From an uncultured Gemmatimonadales bacterium (GTDB lineage Bacteria > Gemmatimonadota > Gemmatimonadetes > Gemmatimonadales > GWC2-71-9): a stretch of DNA of 64,000 nt. The position numbers were made by a program, and so were the translations under genes. The stretch covers positions 1 to 64,000 of the forward strand of contig CAWJMT010000012.1 in the NCBI GenBank assembly GCA_963844035.1. Reading direction: 5' to 3'. This document shows, piece by piece, positions 1-64,000 of this stretch (positions within the stretch are counted from its first letter, which is position 1; every line of letters starts with the position of its first letter). The notes under the pieces were generated by a model that was not told the DNA's origin, did not search any database, and was given only the letters and a program-made list of their open reading frames with translations.

Positions 1-75
1 TCGCCTTTACATCTTCCCGCGCCCGGACTATGGTCATTGCACCGAAACCCATCGCTCGCCGGCGAGGAGGCCCTG

Positions 76-189
76 ATGTACCAACGCATCCTGCTCGCCT
101 ACGACGGCTCAGAATCCAATCAGAAGGCGCTGCTCGAAGGCCATGACATTGCGCAGTGGAGCAATGCCCAGATGTATGCCGTCGCCGCT
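76..189 (+). other. N-terminal fragment of a universal stress protein (UspA family), truncated at a chimeric junction
   Basis: GAGGAGG RBS at 64-70, ATG at 76; MYQRILLAYDGSESNQKALLEGHDIAQWSNAQMYAVAA is a typical USP N-terminus; similarity stops near 189. Confidence 0.7.
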
Positions 190-859
190 GGTGCTCGCGG
201 CCAAGGTGGACGTCGCGGCGCGTTGCCGCCAGGCCGACTCGGTCGGGGGCGACTTCTACAATCTCCTGAACCTTCACGGGGACCGCATCGGCGTCATGAT
301 CGGCGACGTGACGAGCCACGGCTTTGCCTCGGCGCTGATCATGGCACTCGCCATGGCCGCCTCCGGCATCCACGCCGCCGCGGCCACGACCCCCAGCGAC
401 GCGCTGGAGCGCCTGGAGCAGTCGCTGATTCCCGAGCTCGGCCGCACGGAAATGTTTTTGCAGCTGTTCTACGGGATGATCGATGCCAACGAGCATCGCC
501 TCACGTACGCCAACGCGGGCCACCCCCACGCGTTCATCGTGGACGGCACGACCGGCGCGTCCACCCGCCTCGAAGCCACCCGTCCCCCGCTCGGCGTCGA
601 GCCCAAGCGGGGGGAGGACCATCAGTGCCCGTGGCGGCCCAAGCGGGACATCCTGTGCCTGTTCACGGACGGCCTCGTGGATGCCGCCGGCGAGAGCAAC
701 CCGGGGCGCTTCGGCGAAGAGCGGGTGCTGGCGCACGTCAGGGCGCTGCGCGCCAGGCCGGCACGGGAAATCCTGGAAGCGATCTACGCCGATCTCGCCG
801 CCTTCACCGGCGGCGGCCTGCCCTCCGACGACCGCACCCTGGTGCTGCTCAAGGGGTGA
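179..859 (+). CDS. PP2C/SpoIIE-family Ser/Thr phosphatase domain (RsbU-like), 5'-truncated
   Basis: Motifs VGGDFY, IGDVTSHG, YANAGHP, LFTDGL, DDRTLV in ORF 143..859; native N-terminus missing. Confidence 0.85.
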   Translation, partial: PSPLVLAAKVDVAARCRQADSVGGDFYNLLNLHGDRIGVMIGDVTSHGFASALIMALAMAASGIHAAAATTPSDALERLEQSLIPELGRTEMFLQLFYGMIDANEHRLTYANAGHPHAFIVDGTTGASTRLEATRPPLGVEPKRGEDHQCPWRPKRDILCLFTDGLVDAAGESNPGRFGEERVLAHVRALRARPAREILEAIYADLAAFTGGGLPSDDRTLVLLKG

Positions 860-1687
860 CGCGTCTCGGCCAGCACTTTCTCGCCGATCGCAACCTGCTC
901 AACAAGATCGTCGCCGCGCTCGATCCGGCGCCGGACGACGTCGTGATCGAAATCGGACCGGGGGAGGGGAGTCTCACGCGCATCCTGGCGCCGCTCGTGC
1001 AACGGGTGGTCGCGATCGAAACGGATCGCGGTTTTGGCGGAGCAACTGCGACTGCGGTGTCAGGTGTCGGGTGTCAGGTGTCAGGTGGTGACGGGTGACG
1101 CCCTCGAGCTTGATTGGCACGAGCTGTCGTCCGGACACCTGACACCTGACACCCGACACCGCCTTTCTTCACCTGACACCCGACACCGTCTTAAGGTTAT
1201 CGGCAACATCCCCTACTACATCACATCGCCGTTGATCGAGAAAGCGCTGACTCCTCCTCTCCCGGCGTGTGTCGTATTTCTCGTGCAGCGCGAGGTTGCC
1301 GACCGGCTCGCGGCCCCGCCGGGGAGCAAGCGGTATGGGGCGCTCTCGGTGGGGGTGCAGGCGGTGTGCCGGGTGGAGAAGCTGTTCGTCGTGAAGGCCG
1401 GCGCGTTTCGTCCTGCACCGCGGGTGGACAGCGCGGTCGTGCGGTTTACGCCGCTCCCCGATCCCTGGATCACAGCCGCCGAAACGGCGGCGTTTCGGGT
1501 GTTCGTCACCGCCTGCTTCAGCCGTCGCCGCAAGCAGTTGCGCAACGCGGTCATGGCGGCGACGGGCCGGCCGGCGGCGGAGGTGAGCGCACTTTTGAAG
1601 GCACTCGAGCTCCCGCCGACGGCGCGGCCCGAGACGCTGGCACCTGAGGTATTTGTGCGACTCTTGCGCGCGAGCCCTGCATTGTGA
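856..1687 (+). CDS. rsmA: 16S rRNA m6,6A dimethyltransferase KsgA/RsmA (frameshift near 1032; in-frame repeat inserts)
   Basis: GTG overlapping the upstream TGA; LGQHFL, VIEIGPGEG, GDAL, GNIPYYIT, FRPAPRVDSAVV across ORFs 37..1098 and 1034..1687. Confidence 0.93.
1056..1187. repeat. Inverted heptamer arrays (GGTGTCA)4 ... (TGACACC)4+2 inside rsmA
   Basis: Units at 1056-1087, reverse-complement units at 1134-1160 and 1170-1187. Confidence 0.95.
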
Positions 1688-1699
1688 AATGTTTCACAA
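1682..1699. promoter_or_regulatory. Rex operator (autoregulatory site)
   Basis: TTGTGAA-ATGT-TTCACAA matches the Rex consensus palindrome and ends 1 nt before the rex ATG. Confidence 0.9.
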
Positions 1700-1700
1700 T

Positions 1701-2321
1701 ATGCGGAAGATCGCCGAGAGCACGGTCCGCCGCCTCTCACTGTACCTCCGATTTCTCGAGCAGTTTGCAGCCCAGGGACATACGACGGTCTCGTCGGCAG
1801 AGCTTGCCCGCCGGGGGGGCACGACGTCGGCCCAGGTGCGCAAAGATCTGTCGTTCTTCGGGTCGTTTGGAAAGCGCGGCCTGGGGTATTCGGTGGCCGA
1901 GCTGGCTGCCAAGATCCGCGACATCCTGGGCCTCGAGCGCACCTATCGCGTGGTGCTCGTCGGGGCGGGGCGCATCGGCAGCGCGCTGGCGCAGTATCCG
2001 GGGTTCCGCCAGCGTGGCTTCAACGTCATGGCGATCTACGACACCGATCCCAAAAAGGTCGGCGGGCGCTGGGACGGGTTGGTGGTGCGCGACGTGGGAC
2101 ACCTCGAAGCGGATCTCAAGCGCGACCCGAGCGACATCGCCATTCTCGTGACCCCGGCGGACGCGGCGCAGGAAGTGGCCAACCGCCTGGTGCACGCGGG
2201 CGTCAAGGCCATCCTCAACTTTGCGCCGGTGCAGCTCACCGTGCCGCGCGACGTGGTAGTGAAATCGGTAAACATGGCCCTGGAGCTCGAGACGCTGAGT
2301 TTCGCTTTGGCCAACCGCTAG
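1701..2321 (+). CDS. rex: Redox-sensing transcriptional repressor Rex
   Basis: STVRRLSLY, QVRKDLSFFGSFGKRGLGY, VGAGRIG, ILNFAP. Confidence 0.97.
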   Translation: MRKIAESTVRRLSLYLRFLEQFAAQGHTTVSSAELARRGGTTSAQVRKDLSFFGSFGKRGLGYSVAELAAKIRDILGLERTYRVVLVGAGRIGSALAQYPGFRQRGFNVMAIYDTDPKKVGGRWDGLVVRDVGHLEADLKRDPSDIAILVTPADAAQEVANRLVHAGVKAILNFAPVQLTVPRDVVVKSVNMALELETLSFALANR

Positions 2322-2322
2322 G

Positions 2323-2353
2323 ATTCCGCACTCCCCACTCCGCCGTCCGCATT
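2323..2353. repeat. Degenerate heptamer array (ACTCCGC-like x4) between rex and arcA
   Basis: ATTCCGC ACTCCCC ACTCCGC CGTCCGC ATT. Confidence 0.7.
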
Positions 2354-2364
2354 ACCTTTCGTTC

Positions 2365-3597
2365 ATGGCGACGCGCGTGAACGTGACGTCCGAGATCGGC
2401 CCTTTGCGGGCCGTTCTCGTTCACACCCCCGGGCCGGAGCTGCTCGCGGTCACACCCGCGAACCGCAAGGCGTACCTCTACGACGACATCATCGACCTCG
2501 AGCTGGCCCAGCGGGAGCACCAGCAATTGGTCGGGGTGCTCGGGCGATTCGCCGAAGTGTATGAGATGCGCGCTTTGCTCATTGAGCTTGCCGCACGCCC
2601 CGATGTCCGGGAGTTTTTCGTCACCCGCGCGCTCGAGGTCGTGCCGTCGGACGCACTCGCCAAGACGTTGACCGCGCTGCCGGCGAGCGAGCTGGTCGCC
2701 GTAATGATTGAAGGGGCGCTCGAGGAGGCCGGACCGATTGCGCGGGTCTTGAATGAGACCGGGTACACGCTCCCCCCGTTGCCGAACCTGTTCTTCACGC
2801 GCGACGGGGGGGTGGTGATCGGCGAGCACGCGATCATCGGGTCGATGCGCTACGGCGTGCGCTGGACCGAGGAGCTGCTGCTCAAGGCGCTATTCCGCTA
2901 CCATCCGCGCCTCGAGAATGCCGGGATCCTGTACGACGGCTCGGAAGAGAAGCGCAGCAACTACACGTTAGAAGGCGGCGACGTCCATCCGATCCGCCCC
3001 GACCTGCTGGTGCTCGGCTTCAGCGACCGGTCCAGCCCCGCCGCCCTCGATCAGCTGTGCGATCTCGTTTTCGAGCACTGCGACATCACGGATGTGATCG
3101 TCGTCGTGCTGCCGGGGGAGCGCACCGCGATCCACCTGGACATGATCTTCACGCAGCTCGATACCGAGCTGTGCTGCGTGTACCAGCCCCACTTCGTCGG
3201 CCCCGAGCGCCTGGCGGTGCTGCATCGGCGCAAGCGGTCCAAAGACGTCAAGGACATGCCGGATTTTTTTGCGGCGCTGCGCGCGGTCGGCCAGCCGCTC
3301 GAGCCGGTGTTCTGCGGGGGATCGAGCCGCCCGCTCCAGGAACGCGAGCAGTGGTCGAGCGGCTGCAACTTTTTCGCGGTGCGGCCCGGGGTGGTGGTCA
3401 CGTACGAGCGCAACGACGCCACGCTCGCCGAGCTACAGGGGGCGGGGTTCCGGATCACTCCCGCGGCGGATCTCCTGGCGGGGCGGGATCCGCCGGCGGG
3501 CCAGCGGACGGTGATCACGATCGCGGGCAGCGAGCTGGTGCGGGGCGGGGGCGGCCCGCGCTGCATGACCCTGCCGCTCCGGCGCGACGACCTGTGA
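2365..3597 (+). CDS. arcA: Arginine deiminase
   Basis: VTSEIGPLRAVLVHTPG, PNLFFTRD, LEGGD, IHLD, C-terminal GGGPRCMT with catalytic Cys. Confidence 0.93.
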   Translation: MATRVNVTSEIGPLRAVLVHTPGPELLAVTPANRKAYLYDDIIDLELAQREHQQLVGVLGRFAEVYEMRALLIELAARPDVREFFVTRALEVVPSDALAKTLTALPASELVAVMIEGALEEAGPIARVLNETGYTLPPLPNLFFTRDGGVVIGEHAIIGSMRYGVRWTEELLLKALFRYHPRLENAGILYDGSEEKRSNYTLEGGDVHPIRPDLLVLGFSDRSSPAALDQLCDLVFEHCDITDVIVVVLPGERTAIHLDMIFTQLDTELCCVYQPHFVGPERLAVLHRRKRSKDVKDMPDFFAALRAVGQPLEPVFCGGSSRPLQEREQWSSGCNFFAVRPGVVVTYERNDATLAELQGAGFRITPAADLLAGRDPPAGQRTVITIAGSELVRGGGGPRCMTLPLRRDDL

Positions 3598-4409
3598 GCG
3601 GGCTTGCCGCGTTCCCTAGTTCGAGCCTCGCGAACCGCGCGGCGGCGTATCTCGAGGCCGGCCCTGCCTCGAGCATCGCGCTGGTACGAGACGTCCTGGG
3701 GCTGGGGGCGACCCCGCGCGCACTGGCGGCCAAGATTGCCCAGGCCCTGGTGGGTGGGGATCCCCGGGTGGCCCAGACGCCCGAGGGCCGCTGGGCGCTC
3801 GTCGGAACGGCGAGCGACGCGGTCAGTCCCGACCTCAGTGCGTGCCGGTTCGCCGTGGTGGATGTCGAAACCACGGGCGGCAGCGTCCGGACCGGCGGCC
3901 GCATTGTGGAGATCGCCGTGGTCGCGCTCGACGGCACTTCGCCGCGTGTGGAATTTCAGAGCCTCGTGAATCCCGGCGTGCCTCTTTCTCCGTTCGTTTC
4001 CAGGCTGACGGGAATCAGCGACGCGGCCGTGCGTGCCGCGCCACGATTCGAGGAGATCGCGGACGCGGTGCTCGGGAGTCTGGCGGGGAGCGTGTTCGTG
4101 GCGCACAGCGTGCGGTTCGACTGGGGGTTCATCGCCGCGGAGCTCGAGCGCACACGCGGCGTGCTGCTGCAGGGCCCCCGCCTCTGCACGGTCAAGCTCG
4201 CCCGCCGCTTCCTGCCCCCGCTCGACAGCCGCAACTTGGACAGCGTGGCGGACTTCCTCGGCATCACGATCGAGGGTCGCCATCGCGCCACCGGAGATGC
4301 AGTGGCGACTGCGCGGATTTTCGGGAAGGTGCTTGCGATCGCACGCGAGCGGGGTGCCGTGACCTTACGGGATCTGGCTCAGCTCCCCCCTAACCGCCTA
4401 ACCGTCTAA
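3594..4409 (+). CDS. DEDDh 3'-5' exonuclease (DnaQ/Pol III epsilon-like)
   Basis: VVDVETTG, LTGI, VAHSVRFD, HRATGDA; GTG start overlaps the arcA stop. Confidence 0.88.
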   Translation: MSGLAAFPSSSLANRAAAYLEAGPASSIALVRDVLGLGATPRALAAKIAQALVGGDPRVAQTPEGRWALVGTASDAVSPDLSACRFAVVDVETTGGSVRTGGRIVEIAVVALDGTSPRVEFQSLVNPGVPLSPFVSRLTGISDAAVRAAPRFEEIADAVLGSLAGSVFVAHSVRFDWGFIAAELERTRGVLLQGPRLCTVKLARRFLPPLDSRNLDSVADFLGITIEGRHRATGDAVATARIFGKVLAIARERGAVTLRDLAQLPPNRLTV

Positions 4410-4415
4410 CCGCCT
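4389..4415. repeat. Octamer array (TAACCGYC)3 at the exonuclease/MBL gene boundary
   Basis: TAACCGCC TAACCGTC TAACCGCC; the third unit supplies the TAA stop at 4407-4409. Confidence 0.85.
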
Positions 4416-5275
4416 TGTTCACCTCGTTCACGATCGGTCACCTCCGCTGCCACGCCCTCGAGGGCGGCGTGCAGCGGCTCGACGGCGGGGCCATGTTCGG
4501 CGTGGTCCCAAAACCACTGTGGGAGCGGCGCATACCGGCGGATGAGCGGAACCGCATTCCCCTCGCAATGCGCTGTCTGCTGGTGGAGCACGATGACGGC
4601 CTCGTATTGATCGACACCGGCATCGGCAACAAGGACGATGCCAAGTTCCGCGACATCTACGGTGTCGCCAACACGGGCGTACGTGGGCCGACACAGCTCG
4701 AGGACGCGATCTTCGCCGCCGGCTTTTCGCCCGCCGAGGTCCGCTGGGTGGTCAACACGCACCTGCACTTCGACCACGCCGGCGGCAACCTGCACCGGGA
4801 GCCAGACGGCTCGGTCGCCCTCAGCTTCCCGAACGCGCGCTACGTGGTACAGGGCCGGGAGCTCGACTTCGCGAGCCATACGAACGAACGGACTGCGGCG
4901 AGCTATCCGTCCTCCAACTTCGCGTCGGTCCCGTTCACCCTGGTGGAAGGGGAGGTGGAGGTCGTGCCGGGGATCCGCTATCTCCACACGCCGGGGCATG
5001 TCCCCAACCACTGCTCCGTCCTGATCGAGAGCGGCGGCGAGCGGGGCTGCTTCGTGGCCGACCTCGTGCCCACGAGCGCCCACCTGCCGCTCCCCTGGAT
5101 CATGGGCTACGACTTGGAGCCGCTCGTGACGCTGGAGATGAAGCGCCGGGTCTACCAGCGAGCCGAGGGGGAGGGGTGGCTGCTCTGGTTCGAGCATGAC
5201 CCCGACGTCGTCGCGGGACGACTGGGGCGTGAGGGGAAGGGTTTTGGTCTTGTGGACGCGCAACGACGTGGCTAA
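4415..5275 (+). CDS. Metallo-beta-lactamase-fold hydrolase (YtnP/AHL-lactonase-like)
   Basis: LDGGAMFGVVPK, THLHFDHAGG, TPGH, EHDP; TTG start. Confidence 0.88.
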   Translation: MFTSFTIGHLRCHALEGGVQRLDGGAMFGVVPKPLWERRIPADERNRIPLAMRCLLVEHDDGLVLIDTGIGNKDDAKFRDIYGVANTGVRGPTQLEDAIFAAGFSPAEVRWVVNTHLHFDHAGGNLHREPDGSVALSFPNARYVVQGRELDFASHTNERTAASYPSSNFASVPFTLVEGEVEVVPGIRYLHTPGHVPNHCSVLIESGGERGCFVADLVPTSAHLPLPWIMGYDLEPLVTLEMKRRVYQRAEGEGWLLWFEHDPDVVAGRLGREGKGFGLVDAQRRG

Positions 5276-5278
5276 GTT
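5250..5278 (+). promoter_or_regulatory. Possible sigma70 promoter of the infC operon
   Basis: TTGTGG-17 nt-TAAGTT just upstream of the structured leader. Confidence 0.35.
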
Positions 5279-5295
5279 GCTGCGCACAATACGGT

Positions 5296-5467
5296 AAGCG
5301 GGCGCCGTTGGCGTCCCACCCGCCGCCTCGTAAAGAGTGCTTTAGGGTAATGTCAGTTGCGCTGTCAGCATTCAGCGGTCAGCCATCAGGGCTGCCTTGC
5401 TGACCGCTGACGGCTGATAGCTGATGGCTCTTGAGGCGGCGGGCTCCCGGACGGACGGGGTCCGCTT
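5296..5467 (+). ncRNA. Structured infC-rpmI-rplT leader (candidate L20 autoregulatory leader)
   Basis: CCCGCCGCCTC 5319-5329 pairs with GAGGCGGCGGG 5433-5443; AAGCGGGC 5296-5303 pairs with GTCCGCTT 5460-5467; lies upstream of infC. Confidence 0.55.
5361..5429. repeat. Inverted heptamer arrays (GCnnTCA)4 ... (GCTGAnn)4
   Basis: GCTGTCA GCATTCA GCGGTCA GCCATCA then GCTGACC GCTGACG GCTGATA GCTGATG. Confidence 0.9.
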
Positions 5468-5496
5468 TCGCTTTTCTTCTCGGAGGAGAACCGACA

Positions 5497-6051
5497 CTGG
5501 CAATCGAAAGCAGCAGCAGCAGCAGCAGCAACAGCAACAGCAGCAAAGTGCCGCGGACGCGGGTGAACCGGCAGATCCGCATCAGTCCTCTTCGGGTCAT
5601 CGCACCCGACGGCGAGCAGTTGGGAGTCATGACCGTGGACGAAGCCCTGGCTGCCGCGTTGCAGCGGGGTCTCGATCTGGTCGAAGTGGCGCCGCTGGCG
5701 CGCCCCCCCGTGGTCAAGATCATGGACTACGGCAAGTTCAAGTTCGAGCAGGCGAAGGCGGCCCGGGCGGCGAAGAAAAAGCAGCACATCATCCAGCTCA
5801 AGGAAGTGAAGTTCCGTCCCGGAATCGACGATCACGATTTCGATTTCAAGACGCGGCATGCGCGCGAGTTTCTGGGTGACGGCAACAAGGTGAAGGTGAC
5901 GATGATGTTCCGCGGCCGGCAGATGGCGCACATCGATCTCGGCCGCGATGTGCTCGATCGGGTCGCGAGCGAGCTGAAAGACATCGCGAAGATCGAGCAG
6001 GATCCGAAGCTTGAAGGCCGCAACATGTCGATGGTGCTGGCCCCGAAATAA
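5497..6051 (+). CDS. infC: Translation initiation factor IF-3 (non-canonical start, CTG 5497 or ATC 5503)
   Basis: RVNRQIR, LDLVEVAP, PPVVKIMDYGKFKF, KEVKFRP; GGAGG at 5482-5486 with no in-frame ATG nearby. Confidence 0.96.
   Translation: MAIESSSSSSSNSNSSKVPRTRVNRQIRISPLRVIAPDGEQLGVMTVDEALAAALQRGLDLVEVAPLARPPVVKIMDYGKFKFEQAKAARAAKKKQHIIQLKEVKFRPGIDDHDFDFKTRHAREFLGDGNKVKVTMMFRGRQMAHIDLGRDVLDRVASELKDIAKIEQDPKLEGRNMSMVLAPK
5509..5544. repeat. (AGC/AAC)12 trinucleotide microsatellite encoding SSSSSSSNSNSS in IF-3
   Basis: Read directly from the sequence. Confidence 0.9.
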
Positions 6052-6124
6052 AGGTGCCAGGTGTCAGGTGCCAGGTGCCAGCAAGGCACTTCCTGACACC
6101 TGACACCTGACACCTGACACCTGA
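6052..6124. repeat. Inverted heptamer arrays (GGTGYCA)4 ... (CCTGACA)4 between infC and rpmI
   Basis: Left arm 6053-6081, right arm 6092-6124. Confidence 0.97.
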
Positions 6125-6133
6125 GGTTTCAGA

Positions 6134-6328
6134 ATGCCCAAGCAGAAAACCAAACGCGCGCTCCGGAAGCGGGTCAAGCTGACGGGCCGGGGCCACCTGC
6201 GCCGCCACCGCGCGTACAAGAGCCACATCCTGACCAAGAAGCACCCCAAACGGAAGCGCCATCTGCGCAAAGGCACGCTCGTCTCGCATGCCGATGAGCG
6301 TCGTTTCAAGCGCCTGCTGATGTTGTAA
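6134..6328 (+). CDS. rpmI: 50S ribosomal protein L35
   Basis: [20 protein letters not shown]...HILTKK; lies between infC and rplT. Confidence 0.97.
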
Positions 6329-6338
6329 AGGAGAGCCT

Positions 6339-6692
6339 ATGCCTCGCGTCACCAGCAACGTCGCGCGCCTCAAGCGCAAGAACAAAGTCATGAAGCTCGC
6401 CAAGGGGTTTTGGGGCGGGCGCAGCAAGCTGTGGAAGGCCGCCAAGGAGGCGGTGGAGCGGGCGCAGAAGTACGCCTACCGCGACCGGCGCCGGAAGAAG
6501 GGCGATTTCCGCCGGCTGTGGATCACGCGTATCAACGCGGCCGCCCGGATGAACGAGCTCTCCTACAGCCGCCTCATGAGCGGTCTGAAGCGCGCCGGCG
6601 TGGAGATCAACCGCAAGGTCCTCGCCGATCTCGCCGTGCGCGACGCCGAGGCGTTTCGGCAGCTGGCGGAGGTCGCGAAGAAGGCGCTCTGA
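6339..6692 (+). CDS. rplT: 50S ribosomal protein L20
   Basis: MPRV..., [25 protein letters not shown]. Confidence 0.98.
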
Positions 6693-6694
6693 TC

Positions 6695-7735
6695 ATGCGC
6701 GACCTCCTGGCAGCCGTCCAAGCGCTGCGGGAGCGTCTCGGCGCCATTCCGCAGGCCGATGAACGCCGGCTCCAGGATCTCAAGACGGAGATCCTGGGAC
6801 GCAAAGCCGGCGCCCTCACCAAGATCCTCGCCGCGCTCCCCGAGCTCGACCCCGCCGACCGCAAGGCGGTCGGCGGCGCGGCCAACGCCCTCAAGCGCGA
6901 GCTGGAAGAGGCGATTGCGACGCGCGAGCGCGAGCTCACGCGCGCCGCCCGCACCGGCGGGTCGGTGGACCTCACCATGCCGGGCCGCGCCGCGTGGCAG
7001 GGCGGGTTACACCTCGTCACGCAGATCGTGGACGAGGTCTGCGACATCTTCCGCGAGCTCGGGTTCACGCGCGCCGTCGGCCCCGAAGCCGAGACGGAGT
7101 GGTACAACTTCGGGGCGCTGAATTTTCCCAAGGATCACCCGGCCATCGATGCCCAGGATTCCTTTTACCTGAGCCCGGGCGTATTGCTGCGCACCCACAC
7201 CTCGCCGGTGCAGGTACGCACCATGGAGAAGTACCCGCCGCCGATCCGCGTCGTATCGCCGGGGCAGTGCTATCGGCGCGATCCCTTCGATCCCTCACAC
7301 TCCCCGGTGTTCGAGCAGGTCGAAGGGCTGGTGGTGGACGAAGGGGTCAGCTTCGTCGATCTGAAGGCCACGTTGTCCGCGTTCGCGCGCAAAATGTTCG
7401 GGTCGCAAACCGCCACCCGGTTCTCGCCGTCGTTCTTCCCGTTCACGGAGCCGTCGGCGGACATGCAGGTGACCTGCTCCGTGTGCCGCGGCAGCGGGTG
7501 CCCCACCTGCAAGCAGACCGGGTGGATCGAGATCCTCGGATCGGGCATGGTGCACCCCGCCGTGCTGGAGCACTGCAAGATCGACTCGGAGCGCTACACC
7601 GGATTCGCCTTCGGCATGGGGCCGCACCGCATCGCCATGGTGCGCCACGGTATCCCCGACATCCGGCTGTTCTTCGAGAGCGATGTGCGGTTCCTCAGTC
7701 AGTTCACTGGGCAGTTCACCGGACGCGTCCCGTGA
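6695..7735 (+). CDS. pheS: Phenylalanine--tRNA ligase alpha subunit
   Basis: HPAIDAQDSFY, LLRTHTSPVQ, FPFTEPS, GFAFGMG. Confidence 0.97.
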   Translation: MRDLLAAVQALRERLGAIPQADERRLQDLKTEILGRKAGALTKILAALPELDPADRKAVGGAANALKRELEEAIATRERELTRAARTGGSVDLTMPGRAAWQGGLHLVTQIVDEVCDIFRELGFTRAVGPEAETEWYNFGALNFPKDHPAIDAQDSFYLSPGVLLRTHTSPVQVRTMEKYPPPIRVVSPGQCYRRDPFDPSHSPVFEQVEGLVVDEGVSFVDLKATLSAFARKMFGSQTATRFSPSFFPFTEPSADMQVTCSVCRGSGCPTCKQTGWIEILGSGMVHPAVLEHCKIDSERYTGFAFGMGPHRIAMVRHGIPDIRLFFESDVRFLSQFTGQFTGRVP

Positions 7736-10143
7736 TCGTGTCGCAGCGCTGGCTCGAAGCCATGCTGGGACGCGCGCTGGACCCACGCGACCTGGAGCAC
7801 CGGCTCAGCATGCTGGGTGCTCCGGTCGAGAGCGTCGTGCCGCTCCACCAGGACCTGGGCGACGTGCTGATCGCGGAAGTGCTCGAGGCCAAGAAGCACC
7901 CCAACGCCGACCGGCTCTCCCTCTGCCTCGTCAATGCCGGCTGGGCGAGCCCGGTCGAAGTGGTGTGCGGCGCCCCGAACGTCCAGGCGGGAAAGAAGTA
8001 TCCCTACGCACCCGTCGGGGCCGTGCTCCCTGGCGGGCTCAAGCTCGAGCGCAGGAAAATCCGCGGCGTCGAATCGAACGGCATGCTCTGCTCCGCGAAG
8101 GAGCTGGGACTGGGCGAGGACCACGCGGGGATCATGCAGCTCGACACCGACGCGGCCCCCGGCACACGGTTTCTCGACGTCGTTCCCATCGCCGACCATC
8201 AGGTCGTGATCGAGGTGACCGCGAACCGCCCCGACCTGCTGTGCCACAAGGGCGTGGCGCGAGAGCTGGGGGCGTCGCTCGGGGCGGTGGTGAAGCTGCC
8301 GGAGATACCAGGCGGGAAGGCGGGAGGGCGGGAGGCGGCCAGCGCACCTCCCGCCTTCCCGCCTTCCCGCCCGTGGTACCGTCGACGGCGTCGAGATCCG
8401 TCTCGAGGACGCCGAAGGTTGCCCCCGCTACATGGCCGCGGTCATTCGCGGCGTTCGGGTCGACAAGAGCCCCGCGTGGCTCGCCCAACGACTCGCGAGC
8501 ATCGGGCAGCGGTCGATCAACAACGTCGTCGACGCGACCAACTACATCCTGTTCGAGCTGAACCAGCCGCTGCACGCGTTCGATCTGGCCAAGCTGCGCG
8601 GCCCGGCCGTGGTCATCCGGCGGGCGCGCGCCAACGAGAAGATCGTCACGCTGGACGGGGTGGGGCGCACGCTCACACCGGAGATGACCGCCATCTGCGA
8701 CGCCGAGCGGCCGACGATCATCGCGGGCGTCATGGGAAGCGCCGAATCCGAAGTGTCGGCCACCACGACTGACCTCGTGCTCGAGTGCGCCTTTTTCGAG
8801 CCGACGCGGATCCGCCGCACCCGCCGCGCGCTCGAGCTGTCGAGCGAGTCGAGCTACCGGTTCGAGCGCGGCATCGACATGGCCGGGCATGCCCGACGCG
8901 TTGCGCCGTGCGATCGAGCTGATCGTCGCGGTCGCGGGGGGCGAGGTGCGGGAGCCACCGCTCGATCTCTGGCCGGCGCCGATCGAGGAGCGGACGATCT
9001 TCTTGCGTCCCGAGCGCGTGGGGCACCTGCTGGGCATGACGGTGGAGCGTCCCGAAATCGAGCGCATCCTCTCCTCGGTCGGCTTTTTCGTCGCGCCGAA
9101 GGACGCGCGCCTGGCGGTGCAGATTCCCGGCTGGCGGCCCGATGTGACGCGCGAGGTGGACCTGATCGAGGAAGTCGCGCGCCTCAAGGGGTACGACGCG
9201 TTCCCGGACGAGCTTCGTCCCTATCGACCCGGCACCGTTCCCGATGCGCCCGTCGAGCGCGCCAAAGCGGCAGGTGCGCGCGTCCCTCGCGCAGGCCGGG
9301 TTCTACGAAGCACGCACCTTCCCCCTGGGCCCCGCCGACGGGCCCGACGCGATCGCCGTCTTGAACCCCATGTCCGCCGAGGAGGGGCACCTGCGAACCC
9401 GGCTGCTGCCCGGCCTCGTACGTCGGGTGGAGCACAACTGGTCCGGCCGCACGAGGGATATTCGGTTGTTCGAGGTCGGCACCGTTTTCCGGCTGGGGAC
9501 GGGGGACGGGGGAAGGGGGAAGGGTGCACCCGAGGAGTGGATCTCCGTGGCGGGGGTGCTGACTGGCGCCCGGCGGCCGCCGCACTGGACGGAGGGTGCG
9601 AAAGTACCTGATATGGACTTATGGGACCTCAAATATCACTTTGGGTTAGCTGTCGGCCTGGCATCCCCCTCCAGTAGCGTTCGCGCCGCGGGAAATGGGG
9701 CAGGATGGGAGGCGGTTGGGCCGGACAACACGGTGGTGGGTTGGGCAGGCGCGCTCGAGGGCGATGCGCCGGTGTGGGCCGCCCCGCTGTTCGGTTTCGA
9801 AGTGCGCCTGACGTTGGATGACCGCCCACCGGTCCGCTACCGGCCGCTGCCGCAGACGCCGGCGGTGGAGCGCGACCTGGCGCTGGTCCTGCCGGCTGGT
9901 GTGACGGCGGCGGCCGTGGAGGAAGTGCTGCGGAAGCACGCCGGGCCGTTGCTCGACACGCTGACGGTATTCGACGAGTACCGCGGGCCCGGAATTGCGG
10001 CCGACCATCGCAGCGTTGGATGGCGCTGCTCGTTCCGCGATCCCGGCCGGACGCTGCGGGAGAACGAGGTGGATACGATCCTCGCGGCGGCATTGCAGGC
10101 CCTGGAGGCTGACCTTGGCGTACGACGGCGAGCAGCGGGTTGA
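7732..10143 (+). CDS. pheT: Phenylalanine--tRNA ligase beta subunit (frameshifts near 8375, 8885, 9268)
   Basis: HPNADRL, VVCGAPN, ESNGMLCS, TANRPD, NNVVDATNY, SYRFERG, DLIEEVAR, C-terminal RDLALV across four ORFs. Confidence 0.95.
8310..8373. repeat. Inverted octamer arrays (AGGCGGGA)3 ... (TTCCCGCC)3 inside pheT
   Basis: Encodes GGKAGGREAASAPPAFPPSRP. Confidence 0.88.
9495..9524. repeat. G-rich heptamer array (GGGGAMG)4 inside pheT
   Basis: GGGGACG GGGGACG GGGGAAG GGGGAAG encodes GTGDGGRGKG. Confidence 0.9.
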
Positions 10144-10507
10144 TACCGCGATCCTGGACCAGCTCGAGACAATTCTCCGCCACGTGCAGGAGGAGCTGGC
10201 CGGGTGGCGCGCGCGCGCGCTCAAAGCCGAATCCGACCTCAAGGATCATCCCACCGCCGGGCAGGGGCGCAGTACGGGGCCGGTGCGGCACGATCCCGAC
10301 GCGCGGGGCCGGGCTTCGGAGGTGGAGCAGGAGAACAAGCAGTTGAGACAGCGGGTGGAAGCGGCACGCGTGCGGGTGGGCGAGCTGCTGAGCCGCCTCA
10401 CCTTCCTGGAAGACCAGGCGCGGGAGCCGGGCGGCAACGGCGCGGGCCGCTCGGGCGGGACCGGTCGTGCCGGCAGCGCGAACGCGTCCGAGGAGGGGAC
10501 GGCATGA
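10115..10507 (+). CDS. Coiled-coil protein upstream of zapA (ZapB-like position)
   Basis: GGAGG RBS with TTG at 10115; heptad segments LDQLETILRHVQEEL and VEQENKQLRQRVEAAR; lies between pheT and zapA. Confidence 0.7.
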   Translation: MAYDGEQRVDTAILDQLETILRHVQEELAGWRARALKAESDLKDHPTAGQGRSTGPVRHDPDARGRASEVEQENKQLRQRVEAARVRVGELLSRLTFLEDQAREPGGNGAGRSGGTGRAGSANASEEGTA

Positions 10508-10824
10508 CCGCGAAAAAACATGCGGTCAAAGTGATGATCGGCGGCGAAGAGTACACCGTACGCTCCGACCTGCCGCCCGAGTACACGCGCGACGTTGCCG
10601 CGTACGTCGATCAGGCCCTCAAGAAAGTGCTCAGTCAGGGACCCATCGTGGAGATCCACAAGGCCGCGATCCTCGCGGCGCTGGACATCACGAACGAGTT
10701 GTTCCAATCGAAAAAGGGCGAGCGCGAGGTCGCTGCCCGACTGACCGCGCTGGCCGACGACCTGATCAAGGTGCTGCCGCCCGGCAAGCGCAAGATCGTC
10801 GGGCTGCAGTCACCCGTCGCCTGA
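10504..10824 (+). CDS. zapA: Cell division protein ZapA
   Basis: VKVMIGGEEYTVR, VAAYVD, AILAALDITNELF. Confidence 0.9.
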   Translation: MTAKKHAVKVMIGGEEYTVRSDLPPEYTRDVAAYVDQALKKVLSQGPIVEIHKAAILAALDITNELFQSKKGEREVAARLTALADDLIKVLPPGKRKIVGLQSPVA

Positions 10825-10832
10825 GCGGGACC

Positions 10833-11720
10833 ATGCCCGCGAGGCTGATCGACGGCGTCGCGATCGGGGACACGATGCGCGCCGAGCTGATGGGCGAGAT
10901 TCGAGCGTTGCAGGCCCGCGGTGTCACCCCCGGACTCGCCGCGGTGCTGGTCGGCGACAACCCCGCGTCCCAGACCTACGTACGGATGAAGGCGAAGGCG
11001 TGCGACCAGGCAGGCCTGTACCACGAGACGATCCAGCTTCCGCAGGACACCGGTGAGCCCGAGCTCCTGGCGCTCACTCGGCGCCTCAACGCGGACGCCA
11101 GAATCCACGGCATCCTCGTGCAGCTCCCCCTGCCGCCCCACATCAACAGCCAGCGTGTGTTGCGCAGCGTGGACCCACGCAAAGACGTGGACGGGTTTCA
11201 CCCCGAGAACGTGGGCAAGGTGGCCGTCGGAGACGTGACCGGCTTCCGGCCGGCGACCCCCTACGGCGTGCAGCAGCTGCTGCTCCGCAGCGGGTTCGAG
11301 ATCCAGGGACGCCACGTCGTGATAGTGGGACGTTCGGTGATCGTCGGGCGGCCGATGGCGTCGCTGCTGCTGCAGGACGGTCCCGGCGGCAACGCCACGG
11401 TGACCGTGTGCCACTCGCGCACCCGCGACATCGCATCCGTCACCCGGTTGGCCGACATCCTGATCGTGGCGATCGGGAGACCGGAGTTCATCGTCGGGTC
11501 GATGGTCAAGCCGGGCGCGGTCGTGATCGACGTGGGCGTGAACCGGGTCGACGATCCGTCGGTCAAGAAAGGCTACCGCCTGGTCGGGGACGTGAAGTTC
11601 GAGGAGGTCCGCGGGGTGGCGGACGCGATCACGCCGGTACCCGGAGGCGTGGGTCCGATGACGATCACGATGCTGTTGTACAACACGGTGCAGGCGGCGC
11701 GGCAGTGGGCATCGGCCTAG
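10833..11720 (+). CDS. folD: Methylenetetrahydrofolate dehydrogenase/cyclohydrolase
   Basis: GILVQLPLP, KDVDGFHP, GRSVIVGRP, ITPVPGGVGPMTI. Confidence 0.97.
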   Translation: MPARLIDGVAIGDTMRAELMGEIRALQARGVTPGLAAVLVGDNPASQTYVRMKAKACDQAGLYHETIQLPQDTGEPELLALTRRLNADARIHGILVQLPLPPHINSQRVLRSVDPRKDVDGFHPENVGKVAVGDVTGFRPATPYGVQQLLLRSGFEIQGRHVVIVGRSVIVGRPMASLLLQDGPGGNATVTVCHSRTRDIASVTRLADILIVAIGRPEFIVGSMVKPGAVVIDVGVNRVDDPSVKKGYRLVGDVKFEEVRGVADAITPVPGGVGPMTITMLLYNTVQAARQWASA

Positions 11721-12862
11721 ACCTGTTTTCGGCGGCGTCGGCCGAGGGGGCGTGGACGGTGGGCGAGCTGACCCGCCGGGCGAAGGCCGTGATTGAGGCC
11801 ACGCTCGAGCCGCTGTGGGTCCGGGGCGAGGTCTCGGGCCTCAAGCAGTACCAGAGCGGCCACTGGTACTTCACCCTGCGCGACAAGACCGCCCAGGTCC
11901 GCTGCGTCATGTGGGCGAAGAACAACCAGCGTCTCCCCACCGCACCCGCGGACGGCATGCAGGTGTTCGTCTTCGCCCGCCCCACGTTCTACGAGCAAAA
12001 GGGTGAGTTCCGCCTCACCGTGGTCGAGCTGCTCTCCACGGAGGCGGGAGGTCTGTGGCAGCTCGCGCTCGAAAAAGCCAAGGCAGCCCTGTTTCGGGAC
12101 GGGCTGCTCGACCCCGCCCGCAAGCGGCCGCTGCCGGCGTACGCGCAGCGCATCGCGGTGATCACCAGTCCCGACGCCGCCGCCCTGCGCGACATCATGG
12201 CGGTCGTGGCCCGCCGCTGGCCGATCGCCCGGCTGCTGGTGATCCCGACGCGCGTCCAGGGCGACGGCGCCGTGGCGGAGCTGTGTGCCGCGTTCGCGGT
12301 GCTCGGCCGGCTGCGCGGGCTCGACGTCGCGATCGTGGGACGCGGCGGCGGCTCGAAAGAGGATCTGTGGGCGTTCAACAACGAGCTCGTCGCGCGCGCG
12401 GTGGCGGGCGCCCCCGTCCCGGTGATCTCCGCCGTGGGGCATGAGACCGACGTGACGCTGTGCGACCTGGTCGCCGACTGGCGCGCCCCCACGCCGTCCG
12501 CCGCGGCGGAGGCCGCGACGCCCGACCGCGCCGAGGTGCTCGAGCACGTCGCGCATCTCGGCACCCGCCTGGGCCGCGGCCTGGTGTCGCGCGTGGACCT
12601 TGCCGCCCAGCGGCTCGAGCGCAGCGGCGAACGCTTGAGCAGCGTCATCGCGCTGCGTCTGGAGCGCCACCGCCACCAGCTGGCGGCAGCGAGCGGACGG
12701 CTCGACGCGCTCTCGCCCCTCAAGATTCTGGAGCGCGGCTTCTCGCTGGCGCGCGATGCGAGTGGACAGGTCCTGCGTCGCGTGGCCCAATTCCCGGCCG
12801 GTGCCGCGTTCCGGCTGCGCGTGTCGGACGGCGAAGTGCCGGCGCGGGTGGCGGAATCCTGA
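11705..12862 (+). CDS. xseA: Exodeoxyribonuclease VII large subunit
   Basis: WVRGEVS, SGHWYFTLRD, RGGGSKEDLWAFN, SAVGHETD, APTPSAAAE. Confidence 0.96.
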   Translation: MGIGLDLFSAASAEGAWTVGELTRRAKAVIEATLEPLWVRGEVSGLKQYQSGHWYFTLRDKTAQVRCVMWAKNNQRLPTAPADGMQVFVFARPTFYEQKGEFRLTVVELLSTEAGGLWQLALEKAKAALFRDGLLDPARKRPLPAYAQRIAVITSPDAAALRDIMAVVARRWPIARLLVIPTRVQGDGAVAELCAAFAVLGRLRGLDVAIVGRGGGSKEDLWAFNNELVARAVAGAPVPVISAVGHETDVTLCDLVADWRAPTPSAAAEAATPDRAEVLEHVAHLGTRLGRGLVSRVDLAAQRLERSGERLSSVIALRLERHRHQLAAASGRLDALSPLKILERGFSLARDASGQVLRRVAQFPAGAAFRLRVSDGEVPARVAES

Positions 12863-13086
12863 TGGCGAAGGAGCCCTCGTTCGCGCAGCAGCTCGAGCGC
12901 CTGGAGGCGATCGTACGGCGGCTCGAATCCCCGGACCTCGATCTGGACGAGGCGCTCAAGCTGTTCGAGGAAGGCGTCGAGGGCGTGCGCGCGATGCGCG
13001 AGCGATTGTCGAGCGCGGAAGCGACCGTCAAGCAGGTACTCGCCGACAAAGCCGGAGTGTTGCGGACTGAAGATCTCGACGAGTAA
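12862..13086 (+). CDS. xseB: Exodeoxyribonuclease VII small subunit
   Basis: SFAQQLERLEAIVRRLE, LDEALKLFEEGV. Confidence 0.94.
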   Translation: MAKEPSFAQQLERLEAIVRRLESPDLDLDEALKLFEEGVEGVRAMRERLSSAEATVKQVLADKAGVLRTEDLDE

Positions 13087-13973
13087 CGGCGGGCTGGCGG
13101 AGTATCTCGCCTCCGCGCGCGCCCAGGTGGATGCGGTGCTGGCCCACTGGGGCGAGCGCTCGGGCGCCGGTCCCATCGCGGCCGCGATGCAGTACAGCCT
13201 GCTCGGCGCCGGGAAGCGGCTCCGCCCCACGCTGGTGTTCGCGTCGTACGAGGCGGTCGGGGGCGGGGAGCCGGCGGTCGCCGAGCTGGCGGCGGCGATC
13301 GAAGTCGTGCACGCCTACTCGCTCGTACACGACGATCTGCCCTGCATGGACGACGACGACCTGCGGCGGGGCCGCGCCACGGCGCACCGGGCGTTCGACG
13401 TCGCGACCGCTACGCGGGCCGGGTTTCAGATGGTCGCCCTCGCGGCCCTGGTGCTGGCGCACGGGATGGACGCGCTCGCGCTCGACGCCGGAGCGGCGGC
13501 GGGCGATCGCCCTGGAGCTGTTCCGGGCCGCCGGGGCCGGCGGGATGATCGGCGGCCAGGCGCTCGACCTCGCGGGGGAGGGTCGCGCCCTTCCCGCCGA
13601 GCAGCTCAAGCAGATCCATCAGTCCAAGACGGGGGCGCTCATCGCCGCCTCGTGCGCCATCGGCGGCCTGGCGGCGCGGGCGCCGGCGGCGACCATCGGC
13701 GCGCTGCGCGAATACGGCGCGCGCCTCGGGCTCGCGTTTCAGATCTACGACGACGTGCTCGACGCCACCGCGACCTCGGACCAGCTCGGCAAGACCGCCG
13801 GGAAGGACGCGGCGCGCGCCAAATCGACCTTTGTGACGGTGCTGGACGTCGACGTGGCGCGCGCCGAGGCCGAGCGGCTCGCCGCGCTGGCCGTAGACCG
13901 GCTGCGGGAGGCGGGGTTAGTTTCACCCGTACTGGTGGACCTGGCGCAGTACGTCGTTACCCGACCCAACTGA
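13079..13973 (+). CDS. ispA: Farnesyl/geranylgeranyl diphosphate synthase (start uncertain; frameshift near 13485)
   Basis: GKRLRP, YSLVHDDLPCMDDDDLRRG, GMIGGQALD, KTGALI, FQIYDDVLD, GKTAGKD. Confidence 0.92.
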
Positions 13974-13982
13974 GCGGCACAC

Positions 13983-15884
13983 ATGGCGTTGCTCGATCAG
14001 ATCCGCGGTCCCCAGGACGTTCGAGCCCTGTCGCGGGAACAGCTGCAGCCGCTGGCGGACGAGGTCCGGCAGCGGCTGATCGACGTCGTTTCCCAGACCG
14101 GCGGGCACATCGGCGCGGGGCTGGGCGTCGTGGAGCTGTCGGTGGCCCTGTGCCACTGCTTCGATTCGCCGCGCGACAAGATCGTGTGGGACGTTGGCCA
14201 CCAGGGCTATCCCTGGAAGATCCTCACCGGCCGCAACGACCGCTTCCCGACCCTGCGCAAGAGCGGGGGCCTCTCGGGGTTCCTGCGGCGCTCGGAGAGC
14301 GAGCACGATCAGTTCGGGGCGGGGCACGCGGGGACGGCGCTGTCCGCGGCGTTCGGAATCGCGGCCGCCCGCGACCTGAAGCACGAGTCGTTCGACGTCG
14401 TGGCGGTATTCGGCGACGGCTCGCTCACGTGCGGGCTGCCGTATGAGGCCATGAACAACGCCGGCAATTCGGGGCGCGACATCATCCTCGTCCTGAACGA
14501 CAACGGCATGTCCATCGCGCCCAACGTCGGCGCGATCAACAAGTATCTCGGCTCCATCATCGCCAGCCCGGTCACGGTGCGCGTCCGCGAGAAGGTCAAA
14601 GCCATGATCGAGAAGGCTTCGCACATCGTGGGTGGGCCGCGCCTCCTCGAATTCGCCAAGACGCTCGAGGAGAGCGTCAAGAACCTCTGGTCGCCCGGGA
14701 TGCTGTTCGAAGAGCTGGGGTTCCGCTACTTCGGGCCGATCGACGGCCACAACCTCGAGCACCTCGTGCAGACCATGGAGATCGTCAAGTCGCTCGAGGG
14801 GCCGCGGGTGGTGCACGTCATCACCGAAAAGGGCAAAGGCTTCCCCCATTTCGAGCCCGACGACGAGCGATATCACGCGCGCGCTCCGTACGATCCGGTG
14901 ACCGGCAAGCTCAGACCCGTCAATGCGGGTCCACCGCAGTGGACCAAGATCTTCGGGGAGGCCCTCACGCAGCTGGCCGCCGAGTATCCGCGGCTGGTCG
15001 CAATCACGGCGGCGATGCCGTCGGGCACCGGGATTACCGTCTTCCAAAAGAAGTGGCCCGACCGCTTCTTCGACGTGGGGATCGCCGAGGCGCACGCGGT
15101 CACATTCGCGGCCGGACTCGCGACCCAGGACATCCGGCCCGTCGTCGCGATCTACTCGACGTTCCTGCAGCGCGCTTACGACAGCATCATTCACGACGTC
15201 GCGATCCAGCGGTTGCCGGTGATTTTCGCGCTCGACCGCGCCGGGATGGTGGGCGAAGACGGCCAGACGCACATGGGGCTGTACGACATCCCCTACCTCC
15301 TGGCCGTGCCGCACATGACGGTCACCGCGCCCAAGGACGGGACGGAGCTGATCGGGTTGCTGCGCTGCGCGCTCGAGCACAAGGACGGGCCGTTCTCGCT
15401 CCGCTACCCGCGCGACAAGGCGCCCGCCGCCGCGCCGCCCGCTGCCGAAGTGGCTCCGGTGCCCTACGGCACGTGGGAGCTGCTGCGCAAAGGCAAAGAC
15501 TGCGCGCTGCTCGCGGTCGGCGTCATGTGCCAGGCGGCGCTCGAGGCGGCGGAGCTGCTCGCCGCCGAGGGACTGTCGGTGAGCGTGGTGAACTGCCGCT
15601 TCCTCAAGCCGCTCGACCGCGTGATGCTGGAGGCGCTGGTGCGCGACCACCGCCTGCTCGTGACGGTCGAGGACGGGACGGTCGTGAACGGGTTCGGCGC
15701 TTCGCTCGCCGCCCTGGTGCAGACGACCGCGCCCGAAGTGCGCGTCGTGCCGCTCGGCGTCCCCGACCGGACGTACGAGCATGCGTCGCGCGCGGAGCAG
15801 CTCGCCGAAGTCGGGCTCACCGGCCCCGGCATCGCCGCCCGCACCCGCACCCTGGCGGCCGAGGAGTCGCTCGCGCCCTCATGA
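13983..15884 (+). CDS. dxs: 1-deoxy-D-xylulose-5-phosphate synthase
   Basis: GGHIGAGLG, WDVGHQ, GDGSLT, NDNGMSI, FDVGIAEAHA, YSTFLQRAYD. Confidence 0.97.
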   Translation: MALLDQIRGPQDVRALSREQLQPLADEVRQRLIDVVSQTGGHIGAGLGVVELSVALCHCFDSPRDKIVWDVGHQGYPWKILTGRNDRFPTLRKSGGLSGFLRRSESEHDQFGAGHAGTALSAAFGIAAARDLKHESFDVVAVFGDGSLTCGLPYEAMNNAGNSGRDIILVLNDNGMSIAPNVGAINKYLGSIIASPVTVRVREKVKAMIEKASHIVGGPRLLEFAKTLEESVKNLWSPGMLFEELGFRYFGPIDGHNLEHLVQTMEIVKSLEGPRVVHVITEKGKGFPHFEPDDERYHARAPYDPVTGKLRPVNAGPPQWTKIFGEALTQLAAEYPRLVAITAAMPSGTGITVFQKKWPDRFFDVGIAEAHAVTFAAGLATQDIRPVVAIYSTFLQRAYDSIIHDVAIQRLPVIFALDRAGMVGEDGQTHMGLYDIPYLLAVPHMTVTAPKDGTELIGLLRCALEHKDGPFSLRYPRDKAPAAAPPAAEVAPVPYGTWELLRKGKDCALLAVGVMCQAALEAAELLAAEGLSVSVVNCRFLKPLDRVMLEALVRDHRLLVTVEDGTVVNGFGASLAALVQTTAPEVRVVPLGVPDRTYEHASRAEQLAEVGLTGPGIAARTRTLAAEESLAPS

Positions 15885-16753
15885 ACGTCGGGGTCGTGGG
15901 TAATCCGAACTACCGCGACTTGAAAAGCCTGCTTGCGCACCTCGCGCAGACGGCGCCCCGCCTCGGCATCACGCTGTTTTCGGAATCGACGCTCGTTCCC
16001 CTGTGGCCCGCGCCCGCCCCGGCGCCGCTCGACAAGGGTCCTGCTCTCGACTGCCTGATCACCCTGGGCGGCGACGGCACACTGCTGCGAGGGGCCCGCG
16101 TTCTCAACGGGGCCGGCACGCCCATCCTCGGCGTCAACCTCGGGCGGGTCGGGTTCCTCACCACCGCCAATGCCAAGACGCTCGATTGGGCGCTCGAGGC
16201 CCTCGTTCGCCGCGACTACACCACCGAGGCCCGGCTGGCGTTGCAGCCTTCGATTGTAAACCGCGCGGGCGCCAGCCGTCCCGAGCCGGTCGTGCTCAAC
16301 GACGCCGTGGTTCACAAGGGTGGCGTGGCGCGTGTGGTGCACATGCGGCTCGTGGTGGACGGCGAAGAGGTCGGCCAGTACTCGGCGGACGGCATCATCG
16401 TCGCGACCCCCACCGGCTCGACCGCGTACTCGCTCTCGGCCGGCGGCCCGATCGTGCTCCCCACCGTGAGCGCAATCGTCGTCACGGCCATCTGCCCGCA
16501 CACCCTCGCGGTGCGGCCCCTGGTGCTGCCGGCTACCACGGTCGTGTCGGTCGAGCCGATTCCGCCCTGGACCGAAGAGGTGCTGGTGTCGCTCGACGGC
16601 CAGCTCAGCACCACCATCCACCCGGGCGAGCGCCTGCTCGTGAGGAGCGCGGAGCGTCCCGTGCTGCTGGTACGGCTTGGGCCTGAAGGGTTCTTCCTGC
16701 GGATGCGCGACAAACTCCACTGGGGCGACCTGTCCGACCGGGAGCGCGCGTAA
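15881..16753 (+). CDS. nadK: NAD kinase
   Basis: LGGDGT, GVNLGRVGFL, LND, ADGIIVATPTGSTAYSLSAGGP. Confidence 0.96.
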   Translation: MNVGVVGNPNYRDLKSLLAHLAQTAPRLGITLFSESTLVPLWPAPAPAPLDKGPALDCLITLGGDGTLLRGARVLNGAGTPILGVNLGRVGFLTTANAKTLDWALEALVRRDYTTEARLALQPSIVNRAGASRPEPVVLNDAVVHKGGVARVVHMRLVVDGEEVGQYSADGIIVATPTGSTAYSLSAGGPIVLPTVSAIVVTAICPHTLAVRPLVLPATTVVSVEPIPPWTEEVLVSLDGQLSTTIHPGERLLVRSAERPVLLVRLGPEGFFLRMRDKLHWGDLSDRERA

Positions 16754-18472
16754 GTGCTCACGGAGCTGCGGGTGCGCGACCTCGCAGTGATCGCCGACGT
16801 GACCCTGCCGCTCCAACCCGGCCTGAACGTGCTCACCGGCGAGACCGGTGCGGGCAAGTCCATGCTGGTGGACGCGCTCGCGCTGCTGCTCGGCGAGCGG
16901 GCATCGTCGGATGCCGTCCGGCCTGGAGCCGCCAAGACGGTGATCGAAGGCGCCTTTGAATTGTACTTCGACCGCCCTCGACCGCCTTCGCCCGCCCTTG
17001 ACCGCCCTGGGCGTGGACACCGAGGACGGCCAGCTGATTCTCAAGCGCGAAATCACCGCCGAGGGCCGCTCCCGCGCCTGGGTGAACGGCAGTCCCACGG
17101 CAATCGGCGTCCTGAGCCAGCTCGGTGCGCTGCTGGTGGACCTGCACGGCCAGCACGAAACCCAGTCCTTGTTGCGCCCCGACGTGCAGCGCGAGCTGCT
17201 CGATGCGTTCAGCGACGCCCAGGTCGAGAGCGGCGCCGCCCGCAACGCGCATGAGAAGTGGAAAGGGCTCGAGCAGCGTGAGGAGGAGCTGCGGGGCAAG
17301 CAGGAAGACGTGCGCCGCAAAGCCGACTACCTGCAGCACGTGGTGGAAGAAATCCGCGCCGCGAACCCCAAGGTGGGCGAGGACGACGCGCTCGCGGGTG
17401 AAGCGCAGCGGCTGGCGCACGCCGACGAGCTGGGGCGGCTGGCGCGCGAGCTCGACCAGGCGCTCGACACGGCGGGGCTCGCCCGGGCGGCGAAGCTGCT
17501 CGCGGCGCTGCAGCGCCTCGATCCGTCGGCCGCTGCCTGGCAGCCGCTGCTCGACGGCGCCTTCGCCAATACCGACGAGCTGGCCCGCGCGGCCCGCGAG
17601 TACGGGGGCAGCATCGACGCCGATCCTGACCGGCTCGCTCGTCTGGAGCAGCGCCGCGACGTGCTGTTTCGCCTCGACCCAGAAGTACGGACCGACGCTG
17701 CCCGACGTCTTAGCGGCGCGAGATGCCGCGGCGCGCGAGCTCGAGCTGCTCGACACCGCCGACCTCGATCTCCGCGCGCTCGCCGAGCAGCGGGACGTCG
17801 CCGCGGCGGACTTCACGCGTGCCTGCGGCGCGCTGACCGCCAAGCGCCAGGCTGGTGCCGCGCGCATGGCCCAGGCGGTGGATCAGCTGCTGCCGGCGCT
17901 CGGGATGCCGGGCGGGCGCTTCGTGGTGCGGCTTGCAGCGCGGCGGGCCGCCTACGCGCAGGGCGCGGAGGATGTCACGTTCGAGGTGCAGCTGAATACG
18001 GGTCTCGACGCGCGCCCGCTGGCGCGGGTCGCGTCAGGCGGCGAGTTGTCGCGGCTGATGCTGGCGCTGAAGGTGGTCCTGGCGGCGCACGACGCGGTGC
18101 CGACGCTGGTATTCGACGAGGTCGATCAGGGGATCGGCGGTGAGGCGGGGGTGAAGGTGGGAGAAGCGTTGGCGACGGTCGCCCAGGGCGAGGGGCGGCA
18201 GGCGCTGGTGATCACCCACTTGCCGCAGATCGCCGCCTACGCGGACCACCATCTCGTCGTTTCGAAGGGGGCACGCGGCGGCATCGCCACGTCGGACGTG
18301 CAGGTGGTAACGGCGGACGCGCGCCGCGCGCGAGCTGGCGCGCATGCTGGGGGCCCCCGACATGGACACGGCGCTGCGGCATGCCGCGGAGCTGCTCAAA
18401 GCAGCTTCCAATCGATCCGCATCACGAGCCGGAACACCGTCGTCACCGGTACAAGGCCGCCCTCGCCGTTGA
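16754..18472 (+). CDS. recN: DNA repair protein RecN (frameshifts near 16960, 17677, 18325)
   Basis: LTGETGAGKS, DLHGQH, ASGGELSR, FDEVDQG, ITHLPQIAA, ELARMLG. Confidence 0.94.
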
Positions 18473-19979
18473 CGGTCCGTTCGACCGTAAACCCTCCCTC
18501 CATTTTCGGCCCCATGTAGGTGATGGCAAGGCCCACCCGCGTCTGCTCGAGCGCGGTGCCCTCATCCAAGACGCTGGCGGGTACCGGCGCTCCGAGGTTG
18601 GTGGCGAGGGTCACGGAGTCCTGCGGGCGACAGGAAGCTGTAGTTGTCGGCGCGTTTGGCCCAATAGCCGGCGGTGAATCCCACCGCGAATGTGCGCGTG
18701 AGCTTGTACATCGGCGCGAAGTCGATGGCGAGGTAGTCCCCGGCGTCCCACGCCAACACCGTGGTCGCCTGGTAGGGCACCAGGAAGGCGTCGGCTGGTG
18801 CCACCCGGCGGGCGCGCGTCGATCCCAGCGCGGTCCCCGCGCGGACGGCAAGATTGAGCCACAGGTGCCGGGCGATCGTCAATTCTTGCGTCACCGTCAG
18901 CTCGTACGCCGTCTGGTGATCGGCGATCGGGACGTCCAGCACTTCGAGGATCGAGTCCCGGGTTCCGGTGGCCAGGCGCACCAGACCGCCCAGCGACACC
19001 GCGTACGGGTCGCCCCCCAGGCGGAGCTTGGCGTGCAGCGCCAGGTCACCGAGGCCGTAGCGCCACGAATCGCCGCAGCGGGGCGTACCCGAAGCCGTCG
19101 TGTCCGTCAAGACCGTCTGCGAACTCCGTCGCCGACACCGTGTCGCCGGACAGCAGAAACCCCGAATTGAACCCCGCCACGTTGTAGGTGTTTTGCAGCT
19201 CGCGTTGCAGCTGCACGACGGTGCTGTCGATGCCGTCGCCCACGGCGGAGCCCGAGAGCGGTACGAACGGCGAGGGCGTGGTGCCCACGCCGTACACCGT
19301 GCGGCTGAGCGCGTCGCGCACCGGCGATGGCCTGGGCGAGAAAGCCTTGCGCCTGGGCGCACTGCGGGCTCGACGGACAGCCGTACTGCCCGCCCGCGAT
19401 GTTGTTGCTCAGCCCGGTGATGGCCGTGTTGAACTGATTGAAGAAGCCGGCGTAGGCGCCGTCGGCGCCGCCGACCGGGCGAGCGGGTTCAGCGCCGAGC
19501 GACGCCCCGGTGGGCGCGACGTCGAAGTGGGCCCGGATCGCCGTCCGCACCAGGGGCAGGGTGACGCCGAACGACAACCGATCGGTCAGACCGAACTCGG
19601 CGGTGAACGGGGTGACGCGCACTTCCGCGTGCGCGTTGAACGCGCCCTGGCCGATGCTCGCCAGGTAGCCGGGCACGCCGCTCGCAATGCGGAGGTCCTG
19701 CTGCAGGCGCGCCACCGTCGGCAGGCGCGCCGTGCCGAGCGTGTCGCCGGTCAACGGAGCGCCCAGGGGCTTGAGGCTGCCGTTCACGAACTCGGCGGCT
19801 CCAGGTGAGGATGCGCGGATCGAAGCGGAGGCGCAGCTCACCCTGCTTGGGGGTATCGGTGCGGTCGACGGATTGCGCGGCTAGCCCGGCCCGTCAGGGC
19901 CGGGCTCGACGAGAGCGAGCACGATGAGAAAAACGGCATCCGCCCGTGGGCAGATGCCGTTGTCGCTTCTCCGGATCAC
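18396..19979 (-). CDS. Uncharacterised exported, probably outer-membrane, protein (several frameshifts)
   Basis: Continuous coding signal across ORFs 19107..19841, 18562..19362, 18396..18851; signal-like N-terminus ending LAAQ; FGLTDRLSFGVTLPLV and GLGDL resemble beta-barrel segments; start approximate. Confidence 0.6.
19883..19906. repeat. Perfect GC-rich palindrome with GTCA/TGAC loop (REP-like)
   Basis: AGCCCGGCCC-GTCA-GGGCCGGGCT. Confidence 0.55.
19929..19961 (-). terminator. Intrinsic terminator-like hairpin after the SGNH hydrolase
   Basis: Minus strand AACGGCATCTGCCC-AC-GGGCGGATGCCGTTTTT. Confidence 0.6.
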
Positions 19980-19995
19980 CGCGGCGGTGTCGCGC

Positions 19996-21207
19996 TCAGG
20001 GAGCAGGGATCGCCGAGGCGTACTTCGCGTTGATGGCGAGGACGACGTGGCGCGCAATGATCAGGTGCGCCGATCCGCTGGGATGGAATCCGTCGCACGA
20101 GAACGCCAGGCCGAACGGTGACGTCGAGCAGGCGGCGCCGATATTCGGGAACGGGGCGACCTGCCCCGGGACCAGGCGCAGTGAGTCGAGCGTCGGATTG
20201 GGATCGATATAGGCCCAGCCGTTCGTCGTGGCCGCGCTCGAGATGAACGCGTTGTACCCGGCGACGGTCGTCAGAATCTTGCGGAGCTCCGCCGGCTGCA
20301 CCGTCTGCGGCTCGGTGCAGTGCAGCGTGTCGGTCACGCCCGCCGCGCGGCGCCGAGCAGCGCGGCGCCGAACGGGAACGGGACGAGCACCGAGTCGCCG
20401 ATGCCCCCGAAGGCGTTGGGCGCGCAGGCGCGTCCACGTGGAACGTGGCCGGGAACGTCACGCCCGGAACGAGTCCCGCCTTGATGGCGTAGTAGGTCCC
20501 GCCCTGCGACGCATACGGGATCGCGGTCACGTTCGCGACACCGATGAGGAGCGCCTTGGCGCCGGTGGCCTTCACCCCGTCCACCACCTCCTGGTAGCGC
20601 GTCTGGAACGTCGCCACGGGCGTGATCAGGGCCGAGTCGCCCGCGTTGGTCGCGCTCAACACGGAACCGAGTACGTCGTTGTTGCCGATCCAGACGCTGA
20701 CAAACGTCGGGCGGGCATCAGCCATCGCCTCGATCTGCGTGCGGCCACCGAGAATGATCTGCGTCAGGGCATTCGAGTTGGTCCCGGGGGTGGGGCCGTT
20801 GTGCATGATGTCGATCACCTGGGCCGATGGCACGCCGAGGTTGCTCACATACGGCGGCGTCGACGCGCGATAGGCGCAGGTCGTGGAGGTGCCGCCAGCC
20901 AGCCGCGTACCGGTGAAGATGTTGGTGTACGGCGGGGGACAGCCCGGCAGGGCGAGGCTCGGGTAGTAGAACGGCGTGCCCATCTTCGCGCCGACCAGCA
21001 CCGGATACGCCTGCTTCTGCGTCGAGTCGTTGATTCCGCCCGACTGGAATCCCGACGTGATGCTGTTGCCGAGCGATACGTAGCGCTGGAACATTGCCCC
21101 GCCGGCATAGGTCGGCACGGCCGGTGGCATCAGCTCTTCGTTGGAGCAGGCGGCGCGACCAGGGCCGCGCCCAAACCGGCGGCGAGCGAGAAGCGACGGA
21201 GCGTCAT
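19996..21207 (-). CDS. SGNH/GDSL hydrolase family lipoprotein (frameshifts)
   Basis: Lipobox-type ...AC; LGNSITSG, NLGVP, WIGNNDVL, DGFHPS; adjacent to a FadL-like gene. Confidence 0.85.
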
Positions 21208-21221
21208 CGTCCTGGCCCCCC

Positions 21222-22594
21222 TTAGAACGTGAACGCCAGCGACACACCGAACAGGTGCGCGCCGAACGTGTACAGGCCGTTGTTGGGCAATGCTTGCGTC
21301 CGGCCGCGCCGGTCGTTCTGACGGATGTACTGATAGGCGAGGTCGGCGGTGAGCTGCTTCCCAAGTTTCAGTCCGAGTCCGCCGGTGAACTCGTTGCGCT
21401 CTCCCTCAGGGAGCAGCGGCGTCACGGTTTCCGGCGGCGCGGCACCCTGATGGTAGAGGTAGCCGCCCCGGACGCGTCAACTGCGCGCTGGTTTCATACT
21501 CGGCGCCGACGCGGATCCCGCTCGTGTTCTGTGTAGTTCTCGGTCAGCGTCTGGTTGAGCGCCGTGTTGGGCGAGAACGTGAGGTTCAGCACGCTGAACG
21601 TGGCTCCAGTGGACCCACTGGTAGTCCGCGAGCAGCGTGAGCTTGTCGGTCGCCTTGTACGCCACCCCGGCAACGAACATGTCCGGATTGGCAATCGACG
21701 CGGTGGCCGTCTGGTCGGCGAGGAGCCCACCGGTTGAGAACAGGCCCAGGCTGGTAATGACCCCGTCGAGCGGCGTCCCGGCAGGGATCGTCCCCAGGAC
21801 CGGGATCGTGATGGTCGCGGGAATGATGATCCCGGTGTTCACCTGCGTGAAGTGCGCCGTGCCCGAGTAGTCCATGTTGACCTTCATCAGGTAACGGGCG
21901 CCGATCGACAACCGCTCGTTCACCTGCGCGATAGCGCCAAAGTGCGCGCCGTAACCGGTGGTCGACGCCTGAAGATCGGCGTCCGCGAAGTCCGTGCCCG
22001 GAGGGATGCCGAACGCGCCGAACGTCGCACCGGGAACGCCGGGGACCGGTGCCCGCGATAGGTCGCGCGCTGGTGCAGCTCGACGCTGCCATGCACGATG
22101 TCGAACCCGCCGCCCAGCTTCAGCCACTTCGTCACCTGATATGCGACGGTCGGCTGGACGTAGATGGTCTTGATAATGTTGTCGTAGCCGGAAAACCGCC
22201 CGTCGAAGGTCAGCGGCCAGCGCGTCTGCAGTCCATACGGGGCGAACACCCCGATTCCCACGCCCATCTTGGGCGTTACTGCATACGAAGCATAGACTTG
22301 AGGAACGTAGAGGATCGGGTCGTTGAGGTCGGTGGTCTCCGCAAAGACGTCATCGGTAAAGCCGCCCATCACCTTGATGATGGTCACCCCGGCGCTGACG
22401 TGACCGCCCTTCAGCCCGGCCAGGCCCGCGGGGTTGAAAAAGATCGCCGACCCGTCGGGACAGGGAGCTGCGGCGGCCGTCCCAGCGCGCCCCATCGTGC
22501 ACGTGCCCTGCTCGTAGATGCCGAATCCCTGCGCACTTAGCAGGGCAGGGAATGCGGCGATCAGCAACCAGGCACACTTCCCGAACCGCTGCAT
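21222..22594 (-). CDS. FadL/OmpP1-family outer-membrane transporter of hydrophobic compounds (frameshifts)
   Basis: Signal peptide then AQGFGIYEQG, SAIFFNPAGL, APYGL, PLLPE; C-terminal Phe. Confidence 0.88.
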
Positions 22595-22645
22595 ACGGAT
22601 GTCTCCGGAGCCGGAGTGACGGCATTGGTGGTAGGAGCCGGTCCT

Positions 22646-22674
22646 ACGGTAGCGATTGCCCCAATGCTTGTCAA
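22646..22674 (-). promoter_or_regulatory. sigma70-type promoter of the FadL-like operon
   Basis: Minus strand TTGACA-17 nt-TACCGT. Confidence 0.6.
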
Positions 22675-22802
22675 ACCCTTGCGCGCACGAGCGATCCCGC
22701 TTTGGCCCCGGGCGTTCCATTCAGGCGTCGGAGAGCCCATTTCCCGCCCCGGTTCCTGCCCCTGGGGGCACCCATAGGGGTTTCCCTGATGGCCTGAGCG
22801 GC

Positions 22803-23971
22803 CTAGCTCGTGGTGGCCTCGAGGAACGGTTCAATGCGGCCCCACGCGGCCTGCCCGTCTTCGTATCCCAGCTCGATCAGCGTGTTCGTGTACGTCGGAT
22901 CGAACACCAGGTAGCTCAAAAAGTCGGCTCCAGCCGCCCGCTCGCCTCCCATCATCCGTACACTCCAACGCAGCAGCGACGGCAGCGCCGCGCCGGTGCC
23001 GCGCGCCAGCGCGCCGAGATTGCGGGAAGGGCGCAGCACCAGGAGGCTGATCGGCCGTAAGCCGTCGGGAGCCGGCCCCGCGGGCCACTGCGCCAGCATG
23101 CGGTTGACGCGCTCGATCTGCTCGACGTCGGCTTCGAGCGCGTCCAGGAACACCGAGTGCAGCAGCAGTCCGACGACCTCGGCGAACGTGGGGTAGTCGC
23201 GCTGCTTCGCGTGCGTCATGGCTTGCCGCGGGTCGCCCTGTTGCGTGACGACCAGAATGCCGCGAGCGCCCAGATGGATGGCGGGTGAGAGCGGGGCGGT
23301 TTGGCGCACGCTGCCGTCGCCGTAGAACGCGCCCTCAATCCGGACCGTTGGGAAGAGCACGGGGAGCGCGCAGGACGCCATGACGTGATCGAGCGAGAGG
23401 GACGCCCGGACGGCGCGCCGCAGCGCCCTGCGCCATGTGGGCGCGTCCGGTCCCCCGTGCACAAACGTCACCACCTCGCCCGAGCCATACGACGTGGCAC
23501 TCAGTGCGATGGCGCGCAGCCGCCCGCTCGCGATCTTGGCGTCGATCCCTGAGAAATTGATGGACCCGTTGAGGAACTCCCGCAACGGCTCCAGGTCCAC
23601 GAGCCCGCGCACGGTGGCCGGGTCGGTGCGCCTGCCCGAGGGCGCCGGCGACGAGCGCGCGCAGCAATGGCGGGGCCCACCCGCAGCGGGCGGATGCGGT
23701 ACACGCGGTTGGCCACGAGCTGCAGCCAGTTGGCGCGCAGCGCGCCCACCGCCTCGGCGAACGATCCCTGATGGGCGGCGAGGAACGTGGCGTTGATGGC
23801 GCCGGCGGATTCGCCGGTGATGATCGGGAACTCGAGCGTGGGCGCTCGCTCGGCGATCGCCGACAGAATGCCGACTTCGTAGGCGGCGCGCGCGCCGCCG
23901 CCCCCCAGCACCAGCGCCCGCGGATGGGGCTCCCGCTGCGCCGCGTCGTGAGGACTGGAGGCGTCGATCAT
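22803..23971 (-). CDS. Patatin-like phospholipase (frameshift near 23620-23670)
   Basis: LVLGGGGARAAY, GESAG nucleophile elbow, YGDGS. Confidence 0.9.
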
Positions 23972-24017
23972 TGCTGGAAAGCTACGCCGCAATCGGGCGT
24001 TGAGGCAGCAGGTGCGG

Positions 24018-25938
24018 CTAGAAGGCTACGCGCATCCCCACGTTGACGACGCGTCCGTCGAGAGGAGCCCACACGTCCGTGGTCCCCTTGAGCTCCGCCC
24101 GCGGTGCGAGGGTGAGCAGGGGACCGTAACGCGTCTGTCGCACGTCGCCGAGATTTTCGCCGTTGATGTAGAGGTCGACCGCGCCGAGGCGGCGTGCTGC
24201 ACGCAGCGCGACGGTGGCATAGGGCGGAGTAGCCGAACGGTAGGGGTTATCGAATACCACTTGCCGACCTGTATAGCTGACGTGGAACGCCAGGCGCGTT
24301 CGGCCAGGGGCATCTTTCCACGCGACATCCAGGGCTCCACTGTGGCGCGGGGTGAGTGGTGCCTCGACGCGGCTGGCCGTGGCCGCCGAGAACACCGTAG
24401 AATGGAGGTAGGCGTAGTCCACGGTGACCCTCCATGCCCGCTGCACGTAGACCGCGACGAGTTCAGCGCCCGCCGTGCGCGTGGGGCCCGGTGCGTTGAT
24501 CAGCTGGGGGCGCTCTTCGAAGGGGTTGAGCTCCGAAACGATGAGGGGATGCTCGACGCGGGCCGCGAACAACGTGGTGGTCAAGCGCAGGCTGCCGATG
24601 TGCCCGGCCAGATCGAGCGACCCATATCGTGCCCGCTGCGCCTGGATGGAAAGGGGAGCCGTCGTGGCAACCTCACCGGAGTCGCTGAAACACAGGCCGA
24701 CACTGCACACGGTGATAGTGCGCGTATTGAACGGTACGAGTCCCGCGAGGGGAATCCCATCCGTCTCGTCCAGAAAGGGCGTGGGGGCGAAGAAGCCAGT
24801 CGCGCCCGAGAGCTGGACCTGCCAGGCTCCGGGCCCACGGAACAATGCGGAGACGCGCGGAGTGCACACAGTCCCGTAGTCGCTCTGCCAGTCGCAGCGA
24901 GCGTTCGCGGTCAGACTCGCGCGCTGGCTCAAGGCGAGAGTAGCCTGCGCCACGAGTGACGGGGTGTCGTATGAGTACTCGAATCCCGCGAGGTCCGAGG
25001 AGTGAAAGGCGTCATGCTCGTATCCGGCGCCGAGCGCCCACGTGACCCTGTGGTACGGCATCGTGAGGATCGCTTCGGAGAAGACGGTCTCGTGTCGCCC
25101 GTGTTCGACGTAGGCCCGCGCATACGGTCCGTAGGTTTGTCGCCCCCATTCGGACACTGCTGACCCCCGCACCGTCAGCCTGCCGGCGGCAATCGGAACG
25201 ACGCCCACGACGCCCGCATCCGCCCGATTGGTGTTCGCGGACGCAGTGAACGGCTCTCCATCCGGCAGCGTCGTCTGCGGCAGCGTGCCTCCCGAGCGAG
25301 CCTCGGACATGCCGCCGATCGTGGCGAGGAGCGACGCGCCATGATTCCCGTTCCAGAACACCCGGGGTCGAAGCTCGACGCGTCGAAACCCGGGTACATC
25401 AGCCCACGCGTCGTTGTTCACATCCGCGGCGCCCTGTCGGTGCACGCCGCCGACGACGTTGAGCCCCCATTGGTCGTTGAGGCGGCTGGACACCCAGGCC
25501 ATCGCGTCCGTGCCGTGCTGCGAGGTCTGGTTCAGGACGACCTCGTTGTCGGTCGTCTGGGGGATGCGAGATGAGATTGACAACCCCGCCGAGCGCGGAA
25601 GGCCCGTACAGCGCGGTGGCCGGGCCCTTGATCACCTCTACGCGCTCGATGTCCAGCGCCGACACCTGCACGAACCCCAACCCGCCGAATTGGGCGCCGA
25701 ACAGCGGCAGACCGTCGACCAGCACCTGAGTGTACTGGCCTGGCAGGCCCTGAATGCGAATACCCACGGATCCGAGCGCTGCGGAGGTGGTCTCGACCCG
25801 CACGCCGCTCGTCTGCTCGAGTAGCTCGAGCAGACTGAGCGACGGGGCGTCGGCGCTGTCGCCCGGGGTCTGCGCCGCCCCGGTTCCGGCGACGGCGCCG
25901 AGCCCCACCACAAGCTGCAAGATTCTGAGCTTTGCCAT
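24018..25938 (-). CDS. TonB-dependent receptor (frameshift near 25575)
   Basis: IRIQGLPGQYTQVLVDG, IERVEVIKGPATALYG, GENLGD, C-terminal GMRVAF. Confidence 0.9.
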
Positions 25939-25944
25939 CGAGGC

Positions 25945-28209
25945 TCAGTACTGCCACGTCACCCGAGCCATCAGATTGCGCCCTTGGCCGGGATCGACGG
26001 CGTTCGTCTTGATCCGGCTCAAGAAATCGACATAGCGCTGATTCAACGCGTTTCGCAGCGAGAGGTCGACGCGCAACGCATTCCGCCCCAGCGGGAGCGC
26101 GAACCCCGCCCCGAGGTTGAGGAGCGTGTATGACTGCGATTGATAGCCCGCGCCTTCGAACGCCGTCGCGAAGAACTGGGCCTCGCTCGGGTCGAGTCGC
26201 GTCTGCCGCGCGTTCGATTCGCCGCCCAGGGAGAAGTAGCAGTCCGTGAGCGTCCCAATCCGCCCGCCCTCCAGGCGTGCTGCATAGGTCGCCCGGAACG
26301 GGGGGATGCTGGGGAGCGGCTGGTCCGTGCTGGTGTTCTGCCCCTGCACGTAGTCCGCCGTTGCGTGGAGGTGCAGAAACGTCGTGGGATGGAACTCCAC
26401 CGCGCTTTCAATACCCACCAGACGGGCGTCGCCCTGCGTGGCGTCGTAGATCTCGAATCCGGACTCGGGGTCTATCTCGCCACTTGGCACGGTGAAGATG
26501 AAGTCGTTCACAAGGTTCGCGAACGCGCCCACTTCGAACGACACTGTGCGGCTCTGGACGCGAACAGCCAGATCCGTATTGAGCGAGCTCTCGGTCCCGA
26601 GCGCCGGATTCCCCCGTTCGAACGCGACCGTGCCCTCGTGCACGCCGTTGGCGAACAGGTCGAAGCTCGATGGAGCCCGGAACCCGCGGCCGACATTGAG
26701 CACCAGGGCGACCGGCTCGGAGATGTGGTACAGCGCCCCGACGTTGCCTGTGATCGAGTTGTACGTCCGGGTCTGCGCCGTCACGTCGATCGCCGCGTCG
26801 TCCTCGACGTCGAGGTGGCGGTAGTCGAACCGCCCTCCGATTGAGAAAGTCCAGCGGCCGGCATCGGCCTGCTCGAAAGCGTACGCGCCCACGTTGTCGG
26901 CGGTAGTGTTCGGGACCAGCGTTTCCTCGCCGAACTTGGTGAACCGGCTGCGGTAGCCGGAGACGCCGACCAGCCCCTGCAGCCGGCCGAGCGGCGGGTG
27001 GTGGTAGTGCACTTCGGTCAGATAGGTGCGCGACAGCAGGCCCAGCGCGACGTCGGTGGCGGCCGCATCCTCGAATTCGCGGCGGCGATTCTGCTCGACT
27101 CCGCTCGTGACCTCGAGGCGCCCCGCCCCCGCGGGCAGTGTGAGATTCACACGGCCCCGTTGCTCTTCGATGCGCTGATACGGCGTGGCGGCCGGGTCTT
27201 CGTCGGTGAGCTCGATGCGCTCGCCGCGATACGCGTACGTCCCCGACACGGCCCCCCAGCTGCCGCGGTAGCCCAACACTCCACTCCCCGAGCCAGCGCG
27301 ATTGGCGCTGTTCCACAGCGCGTAGTCGGGGGTGTGCAGGTTTTCGCTGCTCCGGCCGGTGAATGACGCCCGCGCCCCCAGACCTCCGCTCGCGCCGGCG
27401 AACGCGATCGTGCCATCCGGTTGCCGGTTGTTGGACTGGTACGCGGTGGTGAGACTGCCATGCAGGAACGCCGGCCGTCCGATGGCGTCCGGCACGGGCA
27501 GCGGAATGACGTTGATCACGCCTCCGAGCGCATCGGACCCGTACAGGACGCTCGCCGGCCCGCGGATCACCTCGATGCGCTCGACTCCGGCCACCTCGAT
27601 GTTCGGGCTGTGCTCGTCGCCCCACTGCTGCGTCTCGAGCCGCTGGCCGTCGTCGAGCACCAGCACCCGGTTCGAGGTCAGGCCGCGGATCACGGGTTTC
27701 CCGATCCCGACACCGGTGCTGAGACTGTGCACCCCCGGCGTGCCCGAGAGCGTTTCGCCGAGACTGGGCGCCTGCGCGGTGCGCAGCGCATCGGCGTCGA
27801 CCACCGTGGTGGGTTGGGGTGAATTGAACGTGCTCGTGGCCGTGGCACTCGCGGTCACCTGCACCGTGCTCAGCTCGAGAGCGGACGCCTTCAGGGCGAA
27901 GTCCGCCGTGACATCGCCATCGGACACGGTGATGCGGCGCACCTGCGGCGCATACCCGATCATGGCGATGGAGAGTGTGTAGGTACCGGGCGCGACCGCC
28001 TCAAACGAGTAGACCCCGTCGGCGCTAGTCTCGCCCGAGCGACCAATCTCGACCAGGCTCACGCGCGCGAACGCCAGGGGTGGTCCTTCAGCCGACACGA
28101 CGCGCCCCGAGATCTTGAATGCGGGCCCGGCGTGGGCGACGCGAGGAGCGACGAACAGCGTGAGCAATGCCAGGGCTCGCGCCGAGCAATGAAGCAACGT
28201 GCGATGCAT
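25945..28209 (-). CDS. TonB-dependent receptor with N-terminal carboxypeptidase-regulatory-like domain, probably metal uptake
   Basis: Signal peptide; KPVIRGL, QQWGDEH, IEVIRGPASVLYGSDALGGVIN, NGVHEG; aromatic C-terminus; GGAGG RBS. Confidence 0.92.
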   Translation of the reverse strand: MHRTLLHCSARALALLTLFVAPRVAHAGPAFKISGRVVSAEGPPLAFARVSLVEIGRSGETSADGVYSFEAVAPGTYTLSIAMIGYAPQVRRITVSDGDVTADFALKASALELSTVQVTASATATSTFNSPQPTTVVDADALRTAQAPSLGETLSGTPGVHSLSTGVGIGKPVIRGLTSNRVLVLDDGQRLETQQWGDEHSPNIEVAGVERIEVIRGPASVLYGSDALGGVINVIPLPVPDAIGRPAFLHGSLTTAYQSNNRQPDGTIAFAGASGGLGARASFTGRSSENLHTPDYALWNSANRAGSGSGVLGYRGSWGAVSGTYAYRGERIELTDEDPAATPYQRIEEQRGRVNLTLPAGAGRLEVTSGVEQNRRREFEDAAATDVALGLLSRTYLTEVHYHHPPLGRLQGLVGVSGYRSRFTKFGEETLVPNTTADNVGAYAFEQADAGRWTFSIGGRFDYRHLDVEDDAAIDVTAQTRTYNSITGNVGALYHISEPVALVLNVGRGFRAPSSFDLFANGVHEGTVAFERGNPALGTESSLNTDLAVRVQSRTVSFEVGAFANLVNDFIFTVPSGEIDPESGFEIYDATQGDARLVGIESAVEFHPTTFLHLHATADYVQGQNTSTDQPLPSIPPFRATYAARLEGGRIGTLTDCYFSLGGESNARQTRLDPSEAQFFATAFEGAGYQSQSYTLLNLGAGFALPLGRNALRVDLSLRNALNQRYVDFLSRIKTNAVDPGQGRNLMARVTWQY

Positions 28210-28311
28210 GTGAAATTCCCTCCCGTAACGAGCGGTCATGCACGGCGCGCCCCGGGTCTCCGGGGTTCGTTCCGTGCCAAAGGGCCGCGCCGCGGCGCGG
28301 GTCAGACCGGG

Positions 28312-28656
28312 CTACGAGAGGTGTGGTGGAGCGCGAGAGTCGGGGAGGCGTTCCTGAGGAGCGGAGAAAACGACGTCGTTGAAGGCGCGCCAGGCGCTGC
28401 GAGGTTCGGCGACGCTAATACTGACCTTTGCGGTCGTTCCTGGGGTGAAAGGCGCGGACAGAAAGCGGTGAAAGGCGCAGTCCGCGGGATGGACCCGAAC
28501 GCAAGAGTCGGTCGTCTGCGAATCGAAGTGCGCCACGGCCATGGCGCTGGCTGCGTCAAGCCGCGCGTCCGCCCAGGCGACTGCGCCCGGCAGGCCAACC
28601 TGAAGTGCCAGAAGGCCGGCGAGAAGGAAACGGACGGGCCGCGAGCGTCGAGACAT
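28312..28656 (-). CDS. Small exported leader protein with Cys/His motif and C-terminal RAPP (DUF2946/CruR-like)
   Basis: Signal-like N-terminus, CVRVHPADCAFH, ends SRAPPHLS; directly upstream of the TonB receptor. Confidence 0.78.
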   Translation of the reverse strand: MSRRSRPVRFLLAGLLALQVGLPGAVAWADARLDAASAMAVAHFDSQTTDSCVRVHPADCAFHRFLSAPFTPGTTAKVSISVAEPRSAWRAFNDVVFSAPQERLPDSRAPPHLS

Positions 28657-28664
28657 GATGGAAC

Positions 28665-28693
28665 AGGATACTATCGGGGCTGAGGAACGCCAA
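28665..28693 (-). promoter_or_regulatory. Promoter of the RAPP leader (probably leaderless)
   Basis: Minus strand TTGGCG-17 nt-TATCCT, 8 nt before the ATG at 28656; no SD. Confidence 0.55.
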
Positions 28694-28764
28694 GCCCATG
28701 GCGGAGAAGTGGATTAGTTTGAAACGTGAGTAACTGCGCGCTAAGGGCCAAGGATTGATGGATC

Positions 28765-29362
28765 GTGGCTGACTGCTGTGATGTCGAGGCGCAACACGTC
28801 CGGCGAGGCGTTTTGGTGGCCGTGCTGGCCATCAACTTCGGGTTGTTCCTGGTGGAGAGTGTTGCAGGCGTGCTGGCGCGCTCGGCGGCGCTGCTCGGCG
28901 ATTCGCTCGACATGCTGGGCGACGCACTAGTCTATGGGTTCAGTCTTTACGTCGCTCAGTCGCGGCGCCATCTGGAGGGTGCGTGCGGCCTACTCCAAGG
29001 GTCTCGTGATGCTCGTCTTTGGGGTCGGCGTCCTGGCCGAAGTGCTGCACAAAGTGTTGTCTCCGGCGCCGCCGGTAGCGGAAGCGATGGGAGTCGTCGG
29101 AGTATTGGCTCTGGCCGGAAACGCGGTGTGTTTCTGGCTCCTGTTTCGGCATCGAACGGAGGACCTGAACATGCGGTCAACCTGGCTGTGTTCGCGGAAC
29201 GACTTGCTGGCGAATACGGCGGTGATCGCCGCTGCGGTGGCTGTCTCCCTGACCGGGAGTCATTGGCCTGATGTGGTGGTGGGTGGGGCGATCGCGGCGC
29301 TGTTCGTGCAGACGGCGTTCACCGTGCTTCGCGCCGCGAGGATCGAGGTGCGACAGGTGTAG
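28765..29362 (+). CDS. Cation diffusion facilitator family transporter, short form (frameshift near 28958)
   Basis: MADCC N-terminus, SAALLGDSLDMLGD, DLNMRSTWLCSRND, WPDVVVG. Confidence 0.88.
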
Positions 29363-29393
29363 AGGGGAATCCCAGTCGTTGAGGTTGCAGCGA

Positions 29394-29479
29394 GCCGGGG
29401 TGGTGAAATTGGTAGACACAAGGGACTTAAAATCCCTTAGGAGGCAACTCCTGTGTGGGTTCGAATCCCACCCTCGGCA
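29394..29479 (+). tRNA. tRNA-Leu (anticodon TAA)
   Basis: Acceptor GCCGGGG/CCTCGGC-A, D-loop TGGTAGAC, anticodon arm AGGGA-CTTAAAA-TCCCT, long variable arm AGGAG-GCAA-CTCCT, GGTTCGAATCC; CCA not encoded. Confidence 0.97.
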
Positions 29480-29488
29480 TTTCCTTCC

Positions 29489-29920
29489 TTACCTCGGCAC
29501 CCGGGGATCCGGGACCCCGGTGCATATCGCTTGTTCGGGGTCCTGCTCGCAATCGCCGGGCGGCCCGGCAATGGACACGATGGTCGCGCTTTGGCCGTTC
29601 GACCCGACGCCGACAAGAAATGCGGCCATGCCGATGGTAATGCCGCCAATCAACAGCGCCGTGCGCATAGGGGCGTTCGACTGCACGCGCACGTCCTTGA
29701 CCCGGGCGCTGGGCATCTTCTCGCGGTGCCGGCCGACGTACCCCACCAGCGTGTCGCGCACGATCTTGGGCTCGTACATGAGCGTGACCGACTGGTCATG
29801 CTCCGTCAGCCAGACGCGCTCCGGTGCCATGAGGGTCATCTGGTCCAGGGTCACGGACTTCATCCTGCTGCACGCGGCGCTCGCGAGGGTCGCGAGGAGC
29901 AGGGCGCAGATGATTTTCAC
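29489..29920 (-). CDS. Uncharacterised lipoprotein, tandem paralogue 3
   Basis: GTG start coupled to the upstream stop; LASAAC lipobox; shared core, TM helix, CEQDPEQAIC. Confidence 0.82.
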   Translation of the reverse strand: MKIICALLLATLASAACSRMKSVTLDQMTLMAPERVWLTEHDQSVTLMYEPKIVRDTLVGYVGRHREKMPSARVKDVRVQSNAPMRTALLIGGITIGMAAFLVGVGSNGQSATIVSIAGPPGDCEQDPEQAICTGVPDPRVPR

Positions 29921-30342
29921 TGTGGGGTCCCGCTGCAGATCTCTTGCTCGGGATGCTTGTCGCAATCGCCAGGCGCGCCGGCCATAGTTGTCGTTGGTGT
30001 CTGACTTGTGCCGTTCCCCGAAACAGCGACCAGCATGCCGACGAAGCCGACGGTGAGGCCGCCCACCAATAGCGCGGTGCGTGCGGGGGCCTTCGTCTGG
30101 ACGCGCACCTGCTTGACCCCGGCGCTCGGCAACTTCTCCCTGTGCTTGCCGACGTACCCCACCAACGTGTCGCGCACGACCTTGGGCTCGTACAGGAGCA
30201 CGACCGATTCGTCGCTCTCCGTCACCCAGACGCGCTCGGGTCCGAGGTGGCTCATCTGGTCCAGCGTAACGGTCCTCATCCTCGAGCAGGCAGCGCTCGC
30301 GAGGGTCGTGAGGAGCAGGGCGCAGATGATCGGACGCGTCAT
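29917..30342 (-). CDS. Uncharacterised lipoprotein, tandem paralogue 2
   Basis: ATGA overlap; LASAAC lipobox; shared core, TM helix, CDKHPEQEIC. Confidence 0.82.
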   Translation of the reverse strand: MTRPIICALLLTTLASAACSRMRTVTLDQMSHLGPERVWVTESDESVVLLYEPKVVRDTLVGYVGKHREKLPSAGVKQVRVQTKAPARTALLVGGLTVGFVGMLVAVSGNGTSQTPTTTMAGAPGDCDKHPEQEICSGTPQ

Positions 30343-30755
30343 TCGGGAACCCCGGTGCAGATGGTCTGCTCGGGGTCGATGTCGCAATAACCAGCCGGGC
30401 CGGTCGTGGACGTGATGGGCGCGCTTTCGCCGGTTCCGCTACTGAGGACAGCGAACCCGATGAAGCCGGCCGCGATGCCGCCCACCAACAGCGCGGTGCG
30501 GGCGGGGGCCTTCGACTGCACGCGCACGTCCTTGACCCGGGCACTGGACATCTTCTCGCGGTGCCGGCCGACGTATCCCACCACCGTGTCGCGCACGATC
30601 TTGGGCTCGTACATGAGCGTGACCGACTGGTCTTGCTCCGTTATCCAGACACGCTCTGGTCCCATAAGGGTCATCTGGTCCAGTGTCACGGACTTCATCG
30701 TCTTGCAGCCAGTGCTCGCCACGGCGGCGAGGAGGAGGCAGATGAACAGACGCAC
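30339..30755 (-). CDS. Uncharacterised lipoprotein, tandem paralogue 1
   Basis: AGAGGT RBS plus GTG; ASTGC lipobox; shared core, TM helix, CDIDPEQTIC. Confidence 0.82.
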   Translation of the reverse strand: MRLFICLLLAAVASTGCKTMKSVTLDQMTLMGPERVWITEQDQSVTLMYEPKIVRDTVVGYVGRHREKMSSARVKDVRVQSKAPARTALLVGGIAAGFIGFAVLSSGTGESAPITSTTGPAGYCDIDPEQTICTGVPE

Positions 30756-30860
30756 GGTCAGACCTCTATCTGTGGTGGAAGCACGGTTGCCAAGAAACCA
30801 AGTGTCGTTTGCGGAGAATGCAAGTGGCAGGCCACCGGAATCGGGCATAGAATGGCACCC

Positions 30861-32144
30861 ATGATCGGATTACTCCTGTTCGCTCTCATCGCCTCGCCCG
30901 CACAGGGCCAAGCCCCCGACACGGCCGATCAGCTCCCCATTCCACGCGCCGCTCAAGCCAGTGAGTACTTCAACGCGGCGGCCGCCACGCAAAGCTACCT
31001 CGCCACGGTCCCACCAGAGAAACGGGCCCGCAGCGACGCCTACTTCGAGGGCGGCTACTGGCTGATCCTGTGGGACGCGCTGGCCTCGGCCGGGATCTAT
31101 CTGCTCCTGCTCGGCCTGGGGTGGTCCGCCCGGATGCGCGACGCCGCCGAACGGCTCACGCGCTTCAGGCTGCTCCAGACCGCCCTCTACTGGCTGCAAT
31201 TTCTCGTCGTGACATCGGTGATGCTGTTTCCCCTCACCGTGTATTCGGGGTTCTTCCGAGAGCACCACTATGGGCTCTCGACGCAAGCGTTCGGCTCGTG
31301 GCTGGGCGACCAGCTCAAGGGCCTGGCGGTCGGAATCGTGCTCGGCGGTGTGTTCATGTGCGTGATCTACGAGGTGCTGCGGCGCGCCCCGCGCACCTGG
31401 TGGATCTGGGCCAGCGCAGTGAGCATCGCGTTCCAGATGTTTACTGCATTGATCGGCCCCGTGTTTATCGCGCCACTCTTCAACAAGTACACCAAGCTCG
31501 AGGACCCACGGGTGCGCGATCCGATCCTGAGCATGGCGCGGGCGAATGGCATCCCGGCCCATGACGTGTTCGTCATGGATGCCTCGCGGCAGTCGAACCG
31601 CGTGAGTGCCAACGTGAGCGGGCTGCTGGGCACGGACCGCATCACCATCAACGACAACCTGTTGAAGCGCTGCACACTTCCCGAGATCAGGGCCGTGATG
31701 GGTCACGAAATGGGACACTATGTGCTCCACCACATCTACAAGATGATCCTGTTCCTCGGCGTGTTGACCGTGCTGGGCTTCGCCCTCCTTAAGTGGGCCT
31801 CGGCCCGGGCTGTGACGCGCTGGGGCGGGCGCTGGCGGGTGCGCGGCGTGGACGACACTGCCGCCCTGCCGCTGCTGGGGCTGCTCGTCGGACTGTACTT
31901 CCTGGCGCTCATGCCGGTCACCAACACCTTCATCCGGACCCAGGAGTTCGAGGCCGACATCTTCGGCCTGAACGCCGCCGCCGCGCCCGACGGGATGGCG
32001 CTGGTCGCGTTGAAGCTCGGGGACTACCGCAAGCTCGATCCCGGCCCGATCGAGGAGTTCATCTTCTTCGACCACCCAAGCGGGCGCGCCCGCATTCAGG
32101 CCGCAATGAGATGGAAAGCGGAGCACCTGCATCCGGGCTCGTGA
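30861..32144 (+). CDS. M48 family (Ste24-like) membrane zinc metallopeptidase
   Basis: Multiple TM segments, IAPLFNKY, ANVSG, HEMGH, EFEAD, DHPS. Confidence 0.92.
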   Translation: MIGLLLFALIASPAQGQAPDTADQLPIPRAAQASEYFNAAAATQSYLATVPPEKRARSDAYFEGGYWLILWDALASAGIYLLLLGLGWSARMRDAAERLTRFRLLQTALYWLQFLVVTSVMLFPLTVYSGFFREHHYGLSTQAFGSWLGDQLKGLAVGIVLGGVFMCVIYEVLRRAPRTWWIWASAVSIAFQMFTALIGPVFIAPLFNKYTKLEDPRVRDPILSMARANGIPAHDVFVMDASRQSNRVSANVSGLLGTDRITINDNLLKRCTLPEIRAVMGHEMGHYVLHHIYKMILFLGVLTVLGFALLKWASARAVTRWGGRWRVRGVDDTAALPLLGLLVGLYFLALMPVTNTFIRTQEFEADIFGLNAAAAPDGMALVALKLGDYRKLDPGPIEEFIFFDHPSGRARIQAAMRWKAEHLHPGS

Positions 32145-32221
32145 CCCGGGGAATACGCCCTAAGGTCCCGCCCGTGACGCATCGCACAGCGGCGCTGGCG
32201 CGGGGGCGAGTAAAATGGTGC

Positions 32222-32578
32222 ATGGCTGGTAAGCGCTGGGCACGGTTACGGGTTGACTTGGACCTGCCCATGCGACGGGGCGCTTGGTACCGCGTTCGCG
32301 ATCTCAGCCCCCTGGAAGCAGTTATCGAAATCAACCACACCACCCTCCCGGTCCCATCCGCGTTCCTCGATCTGGCCGACGTTCCACCCCGCCGTTGGGC
32401 CGTCGTGCCCCGGCCGGAAGGGGCGATCCGCATCCCGGACAGCTGGACGCGCTACGGGGTCTGCCCGAGCTGCCGGGAGCGAGTGCAACTGACACGCAAG
32501 CCCAGTGCGATGCAATGTCCGCGCTGTAATAGCATATTCGAGGTCGGCTGGGACGAACCCTTCGATCCAGGTCTCTGA
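32222..32578 (+). CDS. Uncharacterised zinc-ribbon protein, paralogue 1
   Basis: RRGAWYRV, PPRRWAVV, CPSC...CPRC. Confidence 0.8.
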   Translation: MAGKRWARLRVDLDLPMRRGAWYRVRDLSPLEAVIEINHTTLPVPSAFLDLADVPPRRWAVVPRPEGAIRIPDSWTRYGVCPSCRERVQLTRKPSAMQCPRCNSIFEVGWDEPFDPGL

Positions 32579-32603
32579 AACAGACGTTTTCGGAGGATCT
32601 CGC

Positions 32604-32965
32604 ATGACGGGAATTCAATGGGCGCGGCTGTCCGCCGATGTGGACTGCTCGTTGCGCCGTGGCGCCTGGTACCGGGTGACCGCCGTCGGGGGTCTGCAGT
32701 CGACGGTCGAAGTAGGGCGTAAGCCCCAGTCCGTCCCGAGCTATCTGCTGCAAATCGTCACCGCTCCGCCGCGGCGCTGGACCGTGGTGCCGCGCCCTGA
32801 CAGCGCGGTGCGCATGCCCCGCGAGTGGGGAAGCAGTACGCCGTGTGCCCCAGCTGCCGCGAGCGCGCCGCGCTCCCCCCCAAGGGTCGTGCCCGCACCC
32901 TGACCTGCGATCGCTGCCGTGGGGACTTTGAAGTCAACTGGGCCGAGGGCTACCTCGCGCCTTGA
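32604..32965 (+). CDS. Uncharacterised zinc-ribbon protein, paralogue 2 (frameshift near 32830)
   Basis: GGAGG RBS; RRGAWYRV, PPRRWTVV, CPSC...CDRC after frame correction. Confidence 0.78.
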
Positions 32966-32970
32966 TGGAT

Positions 32971-32990
32971 CCCCGGGCTGACGCCCGGGG
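32971..32990. repeat. Perfect GC palindrome with TGAC loop (REP-like or terminator stem)
   Basis: CCCCGGGC-TGAC-GCCCGGGG. Confidence 0.5.
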
Positions 32991-32995
32991 CCAGT

Positions 32996-33022
32996 TGTAA
33001 CCTTTTCTCGCTCCCACCCGTC
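32996..33022 (+). promoter_or_regulatory. Candidate ECF sigma promoter
   Basis: TGTAAC-17 nt-CGTC upstream of the 33094 gene. Confidence 0.4.
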
Positions 33023-33093
33023 ATGTCCCTCGCAACCCGGGGGAACCGCCGTCTCCGGCGCGCAAATCAGCACATCGGCAGACAGGAGCGAGA

Positions 33094-33409
33094 ATGCGCG
33101 TCCACGCAGTGCTACTGGGATTGTTGGTGACCGCCGGCTCCGCCTACGTCGCCCAGCTCGCAGTCGCTTCCGCTGGGTTTGAGCGCGTGAGCGCCCCGTC
33201 CCCCACAGGGCGGGGATATGCTGGGGCCAGGCGAGCTCTGGTATGGCGGAGTGATCGAGCCCGTGACCGTCGAGGCGATGCGCGTGGCCAGCCCGGCCGT
33301 CGCGGTCGCGGCTCGTCAGGCGTCAGCGAGTGAGTGTCTCCGCCTCGCGCACCCCCACCCGCCGCCGCCCCGCTCGCGCATGCGACCGGACGTCGGATGG
33401 ACTCGATGA
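33094..33409 (+). CDS. Small exported hypothetical protein (frameshift near 33215)
   Basis: AGGAG RBS, hydrophobic N-terminus, WYGGVIEPVTVE segment in the second frame. Confidence 0.55.
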
Positions 33410-33438
33410 TGTAACGGCGGGCGCTTAGCTTCCATGCC

Positions 33439-34277
33439 GTGCGTCCCTCGACACTCGGCATCATTGGACTCGGCGCGATCGGCGGCTCGGTCGCGCGGCA
33501 GGCGAAGCAGGCCGGCATAGCACGGTGCTCGGGTGGTCGCCCGATCGAGCGGAGCGCACCGCCGCCCTCGAGCAGCGAGCGATCGATCAAGCGCCGGCCG
33601 ATGCGGCCGGCGTGGCGCGCGCGGCCGACCTGCTCGTGCTCGCCGCCCCGCCCGCCGCCAACCTCCAGCTGCTCGAAACACTCCACCCCCTGCTGCGCCC
33701 CGACGCGCTTGTCACCGACGTCGGCTCCGTGAAGCGCGGCATCGTCGCGCGCGCCGAGGCGCTAGGGCTAGGCGCACGATTCGCCGGGAGTCATCCCCTC
33801 GCCGGCACTCACGATCACGGCTTCGAGGCGTCGCGCGGCAACCTGTTCGCCGGCGCGATCGTGTACGTCACGCCGGCCCGCGGTGGTGAACGGGCCGCCC
33901 GGGACGTGGGCCATTTCTGGGAAACGGTGCTCGGCGCTCGCGCGGTGGCCATCGACGCCGCGGCGCACGATGCCCAGATGGCGGTGACGAGCCACCTGCC
34001 GCAGGTGGTCGCGTCGCTGCTCGGCTACTACCTCGCCGCGCACGCCGCCGGCGCCACACTCGGTCCCGGCGCCAAAGACACCACCCGCCTCGCCGCGAGC
34101 GAGCCGGGCCTCTGGACGGAAATCCTGCTGATGAATCGTGACGTGCTGCTTCCGGCACTCCGATCGCTGGAGGAGCCCCTGGGAGAACTCTCGCGCGCCC
34201 TCGAACAGGGCGATGCGGCGACCGTGACCGCCTGGCTGGCGCGCGGCTCCGATTGGCGCCGGACGATCGGTCCATGA
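33439..34277 (+). CDS. tyrA: Prephenate/arogenate dehydrogenase (frameshift near 33522)
   Basis: GIIGLGAIGGS, TDVGSVK, GSHPLAG, HD...SHLP, DTTRLAAS. Confidence 0.92.
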
Positions 34278-35545
34278 AGGTCCGGGGCAGCGTCCGGCCG
34301 CCGGGCGACAAGAGTATTTCCCATCGCGCGTTGCTCGTGGGTTCGCTGGCACAGGGCAAAGGGGTGAGCCAGTTCACCGGCCTGCTCACCGGCGAAGACG
34401 TGAAGAGCACGGCGCGCGTGCTGCGGCAGCTCGGGGCGACGATCAGCCCCGTGCGCGAGGGCGCGGTGGTGACGGTCCGCGCCAAGAAATTCAGCCGGGC
34501 GCGAGGGGACCTCGACTGCGGCAATTCCGGCACCACCGCGCGGCTGCTGCTCGGCGTGCTGGCGGGGCAGCCGTTCCGCGCGCGCCTCACCGGCGACGCT
34601 TCGCTGCGGCGCCGGCCGATGCGGCGGGTGACCGAGCCGCTCAAGGCGATGGGGGCGGAAATAGAAGAGGAAGTGGCCAACGCGCTGCCGCTCACGATCC
34701 GGGGCGGGGCGCTGCGGCCGCTCACCTACACCACCCCGGTGGCGAGCGCGCAGATCAAGAGCGCGCTGCTCCTCGCGGGGCTCACGGGCCAGGTGCGTGT
34801 CACGCTGCGCGAGCCCTACCTCTCGCGCGACCACACTGAGCGCATGTTCGTGCATCTCGGCCTCAGTCTCCATTTGCGCGACGGCGCGATCGTGTACGAG
34901 CCGACGCCGCACACGAGCATCGCGCCGTTCCGGCTTGCCGTGCCGGCTGACCCCTCGTCGGCGGCATTTCTGGTGGCGACAGCCGTGCTCGCCGAGGGCG
35001 GCGAGCTGCTGGTCGAACAGGTAGGGGTGAACCCGACCCGCACCGGATTTCTGGTCGTGCTCGAGCGCATGGGCGCGCACGTCGAGCGTGTGAACCTGCG
35101 CGACGAGGGCGGCGAGCCGGTGGCCGATCTGCTCGTCCGCCCGGCGACAGCGTTGCGGGGCACCGTGGTGGCCGCACCCGAAATTCCCACGCTCGTGGAC
35201 GAGGTCCCGATCCTGGCGGTGGTGGCGAGCCGCGCCGTGGGTGAGACGGTGTTTCGCGATGTGGGCGAGCTGCGCGTGAAGGAGAGCGACCGCCTCGAGC
35301 TGATCGCGAGCAACCTGCGAGCCGTGGGTGTCGAGGCCGAAGCGCGCGGCAACGATCTGCACGTGCAGGGCAGCAATGCGCCGCCGCGCGGCCGGGTCGA
35401 GACGGCACTCGATCACCGTCTCGCGATGGCGTTCGCGGTTCTTGGCACGCTGCCGGGGGCGGACGTGCGCCTCTCGGAGCGGGCCTCGGTGGCCATCAGC
35501 TATCCCGGCTTCTTCGCGGACTTGCGGAGGATTCGGGCAACGTGA
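34274..35545 (+). CDS. aroA: 3-phosphoshikimate 1-carboxyvinyltransferase
   Basis: PGDKSISHR, DCGNSGTT, ASAQIKSA, SRDHTE, RVKESDR, DHRLAM. Confidence 0.97.
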   Translation: MKVRGSVRPPGDKSISHRALLVGSLAQGKGVSQFTGLLTGEDVKSTARVLRQLGATISPVREGAVVTVRAKKFSRARGDLDCGNSGTTARLLLGVLAGQPFRARLTGDASLRRRPMRRVTEPLKAMGAEIEEEVANALPLTIRGGALRPLTYTTPVASAQIKSALLLAGLTGQVRVTLREPYLSRDHTERMFVHLGLSLHLRDGAIVYEPTPHTSIAPFRLAVPADPSSAAFLVATAVLAEGGELLVEQVGVNPTRTGFLVVLERMGAHVERVNLRDEGGEPVADLLVRPATALRGTVVAAPEIPTLVDEVPILAVVASRAVGETVFRDVGELRVKESDRLELIASNLRAVGVEAEARGNDLHVQGSNAPPRGRVETALDHRLAMAFAVLGTLPGADVRLSERASVAISYPGFFADLRRIRAT

Positions 35546-36243
35546 TTCCGCGCGTCATTGCGATCGATGGGCCAGCCGCGTCAGGGAAATCATCGACCGC
35601 GGCGGCGGTGGCGCGTCAGCTGGGGTGGGGACATTTCGACTCGGGAGCGTTGTACCGGGCAATTACTCTGGCAGCGCTCGACAACTTGGGGGAAGCGGGA
35701 AGGGGGAAGGGGGACGAGTGGTCGCCGCAGCGGATTTTGGCGCTCGCGGAAGACCTCCCGGTACGGCTGGTGCTGGTGAACGATGTGTTCAGGCCCGAGA
35801 TCGCGGGCGTGGACGTCGCGAAGGCGATTCGTGCGGAGCGGGTGACCGAGCGGGTCTCCGGGGTAGCCGCGGTGCCGCAGGTGCGCGCCTGGGTGAACGC
35901 CCGTCAGCGCCAGGCCGTCCTCGATCATCCCCGCGGCGTGGTGGTGGACGGCCGCGACATCGGCACGGTGGTGTTTCCCGACGCTCCGCTCAAGGTGTTT
36001 CTCACCGCCAGTCCGGAAGAGCGGGCGCGGCGCCGGCTGCTGCAACGCCGGGAGCCGGTCAACCCGGCGGACGTGCAGCGGGAGGCGGCGATCCTCGCGG
36101 AACGGGATCGCGCCGACTCGACGCGCGCTGTGGCACCCCTCAAACCCGCCGCCGACGCTGTGGGTCTGGACACGACTTCGATGGACCAAGCCCAACAGGT
36201 GAGCCACGTTGTGGCGCTGGCGCGCGACCGCCTCCCCGGCTAG
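35542..36243 (+). CDS. cmk: Cytidylate kinase
   Basis: IAIDGPAASGKS, DSGALYR, DGRDIGTVVFP. Confidence 0.96.
   Translation: MIPRVIAIDGPAASGKSSTAAAVARQLGWGHFDSGALYRAITLAALDNLGEAGRGKGDEWSPQRILALAEDLPVRLVLVNDVFRPEIAGVDVAKAIRAERVTERVSGVAAVPQVRAWVNARQRQAVLDHPRGVVVDGRDIGTVVFPDAPLKVFLTASPEERARRRLLQRREPVNPADVQREAAILAERDRADSTRAVAPLKPAADAVGLDTTSMDQAQQVSHVVALARDRLPG
35688..35716. repeat. G-rich heptamer array (SGGGAMG)4 inside cmk
   Basis: GGGGAAG CGGGAAG GGGGAAG GGGGACG encodes GEAGRGKGD. Confidence 0.85.
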
Positions 36244-36315
36244 GTTCACAAGTTCCGCCACGAGCAAGGTGTTCGCGGCACATGTCCAAACCCACAACCG
36301 GAGCAGTGCAACTGC

Positions 36316-38058
36316 ATGTTGGTAGACACCCAGGACCTCGAGGATAAATCCGAGGGTCCTTCCAAGCCGGTCCCCCATTCCCCCCTGCGTGTTCGTTCCG
36401 ATCTCAACGAGGAGTACTCGGCCGACGAAATCGCCAGAATGACGGATCTGTACGAGGGAACCCTCTCGAACATCCAAGAAGGCGAAATCGTCAAGTCCAA
36501 AGTGCTGCGGGTGACCGACACCGCGGTCATTCTGGATGTGGGATTCAAGTCCGAAGGCGCCGTAGCGATCGACGAGTTCAAGGATCCCCACAGCCTGAAG
36601 GAAGGCGACATCGTCGAAGTCTTCCTCGAGCACCTCGAGGATCAGGAAGGGGCGGTCGTCCTCTCGAAGAAAAAAGCCGACTTCATGCGGGTGTGGGAAC
36701 GCATTCGCGAAGCGCACGAGAAGGACGAGGGCGTCAGCGGGACGCTGGTGAAGAAGATCAAGGGCGGCGTGGTCGTGGATCTGATGGGGGTGGACGCATT
36801 CCTCCCGGGCAGCCAGATCGCGCTCCGGCGGGTGCCGAACATCGACGAGCTGCTGGGGCAGAGCTTCGAGTTCAAGATCATCAAGCTCAACAAGCGGCGC
36901 CGCAACATCGTCGTGAGCCGCCGCGTGCTGCTCGAGGCCGAGCGCAAGACCAAGCGCGACGTCCTGATGAAGGAGCTGCAGGTCGGCCAGGTGCGCAAAG
37001 GCGTCGTCAAGAACATCACCGACTTCGGCGCCTTCATCGATCTGGGCGGCGTGGACGGACTGCTGCACATCACCGACATGAGCTACGGCCGCGTGTCCCA
37101 TCCGTCGGAGATGGTTCACATCGGCCACGAGCTCGAGGTGAAGGTGCTCGACATCGATTGGGAGCGCGAGCGCATCAGCCTGGGGTTGAAGCAGCTCCAG
37201 GCGTACCCGTGGAAGAACGTCGCCGCCAAGTATCCGGTCGGCACGCGGGTCCAGGGGAAGGTCGTGTCGATCACGAACTACGGCGCGTTTGTGGAGCTCG
37301 AGCCCGGGATCGAGGGCCTGGTGCACATTTCGGAGATGAGCTGGACGCGCAACGTGCGCCATCCGTCGAAGATCGTGTCGATCGGCGAGACGATCGAGGC
37401 GGTCGTGCTCAAGGTGGACGAGACCGAGGAGAAGGTCTCGCTCGGCATGAAGCAGACCGAGGAAGATCCGTGGATGGCGTTGCCGCAGAAGTATCCGGTG
37501 GGCACGCGCATCAACGGCAAGGTGCGCAACCTCACCTCGTTCGGCGCCTTCGTCGAAATCGAGCCGGGGATCGACGGGCTGATCCACATCTCGGACATGT
37601 CCTGGACCAAGCGGGTGCAGCACCCCTCGGAGCTCGTGAAAAAGGGCGACGAGGTGGACGTGCTGATCCTCAACGTCGATGCCGAGAACAAGCGCATCTC
37701 GCTCGGCCTCAAGCAGGCCGACGAAGACCCGTGGCTCAAGATCGGTGAGACCTATCCGGTCGGCACCGAGCTGCGCGGCCGCGTGGTACGCCTGATGGAC
37801 AAGGGCGCCGTCGTGGATCTGGGGAACGACATCGAAGGGTTCATCCCGATGTCGCAGTTCGGCATCCCCGACGTTCAGAATCCGGCGGATGCGGTCAAGG
37901 AAGGGCAGGCGGTCGAAATGAAGGTCCTGGAGGTGGACCCCATCCACCATCGGATCGTGATGGCGGCTACCTCGTGGCCCGAGGGTGACATTATTCCCCC
38001 GACGCCGTTGCCGCCGCCGCCGCCGGATGACAAACCCGAAGTAGAGCGCGGACCGTAG
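36316..38058 (+). CDS. rpsA: 30S ribosomal protein S1
   Basis: Six S1 domains (DVGFKSEG, AFLPGSQI, FGAFIDLGGVDGLLHITD, GIEGLVHISE). Confidence 0.97.
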   Translation: MLVDTQDLEDKSEGPSKPVPHSPLRVRSDLNEEYSADEIARMTDLYEGTLSNIQEGEIVKSKVLRVTDTAVILDVGFKSEGAVAIDEFKDPHSLKEGDIVEVFLEHLEDQEGAVVLSKKKADFMRVWERIREAHEKDEGVSGTLVKKIKGGVVVDLMGVDAFLPGSQIALRRVPNIDELLGQSFEFKIIKLNKRRRNIVVSRRVLLEAERKTKRDVLMKELQVGQVRKGVVKNITDFGAFIDLGGVDGLLHITDMSYGRVSHPSEMVHIGHELEVKVLDIDWERERISLGLKQLQAYPWKNVAAKYPVGTRVQGKVVSITNYGAFVELEPGIEGLVHISEMSWTRNVRHPSKIVSIGETIEAVVLKVDETEEKVSLGMKQTEEDPWMALPQKYPVGTRINGKVRNLTSFGAFVEIEPGIDGLIHISDMSWTKRVQHPSELVKKGDEVDVLILNVDAENKRISLGLKQADEDPWLKIGETYPVGTELRGRVVRLMDKGAVVDLGNDIEGFIPMSQFGIPDVQNPADAVKEGQAVEMKVLEVDPIHHRIVMAATSWPEGDIIPPTPLPPPPPDDKPEVERGP

Positions 38059-38060
38059 GC

Positions 38061-38198
38061 TAGACGCACAGACGCATAGACGCACAGACGGTGAATAGCG
38101 AAAGGGGGACAGGACAGGTCTGTCCCCCTTTCTTACTGTTTACCACTATGCGTCTATGCGCCTATGCGTCTGCCTATGCGCCTGTGCGTCTATGCCCC
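38061..38198. repeat. Inverted octamer arrays (YAGACGCA)4 ... (TATGCGYC)~6 surrounding the rpsA terminator
   Basis: Left arm 38061-38092, right arm 38147-38198. Confidence 0.93.
38100..38134 (+). terminator. Intrinsic terminator after rpsA
   Basis: GAAAGGGGGACAG-GACAGGT-CTGTCCCCCTTTC-TT. Confidence 0.8.
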
Positions 38199-38213
38199 TA
38201 GATTCTGTCCACT

Positions 38214-39738
38214 ATGACAATGCGTGAGAAAGCTCGAACTCCTACAGCAGAAGCGCGCCGAGTCCGAGCTCGGCGGCGGTCCCGAGCGAATCCAGGCCCA
38301 GCACGACAAGAAAAAAATGACCGCGCGCGAGCGGCTCGACGCGCTGGTCGATCCCGGCTCGTTCGTCGAGCTTGACCGGTTCGTGACGCACCGCTCGAGC
38401 GACTTCGGGCTGGCCGACGAGCAGTACCTGGGCGACGGCGTCGTGACCGGCCACGGCACTATCGACGGGCGGCCGGTCTTCGTGTTTGCCCAGGATTTCA
38501 CCGTGTTCGGCGGCTCGCTCTCCGAGACCAACGCGGAAAAGATCTGCAAGGTGATGGACCTGGCGGTCAAGACCGGGGCGCCGATCATCGGCTTGAACGA
38601 CTCGGGCGGCGCGCGGATCCAGGAAGGGGTCGCCTCGCTGGGCGGCTACGCCGACATTTTCCTGCGCAACACGCTTGCCTCGGGCGTGGTCCCGCAGATC
38701 AGCGCGATCCTCGGGCCCTGCGCGGGCGGCGCGGTGTACAGCCCCGCGATCACCGATTTCGTGTTCATGGTGCGCGGGGTGTCGTACATGTTTGTGACCG
38801 GCCCGAACGTCGTGAAGACCGTCACCCACGAAGACGTGGATTTCGAGAGCCTGGGGGGCGCTGACGTCCATGGCATCACCTCCGGGATCGCGCACTTCGT
38901 GCACGATTCAGAGCTCGAGTCCCTGGCGGCGATCCGCACGCTGCTGTCGTACCTGCCGTCCAACAACCTCGACGCCCCGCCCGTGATCCCGAGCGGCGAC
39001 CCGGCCGACCGGCGGGACGAAGAGCTGCTCGACGTAATCCCCGACAACCCGACCCAGGCCTACGACATGCATGACGTGATCCGCCGCGTGGTGGACCGGG
39101 GCGTGTTTTTCGAGGTGCAGCGGGACTTCGGGGGCAACCTGCTGGTCGGCTTCGCGCGCCTGGGCGGCCGTCCGGTCGGCATCATCGCCAACCAGCCCGC
39201 GACCCTGGCCGGCGTGCTCGACTCGAACGCCTCGGTCAAGGGCGCGCGCTTCATCCGCCTGTGCGACGCGTTCAACGTGCCGCTCGTCACCTTCGAGGAT
39301 GTCCCGGGCTTCCTCCCTGGGGTTGCCCAGGAGCACGGCGGGATCATCAAGCACGGCGCCAAGCTGCTCTACGCCTATTGCGAAGCCACCGTCCCCAAGC
39401 TGACGGTCATCACCCGCAAGGCATACGGCGGCGCGTACGACGTGATGAGCTCGAAGCACATCCGCGGCGACTACAACCTCGCGTGGCCCACCGCCGAGAT
39501 CGCGGTCATGGGGCCGAAGGGCGCGGTGGAAATCCTCGACAAGGGCGAAGCCACCGAGCAGAGCGAAGCGGAGTATCGGGAGAAGTTCGCCCACCCCTAC
39601 CTGGCGGCCGCCCGCGGCTTCCTGGACGACATCATCGACCCGCGCGACACGCGGCCGCGGCTGATCGCCGCGCTCGCGACGCTGGCGTCCAAACGCGACC
39701 GGAATCCTCCCAAGAAGCATGGCAACATTCCTCTGTAG
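38214..39738 (+). CDS. pccB: Acyl-CoA (propionyl-CoA) carboxylase carboxyltransferase subunit (probable ATG 38214 with an extra A near 38230, otherwise GTG 38224)
   Basis: [45 protein letters not shown]. Confidence 0.94.
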
Positions 39739-39739
39739 G

Positions 39740-40662
39740 GTGCTGCTCGCCGCAGTGCTCGCTCAGGGGACGGAAGCGCCTCCGCGCGACTCTGGCGTAG
39801 CGCCGCGGGCGGCGGTACGCCGGAGCCCGGTGACGGGCCCGGCTGGGCGGCGCTGGGCCGGAGCTACGTCGAGCTGGTCGTGGCCGATCGCGCGGTGCAA
39901 CCGCGCCGCGATACCGTCTGGACCCTCGCGGTACTCGACAGCGCGGACCGGGCGCTGGCGCGCGCGGCGTCGCTGCTGGGTGCGCCCGGATTGAGCCCGG
40001 AGGGGGACAGCGCGCGCGTACTGCGCGTACAGGCGTGGAGCGAGCGCGCGGTGCTCGCGTGGGAGCGCGGCGGGGTCGCCCGGGGCATCGATGCGTGGAG
40101 CCCGGTGCCCGCCGACTTACGCCTCTCGCCGGTGCTCGAGGAGCTGGGCGAAAATCTGTTGCGCGCCTGTCCCACGCACGGCGTGCTGCTGACGGCCACG
40201 GCCGCGGATTCCTACGCCGCCTGGTTCATGCGCTACGCCAGAGGCTTGCGGACGGACCTCATCGTCGTGCCGCTCAGCGTGTGGCGCGGTGACTCCGTGT
40301 TTCGCGTGCGCGCCGCGGCGGACCTGAAGCTCGGCACGGCGGGGCGCGGGGACGGGTGGCTGGCCGCATTGATCGAGCGCCGCCCGGCGTGCGCCACGAT
40401 GGCGTTCGAGCGGCCGCCCGACTGGCGGCCCCGCGTGAGCTGGGCCACCCGGCCGCTCGTGTGGGTGGCAGGCCGGCCGCCCAGCGACGACCGCGTGCCC
40501 CCGCGGGACTTCGTCTTTGCCGCGCTCTCGATGGCACTCGACGACCACGACCCCTGGGCCAGGAGCGCCCTGGCGGTGTACGCCCGCGCCGCCCGCGCCA
40601 CGCCGGCGCTGTGCGAGCCCCTGGGCGCATTCAAGATTCCCGATACCGGCTGCCGGCGATGA
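39740..40662 (+). CDS. Hypothetical protein (frameshift near 39830-39870)
   Basis: Coding signal between pccB and accC; GVLLTATAADSYAAWF...GLRTDLIVV recalls the DUF2723/TMEM260 soluble domain. Confidence 0.6.
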
Positions 40663-40679
40663 AACGGCGGCTCTGACCA

Positions 40680-42193
40680 ATGATTGATTTCACCCGAGTG
40701 CTGGTCGCGAACCGCGGCGAGATCGCGCTCCGCATCATCCGCGCCTGCCACGAGGAGGGCCTCGAGGCGGTGGCGGTCTATTCCGAGGCCGACCGCTTGT
40801 CTCCGCACGTGCGCGCGGCCGACCGCGCCGTGCCCATCGGTCCCGCGCCCGCGATTGACTCGTACCTGAACATCGGGGCGCTGCTCGAAGCCGCCCGCGC
40901 CACCGGCTGCGAAGCGGTGCATCCCGGCTACGGGTTCCTCTCGGAGCGGGCGCCGTTCGCGGAGGCCGTGGAGCGGGCCGGTCTGGTGTTTGTCGGGCCG
41001 TCGCCCGAGGCGATGCGCGCCATGGGCGACAAGACCGAAGCGCGGCGGCGCATGCAGGCCGCCGGCGTGCCGATCGTGCCGGGCTCCACCCAACCCGTCA
41101 GCGACCTGCATCAGGCCGGCGTTCAGGCGGGGCGGATCGGATTTCCGGTGCTGCTCAAGGCGGCGGCCGGCGGCGGCGGCAAGGGGATGCGTCTGGTGCG
41201 CGACGCCGCGGAGCTCGCATCGGCATTCGAGGCGGCGCGCAGCGAAAGCCTGAAGGCGTTCGGCGCCGACGACGTCTACATCGAGAAATATCTGGAGGCC
41301 CCGCGGCACATCGAGGTCCAGGTGTTGGCCGACACGCACGGCCGGATCATCTCGCTGGGCGAGCGGGAGTGCAGCGTCCAGCGCCGCTACCAGAAGCTGA
41401 TCGAGGAAGCGCCGTCGGTGGCCGTGTCGCCGGCTCTGCGCCGCCGTTTGGGCGAAGCGGCCACCGCGGCCGCGGGGTCGGTCGGCTACGTCGGCGCGGG
41501 CACGATCGAGTTCCTGCTGACGGCGAACGGCACCTTCTATTTCCTCGAGATGAACACCCGCATCCAGGTCGAGCACCCCGTCACCGAGCTCGTGTACGGC
41601 GTCGACCTGGTGCGCGAGCAGCTGCGGATCGCCGCCGGCAAGCCGATGCGGGTCCATGCGGGGACTCTCAATCCGCGCGGCCACGCGATCGAATGCCGCA
41701 TCACGGCCGAAGACCCGTTCAACGATTTCCTCCCGGCGACCGGGGTGATCCAGTACCTGCGCGTGCCGGGCGGTGCGGGAGTGCGTTGGGACGGCGGCGT
41801 GGAGTCGGGGCAGGAGATCACGCCTGTACTACGATCCGCTGCTCGGGAAGCTGATCGTGTGGGCGGAATCCCGCGAAGTGGCGATCCGGCGCATGGTGCG
41901 GGCGCTGCGCGAGCTGGTGATCGTGGGCCTGCCGACGTCGCAGCCGTTTCACCTCCTGGTGATGGACGATCCCGGGTTTCAACGCGGGGAGCTCGACATC
42001 ACCTACCTCGACCGCTTTGGGCTGGGGCACCTGCCGCAGGGCACGCGGGAGGAGCTGGTCCGTCCCGCTCGCGGTGGTCGCCGCGCTGCTGGCTGAGGAG
42101 CGCCGCACGGAAACTCGCTCGACGACCGCCCGACCGCCCGACCGCCTGTCCGCCTGGGTTGTTGAGGGGCTGCGGGAAGGTTTGCGCGAATGA
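40680..42193 (+). CDS. accC: Biotin carboxylase subunit (frameshifts near 41823, 42062)
   Basis: LVANRGEIALR, HPGYGFLSE, AGGGGKGMR, RECSVQRR, FLEMNTRIQVEHPVTE, YYDPLLGKL. Confidence 0.95.
42123..42155. repeat. Octamer array (CGACCGCC)3-TGTCCGCC in the accC 3' end
   Basis: Read directly; encodes TARPPDRLSA. Confidence 0.85.
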
Positions 42194-43422
42194 GCGAAGT
42201 CGTGACGATCTCGGGGCTCGCCGCCGGGGGCGATGGCGTCGGCCACCTGGCCGATGGCCGGGCCGTGTTCGTGCCGCGCACGGTGCCGGGTGATTCGGTG
42301 GCCCTGCGCACCGGGGTGAAGCTGCATCGCAGCTTTGCGCGCGGCGAGGTGAGCGAAATTCTGCGCCCCGGTCCCGCGCGCGTCGCGCCTGCCTGCCCGC
42401 ACTTCGCCAAGGATCGCTGCGGCGGCTGCCAGTTTCAGCATCTCGCGTACGACGCGCAGCTCGCGGCGAAACGCGCCATCGTGGGCGACGCGTTACGGCG
42501 GATTGGCAAGCTCGATCTCCCAGACCCGGAGATCGTGGAAGCGATCGAGGAATGGCGCTATCGCTCGGAGATCACGCTGCACGCCGTGCGCTTGCCGGGC
42601 CGCGACGGGAATGTTGTCGGGATGCACCCCTACGGTCGTCCGGGGGCGGTGTTCTCGCTGCTCGACTGCCACGTCGCGGACTTCCGGCTGATGGCGCTGT
42701 GGCGCGAGGTGAAGCCGCGCCTCGCCATGCTGCCGCCCCGTCTCACCCGGCTGACGCTACGGCTCGATCGGGATGGCCGCCGGCATCTGATCGCGGAGTC
42801 TCCCGGGGAGCCGTGGCAGGACGCGCGGGCGCTCCGCGCCTTCATTCCCGATCTGATCTGCTGGTGGCATCCGGTCGATGGCGCGGCGCGCGTGGTGGCG
42901 GGACCGGTCACGGGGTTCCCCCCGACGGGGTTCGAGCAGACCAACGCGGAGATGGCGCTGCTCGCGCGCACCTGGGCGGTGGAGCAGCTCGGCGACCAGC
43001 GCGGCCGCGTGGTGTGGGACCTGTACAGTGGCATCGGTGACACGGCGACGCTGTTGGCGGCGCGGGGCGCGGAGGTGGTGAGCGTTGATGCCGACGAGAA
43101 GGCGGTCGAGTGGGCACGCCGGCGGCCCGTCACGGGGTCGGTGCGATTCATTGCCGCGCGCGTCGAGGATGTGCTCGCGACGCTCCCCGAGCCGCACGGT
43201 GCGCTCGTGAACCCGCCGCAGGAGGGGCTGCACTGGGACGTCACCTTGAAGCTGCGGGAGCAGCCCGCTGCCCGTCTGGTCTACATCTCACGCGATCCCG
43301 CGACGCTCGCACGCGACCTCCAGCGCTTGAGTGTGAACTACCACATCACCGCGCTCCGCGCGTTCGACCTGTTCCCGCAGACGGCGCAGGTCGAGACCGT
43401 CGCCGTGCTCGAGGCGGCATGA
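42190..43422 (+). CDS. TRAM-domain RlmD/TrmA-family RNA m5U methyltransferase homologue (catalytic Cys replaced by Arg)
   Basis: TRAM N-terminus, CPHF...CGGC Fe-S motif, FEQTN, DLYSGIG, YISRDPATLARD, FDLFPQT. Confidence 0.9.
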   Translation: MSEVVTISGLAAGGDGVGHLADGRAVFVPRTVPGDSVALRTGVKLHRSFARGEVSEILRPGPARVAPACPHFAKDRCGGCQFQHLAYDAQLAAKRAIVGDALRRIGKLDLPDPEIVEAIEEWRYRSEITLHAVRLPGRDGNVVGMHPYGRPGAVFSLLDCHVADFRLMALWREVKPRLAMLPPRLTRLTLRLDRDGRRHLIAESPGEPWQDARALRAFIPDLICWWHPVDGAARVVAGPVTGFPPTGFEQTNAEMALLARTWAVEQLGDQRGRVVWDLYSGIGDTATLLAARGAEVVSVDADEKAVEWARRRPVTGSVRFIAARVEDVLATLPEPHGALVNPPQEGLHWDVTLKLREQPAARLVYISRDPATLARDLQRLSVNYHITALRAFDLFPQTAQVETVAVLEAA

Positions 43423-43940
43423 AATACTCCGTGAAGGTGGGGGAGCCGCCGCGCACCGTGGAAGTCGAGGTTACCGCCGAGGGCGTCAAGGTCGACGGCA
43501 AGCCGGTCGAGGCGCGCATGGTAGCGATACCGGGCACCCCGCTGTACCACCTCCTCCTCGGGGTGCAGTCCTGGACGGTGGCGGTGCAGGCGGTCGAGGA
43601 TGGGCGCTGGACGATGGGGGTGGCTGGCGAACGGGTGGCGGTCGAGGCGATGGATGAGCGCACCCGGCAAATCCGCGCCCTCGCAGGCGCTCGCCCGGTT
43701 CCGAAGGCTTCGGGGGCGGTGGTAGCGCCGATGCCGGGGTTGGTCGTGCGGGTGCTGGTGGTCGCCGGCCAGCAGGTCGAGGCGGGAGAGGGTCTCGTCG
43801 TGGTCGAGGCGATGAAGATGGAAAACGAGCTGCGGGCGGCCAGAGCGGGGGTGGTCGCCAAGGTGCACGTGGACGTGGGACAGGTGGTCGAGAAGGGCGC
43901 CCCGCTCGTTACCCTCGGAGAGCCAGAAACCAAGGTGTAG
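43419..43940 (+). CDS. Biotin carboxyl carrier protein subunit
   Basis: APMPGLV, EAMKMENE. Confidence 0.93.
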   Translation: MKYSVKVGEPPRTVEVEVTAEGVKVDGKPVEARMVAIPGTPLYHLLLGVQSWTVAVQAVEDGRWTMGVAGERVAVEAMDERTRQIRALAGARPVPKASGAVVAPMPGLVVRVLVVAGQQVEAGEGLVVVEAMKMENELRAARAGVVAKVHVDVGQVVEKGAPLVTLGEPETKV

Positions 43941-44035
43941 TCGGATTGTGGCCGGAGCGTTACAAACGCGCCACCGAGCCGTCGCCCGCCCGGGCGATGA
44001 TGGTCCCGAAGCCCACACCTACTTCGGGAGGATCG

Positions 44036-45401
44036 ATGCCTCGTCGCTTCACCAGCCCTCTATTCAATGCGGTCGCCGTCGCCGCCGTGCTCGGCGCGGC
44101 CTGCCGCGATGTCTCGACCACGGCGGGACAGACGCCTGAGAGCGCCGCACCCCTGGCGTTCGAAGCGCACGCCGTCGATTTCAATTTTTCCGATCCTGAC
44201 GCCTTCGTCCCGCTCGACACGTCAACGGCCTGCACGGCGGGCGGCGGACTCGAGCAGATCCTGTTGCCGCCCGGCTTCGTCGCGACGATCATCGCCTCGG
44301 AGCCCGCGTTCGCGGACGTACCCGATATGAACACCCTCAACGAGACGGGGTCGCAGGCCGGCCGGTTCCTCTATCGGACGCACGAAACGGGAAGCAACTC
44401 CCCCGTCTCGGTGACCGACCTCGAGACCGGAGCCACCCACACGTTGGCGCAGCGCGCCGATTGGGAGCGGTTCGACGGCATCGCGTGGACTCCGTGGGGG
44501 ACGATTCTCGCGGCCGAAGAGGCAGCTCCCGCGGCGCGGCCCGATACCGCTGTCCCCGGCGGCCTGAACGGGTTCGTCTATGAGATCGACCCGACGAGCG
44601 GTGCCGCCACCGTGCGTCCGGCGATCGGCTCGAAGTCGCACGAGGGAATGCGGTTCGACGAGCGCGGCAACCTGTACACCATTTCGGAGCGGAGCCCCGG
44701 GCTACATCTACCGCTTCACGCCGGACCACCCCCACGACTTGAGCAGCGGCCAGCTGTCCGTCATGAAGCTGGTGGAAGACATGGGCGATCGGACGGGGTG
44801 GGGCGTGTGGGTGCCGCTCGACCGCGTGCAGGTGCGCCTGAACGCCGATGCCGCGGCCGACTCGGCCGGCGCCACCGGCTACGCTCGTCCCGAGGACGTC
44901 GAGACGGGCACGAGCACCGGCAATGACCGGCGCGGTGGCCGCATGCTCTACGTGGCGGTCACGGGCGAAGACCGCGTGCTGGCGATCGACCTGGACGCCG
45001 GCAGAGGACCACGGCGCGGCCAGGTGTTCGTGAGCGACTATGTGCGCGACGGTCTCAACGCACCCGCGGCGTTCGACTTCCCGGACAACCTGGCGCTCGA
45101 CCGGGACGGCAACCTCTTCATCACCGAGGATCCGGGTGGGACGGCGCCGGCCAAGACCCGGGGCGACGATGTCTGGTTCGCATCATTCGAGCGCTCGACG
45201 CCCGGGCGGGCCGGCAGCGTCTCGCGGTTCTTCTCGATCACGGACTGCAACGCGGAGCCGACGGGCATCTACTTCAGCAAGTCGGGCCGCTCGTTGTTCG
45301 TGAACATCCAGCACCGCGGCGGCGACGGGCGTGACGCGTCGATCGCCGTGCAGCGGATCGCCAAGGTGGACTTCCAGGTCGTGGGCGGCGCGGCCAAGTA
45401 A
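44036..45401 (+). CDS. PhoX/DUF839-like beta-propeller phosphatase lipoprotein (frameshift near 44697)
   Basis: GGAGG RBS, LGAAC lipobox, WTPWGTILAAEE, SHEG, RPED, PDNL, ITED, EPTG, VNIQH. Confidence 0.85.
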
Positions 45402-45492
45402 GGCGCGCTCTCCCAGGAAGCGCACGGCCGCGCTCCACCGGACTGGTGGGGCGCGGCCGGTTTGCGTCCCCGGAACGGGGCGAACCCTGTGG

Positions 45493-45522
45493 TTGACAGG
45501 GTCTTACGGCTCGTGGTATAGT
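45493..45522 (+). promoter_or_regulatory. Near-consensus sigma70 promoter of rplM-rpsI
   Basis: TTGACA-18 nt-TATAGT with extended -10 TG. Confidence 0.85.
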
Positions 45523-45558
45523 ACTCGGCTGCGACATTCTCGAAACAAGTTCGGGGAC

Positions 45559-46003
45559 ATGAATACGTTCACATTGCGATCCGAAGACATGCAAACACCG
45601 CTGGTTCGTGCTCGACGCCGCCGGGGAACCGCTCGGCCGGTTGGCGAGCCGCGTCGCCCAGGTGCTGCGTGGCAAGCACAAGCCGACGTTCACGCCGCAC
45701 GTCAACGGCGGCGACTGCGTGATCGTGGTCAACGCCGAGCGGGTGATGCTGACCGGACGGAAGATGGAGCAGAAGCAGTACTTCCGGCACACCGGCTACA
45801 TGGGCCACGAGCGGTTCACGCCCGTGAAGACGATGCTCGCGAAACATCCCGAGCTGGTCATCGAGAAAGCGGTCTGGGGCATGCTGCCCAAGACGACGCT
45901 GTCACGTCAGAAGGTGAAACAGATGCTCAAGGTGTACGCCGGACCGACCCATCCGCACGCGGCTCAGCAGCCCGAGCCGTTCGCATTGGCCAAGGTGAAG
46001 TGA
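45559..46003 (+). CDS. rplM: 50S ribosomal protein L13 (frameshift near 45595)
   Basis: WFVLDA, LGRLAS, LRGKHKPTFTPH, HTGY, GMLPK, HPHAAQQP. Confidence 0.97.
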
Positions 46004-46004
46004 C

Positions 46005-46409
46005 ATGAGCGCGATCACGCCGGAGCTGCGCTGGCACGCCATCGGCCGCCGCAAGGTGGCCGTTGCCCGCGTCTATCTGACGCCGGGCTCGGGAAAGTGG
46101 AATATCAACGGCCGTACGCTGGGCGACTATTTTCCGCGACCGTCGCTCGTGTCGCACATTCAGCAGTCGTTCACCGCGACCGACACGTTGGGGGCGTTCG
46201 ACGTGAAGGCGATCGTGAAGGGCGGCGGGCTGACGGGGCAGGCGGGCGGGATACGCCTGGCGATCGCGCGCGCCTTGTGCCTCGCGGACGAGCGCCATCG
46301 GAAAAAGCTGCGCGAGAATGGCCTGCTGACGCGCGATCCGCGTGCCGTCGAGCGCAAGAAGCCGGGACGAGCGGGCGCGCGGAAGCGGTTCCAGTTCAGT
46401 AAGAGATAG
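46005..46409 (+). CDS. rpsI: 30S ribosomal protein S9
   Basis: GRRKVAVARV, GGGLTGQAG, LTRDPRAVERKKPG, QFSKR. Confidence 0.98.
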   Translation: MSAITPELRWHAIGRRKVAVARVYLTPGSGKWNINGRTLGDYFPRPSLVSHIQQSFTATDTLGAFDVKAIVKGGGLTGQAGGIRLAIARALCLADERHRKKLRENGLLTRDPRAVERKKPGRAGARKRFQFSKR

Positions 46410-46412
46410 AAA

Positions 46413-46485
46413 CAGGTGTCAGGTGTGAGGTGCCAGGTGTCAGGTTTCTGAAACCCTGACACCTGAAACCCGACACCTGACACCT
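46413..46485. repeat. Inverted heptamer arrays (CAGGTGT)5 ... (CCTGACA)4 between rpsI and rpsB
   Basis: Left arm 46413-46447, right arm 46455-46485. Confidence 0.95.
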
Positions 46486-46489
46486 AAAA

Positions 46490-46587
46490 TCCACACGCTG
46501 CCCGATCCGGTCGCGGGTCCCCGCCTTCGCGGCGGGGTTCGACCGGAGATGACGGCAGCGGCGGAACGAACCCAGAAAGGGAGGGGC
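46490..46587 (+). ncRNA. Structured rpsB leader (candidate S2 autoregulatory leader)
   Basis: Nested stems CGCTGCC/GGCAGCG, TCCGGTCG/CGACCGGA, CCCCGCC-TTCGC-GGCGGGG directly upstream of the rpsB RBS. Confidence 0.6.
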
Positions 46588-47476
46588 ATGACACAACCGC
46601 AGTTACAGGACCTGCTCGAGGCCGGGGTACACTTCGGCCACCAGACCCGCCGTTGGAATCCCAAGATGCGCCGCTTCATCTTCGCCGAGCGCAGCGGCAT
46701 CTACATCATCGACCTGCAGAAGACGCTGCGCCAGCTCGAGCTCGCGCAGGAGCTGTTGCGCGGCGTGGTGCTCAAGGGCGAAGGCGTGATGTTCGTCTGC
46801 ACCAAGCGCCAGCTCAAGCTCATCCTCCAGAGCGAGGCGCAGCGCTGCGGCGCGTACTACGTCACCGAGCGCTGGCTGGGCGGTACGCTGACCAACTTCC
46901 AGACGATCAAGAAGCAGATCAAGCGGCTCAAGGATCTGGAGCAGGGCGCGACCGAAGGCGAGTTCCAGAACTACACCAAGAAAGAACAGCTGCTGTTCGA
47001 GCGTGAGCGCATCAAGCTCGACAAGTATTTGTCGGGGATCAAGAACATGGGCCGCCTGCCCGGCGCGCTGTTCATCGTGGACGCCAAGAAAGAGCGGATC
47101 GCGGTGGCGGAGGCGAGAAAACTGGGCATCCCCGTGGTGGCGATGGTCGATACCAACGCCGATCCGGACGTGATTACGGTACCGGTCCCCGGAAACGACG
47201 ATGCGATCCGGGCGGTCTCGCTGATCACCGGCGCGGTGGCCGACATGATCTCCGAAGCCCGGCGGCAGGTGCCGACGCGCGACGAGCGCCGAGGATGCCG
47301 ACTCGGTCACGTATTCGACCGAAACGGGTGTCGAGGCAGAGGCGGGGGCGGAGGGCGACCGCAAGCGGCAGCCGGCGCGCCGCAAGCGGCGGCCCAAGCC
47401 CGGCGCGATCGCTGCCCAGATGAAAACTGACGACTCTCCGGCTTCGGCGGAATCGAGCGGTGGGGGCGAAGCCTAG
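46588..47476 (+). CDS. rpsB: 30S ribosomal protein S2 (frameshift near 47285)
   Basis: LLEAGVHFGHQTRRWNPKM, RWLGGTLTNF, DTNADP, GNDDAIR. Confidence 0.97.
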
Positions 47477-47504
47477 CCGCCGGGTTGCGTCGTACGATCA
47501 ACCT

Positions 47505-47543
47505 CGCCGCCCTCCGGCCCCACGGCGTGAGGGCGGCGTTTTT
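47505..47543 (+). terminator. Intrinsic terminator/attenuator between rpsB and tsf
   Basis: CGCCGCCCTC...GAGGGCGGCG-TTTTT. Confidence 0.7.
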
Positions 47544-47557
47544 ATGAGGAGTGACGC

Positions 47558-48167
47558 GTGTCGAGTGTGAAAGAAATTATCGGCAAAGATGGTGGCGGAG
47601 CTGCGGAACCGGACCGGCGCCGGCATGATGGACTGCAAGAAGGCGCTCGAGGAGACGGGCGGAGATCTGGACAAGGCGGTCGAGCTGCTGCGCACGAAGA
47701 ACATCGCCAAGGCCGACAAGCGCGCCGGTCGCGACGCAGCCGAAGGGCTGATCGACACCTACGTGCACTTCAACGGCAAGATCGGCGTGCTCGTCGAGCT
47801 CAACTGCGAGACCGATTTCGTGGCGCGCACCGACGACTTCCGGCAGCTCGCCAAGGACGTGTGCCTGCACGTCGCCTCCACCAACCCGCTGACGGTCCGG
47901 ATCGAAGATCTCCCCAAGGAGGTGGTGGACACCGAGCGGCGCATCTACGAGGCCCAGGTGTCCGAGGAAAAGAAGCCGGACGCGGTGCGCGTGAAGATCG
48001 TCGACGGCCGCCTCCGGAAGTTCTACGAGGAGCGCGTGCTGCTCGAGCAGAAGTTCGTGAAGGACGACTCGCTGACGGTGGGCGACCTCGTCAAGCAGCT
48101 CGCGGCCCGGACCGGCGAGAACGTCCAGGTCCGGCGCTTCGCGCGCTTCGAGCTCGGAGGCGCCTGA
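47558..48167 (+). CDS. tsf: Elongation factor Ts, short form (frameshift near 47575)
   Basis: LRNRTGAGMMDCKKAL, ELNCETDFVA, VRRFARFELG. Confidence 0.97.
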
Positions 48168-48905
48168 GTGGCATCTACCCCCAAGCTCGCGTACCCGCGC
48201 GCGCTCCTCAAGATTTCGGGTGAGGGGTTCGCGGGGGAGCGATCGGGGGCGACGGCGGGAGCCGGGATCGACTTCGGCGTCATCGAGCGGCTGACCGACG
48301 AGCTGAAGAGCGTGGCCTCGCTGGGCGTGCAGCTCGGCCTCGTGGTGGGCGGGGGCAACATTCTGCGCGGCACCACCGCCAGCCAGCAGGGGATGGACCG
48401 CGTCTCGGCGGACTACATGGGGATGCTCGCGACGGTGATCAACGCGCTCGCCCTCCAGGACATGCTGGAGAAGAAGGGCGTGGATACGCGGGTGATGACG
48501 GCGATCCGCATGGAAGAGCTGGCCGAGCCCTACATCCGGCGCCGGGCGCTGCGCCACCTCGAGAAGGGCCGGGTGGTGATCTTCGCGGGCGGGACCGGCA
48601 ACCCGTACTTTTCCACCGACACCGCGGCGGTGCTGCGCGCGCTCGAGATCGAAGCCCGCGTGCTGCTCAAGGCCACGAACGTGGACGGCGTCTTCACCGC
48701 CGACCCCAAACGAGACCCCAAGGCCAAGTTCATTCCGGAGCTGTCGTTCCAGGAGGCGATCGTGAACGGGTACGCCGTGATGGACGCCAATGCGTTCGGT
48801 CTGTGCAAGGAGAACCGGTTGCCGATTGTCGTGTTCAATATCAACCAGCCCGGCGCGACCGCCAAAGTGCTGGCGGGTGAGCGCGTCGGCACGATCGTCC
48901 AATGA
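48168..48905 (+). CDS. pyrH: UMP kinase
   Basis: [37 protein letters not shown]. Confidence 0.97.
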
Positions 48906-49454
48906 CCCTCGCCGACGACGCCAAACACGTCAAGCAGCTGATGGGCAAGGCCGTGGACGCGGTCAGGCGCGAGTTCGCGACCGTGCGCACCGGGAAGGCG
49001 AGCGACCGCGCTGCTCGATCTCGTCCGCGTGGACGCGTACGGCAGCGAGATGCCGCTGAACCAGGTGGCCAGCGTGTCGGCCCCGGAGCCGCGCCTGCTG
49101 ACCGTGCAGCCCTGGGACCGCGGCCTGATCAAGGCCGTCGAGAAGGCGATCATGACGTCGGACCTGGGATTGACCCCGTCGAGCGACGGCCAGCTGATCC
49201 GCATCCCCCTGCCGCCGCTGACCGAGGAGCGGCGCAAGGAGCTGGTGAAGGTCGTGCATCGCTTCGCCGAGGAGGGGCGCGTCGCGATCCGCCACGCGCG
49301 CACCGAGGGGATCAGCAAGATCAAGAAGACCGAGCACGTCTCCGACGACGAGAAGAAGCACGCCGAGAAGGAAATCCAGAAGCTGCACGACGATCACATC
49401 AAGCACGTCGAAGAGATCTTGAAGGCCAAGGAGGCCGAGATCCTCGAGGTCTAA
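48902..49454 (+). CDS. frr: Ribosome recycling factor (frameshift near 49003)
   Basis: [36 protein letters not shown]. Confidence 0.96.
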
Positions 49455-49456
49455 CG

Positions 49457-50197
49457 ATGCCCGACGAACTTCTCGCGCAGATCCGGCGCCACGGAGCCGT
49501 ACCGCACCACGTGGCGATCATCATGGACGGCAGCGGGCGCTGGGCGCGCAAGCGGCGCCTGCCGCGCCCGTTCGGACACCGCGCCGGGATGAAGTCCGTG
49601 CACGAAGTGGTCGAGGGCGCGATCGAGGCCGGTCTCGAGGTGCTCACGCTGTTCGCCTTCTCCAACGAGAACTGGCAGCGGCCCGCCACCGAGATCGACG
49701 CGCTGATGAGTCTGCTCGAGGAATACATCGGTCGCGAGGAAGAAGAGCTCAAGAAACAGGGTGTCGCCGTCCACGTGCTGGGCGAGCGCACGCGGCTCGG
49801 CCCGGGGGCGCGCGCGGCGGTCGAGCGCCTCGAGGGAAACACCCGCGACGGTCAGCGGCTCTCGCTCAACCTCTGCATCTCCTACTCCGCCCGGGCGGAG
49901 CTGGCGCGCGCGGCGCGTCTGCTCGCCGAGGAAGTGGTCCGCGGCACCAAGCGGCTCGAGGACATCGATGAAGAGGCCCTGCGCGAAAAGCTCTACACCG
50001 CGCCGTGGCGCGACCCCGACCTCCTGATCCGCACATCGGGGGAGGCCCGGCTCTCCAATTTCCTGCTGTGGCAGCTCGCGTACACCGAGCTGTACATCTC
50101 GCCCGTGCTGTGGCCGGACGTCACGCGCCACGTGCTGTTTCAGGCGATCCTGGATTATCAACGACGCGAGCGTCGGTTCGGCAAAGTCACGGCCTGA
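49457..50197 (+). CDS. uppS: Undecaprenyl diphosphate synthase
   Basis: HVAIIMDGSGRW, AFSNENW, DLLIRTSGE, SNFLLWQ, RRFG. Confidence 0.95.
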   Translation: MPDELLAQIRRHGAVPHHVAIIMDGSGRWARKRRLPRPFGHRAGMKSVHEVVEGAIEAGLEVLTLFAFSNENWQRPATEIDALMSLLEEYIGREEEELKKQGVAVHVLGERTRLGPGARAAVERLEGNTRDGQRLSLNLCISYSARAELARAARLLAEEVVRGTKRLEDIDEEALREKLYTAPWRDPDLLIRTSGEARLSNFLLWQLAYTELYISPVLWPDVTRHVLFQAILDYQRRERRFGKVTA

Positions 50198-51054
50198 TGT
50201 CTCGCAATCTCCTGGCGCGGATCGCGTTCGCGGTGCCGGCCATCGGACTCACGGTCTTCATCTTGTGGCGCGGCGGGTGGCTGTTGGCGGCCCTGCTCGG
50301 CGCGCTGGGGGTGCTGGGGACGCGCGAGCTGTATGCCTTCGCCCGCCGCCAGGGCATTGCCCCGCTCGATACGCTGGGCTATCTCGGCGCGGCGTGTATC
50401 CCGTTCGCGGCGACCTGGGTGACGGAGACGGACTCGCTGTGGGTCGGCCCGATGCTCGCGCTGGGCGCGCTCTGGCTGCTGGCCGTCCTCATCGCGGCCG
50501 CGGTCCGGGGACCCGAGCACCGGCCGCTCAGCGTCGTCGCCGTCACGGTGTTCGGCTGTCTGTACGCCTCCGCATTGCTCGCGTTCATCATCCCCATACG
50601 GCACGGCATCCACAGCGAGGCGCACCCGTTGGCGTCGACGGCGCTGGTGCTGTTCCCGCTGGTCCTCACCTGGATCGGCGACACCTGCGCGATGGCGGGA
50701 GGGTCGTTGTTCGGGGGCGCGAAGCTGGCCCCGGTGCTGTCGCCGCGTAAGACGTGGTCGGGCGCGGTGGCGGGCGTCGTCGGCGCGCTGGTCGCCGCGC
50801 TGGTGTTCGGGCGCTGGATCCTCACCCGGTTCGCGCTGGACCTTCCCGCGCTGCAGCTGCTCATCATCGGGGTGATCGTCGCCGTGGCGGCGCAGGTGGG
50901 CGACGTGGTCGAGTCGCTCTTCAAGCGCGAAGTGGGCCTCAAGGACTCGTCGGCGCTGATCCCGGGCCACGGCGGCGTGCTCGACCGGCTGGACGCGCTG
51001 TATTTCGTCGTGCCCGTGAGCGCGACGCTCTTCTGGGTGTTCGGCCTCGTATGA
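50197..51054 (+). CDS. cdsA: Phosphatidate cytidylyltransferase
   Basis: SPRKTWSG, GDVVESLFKREVGLKDSSALIPGHGGVLDRLD. Confidence 0.95.
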   Translation: MSRNLLARIAFAVPAIGLTVFILWRGGWLLAALLGALGVLGTRELYAFARRQGIAPLDTLGYLGAACIPFAATWVTETDSLWVGPMLALGALWLLAVLIAAAVRGPEHRPLSVVAVTVFGCLYASALLAFIIPIRHGIHSEAHPLASTALVLFPLVLTWIGDTCAMAGGSLFGGAKLAPVLSPRKTWSGAVAGVVGALVAALVFGRWILTRFALDLPALQLLIIGVIVAVAAQVGDVVESLFKREVGLKDSSALIPGHGGVLDRLDALYFVVPVSATLFWVFGLV

Positions 51055-52180
51055 CCACGGGCGTGGCGGTGCTCGGCTCCACCGGGTCGATCGGCACCTC
51101 GGCGCTGCAGGTGCTCGCCCGCCAGCGCGAGCGCTTCCGGGTGGTCGCCTTGACCGCTCACTCGAATGCCGGCCTGCTCGACCACCAGGCAAAGGAGTGG
51201 CAGCCGGCGTATGTCGGGATCGTCAATGGCGGGACGGGGGACGGGGGACGGGGGAAGGGTACGGCATGCCTTGTGGAAGCCGCCACGCGACCTGACGTTG
51301 ATATTGTCATCAACGGCATCGTGGGTGCGGCCGGGCTCGAGGCGACGCTCGCCGCATTGTGCGCCGGGAAACGGGTGGCGCTCGCCAACAAGGAGAGTCT
51401 GGTGATGGCCGGCGAGCTGGTCACGCGCGCCGCGCGCCAGGGGGGCGGTGAGATCGTACCGGTGGACTCGGAGCACAGCGCCGTGCTGCAGTGTCTCACC
51501 GGGCGCAGGCCCGGCGACGTCGCCAGCCTGACGCTGACCGCCTCTGGGGGCCCGTTCCGCACCTGGACGCCGGAGCGCGTAGCCGACGCCACGATCGAAG
51601 CGGCGCTCCAGCACCCGACGTGGCGGATGGGCCGCAAGATCACGGTGGACTCCGCGACGCTCGTCAACAAGGCCCTCGAGGTGATCGAAGCGCACTACCT
51701 GTTCGGCGTCGAGTACGACCAAGTCAGGGTCGTGGTGCATCCGCAGTCGCTCGTGCACGCGCTGGTCGAGTTCGTGGACGGATCGGTGTTGGCCCAGATC
51801 GGATTTCCAACGATGGAGGTACCGATTCTGTACGCGCTGACCCACCCGGAGCGTGTCCCTGACGACGGCACGCGCCGCTTCGACCCCGTGGCCGCCGAGA
51901 CACTCACCTTCGAGCCGGTGCGCCACGAGCTGTACCCCGCGTACCAGCTGGGGCGCGAGGCGGCGCTCGCCGCGGGGGACGCTGCCGGCGGCGTTCAACG
52001 CGGCGAACGAAGTCGCCGTGCAGCGGTTTCTCGACGGCAAGATCCGCTTCGGCCAGATCGCGCGCATCATCGACGCGGTGCTGACGGACGACGCAGTCGG
52101 GGGACGCTCAGTCCCTGGACGGCGTTCTGGCCGCCGACGCCGAGGCACGGCGGATGGCCTGGGAGGTCGCATGCTCCTGA
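51051..52180 (+). CDS. dxr: 1-deoxy-D-xylulose-5-phosphate reductoisomerase (frameshifts near 51972, 52100)
   Basis: LGSTGSIG, LANKESLV, PVDSEH, HPTWRMGRKITVDSAT, NAANE. Confidence 0.96.
51230..51259. repeat. G-rich heptamer array (SGGGAMG)4 inside dxr
   Basis: CGGGACG GGGGACG GGGGACG GGGGAAG encodes GTGDGGRGKG. Confidence 0.9.
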
Positions 52181-53535
52181 CGATCGTTTCGCTCGTCGTC
52201 GTCCTCGGCGTGCTGATCTTCGTGCACGAGGCCGGCCACTTCATCGCCGCCAAGGCGATGGGGATCCAGGTGCTGCGCTTCTCGCTCGGCTTTGGGAGGC
52301 CGCTCGTGCTGGTGCGGCGGGGCGAGACGGAGTACTGCATCTGTTGGATTCCGCTCGGCGGCTACGTGAAGATGGCGGGCCTCGAGGACGAGGGAATCGC
52401 GGGCGAGCTCGAGGGGGGCGCGGGCGCGGTCCCCGTGGATCCGGAGCGCGCGTTCGACCGGAAGCCGGTCTGGAAGCGGATGGTGGTGATCCTCGCCGGG
52501 CGTCACGATGAACGCGATCTTCGCGTTCGTGGTGTACACCGCGCTCGCCTACCAGGGCACGCTGCAGGCGGACCGGCTCGCAACCACCGCGGTGGACAGC
52601 GTGCGGGCGAGCGAGCTGCCGCCGCAGGCCGCGGAGCTCGCGACGCTGCCGCGGGGGAGCCGGATCGTCACGGTGAACGGCGATTCCGCTGTCAACGTGG
52701 GGTGAGCTGCTCGAGCGGCTCGTCGATCGCACCGAGCCCGATCCGGCTCGAGGTCGCCGGGCGCGCCGAGCCAATCGTGCTGACGCTGGCGCAGGATGAC
52801 ACCGCCGCGCGCATGCAGCTCGCGCGGGGGCTGACGGTCTTCCTTCCGCCCGTCGCGGCGCAGGTCACGCCGGGAGGCCCGGGCGATCGCGCGGGGTTCA
52901 AGCCCGGGGATCGCATCCTGCGCATCAACGACGATACGATGGCATCGTGGACAGACTTTGCCCGCACGGTGCGCGACCGTCCCGAGCAGGAGATCGTGGT
53001 CGCCGTGGCGCGTGGGGGGCAGCGCGAGGTGCTGCACGTGGTGCCCGAGCGGCGGGTCGAGACCGATCCCGAAACGAAGCAGGAGCGGGTGTTCGGGCTG
53101 GTGGGTCTGGTCGCGGAGCATCCGGTGCTCAAGGCCCCCGGCGCACTCGGAGCGCTGCGGCTCGGCTGGCGGGAAACGATGTCGCGCACGGGCATGATCC
53201 TGCAGTTCCTGCGCAGCCCGCGGGTGCAAGAGCTGGGTGGGCCCCTCACCATCGGCCAGGTGTCGGGTCAGGCCGCGCGCGTGGGGCTCAGCGCATTCCT
53301 GGCCTTCATGGCGCTCCTGTCGCTCAACCTCGCAGTGCTGAACCTGCTCCCGATTCCGATCCTCGACGGTGGGCAGGTCGTGTTCCTGGTGGCGGAGGCG
53401 GTGCGCCGCCGGCCGCTCTCGGTGCAGCTCCGCGCCCGGCTCACGCAGGTGGGCTTCTTCGTGCTGGTCGGCATCATGCTGCTCGCGCTGCGCAACGACG
53501 TCCTGCGCGTGTTCCCCCATGTCTTCTCCCGTTAG
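52171..53535 (+). CDS. rseP: RIP metalloprotease RseP (frameshifts near 52500, 52700)
   Basis: HEAGH, IPLGGYVKM, PDZ domains, NLLPIPILDGG. Confidence 0.94.
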   Translation: MLLTIVSLVVVLGVLIFVHEAGHFIAAKAMGIQVLRFSLGFGRPLVLVRRGETEYCICWIPLGGYVKMAGLEDEGIAGELEGGAGAVPVDPERAFDRKPVWKRMVVILAGRHDERDLRVRGVHRARLPGHAAGGPARNHRGGQRAGERAAAAGRGARDAAAGEPDRHGERRFRCQRGVSCSSGSSIAPSPIRLEVAGRAEPIVLTLAQDDTAARMQLARGLTVFLPPVAAQVTPGGPGDRAGFKPGDRILRINDDTMASWTDFARTVRDRPEQEIVVAVARGGQREVLHVVPERRVETDPETKQERVFGLVGLVAEHPVLKAPGALGALRLGWRETMSRTGMILQFLRSPRVQELGGPLTIGQVSGQAARVGLSAFLAFMALLSLNLAVLNLLPIPILDGGQVVFLVAEAVRRRPLSVQLRARLTQVGFFVLVGIMLLALRNDVLRVFPHVFSR

Positions 53536-53919
53536 GCGCGAGCTGGAGGAGTACGTCGCGGGGCGGGGTGGCGAGGCGCGGCTCGTGAGCAGCGGTGATG
53601 GATGCCTACTACCGGGATGGGGGAAGCGGGAAGAGGGAAGCGTTGCGTCCGCTGATCGATGTGATTGAGCGGGCGGCGCCGGGCGTCGTCGAGCTCGCGG
53701 CGGCGGGTGACACGCCGGGGTTCCGGGTGCGCCTCGCCGAGCGCCCGTTCCCGGAGCGGTACGCAGAACGACCTGCGCGCCGCGGCTGGCATGGCGTTGC
53801 AGGCGTGGGGGGCGGAAGCTCCTGCATCCCCTCCACCACCTCCACCTCCTCCATCCCCTCCCAATCGGGGCCTGCTCCAACGCGTGCTGGGCGTTATCCG
53901 GCGCTGGTTCGGCGAATAA
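53519..53919 (+). CDS. Hypothetical protein with Pro-rich linker and amphipathic C-terminus (two frameshifts)
   Basis: Coding signal stitched from ORFs 53369.., 53595.., 53665..53919. Confidence 0.5.
53613..53642. repeat. G-rich heptamer array (NGGGAWG)4
   Basis: CGGGATG GGGGAAG CGGGAAG AGGGAAG. Confidence 0.8.
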
Positions 53920-54856
53920 TCGCGGCGACGAGCAGGGCGATCAGGATCACCGCGGCGGCGATCAGCCCCCACGTTCGGCGGGAGTGTGGCACGGTCCCGA
54001 TCGACGATGTCGAACGCCGGTCGGGGGAGCGCGCCGTCGCTCAGGTCCGCGGCGAGCTCCGCGGCGGTCTGGTAGCGGTCGTCGGGGTGCTTGGCAAGGC
54101 ACTTGGCGACCACCCGCTCGAAGCGCTTGGACAACTCGGGCCGTTTGCGGCGCACCGAGGGCGGAGAATCCTCGACATGCATGCGCGCCAGCTCGAACCA
54201 GTGCGCGTGCGCAAACGGCACCTCCCCCGTCGCGGCCTTATAGAGGGTCACGCCCAGCGCGTAGAAATCGGCGCGTTGGTCCATGGCGCCGCCCAGCGCC
54301 TGCTCGGGCGAGAGGTATTGCGGCGTGCCGATCGTCATGTTCACGCCGGTCGAGGCGACGTAACCCGACACCGCGCGCGCGATCCCGAAGTCGGCGATCA
54401 CCGCCTCCCCATCGGAGCGGAGCAGGATGTTGTCGGGTTTCAGGTCGCGGTGGATGAGTCCCGCCTGATGGGCGAAGCCGAGGCCCGCTCGCGATGCCCA
54501 AGGCGATACGGAGGATGTCGGCTTCGGGGAGGGGGCCCTCGCGCGCCAGCCGTGCGCTCAAGCTGTCGGGGCAAAGGTCCATGGCGAAGTAGACGTGGGC
54601 GCCTGCTTTGGCGACGGAGCGGATGCGAATGATGTTGGGGTGCTCCAGGCGGGCGGCGGTCTCGCTTTCGTTGCGGAACCGGGCTTCGAACGAGGGCGTC
54701 CCCGGCGTAGAGCGGCTTCAGGACCTTCACCGCGACCGGCGTCCCGTCGATTTCGCGGCCCACGAACACCCACGCCACCCCTCCCTGGCCGATCAGGCGC
54801 TCGAGGTAGTAGGGGCCAAGGGACTGACCCACGAGATCGGTGGGCGCGCCGGTCAT
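53894..54856 (-). CDS. Hanks-type Ser/Thr protein kinase with C-terminal TM helix (frameshifts)
   Basis: IGQGGVAWVF, VAVKVL, HRDLKPDN, ADFGIAR, GTPQYLSPEQ; hydrophobic tail LIAAAVILIALLVAAII. Confidence 0.9.
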
Positions 54857-54946
54857 GGATTCGGGGCTTTACAAAAGTGGCTACGGTCCGTCTAACTTAG
54901 TGCGCTCACGATAATTAGGGAACTGCAATTAGGGAAACGCAACCAG

Positions 54947-55204
54947 ATGTACGATAAAGCGACGCCAGTCACGAAGTATCGGCAGCATGAGCGGGACACG
55001 GGCTCTGCCCCCGTCCAGATCGCGCTGCTCACCGAGCGAATCAACAGCCTCACCGGTCACTTCCGGTCCCACGCCAAGGATTACCACGGGCAACGCGGCT
55101 TGCTGCGAATGGTCAGCAAGCGGCGGCGGTTGCTCGAGTACCTGAAGCGCACCGACCTGGAGCGCTATCGGAAGCTGCTCGAGGCGCTGGGTCTCCGCCA
55201 CTAA
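54947..55204 (+). CDS. rpsO: 30S ribosomal protein S15
   Basis: [33 protein letters not shown]; upstream of pnp. Confidence 0.97.
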
Positions 55205-55224
55205 TGCAACAGCAGGCGTCGCGT

Positions 55225-55264
55225 CCGGCGCCCCGGAAGAGCACCGGGGCGCTGGGCGTGTTTT
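55225..55264 (+). terminator. Hairpin/terminator between rpsO and pnp
   Basis: CCGGCGCCCCGG-AAGAGCA-CCGGGGCGCTGG followed shortly by TTTT. Confidence 0.55.
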
Positions 55265-55294
55265 CATATGCTCAAGACAGGTGAAGGTGAAATA

Positions 55295-57391
55295 GTGAAG
55301 CGTGTAGAGAAGAGTTTTGCGGGGCGCACGCTCCGCATGGAGACCGGGCGGTTGGCCAAGCAGGCCGCCGGCTCGTGTCTGATTCAGTTTGGCGAAACGG
55401 TGGTCCTCGCCGTCGTGACCGTGTCCGACAATGTGTCCACCCTGCCGTTCTTTCCGTTGACCGTCGAGTATCGCGAGAAGAGCTACGCCGCCGGCAAGAT
55501 TCCGGGCGGCTTCCTGAAGCGTGAAGGCCGTCCCTCGGACGATGAGATCCTCGCGGGACGCGTGATCGACCGGTCCACCCGGCCCCTGTTTCCCGAGGGG
55601 TTCAAGAACGAAGTCCAGATCTTCGTCTACATCCTCTCGGCGGACCAGGAAAACGATGCGGACGTGCTCGGGGTGACGGCGGCCTCCGCGGCGCTGTCCG
55701 TCTCGCGGATTCCGTGGAACGGCCCGATTGCGGCGGTGCGTGTCGGCCGCGTGGAAGGTGCCTGGATCCTCAATCCCACGTTCCAGCAGCTCGAGTTCTC
55801 GGACGTGGACCTCACCGTCTCGGGCTCGCGCGATTCGATCGTGATGGTCGAGGGCGGTGCGCTGGAGCTGAGCGAGGCGGAGGTGGTCAAGGGCCTCGAG
55901 GTGGCGCACAAAGGCATCCGCGAGCTGATCGACGCGGCGAACGAGCTGGTGGCCGAGGTGCGCCAGCCGAAGATGCAGTGGACCAAGGCCGAGCCCCCCG
56001 CGGCGCTGGTCGCGCGGGTGAAGGAAGTGGCTGAGCGGCGGGTCGTCGACGCGTTGAACCGCCCAGTGAAGGCGGAGCGCGCGCAGGCGATCGGCGCCGT
56101 CAAGGCGGCCACGCAGGAGGAGCTCGCGACCGAGTTCCCCGAGAACGGCAAGGACATTGCCGCGCTCATCGAGGACGTCGAGTATCGCACGATGCGGGAG
56201 CAGGTCCTCACCACCAGCGAGCGGGTGGATGGTCGTGATCTCGACACCGTGCGGCCGATCGCGTGCGAAGTCCCGATGTTGCCGCGCGCTCACGGCTCGG
56301 CTCTGTTCACGCGTGGCCAGACGCAGGCGCTGGTGTCGGTCACGCTCGGCACGGTGAGCGACGAGCAGCGCATCGATTCGATCGACGTGGCGCAGGAGAC
56401 GACGAAGTCGTTCATGCTGCACTACAACTTTCCGCCGTTCTCGACCGGCGAAGTGCGGCCGATCCGCGGCACGTCGCGGCGCGAAGTCGGGCACGGGGCG
56501 CTGGCGGAACGCGCTCTCCAGGCGCTGCTGCCGCCCTACGACCAGTTTCCCTACACGATCCGTATCGTCTCGGAGATCCTCGAGTCGAACGGCTCGTCGT
56601 CGATGGCCACGGTGTGCGGCGGGTCGCTCGCGCTGTTCGACGCGGGCGTGCCGCTGAAGGCGTCGTGCGCCGGCGTCGCCATGGGGCTGATCAAAGAGGG
56701 TGAGCGTGTGGCCGTGCTGACCGACATTCTCGGATCCGAAGACCACCTGGGCGACATGGACTTCAAGGTCGCCGGCACGCGCGAAGGCGTGACCTCGATC
56801 CAGATGGACATCAAGATCGAAGGGCTCGACTTCAAGATCATCAGTGAAGCGCTCGAGAAGGCGAAGAAGGCCCGGTTGCACATTCTCGATGTCATGGAAC
56901 AGACCATGGCGCAGCCGCGCACCGAGATGTCCAAGTACGCGCCGCGCATCATCACGATCCAGATCCGCCCGGACAAGATCGGCGACATCATCGGACCCAA
57001 GGGGAAGGTGATTCGCGGGATCCAGGAGCAGACCGGCGCCGAGATCAACGTGGACGACACGGGGCTCGTGACGATCTCCGCCGTGGGCGAGGGCGGCGAG
57101 CAGGCCCGCGCCATGATCGCCGGAATCGTGCAGGATCCGGAAGTGGGTCGCATCTACGAAGGCGTGGTCAAGAGTACGACCGCGTTCGGCGCGTTCGTCG
57201 AGATCACCCCCGGCGTCGAGGGGCTGTTGCACATCTCCGAGCTGCAGCACGGGCGCACCGAGAAGACCGAAGACGTGGTCAAGAAGGGCGACCGGGTCAA
57301 GGTGAAGCTGCTCGAGGTGGATGAGCGCGGGCGGATGCGGTTGTCCCGCAAGGCGCTGCTCGACAACGGAGACTCCGCGGGTAAGCGGTGA
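55295..57391 (+). CDS. pnp: Polyribonucleotide nucleotidyltransferase
   Basis: ETGRLAKQA, FFPLTVEY, RRE.GHG, ESNGSSSMA, GDMDFKVAG, KH and S1 domains. Confidence 0.98.
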   Translation: MKRVEKSFAGRTLRMETGRLAKQAAGSCLIQFGETVVLAVVTVSDNVSTLPFFPLTVEYREKSYAAGKIPGGFLKREGRPSDDEILAGRVIDRSTRPLFPEGFKNEVQIFVYILSADQENDADVLGVTAASAALSVSRIPWNGPIAAVRVGRVEGAWILNPTFQQLEFSDVDLTVSGSRDSIVMVEGGALELSEAEVVKGLEVAHKGIRELIDAANELVAEVRQPKMQWTKAEPPAALVARVKEVAERRVVDALNRPVKAERAQAIGAVKAATQEELATEFPENGKDIAALIEDVEYRTMREQVLTTSERVDGRDLDTVRPIACEVPMLPRAHGSALFTRGQTQALVSVTLGTVSDEQRIDSIDVAQETTKSFMLHYNFPPFSTGEVRPIRGTSRREVGHGALAERALQALLPPYDQFPYTIRIVSEILESNGSSSMATVCGGSLALFDAGVPLKASCAGVAMGLIKEGERVAVLTDILGSEDHLGDMDFKVAGTREGVTSIQMDIKIEGLDFKIISEALEKAKKARLHILDVMEQTMAQPRTEMSKYAPRIITIQIRPDKIGDIIGPKGKVIRGIQEQTGAEINVDDTGLVTISAVGEGGEQARAMIAGIVQDPEVGRIYEGVVKSTTAFGAFVEITPGVEGLLHISELQHGRTEKTEDVVKKGDRVKVKLLEVDERGRMRLSRKALLDNGDSAGKR

Positions 57392-58662
57392 GCGAGACGG
57401 TCCAGCTCGACCGGGAGATATTCCAGACAAAGGGCGCCAACGGCCTCACCGTGATGTCGGAGCGGGTGGCCACCGTCCGCTCGGCGGCCGTCGGGGTGTG
57501 GGTGCGGACGGCGAGCGTCCACGAAACGCGCGCCAAGATGGGCGTGTCGCACCTGCTCGAGCACATGGTGTTCAAGGGGACGGAAAAGCGCACGGCGCAG
57601 CAGCTGGCGCTGGCGCTCGAGTCCCGGGGCGGTTCGCTCGACGCCTACACCTCCCGGGACACGACGGCGTTCCACGCCCGGGTGCTCGACGCGGACCTGC
57701 CGCTCGCGCTCGACGTGCTGACCGACCTGGTGCGCCGTCCGGTGCTGCGCGACAGCGATCTCGACCTCGAGCGGAACGTGGTGCTCGAAGAGATCAACGT
57801 CGTCGAAGACACCCCCGACGACCAGGTGTTCGACCTTTCCTCCGGGCTGCTCTGGCCCGACCACCCCTACGGCTACTCGATCCTCGGCACGCGCGCGTCC
57901 GTGAGCGCGCTCGCCGCGGCCGACCTGAAGGACCTGCACGATCGCGCCTACTTCCCCGGCAACTGCGTGATCTCGGCCGCGGGCAACATCGAGCATGCGC
58001 GTCTGCTGGAGGAGCTGGAGCGGCAGGGGTGGTTCGATCACCCGGCCGGGAACGGGTCGCCGCAGGCGCTCGAGATCGAGCCGGTGCCGGCCGCGGTGCG
58101 GGGCATGGAGCTGCGGCAGCCGCGCGACTCGGCCCAGACCCACATCGTGATCGCGACCGACTCAGTGCCCTACGCCGACCCGCGCCGCTACGCCGTCATG
58201 GTGCTCGCCAACGTGTTCGGCGGGGGCATGTCGAGCAGGCTGTTTCAGCGGATTCGGGAGGAGCTCGGGCTCGCCTACGCCGTGTACGCGTTCACCTCGC
58301 TGTACCGCCACGTCGGCGTGATGGGGGTGTACGTTGGCACCCAGCCCAAGACCGCCGAGCAGGCGGCCGAGGCGATTCGCGAGGAATACGCCAAGCTCGC
58401 GCGTGAAGGTTTGAGCGGCGACGCGCTCGCCGAGGCGAAGCAACAGACCCAGGGACAGCTGGTGCTGTCGCTCGAGAGCCCGTCGGCGCGCATGTACCGC
58501 CTGGCCGGCTTTCCGGTGTACGGCGCCCGATACCAGGGGCTCGACCAGGCGCTCGCCGCCGTCGCGAGCCTGACGCCGGAAGACATGCTGGCGGCCGCCG
58601 GGGAGTTCTTCGATCCCCAGCGTCAGACCGCGGTCTGGCTCGGACCCGCGAACCCGTCGTAG
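57388..58662 (+). CDS. M16 family zinc peptidase
   Basis: HLLEHMVFKGT, GGGMSSRLFQRIREELGLAY. Confidence 0.94.
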   Translation: MSETVQLDREIFQTKGANGLTVMSERVATVRSAAVGVWVRTASVHETRAKMGVSHLLEHMVFKGTEKRTAQQLALALESRGGSLDAYTSRDTTAFHARVLDADLPLALDVLTDLVRRPVLRDSDLDLERNVVLEEINVVEDTPDDQVFDLSSGLLWPDHPYGYSILGTRASVSALAAADLKDLHDRAYFPGNCVISAAGNIEHARLLEELERQGWFDHPAGNGSPQALEIEPVPAAVRGMELRQPRDSAQTHIVIATDSVPYADPRRYAVMVLANVFGGGMSSRLFQRIREELGLAYAVYAFTSLYRHVGVMGVYVGTQPKTAEQAAEAIREEYAKLAREGLSGDALAEAKQQTQGQLVLSLESPSARMYRLAGFPVYGARYQGLDQALAAVASLTPEDMLAAAGEFFDPQRQTAVWLGPANPS

Positions 58663-58663
58663 C

Positions 58664-59710
58664 ATGGCGGGCGGGGCCCGAAGGTCGGCATGCCTGGCGT
58701 TGCTGGCCGTAGTTGCGGCGTGCGGCGCACAATCCGAGCGCGCCCTTCGGGAAGCCGAGCAGGCTGACGAAGCGCCGCCCGAGTCGAGTTCGCAGACTCC
58801 GCAGCCCCCGTCAGAAATCCGGGGTTCAGCACGTGTGTTCGTCGGATCGCTCCGCAAGGACGCCTTGCTGGTGCACCCCGTTGCCTATGGTCAAGGTGCA
58901 TGGACCGGATGGCCCGACACTCTCCCGGTCCCGGTCGATTGGACGGTCTACGGCTACGATGGCTCTGTGCGCCCCCTGAAAGTCGGAGCAGGGCGAGCGA
59001 TTGCTGATGACGACTACGACGGCTGGGGCTACGCGACGGAGTACCCGGTCGACACGACGGATTCCCATTATGCTCCTCGGCCCAGGGTCGGGCTCGCGGT
59101 CGCCGGCGGTGGGCCGCTCTATCTGTTGACACGAGTGGACAGCACCTCCAGCCAGTGGAGCGCAGTCGCGCCGACCGTTCGGTCGGCCTTTGATGACCAG
59201 GAGCAGCGCGCCATCGCGGCCGCGTTCGTCCGAGCGATTTGCGCTCACACTCCTCAAGGGGCCGATTGTGATGCAGGGGCGGAACGCGCGCGCCTGATCC
59301 GAGAGGGGGTAGTTCCCGGGGGATACCCCGTCGACGCGGCGAACCGAGCCACGGTGAAGTTCGAGCATTTCGTGATCAGCGCGACCTCGGTGCTTCCGGG
59401 AGGACTGACCTTTTATCACGTGCACGTGGTTCGGTATTACCCGGATCCGCAGCACAAGACCTGCGCGAGGTCGTTCTTTGACGCGAATCTTGTGACCCGC
59501 ACGGGGAAGGTGACCGTCACCGACATCGAATTCCAGTTACCGGATTGCGACGGTGTAGGGTTGCAGGGCGTCACGCCAATCGCCGTGATGGTGTTGGAGA
59601 ATCGGCCCTATGTGATTGCCGAGAAGTGGGCGTGGGAAGAGCACGAAGACATCGTTCGCGAGCTGACCGACACAGGCCTGATCAGTCCCCCTCGGTTGAG
59701 GCTGCAATGA
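58664..59710 (+). CDS. Uncharacterised lipoprotein
   Basis: 348-aa ORF with VVAAC lipobox; more A/T-ending codons than its neighbours. Confidence 0.75.
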   Translation: MAGGARRSACLALLAVVAACGAQSERALREAEQADEAPPESSSQTPQPPSEIRGSARVFVGSLRKDALLVHPVAYGQGAWTGWPDTLPVPVDWTVYGYDGSVRPLKVGAGRAIADDDYDGWGYATEYPVDTTDSHYAPRPRVGLAVAGGGPLYLLTRVDSTSSQWSAVAPTVRSAFDDQEQRAIAAAFVRAICAHTPQGADCDAGAERARLIREGVVPGGYPVDAANRATVKFEHFVISATSVLPGGLTFYHVHVVRYYPDPQHKTCARSFFDANLVTRTGKVTVTDIEFQLPDCDGVGLQGVTPIAVMVLENRPYVIAEKWAWEEHEDIVRELTDTGLISPPRLRLQ

Positions 59711-59802
59711 CGCCGGTGGTCCAGGTGCGCCGGCTGCCGCACCACGACAGATGCCCCCCTCGGGCCCGCGGGCGGATCGCAGCGCTGGGACTCGCACGGT
59801 GA
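59707..59802 (+). pseudogene. Duplicated dut 5' remnant forming a 31-aa mini-ORF
   Basis: [13 protein letters not shown] matches the dut start [14 protein letters not shown] at 60908; ATGA and GTGA overlaps at its two ends. Confidence 0.8.
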
Positions 59803-60911
59803 TCGTCGGCGTGCCGAAGGAGATCAAGGGAGGCGAGTGCCGAGTGGCCCTCGTCCCCGCCGGAGCGGAGTCGCTGGTTTCCGACGGCCATACGGTGCTG
59901 GTGGAGCAGGACGCCGGACTCGGCTCGGGGTTTCCGGACGAGGCCTACCGCGGAGTGGGGGCCACGCTCGTCCCCGGCGCCCCCGAGATATGGGCCAAGG
60001 CCGGGCTGGTGATCAAGGTCAAAGAGCCGATCGAGACCGAATGGCCGATGTTGCGCCGCGGCCAGGTCGTCTTCACCTACTTCCATTTCGCTGCCTCAGA
60101 GCCCCTCACGCGGGCCGTCCTCAAGTCCGGGACGGTGGCGGTCGCATACGAGACGGTGCAGCTCGACTCGGGCGAGCTGCCCCTGCTTACGCCTATGAGC
60201 GAAGTGGCGGGCCGGATGGCAGTGCAGGAAGGGGCGAAGTACATCGAGAAGGTGTACGGGGGCAGCGGGATCCTGCTGGGCGGCGTGCCGGGGGTGCTGC
60301 CGGCGGAGGTGGTGATCCTCGGGGGCGGCACGGTGGGCACGCAGGCCGCGAAGATGGCGGCGGGGCTCGGCGCCCACGTCACGCTGCTCGACGTTTCGCT
60401 CCACCGGCTGCGATACCTCGCGGATGTCCTCCCGGCCAACGTGGATGTCGTGTATTCCAATCGCCACACGATACTGGAGCAGCTGGCCAAGGCCGACGTC
60501 GTGATCGGCGCCGTGCTGCTGCCGGGCGCGAAGGCGCCGCGGCTCGTACAGCGGGCCGACTTGAAGGTCATGAAACCGGGCTCGGTGATCGTGGATGTGG
60601 CGGTGGACCAGGGCGGCTGCTTCGAGACGATCAAGCCCACCACACACGAAAAGCCGACCTACGTGCTCGACGGCATCGTTCATTACGCCGTCACCAACAT
60701 GCCGGGCGCGGTGCCTCGCACCTCGACGCTCGCGCTCACCAACGCCACGTTCCCGTACGCGCGTCGCCTGGCCGCCCATGGATGGAAGCAAGCGTGCCGC
60801 GACGATCACGCGCTGCTGCTCGGGCTGAACGTGGTCGAGGGGAGTGTCGTCTACGCCGGGGTTGCCGAGGCGTTCGGGCTGCCGCTCGTAGATCCCAGGA
60901 CGCTGACATGA
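59799..60911 (+). CDS. ald: Alanine dehydrogenase
   Basis: IVGVPKEIK, KVKEP, FTYFHFA, PMSEVAGRM, VDVAVDQGGC, NMPGAVPRTST. Confidence 0.96.
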   Translation: MIVGVPKEIKGGECRVALVPAGAESLVSDGHTVLVEQDAGLGSGFPDEAYRGVGATLVPGAPEIWAKAGLVIKVKEPIETEWPMLRRGQVVFTYFHFAASEPLTRAVLKSGTVAVAYETVQLDSGELPLLTPMSEVAGRMAVQEGAKYIEKVYGGSGILLGGVPGVLPAEVVILGGGTVGTQAAKMAAGLGAHVTLLDVSLHRLRYLADVLPANVDVVYSNRHTILEQLAKADVVIGAVLLPGAKAPRLVQRADLKVMKPGSVIVDVAVDQGGCFETIKPTTHEKPTYVLDGIVHYAVTNMPGAVPRTSTLALTNATFPYARRLAAHGWKQACRDDHALLLGLNVVEGSVVYAGVAEAFGLPLVDPRTLT

Positions 60912-61355
60912 CGCCGCCGGTCGTTCAGGTGCGGCGGCTGCCGCACCACGAGGGATTGCCCATGCCGGCGCGCCAGACCGCGGGCTCGGCCGGCTACGAC
61001 GTCTACAGCGCCGACCCTGACTTCCAGATCGCCCCCATGGAACGCCGGCTGGTACGCACCGGCCTCGCGCTCGCGATCCCGGCGGGTTTCGAAGCCCAGG
61101 TGCGCCCGCGCTCCGGGCCTCGCCATCAAGCAGGGTCTCACCCTGCCCAACACCCCCGCCACGATCGACTCCGACTACCGCGGCGAGCTGATGATCGGCT
61201 TGATCAACCTCGGCACCGAGCCCGTGGCGGTCACACGCGGCATGCGTATCGCACAGCTCGTGTTCCAGCGGGTGGAGCAGGTGGAGCTTGTCGAGGTGGA
61301 GGAGCTGCCCGAGAGCGGCCGCGGAGCGGGCGGGTTCGGGAGCACGGGAGCGTGA
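60908..61355 (+). CDS. dut: dUTP diphosphatase (frameshift near 61116)
   Basis: [37 protein letters not shown]. Confidence 0.95.
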
Positions 61356-62052
61356 ATCCCGTGAGATGGATGACGACCGTTCGCGTGGGCGGGCTCGCGC
61401 TCATCGTCGGTGCGATCAAGTTCATGGCCGTGTTCGCATTTCTCGCGGCACGGTTCGACTACCCCGCCGTGCTCGACGGCACGGCGGACGTGGTGTTGCC
61501 CCGACTCCTGGCGACCGGCGCCGCCGGCCGTGCGGCGTGGGCGCTGTATGCGTTCCTGCCCCTGATCTGGATCCCGGCGGGGGTCGGCGCGTATCGCGCG
61601 CTGCGGGGCTCGCATCCGGGAGCCATGCTGCTCGCGCTGCAGTGCGCCGTGCTCGCAGCGATCTGCCATGATGCTCGGCCTGATGCGCTGGCCGACCATC
61701 CACTGGCATCTAGCCCAACTGCACGCGACCGCCAACCCCGAGCAGCAGCAGGTGATCGCGGCGCTGTTCGACGGCCTCAATACCTACCTCGGGAACTACA
61801 TCGGCGAGTTCCTGGGCGAGCTGAGCTTCAACATGTTCTTCCTGCTCTCGGCGTGGGCGCTGTTGCGGTCGCGCGCGGCACCGGCCGGGATCGGCGGGCG
61901 CCGGCCTGGTGGTCGCCGCAATGGGATTCGTCGGCATGTTTCGCAACGTCACGGTCGCCGTGGCGCCCGTTTCCGCCATCAACAACTACCTGCTGCCGCT
62001 CTGGATGATCGTGTTCGGCGTCGTGCTGTTCCGCCTCCCGGACCAGAAATGA
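61352..62052 (+). CDS. DUF4386-like membrane protein (frameshifts near 61665, 61895)
   Basis: [27 protein letters not shown]; several TM segments. Confidence 0.72.
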
Positions 62053-64000
62053 CCCAGTTGAACTTTAGCGGCGTCGGCGTCGATTTCGGCGCCACGACGC
62101 TGTTTTCGGACGTCACCTTCACGGTGGCGCGCGGGCGAGCGCTGGGGCATCGTGGGCCGGAACGGCACCGGGAAGACGACGCTGTTCCGCCTGGTGACCG
62201 GGCGAGCTCGAGCCGACGCGCGGCACGGTCGCGCGTGCGCCCGGGCTGCGGGTGTCGCTGCTCGAGCAACACCGCGACTTCGGAGCGGCGACGACGGTGT
62301 GGGCGGCGGCGGCCGGGGGGCTGGCCGACCTGCTGGCCCTGGAGCAGTCCCTGGAGAAGCAGGCGGCGGCGCTCGCGCACGACGCGTCGCCCCAGGCGCT
62401 GCACCGCTACGGGGAGGACCTGGAGCGGTTCGAGCGGGAAGGCGGCTACGCCGTCACCTCGCGCATCGACACGGTGCTGCAGGGCCTCGAGTTCGATCCC
62501 GTGCAGGCTCGCGTCACGCCGCTCTCGGCGCTGAGCGGCGGCGAGCTGGGCCGCATCGGTCTGGCCCGCCAGCTCATGACCACCGCCGACGTGCTGCTGC
62601 TCGACGAGCCCACGAACCACCTGGACCTCGAGACCACTCGCTGGCTCGAGCAATACCTTGCCGCGAGTGAGCGGACCGTGCTGCTCGTGAGCCATGACCG
62701 CGCGTTCCTGGCGGGCACGGTCGATCACGTCCTGCACTTCGAGGGCGACACCGCCACCGCCGTACACGGGGGGCTACGCGGCGTTCGTGGTCCAACGCGC
62801 CGAGCGCCGGCTGGCGCAGCAGCGGGCCTATGAGCAGCAGCAGCGGGTGGTCGCGCACGAGCAGGACTACATCGCCCGCAACATCGCCGGCCAGAACAGC
62901 AAGCAGGCGAAGGGGCGGCGCAAGCGCCTCGAGAGCCTGCCGCGGCTCAGTCCGGTGGTGTCGGCCGACGGCACCATGGCGCTGCGGTTCGAGGTCGCCG
63001 AGCGGGGTGGCGACCAGGTGCTGAACGCCAAGGATGTGAGTGTCGGGGTCGGCGTCCCGCACGCTGGTCGAGCGGTTCAGCGGGACGCTGGAGCGGACCG
63101 GCGTCCTGGGGATCATCGGACCGAACGGGGCGGGGAAGTCCACGCTGCTCAAGGCGCTGCTGGGGGAGCACCCGACGCTCGGCGGCGAGCTGCGGCTCGG
63201 CGCTTCGATCACGGTCGGGTACTACCGGCAGGATCTGTCACAGGTGCCGTTGAAAAAGGCGGTCTACGACGTCATCGCCGACATGCGCCCGTTGTGGGAG
63301 CGCGGGCGCATCCAGGGGCACCTGGGGCGCTTCGGGTTCTCCGGCAAGGAGGTGCTGCGGCGCGCCGACACGCTGTCAGGCGGCGAGCGGGCCCGCCTCG
63401 CGTTGGCGATCCTGATGTTGTCGCGGGCCAACCTCCTGGTGCTCGACGAGCCGACCAATCATCTCGATGTGGAATCGATCGAAGCGCTCGAGGACGCCAT
63501 CCAGGAGTACGACGGCACGGTGATCCTGGTGAGCCACGACCGGGAGCTGCTGCGCGCGCTGACGACGCGGCATCTGGGTCCTGCACGAGCGGCGGATGAC
63601 CGAGTTCGCCGGCGGGTTCGCCGAGTGGGAGGAAGTGAGCACGGAGCGCGCGCACGCCGCGGCGGTACGCGCCGCCGAGGATCAGGCGCTGCGGCAGGTC
63701 CATGAGCGCCAGCGCGTGGCCGCTCCGCGAAGGGGGATGCGGCGCCGACGACCCGCGCAAGGCGCTGCGCCGCGCGCAGCGCGATCTGGAGGAGGCGGAG
63801 GCGGCGGTGGCGGAGCTCGAAGCTCGGATCGCGCCGGTGGTCGCCGCGCTCGAAGACCCGGCGCTGTACACGCGCCCCGACGGCGCCGCGACGGCCCGCA
63901 AGCTCGGCGCCGAGCTCGAGACGCTGAAGCGTGATCTCGATGCGGCGCTCGAGCGGTGGACCCAGGCTACCGAGCGGGTGGAGACCCTGGCTAAGGCGCC
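62049..64000 (+). CDS. ABC-F family ATPase, runs off the window end (several frameshifts)
   Basis: Two ABC domains: [47 protein letters not shown]-terminal coiled coil. Confidence 0.92.

Follow-up and report, generated by a model that had tools for sequence, protein, structure and literature searches.

The 3.47-Mb genome of a Gemmatimonadales bacterium (G000; assembly 84% complete) contains about 260 dispersed short arrays, here called arms, in which a unit of 7 or 8 bases is repeated four times and which are frequently paired as mirror images. Their properties suggest that they are products of a directional writing process and not copies. We tentatively propose that each small four-helix-bundle (FHB) protein may specify a word and that arms of this word would be written de novo on opposite strands, a reading that we regard as plausible although short of probable.

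Arrays of the window and of the genome

In the window (the whole stretch of DNA analysed, 64 kb; all coordinates are on the + strand), Tandem Repeats Finder (TRF) and a family-motif scan recovered all 13 arrays of an initial annotation, which had overlooked a four-unit 10-mer array in recN (16968..17008), a candidate member of the arm system. Six loci are inverted pairs with a consistent arm order, as annotated, and in all six the purine-rich arm comes first. At 1056-1187, a purine-rich arm of the AGGTGTC family lies in frame inside ksgA/rsmA (1056..1087; TRF, motif scan, relatives) and is separated by host ksgA coding DNA (VTGDALELDWH, 1088..1133, also present in arm-free relatives) from a complementary arm with a partial repeat (1134..1187; motif scan), equally in frame, in which a variant unit reads CGA exactly where the consensus is TGA. 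A TCAGCCR pair (5352..5429; folding, relatives) lies where the conserved infC leader is variable, an AGGTGTC pair (6052..6124; TRF, relatives) lies between infC and rpmI, and an 8-mer pair (GGCGGGAA) lies in a loop of pheT (8310..8373; relatives). At 38062-38198, a purine-rich 8-mer arm (AGACGCAY, 38062..38090) directly follows the rpsA stop, the complementary arm (38146..38198; TRF, folding) precedes a carboxyltransferase gene, and the host intrinsic terminator of rpsA is between them (38100..38132; a terminator call, with a similar hairpin in the arm-free genome G003). The last pair, again AGGTGTC, is between rpsI and rpsB (46413..46485). The long stems formed by the six pairs have z scores of -4.3 to -11, and 0/200 shuffles were equally stable.

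Other arms are single. Purine-rich ones of the GGGA[AC]G family lie in frame in pheT (9495..9524), cmk (35688..35717) and dxr (51230..51259), and near the start of an ORF without a Pfam match (53613..53642). Pyrimidine-rich ones are found after the rex stop (GGAATGC family, 2323..2352; motif scan, relatives), at the junction before a metallo-beta-lactamase-fold gene (8-mer, TTAGGCGG family, 4389..4415) and in the last codons of accC (8-mer, GGCGGTC family, 42123..42156). What was annotated as one TCAG/CTGA group comprises an AGGTGTC and a TCAGCCR family, and the 8-mers, taken as one family, form at least four. The 18.4-33.4 kb block is indeed arm-free, which is unremarkable, as 28/179 gaps between loci reach at least 26 kb. 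Among the host signals that had been described next to arms, the terminator at 38100-38132 was called; the '-10' and the 'leader loop' were placed by inspection only, because Rfam identified no leader RNA and no sigma-70 promoter was called at 37900-38400.

The genome-wide period-7/8 scan that the annotation had advised gave 134 period-7 and 134 period-8 arms, whereas a single order-5 Markov simulation, adjusted to the size of the genome, yielded 2.3 of each. TRF rows for these periods numbered 128 and 142, versus 0 and 2.3. Periods 6 and 9 (47 and 37) are likewise above the null, with mixed units, many of which are codon repeats. Nine families of 7- and 8-base units coexist in the genome. The usual arm has four fixed cores over about 30 nt, in agreement with the arm size first noted, and four-core runs dominate: they account for 36/48 AGGTGTC runs of at least three cores, two-core runs not being in excess, and they number 38 in GGGA[AC]G, 21 in GGCGGG and 25 in GGCGGTC, three families in which there are 0 five-core runs. 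The description of units as a fixed core with other positions variable holds, since unit positions vary very unequally (chi-square p 5e-11 to 1e-58 in four families); A is invariant at some positions and T, C and G positions are variable, so that variation is not adenine-specific. A design of four G-tracts is present in GGGA[AC]G and GGCGGG and absent in AGACGCTA, TCAGCCR and many FHB flanks. Identical arms at different loci show no excess over shuffled unit order, and whole-arm copying between loci has left no signal, unit order being random. Cyanobacterial STRR are heptamer repeats, and the arrays found here have the features by which heptamer/STRR arrays are described: dispersion, 7-nt units, about four units and positions near gene ends. 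A coding-frame classification of 199 loci left 150 unclear with a first classifier and 79 with a second. A basecalling artefact is ruled out by arrays at orthologous sites in many other assemblies and by a contig of another public run, which covers 5767-6121 with 9 differences; among public sequencing runs, the best contains 0.17 of the window's words.

Order, independence and turnover of arms

Among neighbours within 200 nt, the purine-rich arm comes first in 57/60 and the reverse order occurs in 0; same-family inverted pairs make up 52 of these 60. The order bias is lost at 200-1500 nt, save in same-family pairs (3/3), all of which enclose FHB genes. Fold-back copying of one arm from its partner is ruled out, partners being no more alike than random arms of the family: the units that they have in common amount to 0.278, versus 0.280 for shuffled partners, and exact mirror-image partners were found in 0/52 pairs. 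Five pairs combine two families, and therefore arms need not arise together. A 5-nt direct-repeat target duplication is found in 0/52 pairs and 3/53 cassettes, near the shuffled level.

At the four loci tested against relatives, namely ksgA, mnmE (where the TKxD motif lies between arms), C3:75638 (coding DNA of an unnamed protein) and the rpsA terminator, the arms enclose host DNA; signal peptides are likewise enclosed. Insertion into a pre-existing stem is ruled out, as coding spacers fold no better than shuffles (median z -0.09, 19 long spacers), terminators being the exception to this unremarkable folding. Two origins had been offered initially, and the footprint of a lost element can fit short-spacer pairs, not those around host coding DNA; the existence of pairs enclosing host coding DNA favours the other, a trans-acting mechanism that writes the arms.

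The same sites were compared among relatives, in which counts treat related, non-independent genomes. Filled and empty sites, proposed earlier as a check, are both seen at 2323, where a whole FHB cassette is present in G018 and G021, a bare, collapsed pair in G001, G006 and G017, and no arm in 10 others. At the ksgA site, 9 paired relatives carry three words and 5 have no arms. Other families occupy the 4389 junction in G001, G009, G021, G025 and G033, and the infC-rpmI spacer is just 11-20 nt long and arm-free in G004, G005, G015, G025 and G033. The pheT site at 8310 carries other 8-mer words in G004, G005, G006, G009, G025 and a close contig of run X1, and in a contig with about 8 differences in the pheT flanks both arms are replaced by another word. 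The rpsI-rpsB site (46413) carries other words in G015, G017, G025 and G029 and is arm-free in most others. One signal peptide shows at least six words across relatives, and single sites alternate between 7- and 8-base words. Replaced words mostly agree with the arms around the relative's own FHB gene; old sites that keep a word unlike the genome's main one are cmk in G004 and dxr in G006, and the arms of G004 and G005 are separated by ordinary point changes.

Four-helix-bundle genes and the reading of the arms

FHB genes were defined as matches over the cut-off to PF05635 and TIGR02436 in a profile search. G000 has seven, all between protein-coding genes and none within an rRNA gene; the window encodes none, the nearest being at C12:79466. 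FHB loci have arms on both sides in 54/96 cases and on at least one side in 73/96, versus 5.6% of control windows. Of the partner genes suggested initially, four-helix-bundle genes are thus bracketed by the same arms, and in G000 no other gene type is enclosed by same-family pairs. No GxxExxY (PF13366) gene was found in the genome, and a profile search for reverse transcriptase (RVT_1, PF00078), for which remote enzymes are beyond reach, found none in G000 and in five other array-rich genomes of 94-100% completeness. RAYT-type transposases are not at arms, the four Y1_Tnp loci of G000 being flanked by other palindromes, and bAvd in G000 was not found or not at arms.

The word follows the FHB lineage. 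Arm period changes 6 times along the FHB protein tree, versus 23.9, with hand-set unit labels; nearest FHB proteins at different loci agree in period at 0.90, versus 0.52; and the genome word is the FHB flank word in G041, G017, G004, G026, G002, G006 and G033. A profile search identified the GGAATGC partner as a divergent FHB subfamily, flanked by the genome's own variant in 4/5 genomes. In the 84% complete assembly of G000, no assembled FHB partner was found for GGGA[AC]G, the largest family, or for GGAATGC, TCAGCCR and GGCGGTC. Three queries found no FHB in the congener G003, which is 100% complete and nested among array-rich genomes; over 228 kb it has 0 arms, versus 22 over 195 kb in its sister G006. 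Co-occurrence tests gave 1/11 versus 16/50 with two patterns (Fisher p 0.16) and 2/11 versus 31/50 with three (p 0.016).

Among the structures compared, the predicted FHB model matches only 2GSC (TM 0.96), 2RLD and Avd (TM 0.78), none of which is a known catalyst. In one search, 22 longer FHB proteins included no polymerase fusion and no recurring enzyme partner, and the ESM Atlas gave bAvd clusters only, at 0.79, a lead at most. We claim no amino-acid-to-base code, scans of columns versus bases being lineage-confounded; at alignment column 9, V goes with a 7-mer in 26/26 cases, and A is found with all 28 8-mers and with 14 7-mers as well.

In the model that we favour, each FHB protein may specify one word of 7 or 8 bases, degenerate in sequence, and arms would be written one unit at a time where opposite strands are broken; the two arms of a pair would thereby face inward around any intervening DNA. 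An FHB ring (2GSC and 2RLD are pentamers) would bind the word, one unit per subunit, and the nicked strand would be extended by four units by a host polymerase or ligase, or by a cryptic activity of the ring. The FHB gene would be a favoured substrate in cis, giving a cassette that comes and goes between relatives; dispensable interiors would later be deleted, leaving short-spacer (1-30 nt) pairs or single arms, and selection would retain only insertions compatible with frame, stop codons and signals. It is somewhat less probable that FHB rings are protein-programmed writers in the full sense, which without reverse transcriptase or copied template would add four units of a degenerate 7-8-base word to nicked strands, overwrite older arms, build their own mobile cassette and insert peptide loops into essential proteins, and from which bacterial heptamer repeats and ORF-bearing rRNA intervening sequences would both originate. 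Against writing, fixed cores and genome-wide words are also expected from selection for a binding site, four cores are no exact match to a five-subunit ring, and FHB genes and arrays are mismatched in G014 and G031 (12 and 20 pattern hits, no FHB found in either) and in G026 (seven FHB genes, yet 32 kb of core regions free of arms), in addition to the 23/96 FHB loci, a whole clade among them, without a detected arm.

The FHB protein might merely bind the word, in RNA or DNA, with cassette insertions, local slippage and short conversions giving rise to the arms, and with selection for binding, or for hiding a pyrimidine-rich arm in a stem, shaping cores, copy number and order. Between close genomes the free positions of units drift and the cores do not, and arms decay where FHB is missing; both agree with such binding without a writer, as does the fact that in 19/19 cases the sense strand of a single arm within coding sequence is the purine-rich one, 15 of them stop-free if flipped; an exposed pyrimidine-rich arm may be harmful unless its upstream partner pairs with it, which could also yield the fixed order. 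We nevertheless consider binding alone unlikely, as pyrimidine-rich singles do exist (accC, 4389 and 11/44 other co-directional cases), neither slippage nor copying has left a signal, and it does not explain same-word arms, uncopied from each other, on both sides of essential host DNA, nor switches between 7- and 8-base words at one site.

The likeness of the FHB fold to Avd (TM 0.78; PMC10053308) could point to a non-autonomous retroelement, in which an Avd-like FHB ring recruits an occasional reverse transcriptase in trans and arm RNA is copied at nicks on both strands; stopping after the arm would leave arms around host DNA, full copying would move the cassette, and two primed events, one per strand, would account for the order seen and for the fixed four-unit length. 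This is improbable given that RVT_1 has no match in G000 or the five other array-rich genomes, that arms are not copies of each other, and that variation is not limited to the adenines of either strand. A host enzyme that writes or amplifies the arrays, FHB genes being passengers that survive inside hairpins, would suit a family without a known catalytic role, arrays far more numerous than FHB genes and some array families partnerless in this assembly; it is quite improbable, because the word tracks the FHB lineage across loci and equals the genome's own FHB flank, the nested FHB-free G003 has no intact arms, and same-family pairs bracket no other gene type in G000. The published view, in which heptamers arise by ordinary polymerase slippage and are retained at places where G-quadruplexes or hairpins are of use, is very improbable and largely excluded, as the initial annotation had anticipated: a four-unit preference and convergent pairs, tied to quadruplexes, are published for Xanthomonas GGGAATC (PMC4692102), slippage preferring 7 nt has been proposed (as cited in PMC4679880) and relatives contain a few long, pure arms, but variants are neither adjacent nor clustered in arms, lengths peak at four cores with no decaying series, order is fixed (57/60), families without G-tracts (AGGTGTC, TCAGCCR, AGACGCTA) follow the same rules, hairpins cannot account for an order of 57 to 0, and the FHB link is left unexplained.

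Relation to known systems

Small FHB proteins that may direct fresh repeat writing offer a testable lead on bacterial heptamer repeats, and the question can be put directly to the test using a single protein of 120 residues and an oligonucleotide of 30 bases. A writer of this kind, if real, would be a novel route to sequence-specific DNA and would naturally supply core genes with loops, signal-peptide ends and hairpins. The system's parts are known separately, its combined behaviour fails the defining tests of every family tried, and its mechanism is one that we infer; the combination of an FHB word with arm writing was not found in print in the literature searched.

We know of no mobility mechanism for the ORF-bearing intervening sequences (IVS) of 23S rRNA. 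The IVS of Coxiella burnetii carries an S23p gene and has three or four heptamers in tandem at its 5' end (PMC4990558), and it resembles the present cassettes in having a protein of the PF05635/TIGR02436 family inside terminal inverted repeats. Unlike the IVS, cassettes here lie between protein-coding genes and not in an rRNA gene, gene-less arms are about 30-fold more numerous than cassettes, and arms bracket host DNA. The heptamers described in Xanthomonas and Nostoc (GGGAATC / GGGGA(C/T)T; PMC4692102) and in Beggiatoaceae (TAACTGA; PMC4679880) share with our arms 7-base units, a preference for four, dispersion, proximity to stop and start codons and convergent pairs; they differ from the nine 7-/8-base families found here, many of which have no G-tracts and which are FHB-linked, and the available portions of these two reports give neither a mechanism nor a link to the FHB family. 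The arrangement follows the logic of REPIN-RAYT systems (PMC3116915), where the repeat family on the flanks of a gene belongs to that gene and recurs across the genome as inverted doublets; unlike what is described there, no HUH (Y1) transposase is at the arms, units are tandem, degenerate and not palindromic, and arms are not near-identical copies, sit in coding sequence and enclose host DNA. Unlike a MITE or IS scar, pairs show no target-site duplication, and the interior is not element-derived at ksgA, mnmE, C3:75638 and the rpsA terminator.

According to the predicted model, the FHB fold is related to Avd of diversity-generating retroelements (4DWL). Unlike in diversity-generating or telomerase-like retroelements, no reverse transcriptase or template RNA was found and there is no adenine-specific variation. 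As directional, phased tracts of fixed length, the arms may resemble the products of telomerase-like addition of repeats to a DNA end. To our knowledge, neither bacterial heptamer repeats nor the S23p family has found an explanation in decades, and the present data tie the two together word by word.

Arrays of the window and the design of the arms

All 13 arrays of 7- and 8-base units (words) listed by the initial annotation are present in the window, which corresponds to C12:1-64000. They lie within or next to ksgA, rex, a metallo-beta-lactamase-fold gene, infC, rpmI, pheT, cmk, rpsA, accC, rpsI-rpsB and dxr. In the whole source genome (G000; 3.47 Mb, 84% complete) a periodicity scan found 134 period-7 and 134 period-8 arms, as we call these short arrays, against 2.3 each in a null consisting of one order-5 Markov simulation. 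Nine families named by unit core take in 259 of the 268, at 199 loci. Periods 6 and 9 were likewise above the null, but they are mixed and largely codon repeats. The many frame breaks of the assembly are likely sequencing errors, because the one in ksgA lies ahead of the arm, where a T run has an additional base. The arrays are not sequencing errors, as other assemblies carry arrays at the orthologous positions and so does a contig from a different public run; they are real and far from chance. One four-helix-bundle locus occurs in three copies of 85-95% identity (C9:145127, C30:5309, C1:103422), and contigs C17 and C1 have another locus in common (92% identity). The assembly probably mixes strains, so that some arm counts would be duplicated.

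An arm is about 30-33 nt long and has four cores. In the AGGTGTC family, 36 of 48 runs of at least three cores have four and two-core runs are not in excess, while for three further families the counts of four-core runs are 38, 21 and 25, with no run of five. As first described, a fixed core is combined with variable positions: the core is nearly invariant and the free positions are limited to certain letters (position 5 of GGGA[AC]G is A63/C34/G1/T1). Identical units are not adjacent within arms more often than in within-arm shuffles, nor are identical arms at different loci commoner than after unit-order shuffling; GGGA[AC]G arms nevertheless form sub-dialects (33 pairs vs 14 in a position-wise shuffle). 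The consistent arm order also held, since 57 of 60 neighbours within 200 nt have the purine-rich arm first (52 same-family, 5 mixed-family), 3 being parallel and none reversed. The two arms of an inverted pair are independent of each other in their units: partners have 0.278 of 176 units in common vs 0.280 with shuffled partners, none of 52 pairs is an exact mirror, and no target duplication was found at arm pairs.

Several other features were observed. Four-unit 10-mer arrays lie in recN (window 16968-17008), where the array resembles the GGCGGTC family, and at C5:96286, and C20:13738-13859 holds an inverted pair of 8-mers that is rich in A+T and belongs to none of the nine families. Contigs C22, C25 and C34 (41-52 kb, lower GC) are without arms. 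An arm-free block of the window contains a 419-nt tandem repeat of 2.6 copies (29640-30738), just downstream of tRNA-Leu(TAA) (29394-29479). Conserved leaders precede infC (5288-5500; structured, with no Rfam match) and rpsB (about 46490-46560). The start codon of infC seems to be TTG, and its N-terminus contains an AGC triplet run (5509-5545) whose length varies among relatives.

Four-helix-bundle genes and the matching of word to protein

There is good evidence that the arrays are linked to genes for four-helix-bundle (FHB) proteins (PF05635). The source genome has seven such genes at five independent loci, none within the window. All seven are bracketed by arms of the window families when judged by eye, as the initial annotation had suggested might be found; an automatic detector applied to six FHB loci found both arms at 4, one at 1 and none at 1. 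Conversely, the same-family inward pairs 200-1500 nt apart enclose an FHB gene in 3 of 3 cases. The family is present in 50 of 61 genomes searched, and among 96 loci (90 of 210 matches, chosen mainly from the head of the listing, and 6 others), arms are found on both sides of 54, on one side of 19 and on neither side of 23, compared with 5.6% of control windows. The flanking arms are about 470 nt apart. Filled and empty sites also exist: window site 2323, mapped in 15 of 20 relatives, has the whole cassette (gene and both arms) in 2, a bare pair in 3 and no arm in 10. The protein has invariant W10, N49, E52 and E75, and its fold model resembles 2GSC (TM 0.96), 2RLD and Avd; the 2GSC and 2RLD structures have five chains each. 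PF05635 counts underestimate the family. A BT_0352/2RLD-like subfamily that it misses (L289-L292) forms one conserved locus in four genomes, and in a divergent clade (L172-L176, L288; genomes G005, G025, G009, G033) the flanking inverted units are degenerate and about 10-15 nt long, not 7-8.

The word follows the protein. On a quick, poorly resolved FHB tree with period labels assigned by hand, unit period changes 6 times vs 23.9 expected (0 of 500 shuffles). With an imperfect same-locus filter, period agrees between a protein and its nearest neighbour from another locus in 0.90 of 72 comparisons vs 0.52, and their words differ by at most two letters in 0.35 vs 0.09. Of L148 and L154, at 79% protein identity, one is flanked by a 7-mer and the other by an 8-mer. 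Abundance of arm families is patchy among genomes. GGGA[AC]G reaches at least 12 matches in 11 of 61 genomes; an FHB gene flanked by the genome's own variant was found in six of these (G002, G004, G006, G017, G026, G041) and not seen in the other five (G000, G001, G005, G014, G049). In G033, the FHB gene preceding an mnmG-like gene, the rpsA pair and the genome-wide 8-mer all have GACGGGTA, where G000 and G016 have AGACGCAY at the first two. For GGAATGC the first 108 loci supplied no partner, but a profile search revealed a divergent FHB subfamily that PF05635 does not detect and that has the genome's own GGAATGC variant at its flanks in four of five genomes. Matches to three patterns have a median of 1 in genomes without PF05635 vs 15.5 in the others (p 0.003, kin not being independent), with G014 and G031 as exceptions. 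In G003, nested among array-rich congeners, three queries found no FHB gene; it has 0 arms in 228 kb vs 22 in 195 kb for G006, and apparent decayed remnants at cmk, dxr and the C3:75638 site.

Host DNA between arms and the origin of the arrays

Arms also enclose host DNA. In ksgA, the 46 nt between them encode VTGDALELDWH, also found in five arm-free relatives; both arms are present in 9 of 16 mapped relatives, in three different words, every one in frame. In mnmE it is the TKxD motif that lies between the arms, and the 12 loci parsed out of 23 have both GGGA[AC]G arms in 5 (each with its own genome's variant), an 8-mer right arm in 2, a remnant in 1 and none in 4. Host DNA likewise lies between arms at C3:75638, at the rpsA terminator and at a signal peptide. 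Words change in place: this signal peptide site has at least six words across nine genomes and no arm in four, and in a contig of run X1, whose pheT flanks show about 8 differences, both arms belong to another 8-mer word. At C4:68299 and C3:231024 the arms provide the basic N-region and cleavage region of signal peptides, a role played by different words in relatives.

The best reading of the arrays, held tentatively at slightly under an even chance, is de novo writing in which each FHB protein specifies a word. The FHB ring would read the word and four units would be added at nicks on opposite strands, so that arms would face inward around any interior; the FHB gene would be the favoured interior, and deletion and selection may trim the remainder. 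Six array-rich genomes yielded no reverse transcriptase, and no enzyme fusion to FHB was seen. The four RAYT-like Y1 transposase genes (C23:11530, C23:33741, C5:185867, C5:200388) carry their own palindromic repeats, similar to palindromes of the infC-rpmI interval in G002, G006 and G016. At C4:390163-390706, a tRNA-like gene lies between two same-direction AGACGCAY arms, each adjoining a REP-like palindrome.

The main rival is FHB binding with selection and no writer. It is supported by the point changes that distinguish G004 from G005 arms and by the strand bias of single arms in coding sequence, where the sense strand is purine-rich in 19 of 19 classified cases (classification covered 120 of 199 loci, 79 being unclassifiable), but it leaves unexplained both the paired appearance around host DNA and the 7-to-8 word switches. 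The initial annotation had proposed either a trans-acting mechanism or the footprint of a lost element; arms around host DNA favour the former, and a collapsed cassette cannot account for them. If two scars had arisen independently, all four arm orders would be expected; one is seen. The coding spacers tested are not pre-existing hairpins.

Relation to known systems

In a search of the open-access literature, no paper was found that ties FHB genes to such arrays outside rRNA. Several components have precedents: four-unit heptamers and convergent pairs (PMC4692102), heptamers whose origin is given as unknown (PMC4679880), REPINs (PMC3116915) and the likeness to Avd (PMC10053308). An IVS carrying both an S23p gene, of the FHB family, and heptamers has also been published (PMC4990558).

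Follow-up and report, generated by a model that had tools for sequence, protein, structure and literature searches.

The rsmA locus and its hairpin

The window, by which we mean the whole 64,000-nt stretch of DNA analysed, comes from a soil Gemmatimonadales bacterium and carries near its start the rRNA methylase gene rsmA/ksgA (PF00398; 856..1687, + strand), recognised by its open reading frame and family match and split in the assembly by one +1 frameshift. Frame analysis and comparison with relatives place the frameshift at a TTTT run (1032..1035, +), about 20 nt 5' of the first of several repeat arrays, and the arrays share the reading frame of RsmA's C-terminal portion. Judged from the sequence, this is likely a long-read assembly error and not a real gene break, because haplotype pairs within the same assembly show many indel differences, the rsmA frames of relatives are open at this place (the exception being G096, an allele with paired arrays that is also broken), a public contig with 93% identity continues in frame past the TTTT position, and the TGA stop slot of the right-arm unit has been edited in 6/6 right arrays of the GGTGTC unit family among rsmA alleles. 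Genome-wide, T stands at that same unit place in 79/98 copies. In four contig sets compared at 80% likeness, no contig bridged the hairpin, and among the sequencing runs examined none contained the source DNA (best share 0.20). The orthologue of G002, which also has a GGTGTC-type unit, scores above the TIGR00755 cut-off.

Repeat detection gave a left arm (1056..1087, +) with the G-rich strand and 4.6 copies of GGTGTC(A/G), one of them a GGTGTCG variant; the initial annotation had described a (GGTGTCA)4 array, and the repeat is present but neither perfect nor of exactly that length. The right arm (1134..1162, +), from repeat detection and a structural model, is the C-rich complement with 3.9 units, lies in a surface loop and has CGA in its TGA slot. 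It is followed by a second, partial right array (1170..1188, +), a frame-preserving 27-nt near-tandem duplication of the end of the first in which the TGA slot again reads CGA, and which was seen in 0/5 related GGTGTC alleles compared. At the left junction, sequence and related alleles reveal a 6-nt direct repeat (1045..1056, +) that adds two codons; a target-site duplication flanking both ends of the block was not found, the 6-nt repeat standing at the left junction alone. The arms are 100% complementary over 25 nt (1063-1087/1136-1160), variant unit included. Folding the mRNA, which the initial annotation had proposed as a check, gave a very stable stem: positions 1040-1200 fold at -88.1 kcal/mol (z -7.7), with 0/200 shuffles as good. 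The translation also reads as first annotated, with RCQVSGVRCQV before VTGDALELDW, and HLTPDTRH and SPDTRH before KVIGNIPY; in-frame translation of the arms is predicted from the open frames of relatives and the avoidance of stops.

Between the arms lies a native rsmA segment (1088..1133, +; orthologue alignment) with a GDAL..W motif, GDAL being at 1094-1105. In 14 orthologues, arm-less ones included, G77-D78-A79-L80 and W84 do not vary, which bears out the view that the hairpin loop is native, conserved RsmA coding sequence, and the GDAL segment aligns with solved RsmA chains. We take its aspartate to contact the adenine of SAM. As the window's own RsmA frame is split, the structure was modelled on the G002 orthologue, which has the same unit (AlphaFold, pLDDT 91.5). 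In this model the right arm falls within loop 90-98, and the left arm runs from the end of a helix through a loop into beta-strand 72-76, of which it makes up the first half. The left side has a median of 27 aa in alleles with paired arms vs 23 aa in arm-less ones, and the right side is longer by a median of 10 aa. With only 4 aa added on the left as against 10 aa on the right, the left arm must mostly replace native residues. The idea that the arms occupy two separate surface loops therefore holds for the right arm, whereas in the G002 model the left arm also forms a helix end and a strand start and is largely a replacement.

Arrays across the genome and among relatives

The rsmA arms are not isolated features. 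The assembly contains 336 arrays of period 7 or 8. Of these, 177 stand alone, lacking a partner within 200 nt, and the others make up 91 inverted pairs whose loops measure 2-121 nt, the G-rich arm coming first in 80/91. The GGTGTC unit of rsmA accounts for 55 arrays, mostly about four units long. Two further hairpins of this unit family lie in the window: an intergenic one with a short loop (6052..6124, +), directly after a gene ending at 6051 that looks like infC, and another at 46413..46485 (+). The loops of other array pairs are unrelated to one another. Strict filtering of the same genome for further in-frame pairs found 4 and missed rsmA itself, so that this number is a lower bound. Arrays of other 7- and 8-mer units, some in inverted pairs, occur in the window at 4389-4415, 8310-8371, 9495-9524, 35688-35714, 38062-38200, 42123-42154, 51231-51264 and 53613-53642.

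Several other repeat and assembly features were observed in passing. The gene ending at 6051 opens with a serine-rich stretch encoded by an (AGC)12 run at 5509-5545, and a tandem repeat of period 419 nt (29640-30738; 2.6 copies, 77% matches) may be real or an assembly artefact. At window positions 1-176, a stress-protein-like start, presumably of the universal stress protein type, runs into a SpoIIE-family phosphatase gene, and contig C23 aligns from 177 only; the contig end is probably chimeric here. Sister haplotypes are mixed in the assembly, where many regions are present twice at 78-99% identity. A second haplotype was available for 17 array loci, and at these the arms and the loop had often been replaced, gained or lost together. 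For rsmA itself the second haplotype lies on contig C23 (~48880-48990), where purine-rich GGGAAG-type arms stand at the same two sites in a copy with several frameshifts.

To follow the locus among relatives, 130 alleles were compiled: 29/30 loci of one match list, the window's own among them, 100 taken from the 150 best matches of a further list, and the haplotype on C23. The sample is biased to the best matches, i.e., close relatives, and omits the truncated L009. Paired arms stand at the same two sites in 67/130 alleles, 7 have the left arm only, 4 the right arm only, 4 are discordant and 48 have none; the one-arm intermediates that the initial annotation suggested seeking in relatives thus exist, although one of the right-only cases is a truncated contig. 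The 67 paired alleles comprise 24 unit types with fixed polarity (G-rich left 71/74, C-rich right 69/71). Units are distributed randomly on the distal-gene tree (49 changes vs a shuffled mean of 50.3), sisters at 91-95% identity carry different units in the left as well as the right arm, and the chimeric allele of G215 has one unit in its left arm and another in its right.

How far one arm templates the other can be judged from variant units. Left-arm variants are mirrored in the right arm in 23/88 cases vs 19/149 in a register shifted by one unit (2/67 paired alleles were left out of this count and of the G-U count below), and mirrored variants are perfect in the window's own allele, G144, G158 and G090. 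A common symmetry axis was found in 26/67 alleles from 6 unit types, a post hoc observation among related alleles. Arm-to-arm templated copying, as first suggested, is real in some alleles, including the one in the window, but is not the whole story across the family.

The unit at rsmA follows that of its genome. Four of the 24 units were counted genome-wide in 44 genomes, 35 of which were informative in having one of the four units and counts. With rsmA's own matches subtracted, the rsmA unit was the top of the four in 26/35, where shuffles gave 9.3 overall and 14.9 within genera and 0/20000 reached 26. G356 matches even in a sub-variant, GGTGTCC being found both in rsmA and genome-wide.

Divergence around the arms and probable transfer of the block

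Compared with the C23 sister haplotype, the arms sit in a tract of raised divergence (990..1285, +), with identity of ~97% upstream, 73-83% in the flanks and ~93% downstream. In 9 sister pairs with different units, synonymous differences were found at 36/60 in the enclosed segment vs 82/493 in the distal gene, a 3.5-fold excess. Eight pairs involving gain, loss or one arm gave 34/50 in the loop vs 104/443 distally, and 3 same-unit pairs show the peak too (10/23 vs 24/163). The synonymous excess fades over ~90 nt on each side of the loop. In the arm-less genus g5, 10 pairs gave 21/94 in the loop vs 232/537 in the distal gene (0.5-fold); identity within these control pairs is lower (80-85%) than within the test pairs (86-95%). 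Arrays compared in 10 sister region pairs lie in a comparable dip, one that intergenic position confounds.

G240 and G397 belong to different genera and have the whole block in common, including 38/39 non-arm core bases against a cross-genus mean of 0.64, with a distal gene that is 72% identical. Both genomes are dominated by the same unit, and each has a 91-93% sister with another unit. G009 and G049 have 35/39 core bases in common and a different unit in both arms, and a shared core without a shared unit points to re-tuning of the arms after transfer. On a larger scale, windows with a closer match in a distant genome than in the sister made up 61/510 of those near arrays vs 60/5997 elsewhere; these windows overlap, and the excess could also arise from one hypermutated sister. 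This test replaced a raw scan for high-identity patches, which was swamped by conserved genes. Trees of local non-arm DNA, from which 3 alleles were left out, bring same-unit alleles together no more than distal trees do (42-45 changes for either kind, ~48 when shuffled), and block transfer is therefore clear in few pairs only. No donor for the window's own rsmA allele was found among the alleles read, the best local identity being 0.83. A route for DNA uptake exists, given that ComEC is present in 196/201 genomes of the family.

On balance, and with slightly better than even confidence, we read the rsmA arms as belonging to a family of inverted four-unit 7-mer arrays found throughout the genome and as occupying two tolerant sites of RsmA round GDAL, with the arm-motif-arm block acting as a hairpin-centred hotspot of allele replacement whose arms are re-tuned to the prevailing unit of the genome. 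Replacement and unit tracking are patterns in the alleles compared; for the trigger, the DNA entry route and the conversion steps, we infer the following course. The extruded hairpin, or a putative protein bound to it, would provoke or favour replacement by a foreign allele through homologous recombination, in which co-conversion reaches 60-100 nt beyond each arm. The arms would then be made uniform through conversion from dispersed copies together with template switching between the two arms, and purifying selection on RsmA would keep the frame, the motif and the absence of stops. When arms were first paired round native DNA, the second was likely copied or deposited beside the first.

A more far-reaching version, which we put forward tentatively, would make the matched heptamer arms a recombination signal that is selfish and specific to a dialect. 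DNA between arms of the genome's favoured word would be preferentially taken up or homed in, and the conserved catalytic-core segment would circulate between species and genera as hairpin cargo. If true, this would amount to a tandem-repeat version of DNA uptake sequences, or to a homing element with a payload of host coding DNA, in many uncultured phyla.

Rewriting in place without gene transfer appears unlikely. Here, extrusion of a hairpin or cruciform would lead to error-prone repair, while slippage, ectopic conversion and template switching would alter the arms and mutate the enclosed DNA. Such a process would suit the perfectly mirrored variants, the common symmetry axis and the match of the rsmA arms to dispersed genomic copies over 35 and 32 nt, and template switching can make and repair hairpins according to PMC8794818. 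Four-fold sites in the loop are also more AT-rich (0.26 vs 0.09-0.11), a shift that fits local mutagenesis as well as import. However, in-place rewriting cannot give 38/39 identical bases across genera, nor the chimeric allele of G215; near the arms, substitutions follow much the same spectrum as in the distal gene, with no adenine bias, and 65/88 left-arm variants are not mirrored.

Candidate drivers, known systems and wider meaning

Whether a dedicated enzyme lies behind the arms was considered next to this hotspot reading. One candidate is a four-helix-bundle (TIGR02436) cassette, to which a writer could be tied that deposits matched arms at two nicks or mobilises DNA between cognate arms. 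In the own genome, seven PF05635/TIGR02436 loci lie between inverted arms, four with clear arrays; the remaining three, whose arms are degenerate, represent a single locus present in three haplotypes. One TIGR02436 gene (own-assembly C27:104536-105106) stands between arms of rsmA's own unit; no TIGR02436 gene lies between the rsmA arms at their locus. The PF05635 gene was found in 76/80 and in 172/201 genomes by two counts, and 25/39 sampled PF05635 cassettes in relatives are bracketed by arms. The near-fixed arm length and polarity would also suit a writer. G003, a 100% complete congener with no PF05635 or ComEC match, has no rsmA arms and only 3 weak array matches vs 20 expected in 210 kb, and in genus g9 only G258 has both PF05635 and paired rsmA arms, the other four genomes having the left arm only, which is one contrast among kin. 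However, those four (G014, G104, G230 and G337; 76-97% complete) have no PF05635 match and yet 31-215 array matches each, with inverted pairs among the array places listed. Moreover, the arm-less g5 has the gene in 8/9 genomes, and the cassette unit is equal or near to the rsmA unit in only ~4/17 genomes of a partial sample. Reverse transcriptase, a possible partner, has 0 matches in the own assembly (84% complete) and is present in only 6/40 relatives, i.e., absent from 34/40. With array-rich g9 genomes having no match to the gene and a cassette unit that seldom equals that of rsmA, the four-helix gene looks like a passenger or helper and not a necessary writer, and we consider a cassette-borne writer improbable.

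Y1 (PF01797), the transposase family covered here, has 4 loci in the own genome, none flanked by heptamer arrays, the DUF559 genes are likewise not flanked by them, and PF13366 gave 0 matches; as resident drivers these three and reverse transcriptase were rejected on absence or want of flanking arrays. Two DUF559 genes (own-assembly C37:35725-36015 and C35:168206-168400) are flanked by long non-periodic inverted repeats of a separate palindromic family. A diversity-generating retroelement was rejected in view of the missing reverse transcriptase in the own assembly and the lack of adenine-specific mutagenesis, and ComEC, which seemed linked from G003 alone, is near-universal in the family (196/201).

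Selection for a long mRNA stem inside rsmA, through pausing, stability or regulation, was the second mechanism raised by the initial annotation, and the very stable fold and the maintenance of pairing across 24 units would fit it. Nevertheless, the mRNA strand shows no excess of G-U (26 vs 42 A-C mismatches), 48/130 alleles are arm-less, close sisters included, and the match of unit to genome is left unexplained, all of which makes this selection very improbable and did not sustain the original suggestion. An origin from one MITE- or RPE-like insertion, or from an error of assembly, is scarcely credible: the arms are inverted and the assembly does have indels and mixed haplotypes, but the loop is native coding sequence and one MITE-like insertion cannot make such a structure, as had been argued from the start, there is no flanking target duplication, and same-unit paired alleles occur in the independent assemblies of G002, G069 and G356.

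The proposed replacement hotspot with heptamer arms has partial parallels. The nearest known system, going by the portion of Rehm et al. (2015; PMC4692102) at hand, is formed by the convergent four-unit heptamer pairs of Xanthomonas (GGGAATC) and Nostoc, with 70 and 75 cases, some of them intragenic; each genome has one unit, and the pairs are interpreted there as G-quadruplex candidates. Common to both are a 7-nt G-rich unit, about four copies and dispersed convergent inverted pairs. Unlike the pairs in that part of the account, the rsmA arms enclose a native coding motif, turn over in unit at orthologous sites and in a few pairs take part in block transfer. The own unit has GG runs only, and other units in the family have GGG or more. 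TAACTGA repeats are described in PMC4679880 as direct, almost none being inverted. Terminal inverted repeats are shared with MITEs, but the loop is native and neither foreign nor common to copies.

Rickettsia palindromic elements and intragenic REPs, as outlined in PMC10969869 and PMC3733652, also place palindromic repeat DNA in frame in a housekeeping gene. They insert whole, with conserved sequence and peptide and a GTAG or CGTC tag, whereas the rsmA locus has two separate arms round host DNA and 24 units at one locus, with sisters that differ. DNA uptake sequences are likewise genome-typical short words in permissive coding sites that arise by recombination against unrelated sequence; according to PMC3630211 and PMC2397512, they are single 10-mers in thousands of copies with a dialect that follows phylogeny. 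The arms described here form tens of tandem arrays per unit (55 of the GGTGTC unit), with several units per genome and differences between sisters, and for them a role in uptake is hypothetical. Template-switch mutation (PMC8794818) can place perfectly reverse-complementary arms on either side of a native spacer, but is not unit-specific and produces neither a fixed arm length or polarity nor a match across the genome. Finally, the cassettes of four-helix-bundle or 23S rRNA IVS proteins (TIGR02436, PF05635), which bear a weak likeness to the Avd of diversity-generating retroelements, have the same kind of arm; no such gene lies between the rsmA arms, there is no reverse transcriptase partner, and arrays persist in genomes that gave no match to the gene. 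Our literature search, with subscription journals mostly outside it, found no report of paired heptamer arms round native coding DNA or of their tie to four-helix-bundle genes.

Long arrays of 7-8-nt repeats are common in bacteria and unexplained, and the rsmA locus allows their dynamics to be measured, with conserved coding sequence on both sides of each arm serving as a ruler. Sister species differ in their arms, which follow the dominant word of the genome and carry a tract of the host gene along with them; this narrows the mechanism to recombination or conversion as against plain slippage, simple insertion or RNA structure. According to the structural model, repeat DNA may also supply part of a beta-strand in the core of an enzyme. 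Caution is warranted where marker genes are concerned, as such hairpins create local mosaicism within them.

Follow-up and report, generated by a model that had tools for sequence, protein, structure and literature searches.

A short gene on the reverse strand of the 64,000-nt stretch of Gemmatimonadales DNA analysed here (the window) is proposed to encode a Cys/His-bearing leader peptide of the CruR/CutF kind, which would stall its ribosome at a RAPP motif and so expose the site where translation of a ZnuD-like TonB-dependent receptor begins, zinc being the most likely metal sensed. Taken as a whole, we hold this proposal to be about as probable as its negation. The conserved gene, the spacing of its motifs, the covarying complementarity and the type of receptor are borne out by sequence comparison.

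The leader gene and its conservation

The leader ORF occupies positions 28312–28656 (reverse strand), encodes 114 amino acids and, judging by sequence, conservation and profile matches, is a divergent upstream ORF (uORF) of the DUF2946/CruR-CutF type. As originally predicted from the window alone, it ends in RAPP (residues 108–111; 28324–28335, reverse strand) with the stop three residues on, and conservation marks this as a putative arrest motif. Residues 1–29 (28570–28656, reverse strand) form a predicted Sec-type export signal with a basic n-region, a hydrophobic h-region and AWA-D as read from the sequence, coinciding with a helix in the structural model and with conserved residues. A putative metal site, recognised by conservation, follows (H43-x-D/E45 ... 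C52, H56, C60, H63; 28468–28530, reverse strand). Its Cys/His cluster, HFDSQTTDSCVRVHPADCAFH, spans residues 43–63 as H43-x8-C52-x3-H56-x3-C60-x2-H63; the original prediction had counted seven residues in the first gap instead of eight. The AlphaFold model of the leader (pTM 0.35) has two helices, one spanning residues 6–38, and no globular fold; a Foldseek search with it returned no match, and it does not inform the metal site.

TAGTAT and TATCCT, lying 11 and 8 nt 5' of the leader ATG, make up a putative −10 box (28665–28673, reverse strand), suggested by the sequence and by positional enrichment among relatives, that would leave a short 5' UTR or none. A strict promoter and terminator scan returned neither. 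Across 80 relative loci with heuristically called starts, TAnnnT placed 6–9 nt before the start gave 30 matches, and SD-like words (SD, Shine-Dalgarno) occurred upstream of the start in only 5. The relatives thus support the leaderless start suggested at the outset, and we infer a near-leaderless transcript.

Conservation was assessed in a close set of 104 sequences, namely 103 relatives from a word-seeded search plus the query. H43, C52, H56, C60, R108 and P110 are present in all 104, H63 (hence CxxH) in the query and in 102/104, and R[AG]PP at most eight residues from the C-terminus in 102/104, while the linker is variable. Within the export-signal region, Q19 and D30 are likewise found in 104/104 and P23 in 98/104. 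The gap between the Cys motif and RAPP is 44 residues in the query and in 101/102 close sequences, and 42–45 residues in 133 of the 134 scorable wider representatives; R[AG]PP recurs in 138 of the 150 best wider representatives. RAPP and the Cys/His ligands are therefore conserved in homologues, as had been anticipated. The frequency of RAPP near a stop in the window's own GC-rich genome (97 six-frame segments, versus 63–110 for five control motifs) is at chance level; the count was dropped as evidence, and the case for the leader rests on conservation. On that comparative footing, we regard the leader as confirmed to be a real, well-conserved regulatory gene.

A profile search retrieved 562 50%-clusters at E ≤ 0.001, with matches in 76 of 401 sampled Gemmatimonadota genomes. 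The closest loci and the Atlas taxa of the leader family are Gemmatimonadota, soil members among them. Related genomes enter the counts non-independently, and some loci are duplicates.

Position 63, His in the query, is Cys in most of the wider family: of the 150 best wider representatives, 135 have CxxC as the Cys motif, 9 have CxxH, and 6 have another motif or none. A quick tree of 90 leaders groups its 20 CxxH members to one side of a branch with support 88 (not starred), nested among CxxC leaders. Eight CxxH loci occur among 80 genome loci, six before a receptor of the window's type and two before a His-rich, unrelated receptor type (class X); in the tree set, CxxC leaders also precede window-type (3) and class X (25) receptors. 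It is unlikely that CxxH is a metal-specificity switch, because it forms a single clade whose receptor classes are common to CxxC siblings, and a lineage substitution is more likely from these comparisons. Of the original suggestion that CxxH ligands point to another metal, the non-copper metal still appears likely, but CxxH does not serve as its marker, CxxC being the norm and the receptors shared.

Relation to CruR- and CutF-type leaders

CruR (Bp2923, DUF2946/PF11162) of Bordetella pertussis is described as having CxxC, 45 residues and RAPP three residues from its end (PMC9426467). Its arrest is reported as demonstrated in vitro, with the P and A sites occupied by the two prolines (PMC12992588); copper relieves the arrest and triggers Rho termination (PMC9426467). 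Both characterised leaders, CruR and CutF, are described as copper sensors (PMC9426467; 10.1101/2022.11.11.516240), and RAPP uORFs ahead of TonB receptors have been termed universal in Gram-negative bacteria (PMC12992588). As CruR is described, the present leader resembles it in heading an operon before a TonB importer, in its predicted export signal, in RAPP placed three residues from the C-terminus, in a long structured spacer, and in a Cys motif some 44–45 residues ahead of RAPP. It differs in having CxxH with three further conserved His/Cys, in missing the Pfam cut-off, in a target that is ZnuD-like instead of a copper receptor, and in a predicted SD-masking helix where CruR has demonstrated Rho termination.

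Pfam and NCBIfam scans of the query gave no match, DUF2946 (PF11162) with its gathering cut-off included, and a PF11162 search of its own genome was blank at the locus. The scan was extended to 74 of the 150 listed wider representatives, 33 of which match DUF2946 at E ≤ 0.05, 3 of them above the cut-off; the profile check originally suggested finds relatives of the query but not the query itself. DUF2946 makes up 13% of the Atlas neighbour cluster of the leader. The query lacks the CxxC of DUF2946/CruR and has the C-terminal RAPP and CruR-like motif spacing; moreover, the leader heads metal-import operons (ZnuD-, ZnuA- and ZnuB-like), not the copper-homeostasis operons that the DUF2946/CruR definition requires. 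The CutF-like rules specify fewer than 150 aa, PP within 15 C-terminal residues, a same-strand downstream gene within 1 kb and a Cys/His motif, and the leader has 114 aa, RAPP, a 102-nt gap to a same-strand gene and such a motif; the signal peptide that the class also demands is, for the leader, read from the sequence. Because of its anatomy, its spacing (44 residues; 45 in CruR) and the remote profile matches, we agree with the original assignment to the DUF2946/CruR-type RAPP leaders: the leader is likely homologous to DUF2946 and likely works like it, though by the formal Pfam cut-off and the CxxC requirement the query itself would not count as a member.

CutF of Rhodobacter capsulatus is likewise described as an exported uORF; stalling on it melts the stem-loop that covers the Shine-Dalgarno of the next gene (10.1101/2022.11.11.516240). 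Sites made of Cys, of His or of both are reported for the 29 CutF-like clusters, one branch of which is suggested to be for Ni/Co; mixed Cys/His sensors and non-copper metals were anticipated there (10.1101/2022.11.11.516240, 10.1101/2025.02.05.636593). By the same description, however, CutF stalls with copper and switches on a detoxifying oxidase, whereas the leader here targets an importer, and the sign is therefore likely opposite; the anti-SD here also differs in lying within the last codons, with its partner about 100 nt away. SecM and the RAPP arrest peptides upstream of sec genes, as described, share the RAPP motif, the signal sequence predicted here and the stalled ribosome that, as is also predicted here, breaks an SD-sequestering stem (PMC10987492), but the present leader has a metal-ligand cluster and metal-import targets, not Sec/YidC.

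Downstream receptors and metal-import neighbours

The proposed regulated target, at 25945–28209 (reverse strand; likely start ATG 28209), is a ZnuD-like TonB-dependent receptor by its best solved match, HMMs and alignment. A second TonB-dependent receptor, recognised from sequence and frameshifted in the assembly, follows at 24018–25938 (reverse strand), probably in the same operon. Both receptors named in the original prediction are thus present, but their layout is not conserved: a homolog of the second occurs in 1 of 26 loci in one count and in 0 of 80 in another. With the second receptor in only one other locus, a conserved two-receptor operon was ruled out. In L001, the closest relative, a first receptor unlike the window's is followed by a homolog of the second.

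Across the 80 loci, the first downstream gene is a TonB receptor in 66 (9 window-type, 28 distant ZnuD-like and 29 class X). In 7 loci that place is taken by a porin-like gene with ZnuA/ZnuB-like genes behind it, in 2 by a gene for an efflux outer-membrane protein and in 1 by one for an unknown protein; two loci are cut by a contig end and two are doubtful matches. Class X receptors have no solved relative.

For the window's receptor, the best solved match is ZnuD (E 2.7e-28). The high-affinity zinc ligands described for ZnuD of Neisseria meningitidis, D99, H100, E340 and H499 (PMC4557270), align to E209, H210, E388 and H534 of the receptor (764-aa frame numbering). H210, E388 and H534 are invariant in 37/37 receptors, E388 lying near the edge of the pairwise ZnuD alignment, and the E209 position is Asp in 33/37 relatives. 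Among profile HMMs, by whole-protein score, heme/hemoglobin models (189.5 and 177.9 bits) lie above the ZnuD model (157.6 bits), all below cut-off; scores for OprC and the TonB-copper model are much lower than for ZnuD. Since the cut-off of 950 for NCBIfam NF038289 (ZnuD) is not reached, the receptor is, from its sequence, ZnuD-like and not ZnuD. The likeness lies in ZnuD being its best solved relative and in the four aligned zinc-ligand positions; the difference lies in the reported Zur control of ZnuD (PMC4557270) and in an extra N-terminal CarboxypepD_reg domain here.

A ZnuB-like permease is encoded at 28 of 90 loci and a ZnuA-like binding protein at 20 of 90, a few of these loci being duplicate or overlapping. 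In the window's own genome, the one ZnuA-family operon found begins with a second RAPP leader, which is of the CxxC type and frameshifted in the assembly. In the reverse search, starting from receptors, a RAPP/RSPP ORF, often His-richer, precedes all 6 of the closest receptors that have upstream DNA (one further locus has none) and none of 9 receptors further removed. A loose first pass over the assemblies of 22 genomes that carry the leader, all from the window's family, found no Zur-like gene; Fur-family proteins gave no strong match in 11 of them and a single one in 11, and the single copy in the window's own genome is nearer Fur than Zur. Weak Fur-family matches were set aside, being PadR-like on reading seven of them. 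Given the retained ZnuD ligand positions, the ZnuA/ZnuB-like neighbours and the failure to find a Zur-like gene in those assemblies, zinc is somewhat favoured as the sensed metal.

Predicted pairing between the leader's last codons and the receptor Shine-Dalgarno

Between leader and receptor lie 102 nt that contain GC hairpins and, ahead of ATG 28209, a GGGAGG Shine-Dalgarno, in good agreement with the roughly 100 nt, hairpins and ribosome-binding site first noted. The predicted anti-SD arm, CCTCTCGTAGC (28311–28321, reverse strand), delineated by pairing and covariation, comprises the end of a His codon, the Leu-Ser codons and the stop, and would lie under the footprint of a RAPP-stalled ribosome. 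Its partner, assigned from sequence and folding, is the receptor SD arm GTTACGGGAGG (28219–28229, reverse strand); internal hairpins in the GC-rich spacer between them (28230–28310, reverse strand) juxtapose the two arms in the predicted fold. The original prediction saw the hairpin spacer and missed this pairing.

The 11-pair helix (28321–28311 with 28229–28219) has z −3.68, with 0 of 200 shuffles as good, when 126 nt are folded, and the longer fold window of 161 nt gives only −1.61. Opening the ribosome-binding site is predicted to cost 17.8 kcal/mol in free RNA, 7.2 with the stalled footprint and 17.0 with an upstream-only control block. Drops of at least 3 kcal/mol were obtained in 7/10 window-type, 20/29 class X, 8/11 other and 7/28 distant loci, compared with 1, 5, 2 and 5, respectively, for the control footprint; 3 of the 80 loci, which have no in-frame RAPP, were left out. 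The window's SD is mostly paired in the equilibrium ensemble computed for the stalled state (unpaired 0.03); opening free energy was used instead, the mean unpaired probability being a weak measure in GC-rich RNA.

MAFFT mis-registered the SD arms, so tail/SD pairs were counted by script, the best-pairing register being chosen. The window's tail makes 10/10 pairs with its own SD region, a score equalled by 1 of 400 sampled SD-like genome regions. The terminal Leu-Ser is encoded CTCTCC in 21/27 cases, as against 43/487 for internal Leu-Ser, kin not being independent. Among 27 distinct pairs of tail and SD, the pair made by the third base of the Ser codon is C-G in 25 and a compensatory G-C in the window, and another locus has G-C in place of T-A. 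Pairing at p > 0.5 is seen in 1/28 distant ZnuD-like loci and 17/29 class X loci, and the helix wiring of the distant class is weak or different; an own-versus-permuted duplex test is significant there too, which may partly reflect kinship or composition. From these data, the last codons of the leader are predicted to mask the receptor's ribosome-binding site. This layout, as read from the sequence, is that described for SecM (PMC10987492) and CutF, not CruR's Rho route, although the C-rich tail leaves room for Rho.

Proposed mechanism and alternatives

We propose that the near-leaderless transcript is translated and that, without metal, the ribosome would stall at RAPP, leaving the SD free and the importer made. 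By analogy with CruR and Apd-type peptides, the arrest would place Pro110 and Pro111 in the P and A sites, and arrest at RAPP is highly probable on that analogy. The stalled footprint is predicted to cover the Leu-Ser-stop codons and so free the Shine-Dalgarno; such unmasking, as modelled, is very likely. When metal is plentiful, H43, C52, H56, C60 and H63 would bind it as the chain exits the tunnel, and folding would pull the arrest loose; we are nearly as confident that the arrest is metal-gated as that it occurs. Once released, the ribosome would finish, the helix close and the importer be turned off, a shut-off that Rho acting on C-rich untranslated RNA may reinforce. That metal is the off signal is a good probability, because the target is an importer and by analogy with CruR. 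The chances of these steps (arrest, SD unmasking, metal gating, zinc and the off-sign) are correlated with each other.

The same switch could sense copper, as in CruR and CutF, with the receptors importing copper or a copper chelate. CxxC is the norm of the leader family (135/150), Cys-rich sites bind Cu(I) as well, SCO1/SenC lies divergently beside 3/90 loci and OEP/RND efflux genes follow two distant leaders. Both characterised members are also reported to sense Cu (PMC9426467; 10.1101/2022.11.11.516240). Yet OprC and the TonB-copper model stand far under ZnuD in receptor scores, the recurrent neighbours are ZnuA/ZnuB-like, and the more distant leaders that precede the same receptor have more His; PCuAC, PepSY and multicopper oxidase are absent from the 34 neighbour-cluster representatives scanned, a set outside which single-copy neighbours fall. 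Copper is, on balance, unlikely. Another divalent metal (Ni, Co, Mn or Fe), or several, is distinctly unlikely: ZnuA-family proteins also carry Mn or Fe, and the binding protein scores 117.5 on the MntC model against 129.8 on AztC, but the binding proteins carry three motifs with His ligands (PHY/F, NPH, YHK), which we take to be a Zn-type pattern, and the receptor keeps the ZnuD ligand positions. His-only CutF-like clusters are described as preceding Ni/Co HupE/UreJ transporters, which also speaks for this reading.

The remaining alternatives concern output or function. An output carried mainly by Rho-dependent termination, as in CruR, with the anti-SD helix secondary, would suit the C-rich last 96 nt of the leader (C/G 2.12 in the window versus 0.97 in the receptor gene), the C>G bubble described as the rut site within the CruR uORF, and the distant class without strong SD pairing; it is improbable given that, in the window's family, the pairing covaries and the codons are biased, and RAPP and the anti-SD codons partly force the C-richness. 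A leader that monitors Sec export or disulfide status with no metal, in the manner of SecM or Apd, would share the reported anatomy of export signal plus RAPP, and its Cys pairs could form disulfides, but the invariant His, the C-to-H exchange at position 63 and the metal-import targets make this very improbable. The signal peptide and metal ligands would equally befit a small metallochaperone that is secreted and whose RAPP is incidental. That reading is scarcely credible against a model at pTM 0.35 with no predicted globular fold, a 43–45 spacing that stays fixed while the linker varies, and codons complementary to the SD of the gene that follows.

Standing in the literature and significance

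The leader class itself is known (CruR, CutF, CutF-like clusters, TonB-linked RAPP uORFs), and the leader here is likely a zinc-tuned variant of it. No mention of Gemmatimonadota was found in the main texts of the CruR, CutF, CutF-like, RAPP-uORF and SecM-type papers, in CruR Table S1 (PMC9426467) or in the supplement text of PMC12992588 and PMC9973294; members of the leader family may already stand, unnamed, in published accession lists. Among the matches listed in full-text searches of the open literature there was no zinc-sensing arrest peptide and no such Gemmatimonadota leader, in line with the original statement that the phylum had no known description. Per the CruR paper, no riboswitch for Cu or Zn has been described (PMC9426467). 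It is a tentative and rather doubtful prospect that this is the first zinc-sensing arrest peptide, a phylum-wide family exerting translational control over a zinc-uptake regulon (ZnuD-like receptor, porin, ZnuA/ZnuB) of Zur-less Gemmatimonadales by way of a last-codon anti-SD.

Most valuable is the proposal that the leader senses zinc where Zur would otherwise do so. If true, a zinc-tuned member would extend nascent-chain metal sensing beyond copper to a second metal, and could explain the control of zinc import in an abundant soil phylum where Zur was not found. With CxxC and CxxH leaders naturally preceding the same receptor, and with a covarying helix that is short, ligand specificity and coupling are directly testable in purified translation. 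One CxxH locus, L066, has lost the anti-SD arm.

Receptors and other neighbours of the leaders

Near-identical leaders precede either a ZnuD-like receptor or a second type of TonB receptor, which we call class X; the two are interchangeable at this position. Class X is represented by the receptor L062:4037-6424 (-) of the related leader locus L062 and is present at 28 further loci; it has 15 conserved histidines, nine of which are found in 26-27 of 27 sequences, and our search for a solved relative returned none.

The own genome holds a second RAPP leader, L133 (G000:C5:135857-136381, -), which is of the CxxC type, is frameshifted and heads porin-like, ZnuA-like and ZnuB-like genes. It ends in the same CTCTCC-stop arm as the window leader. 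At L127, an unannotated protein of ~420 aa (L127:5122-6384, -) lies upstream of ZnuA/ZnuB-like genes, its nearest named Atlas cluster being Porin_O_P (22% of members). An unannotated, lipoprotein-like protein of ~557 aa carrying an HEFQH motif follows the receptor at L071 (3996-5666, +) and recurs at 22 further loci. The leaders are also often adjoined by a gene for endonuclease IV, a zinc enzyme (L116:4125-5132, -, and 16 further loci).

Divergent from the window leader is a cation-efflux (CDF) gene (28765-29362, +), broken by a frameshift, whose product begins with MADCC; a homolog was absent from all 106 related loci tested.

Leader variation and split genes

In the predicted export signal region of the window leader (residues 19-30; 28567-28602, -), Gln19, Pro23 and Asp30 are nearly invariant, which is unusual in a plain signal peptide. 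At L013-L019, close receptor homologs are preceded by additional RAPP/RSPP leaders that are rich in His and contain one or two Cys; three of six were overlooked by the leader profile.

At positions 19976-25938 (-) of the window, each of the second receptor, patatin and FadL-like genes is spread over two frames, probably through assembly errors; two-frame genes also occur elsewhere in the own genome.
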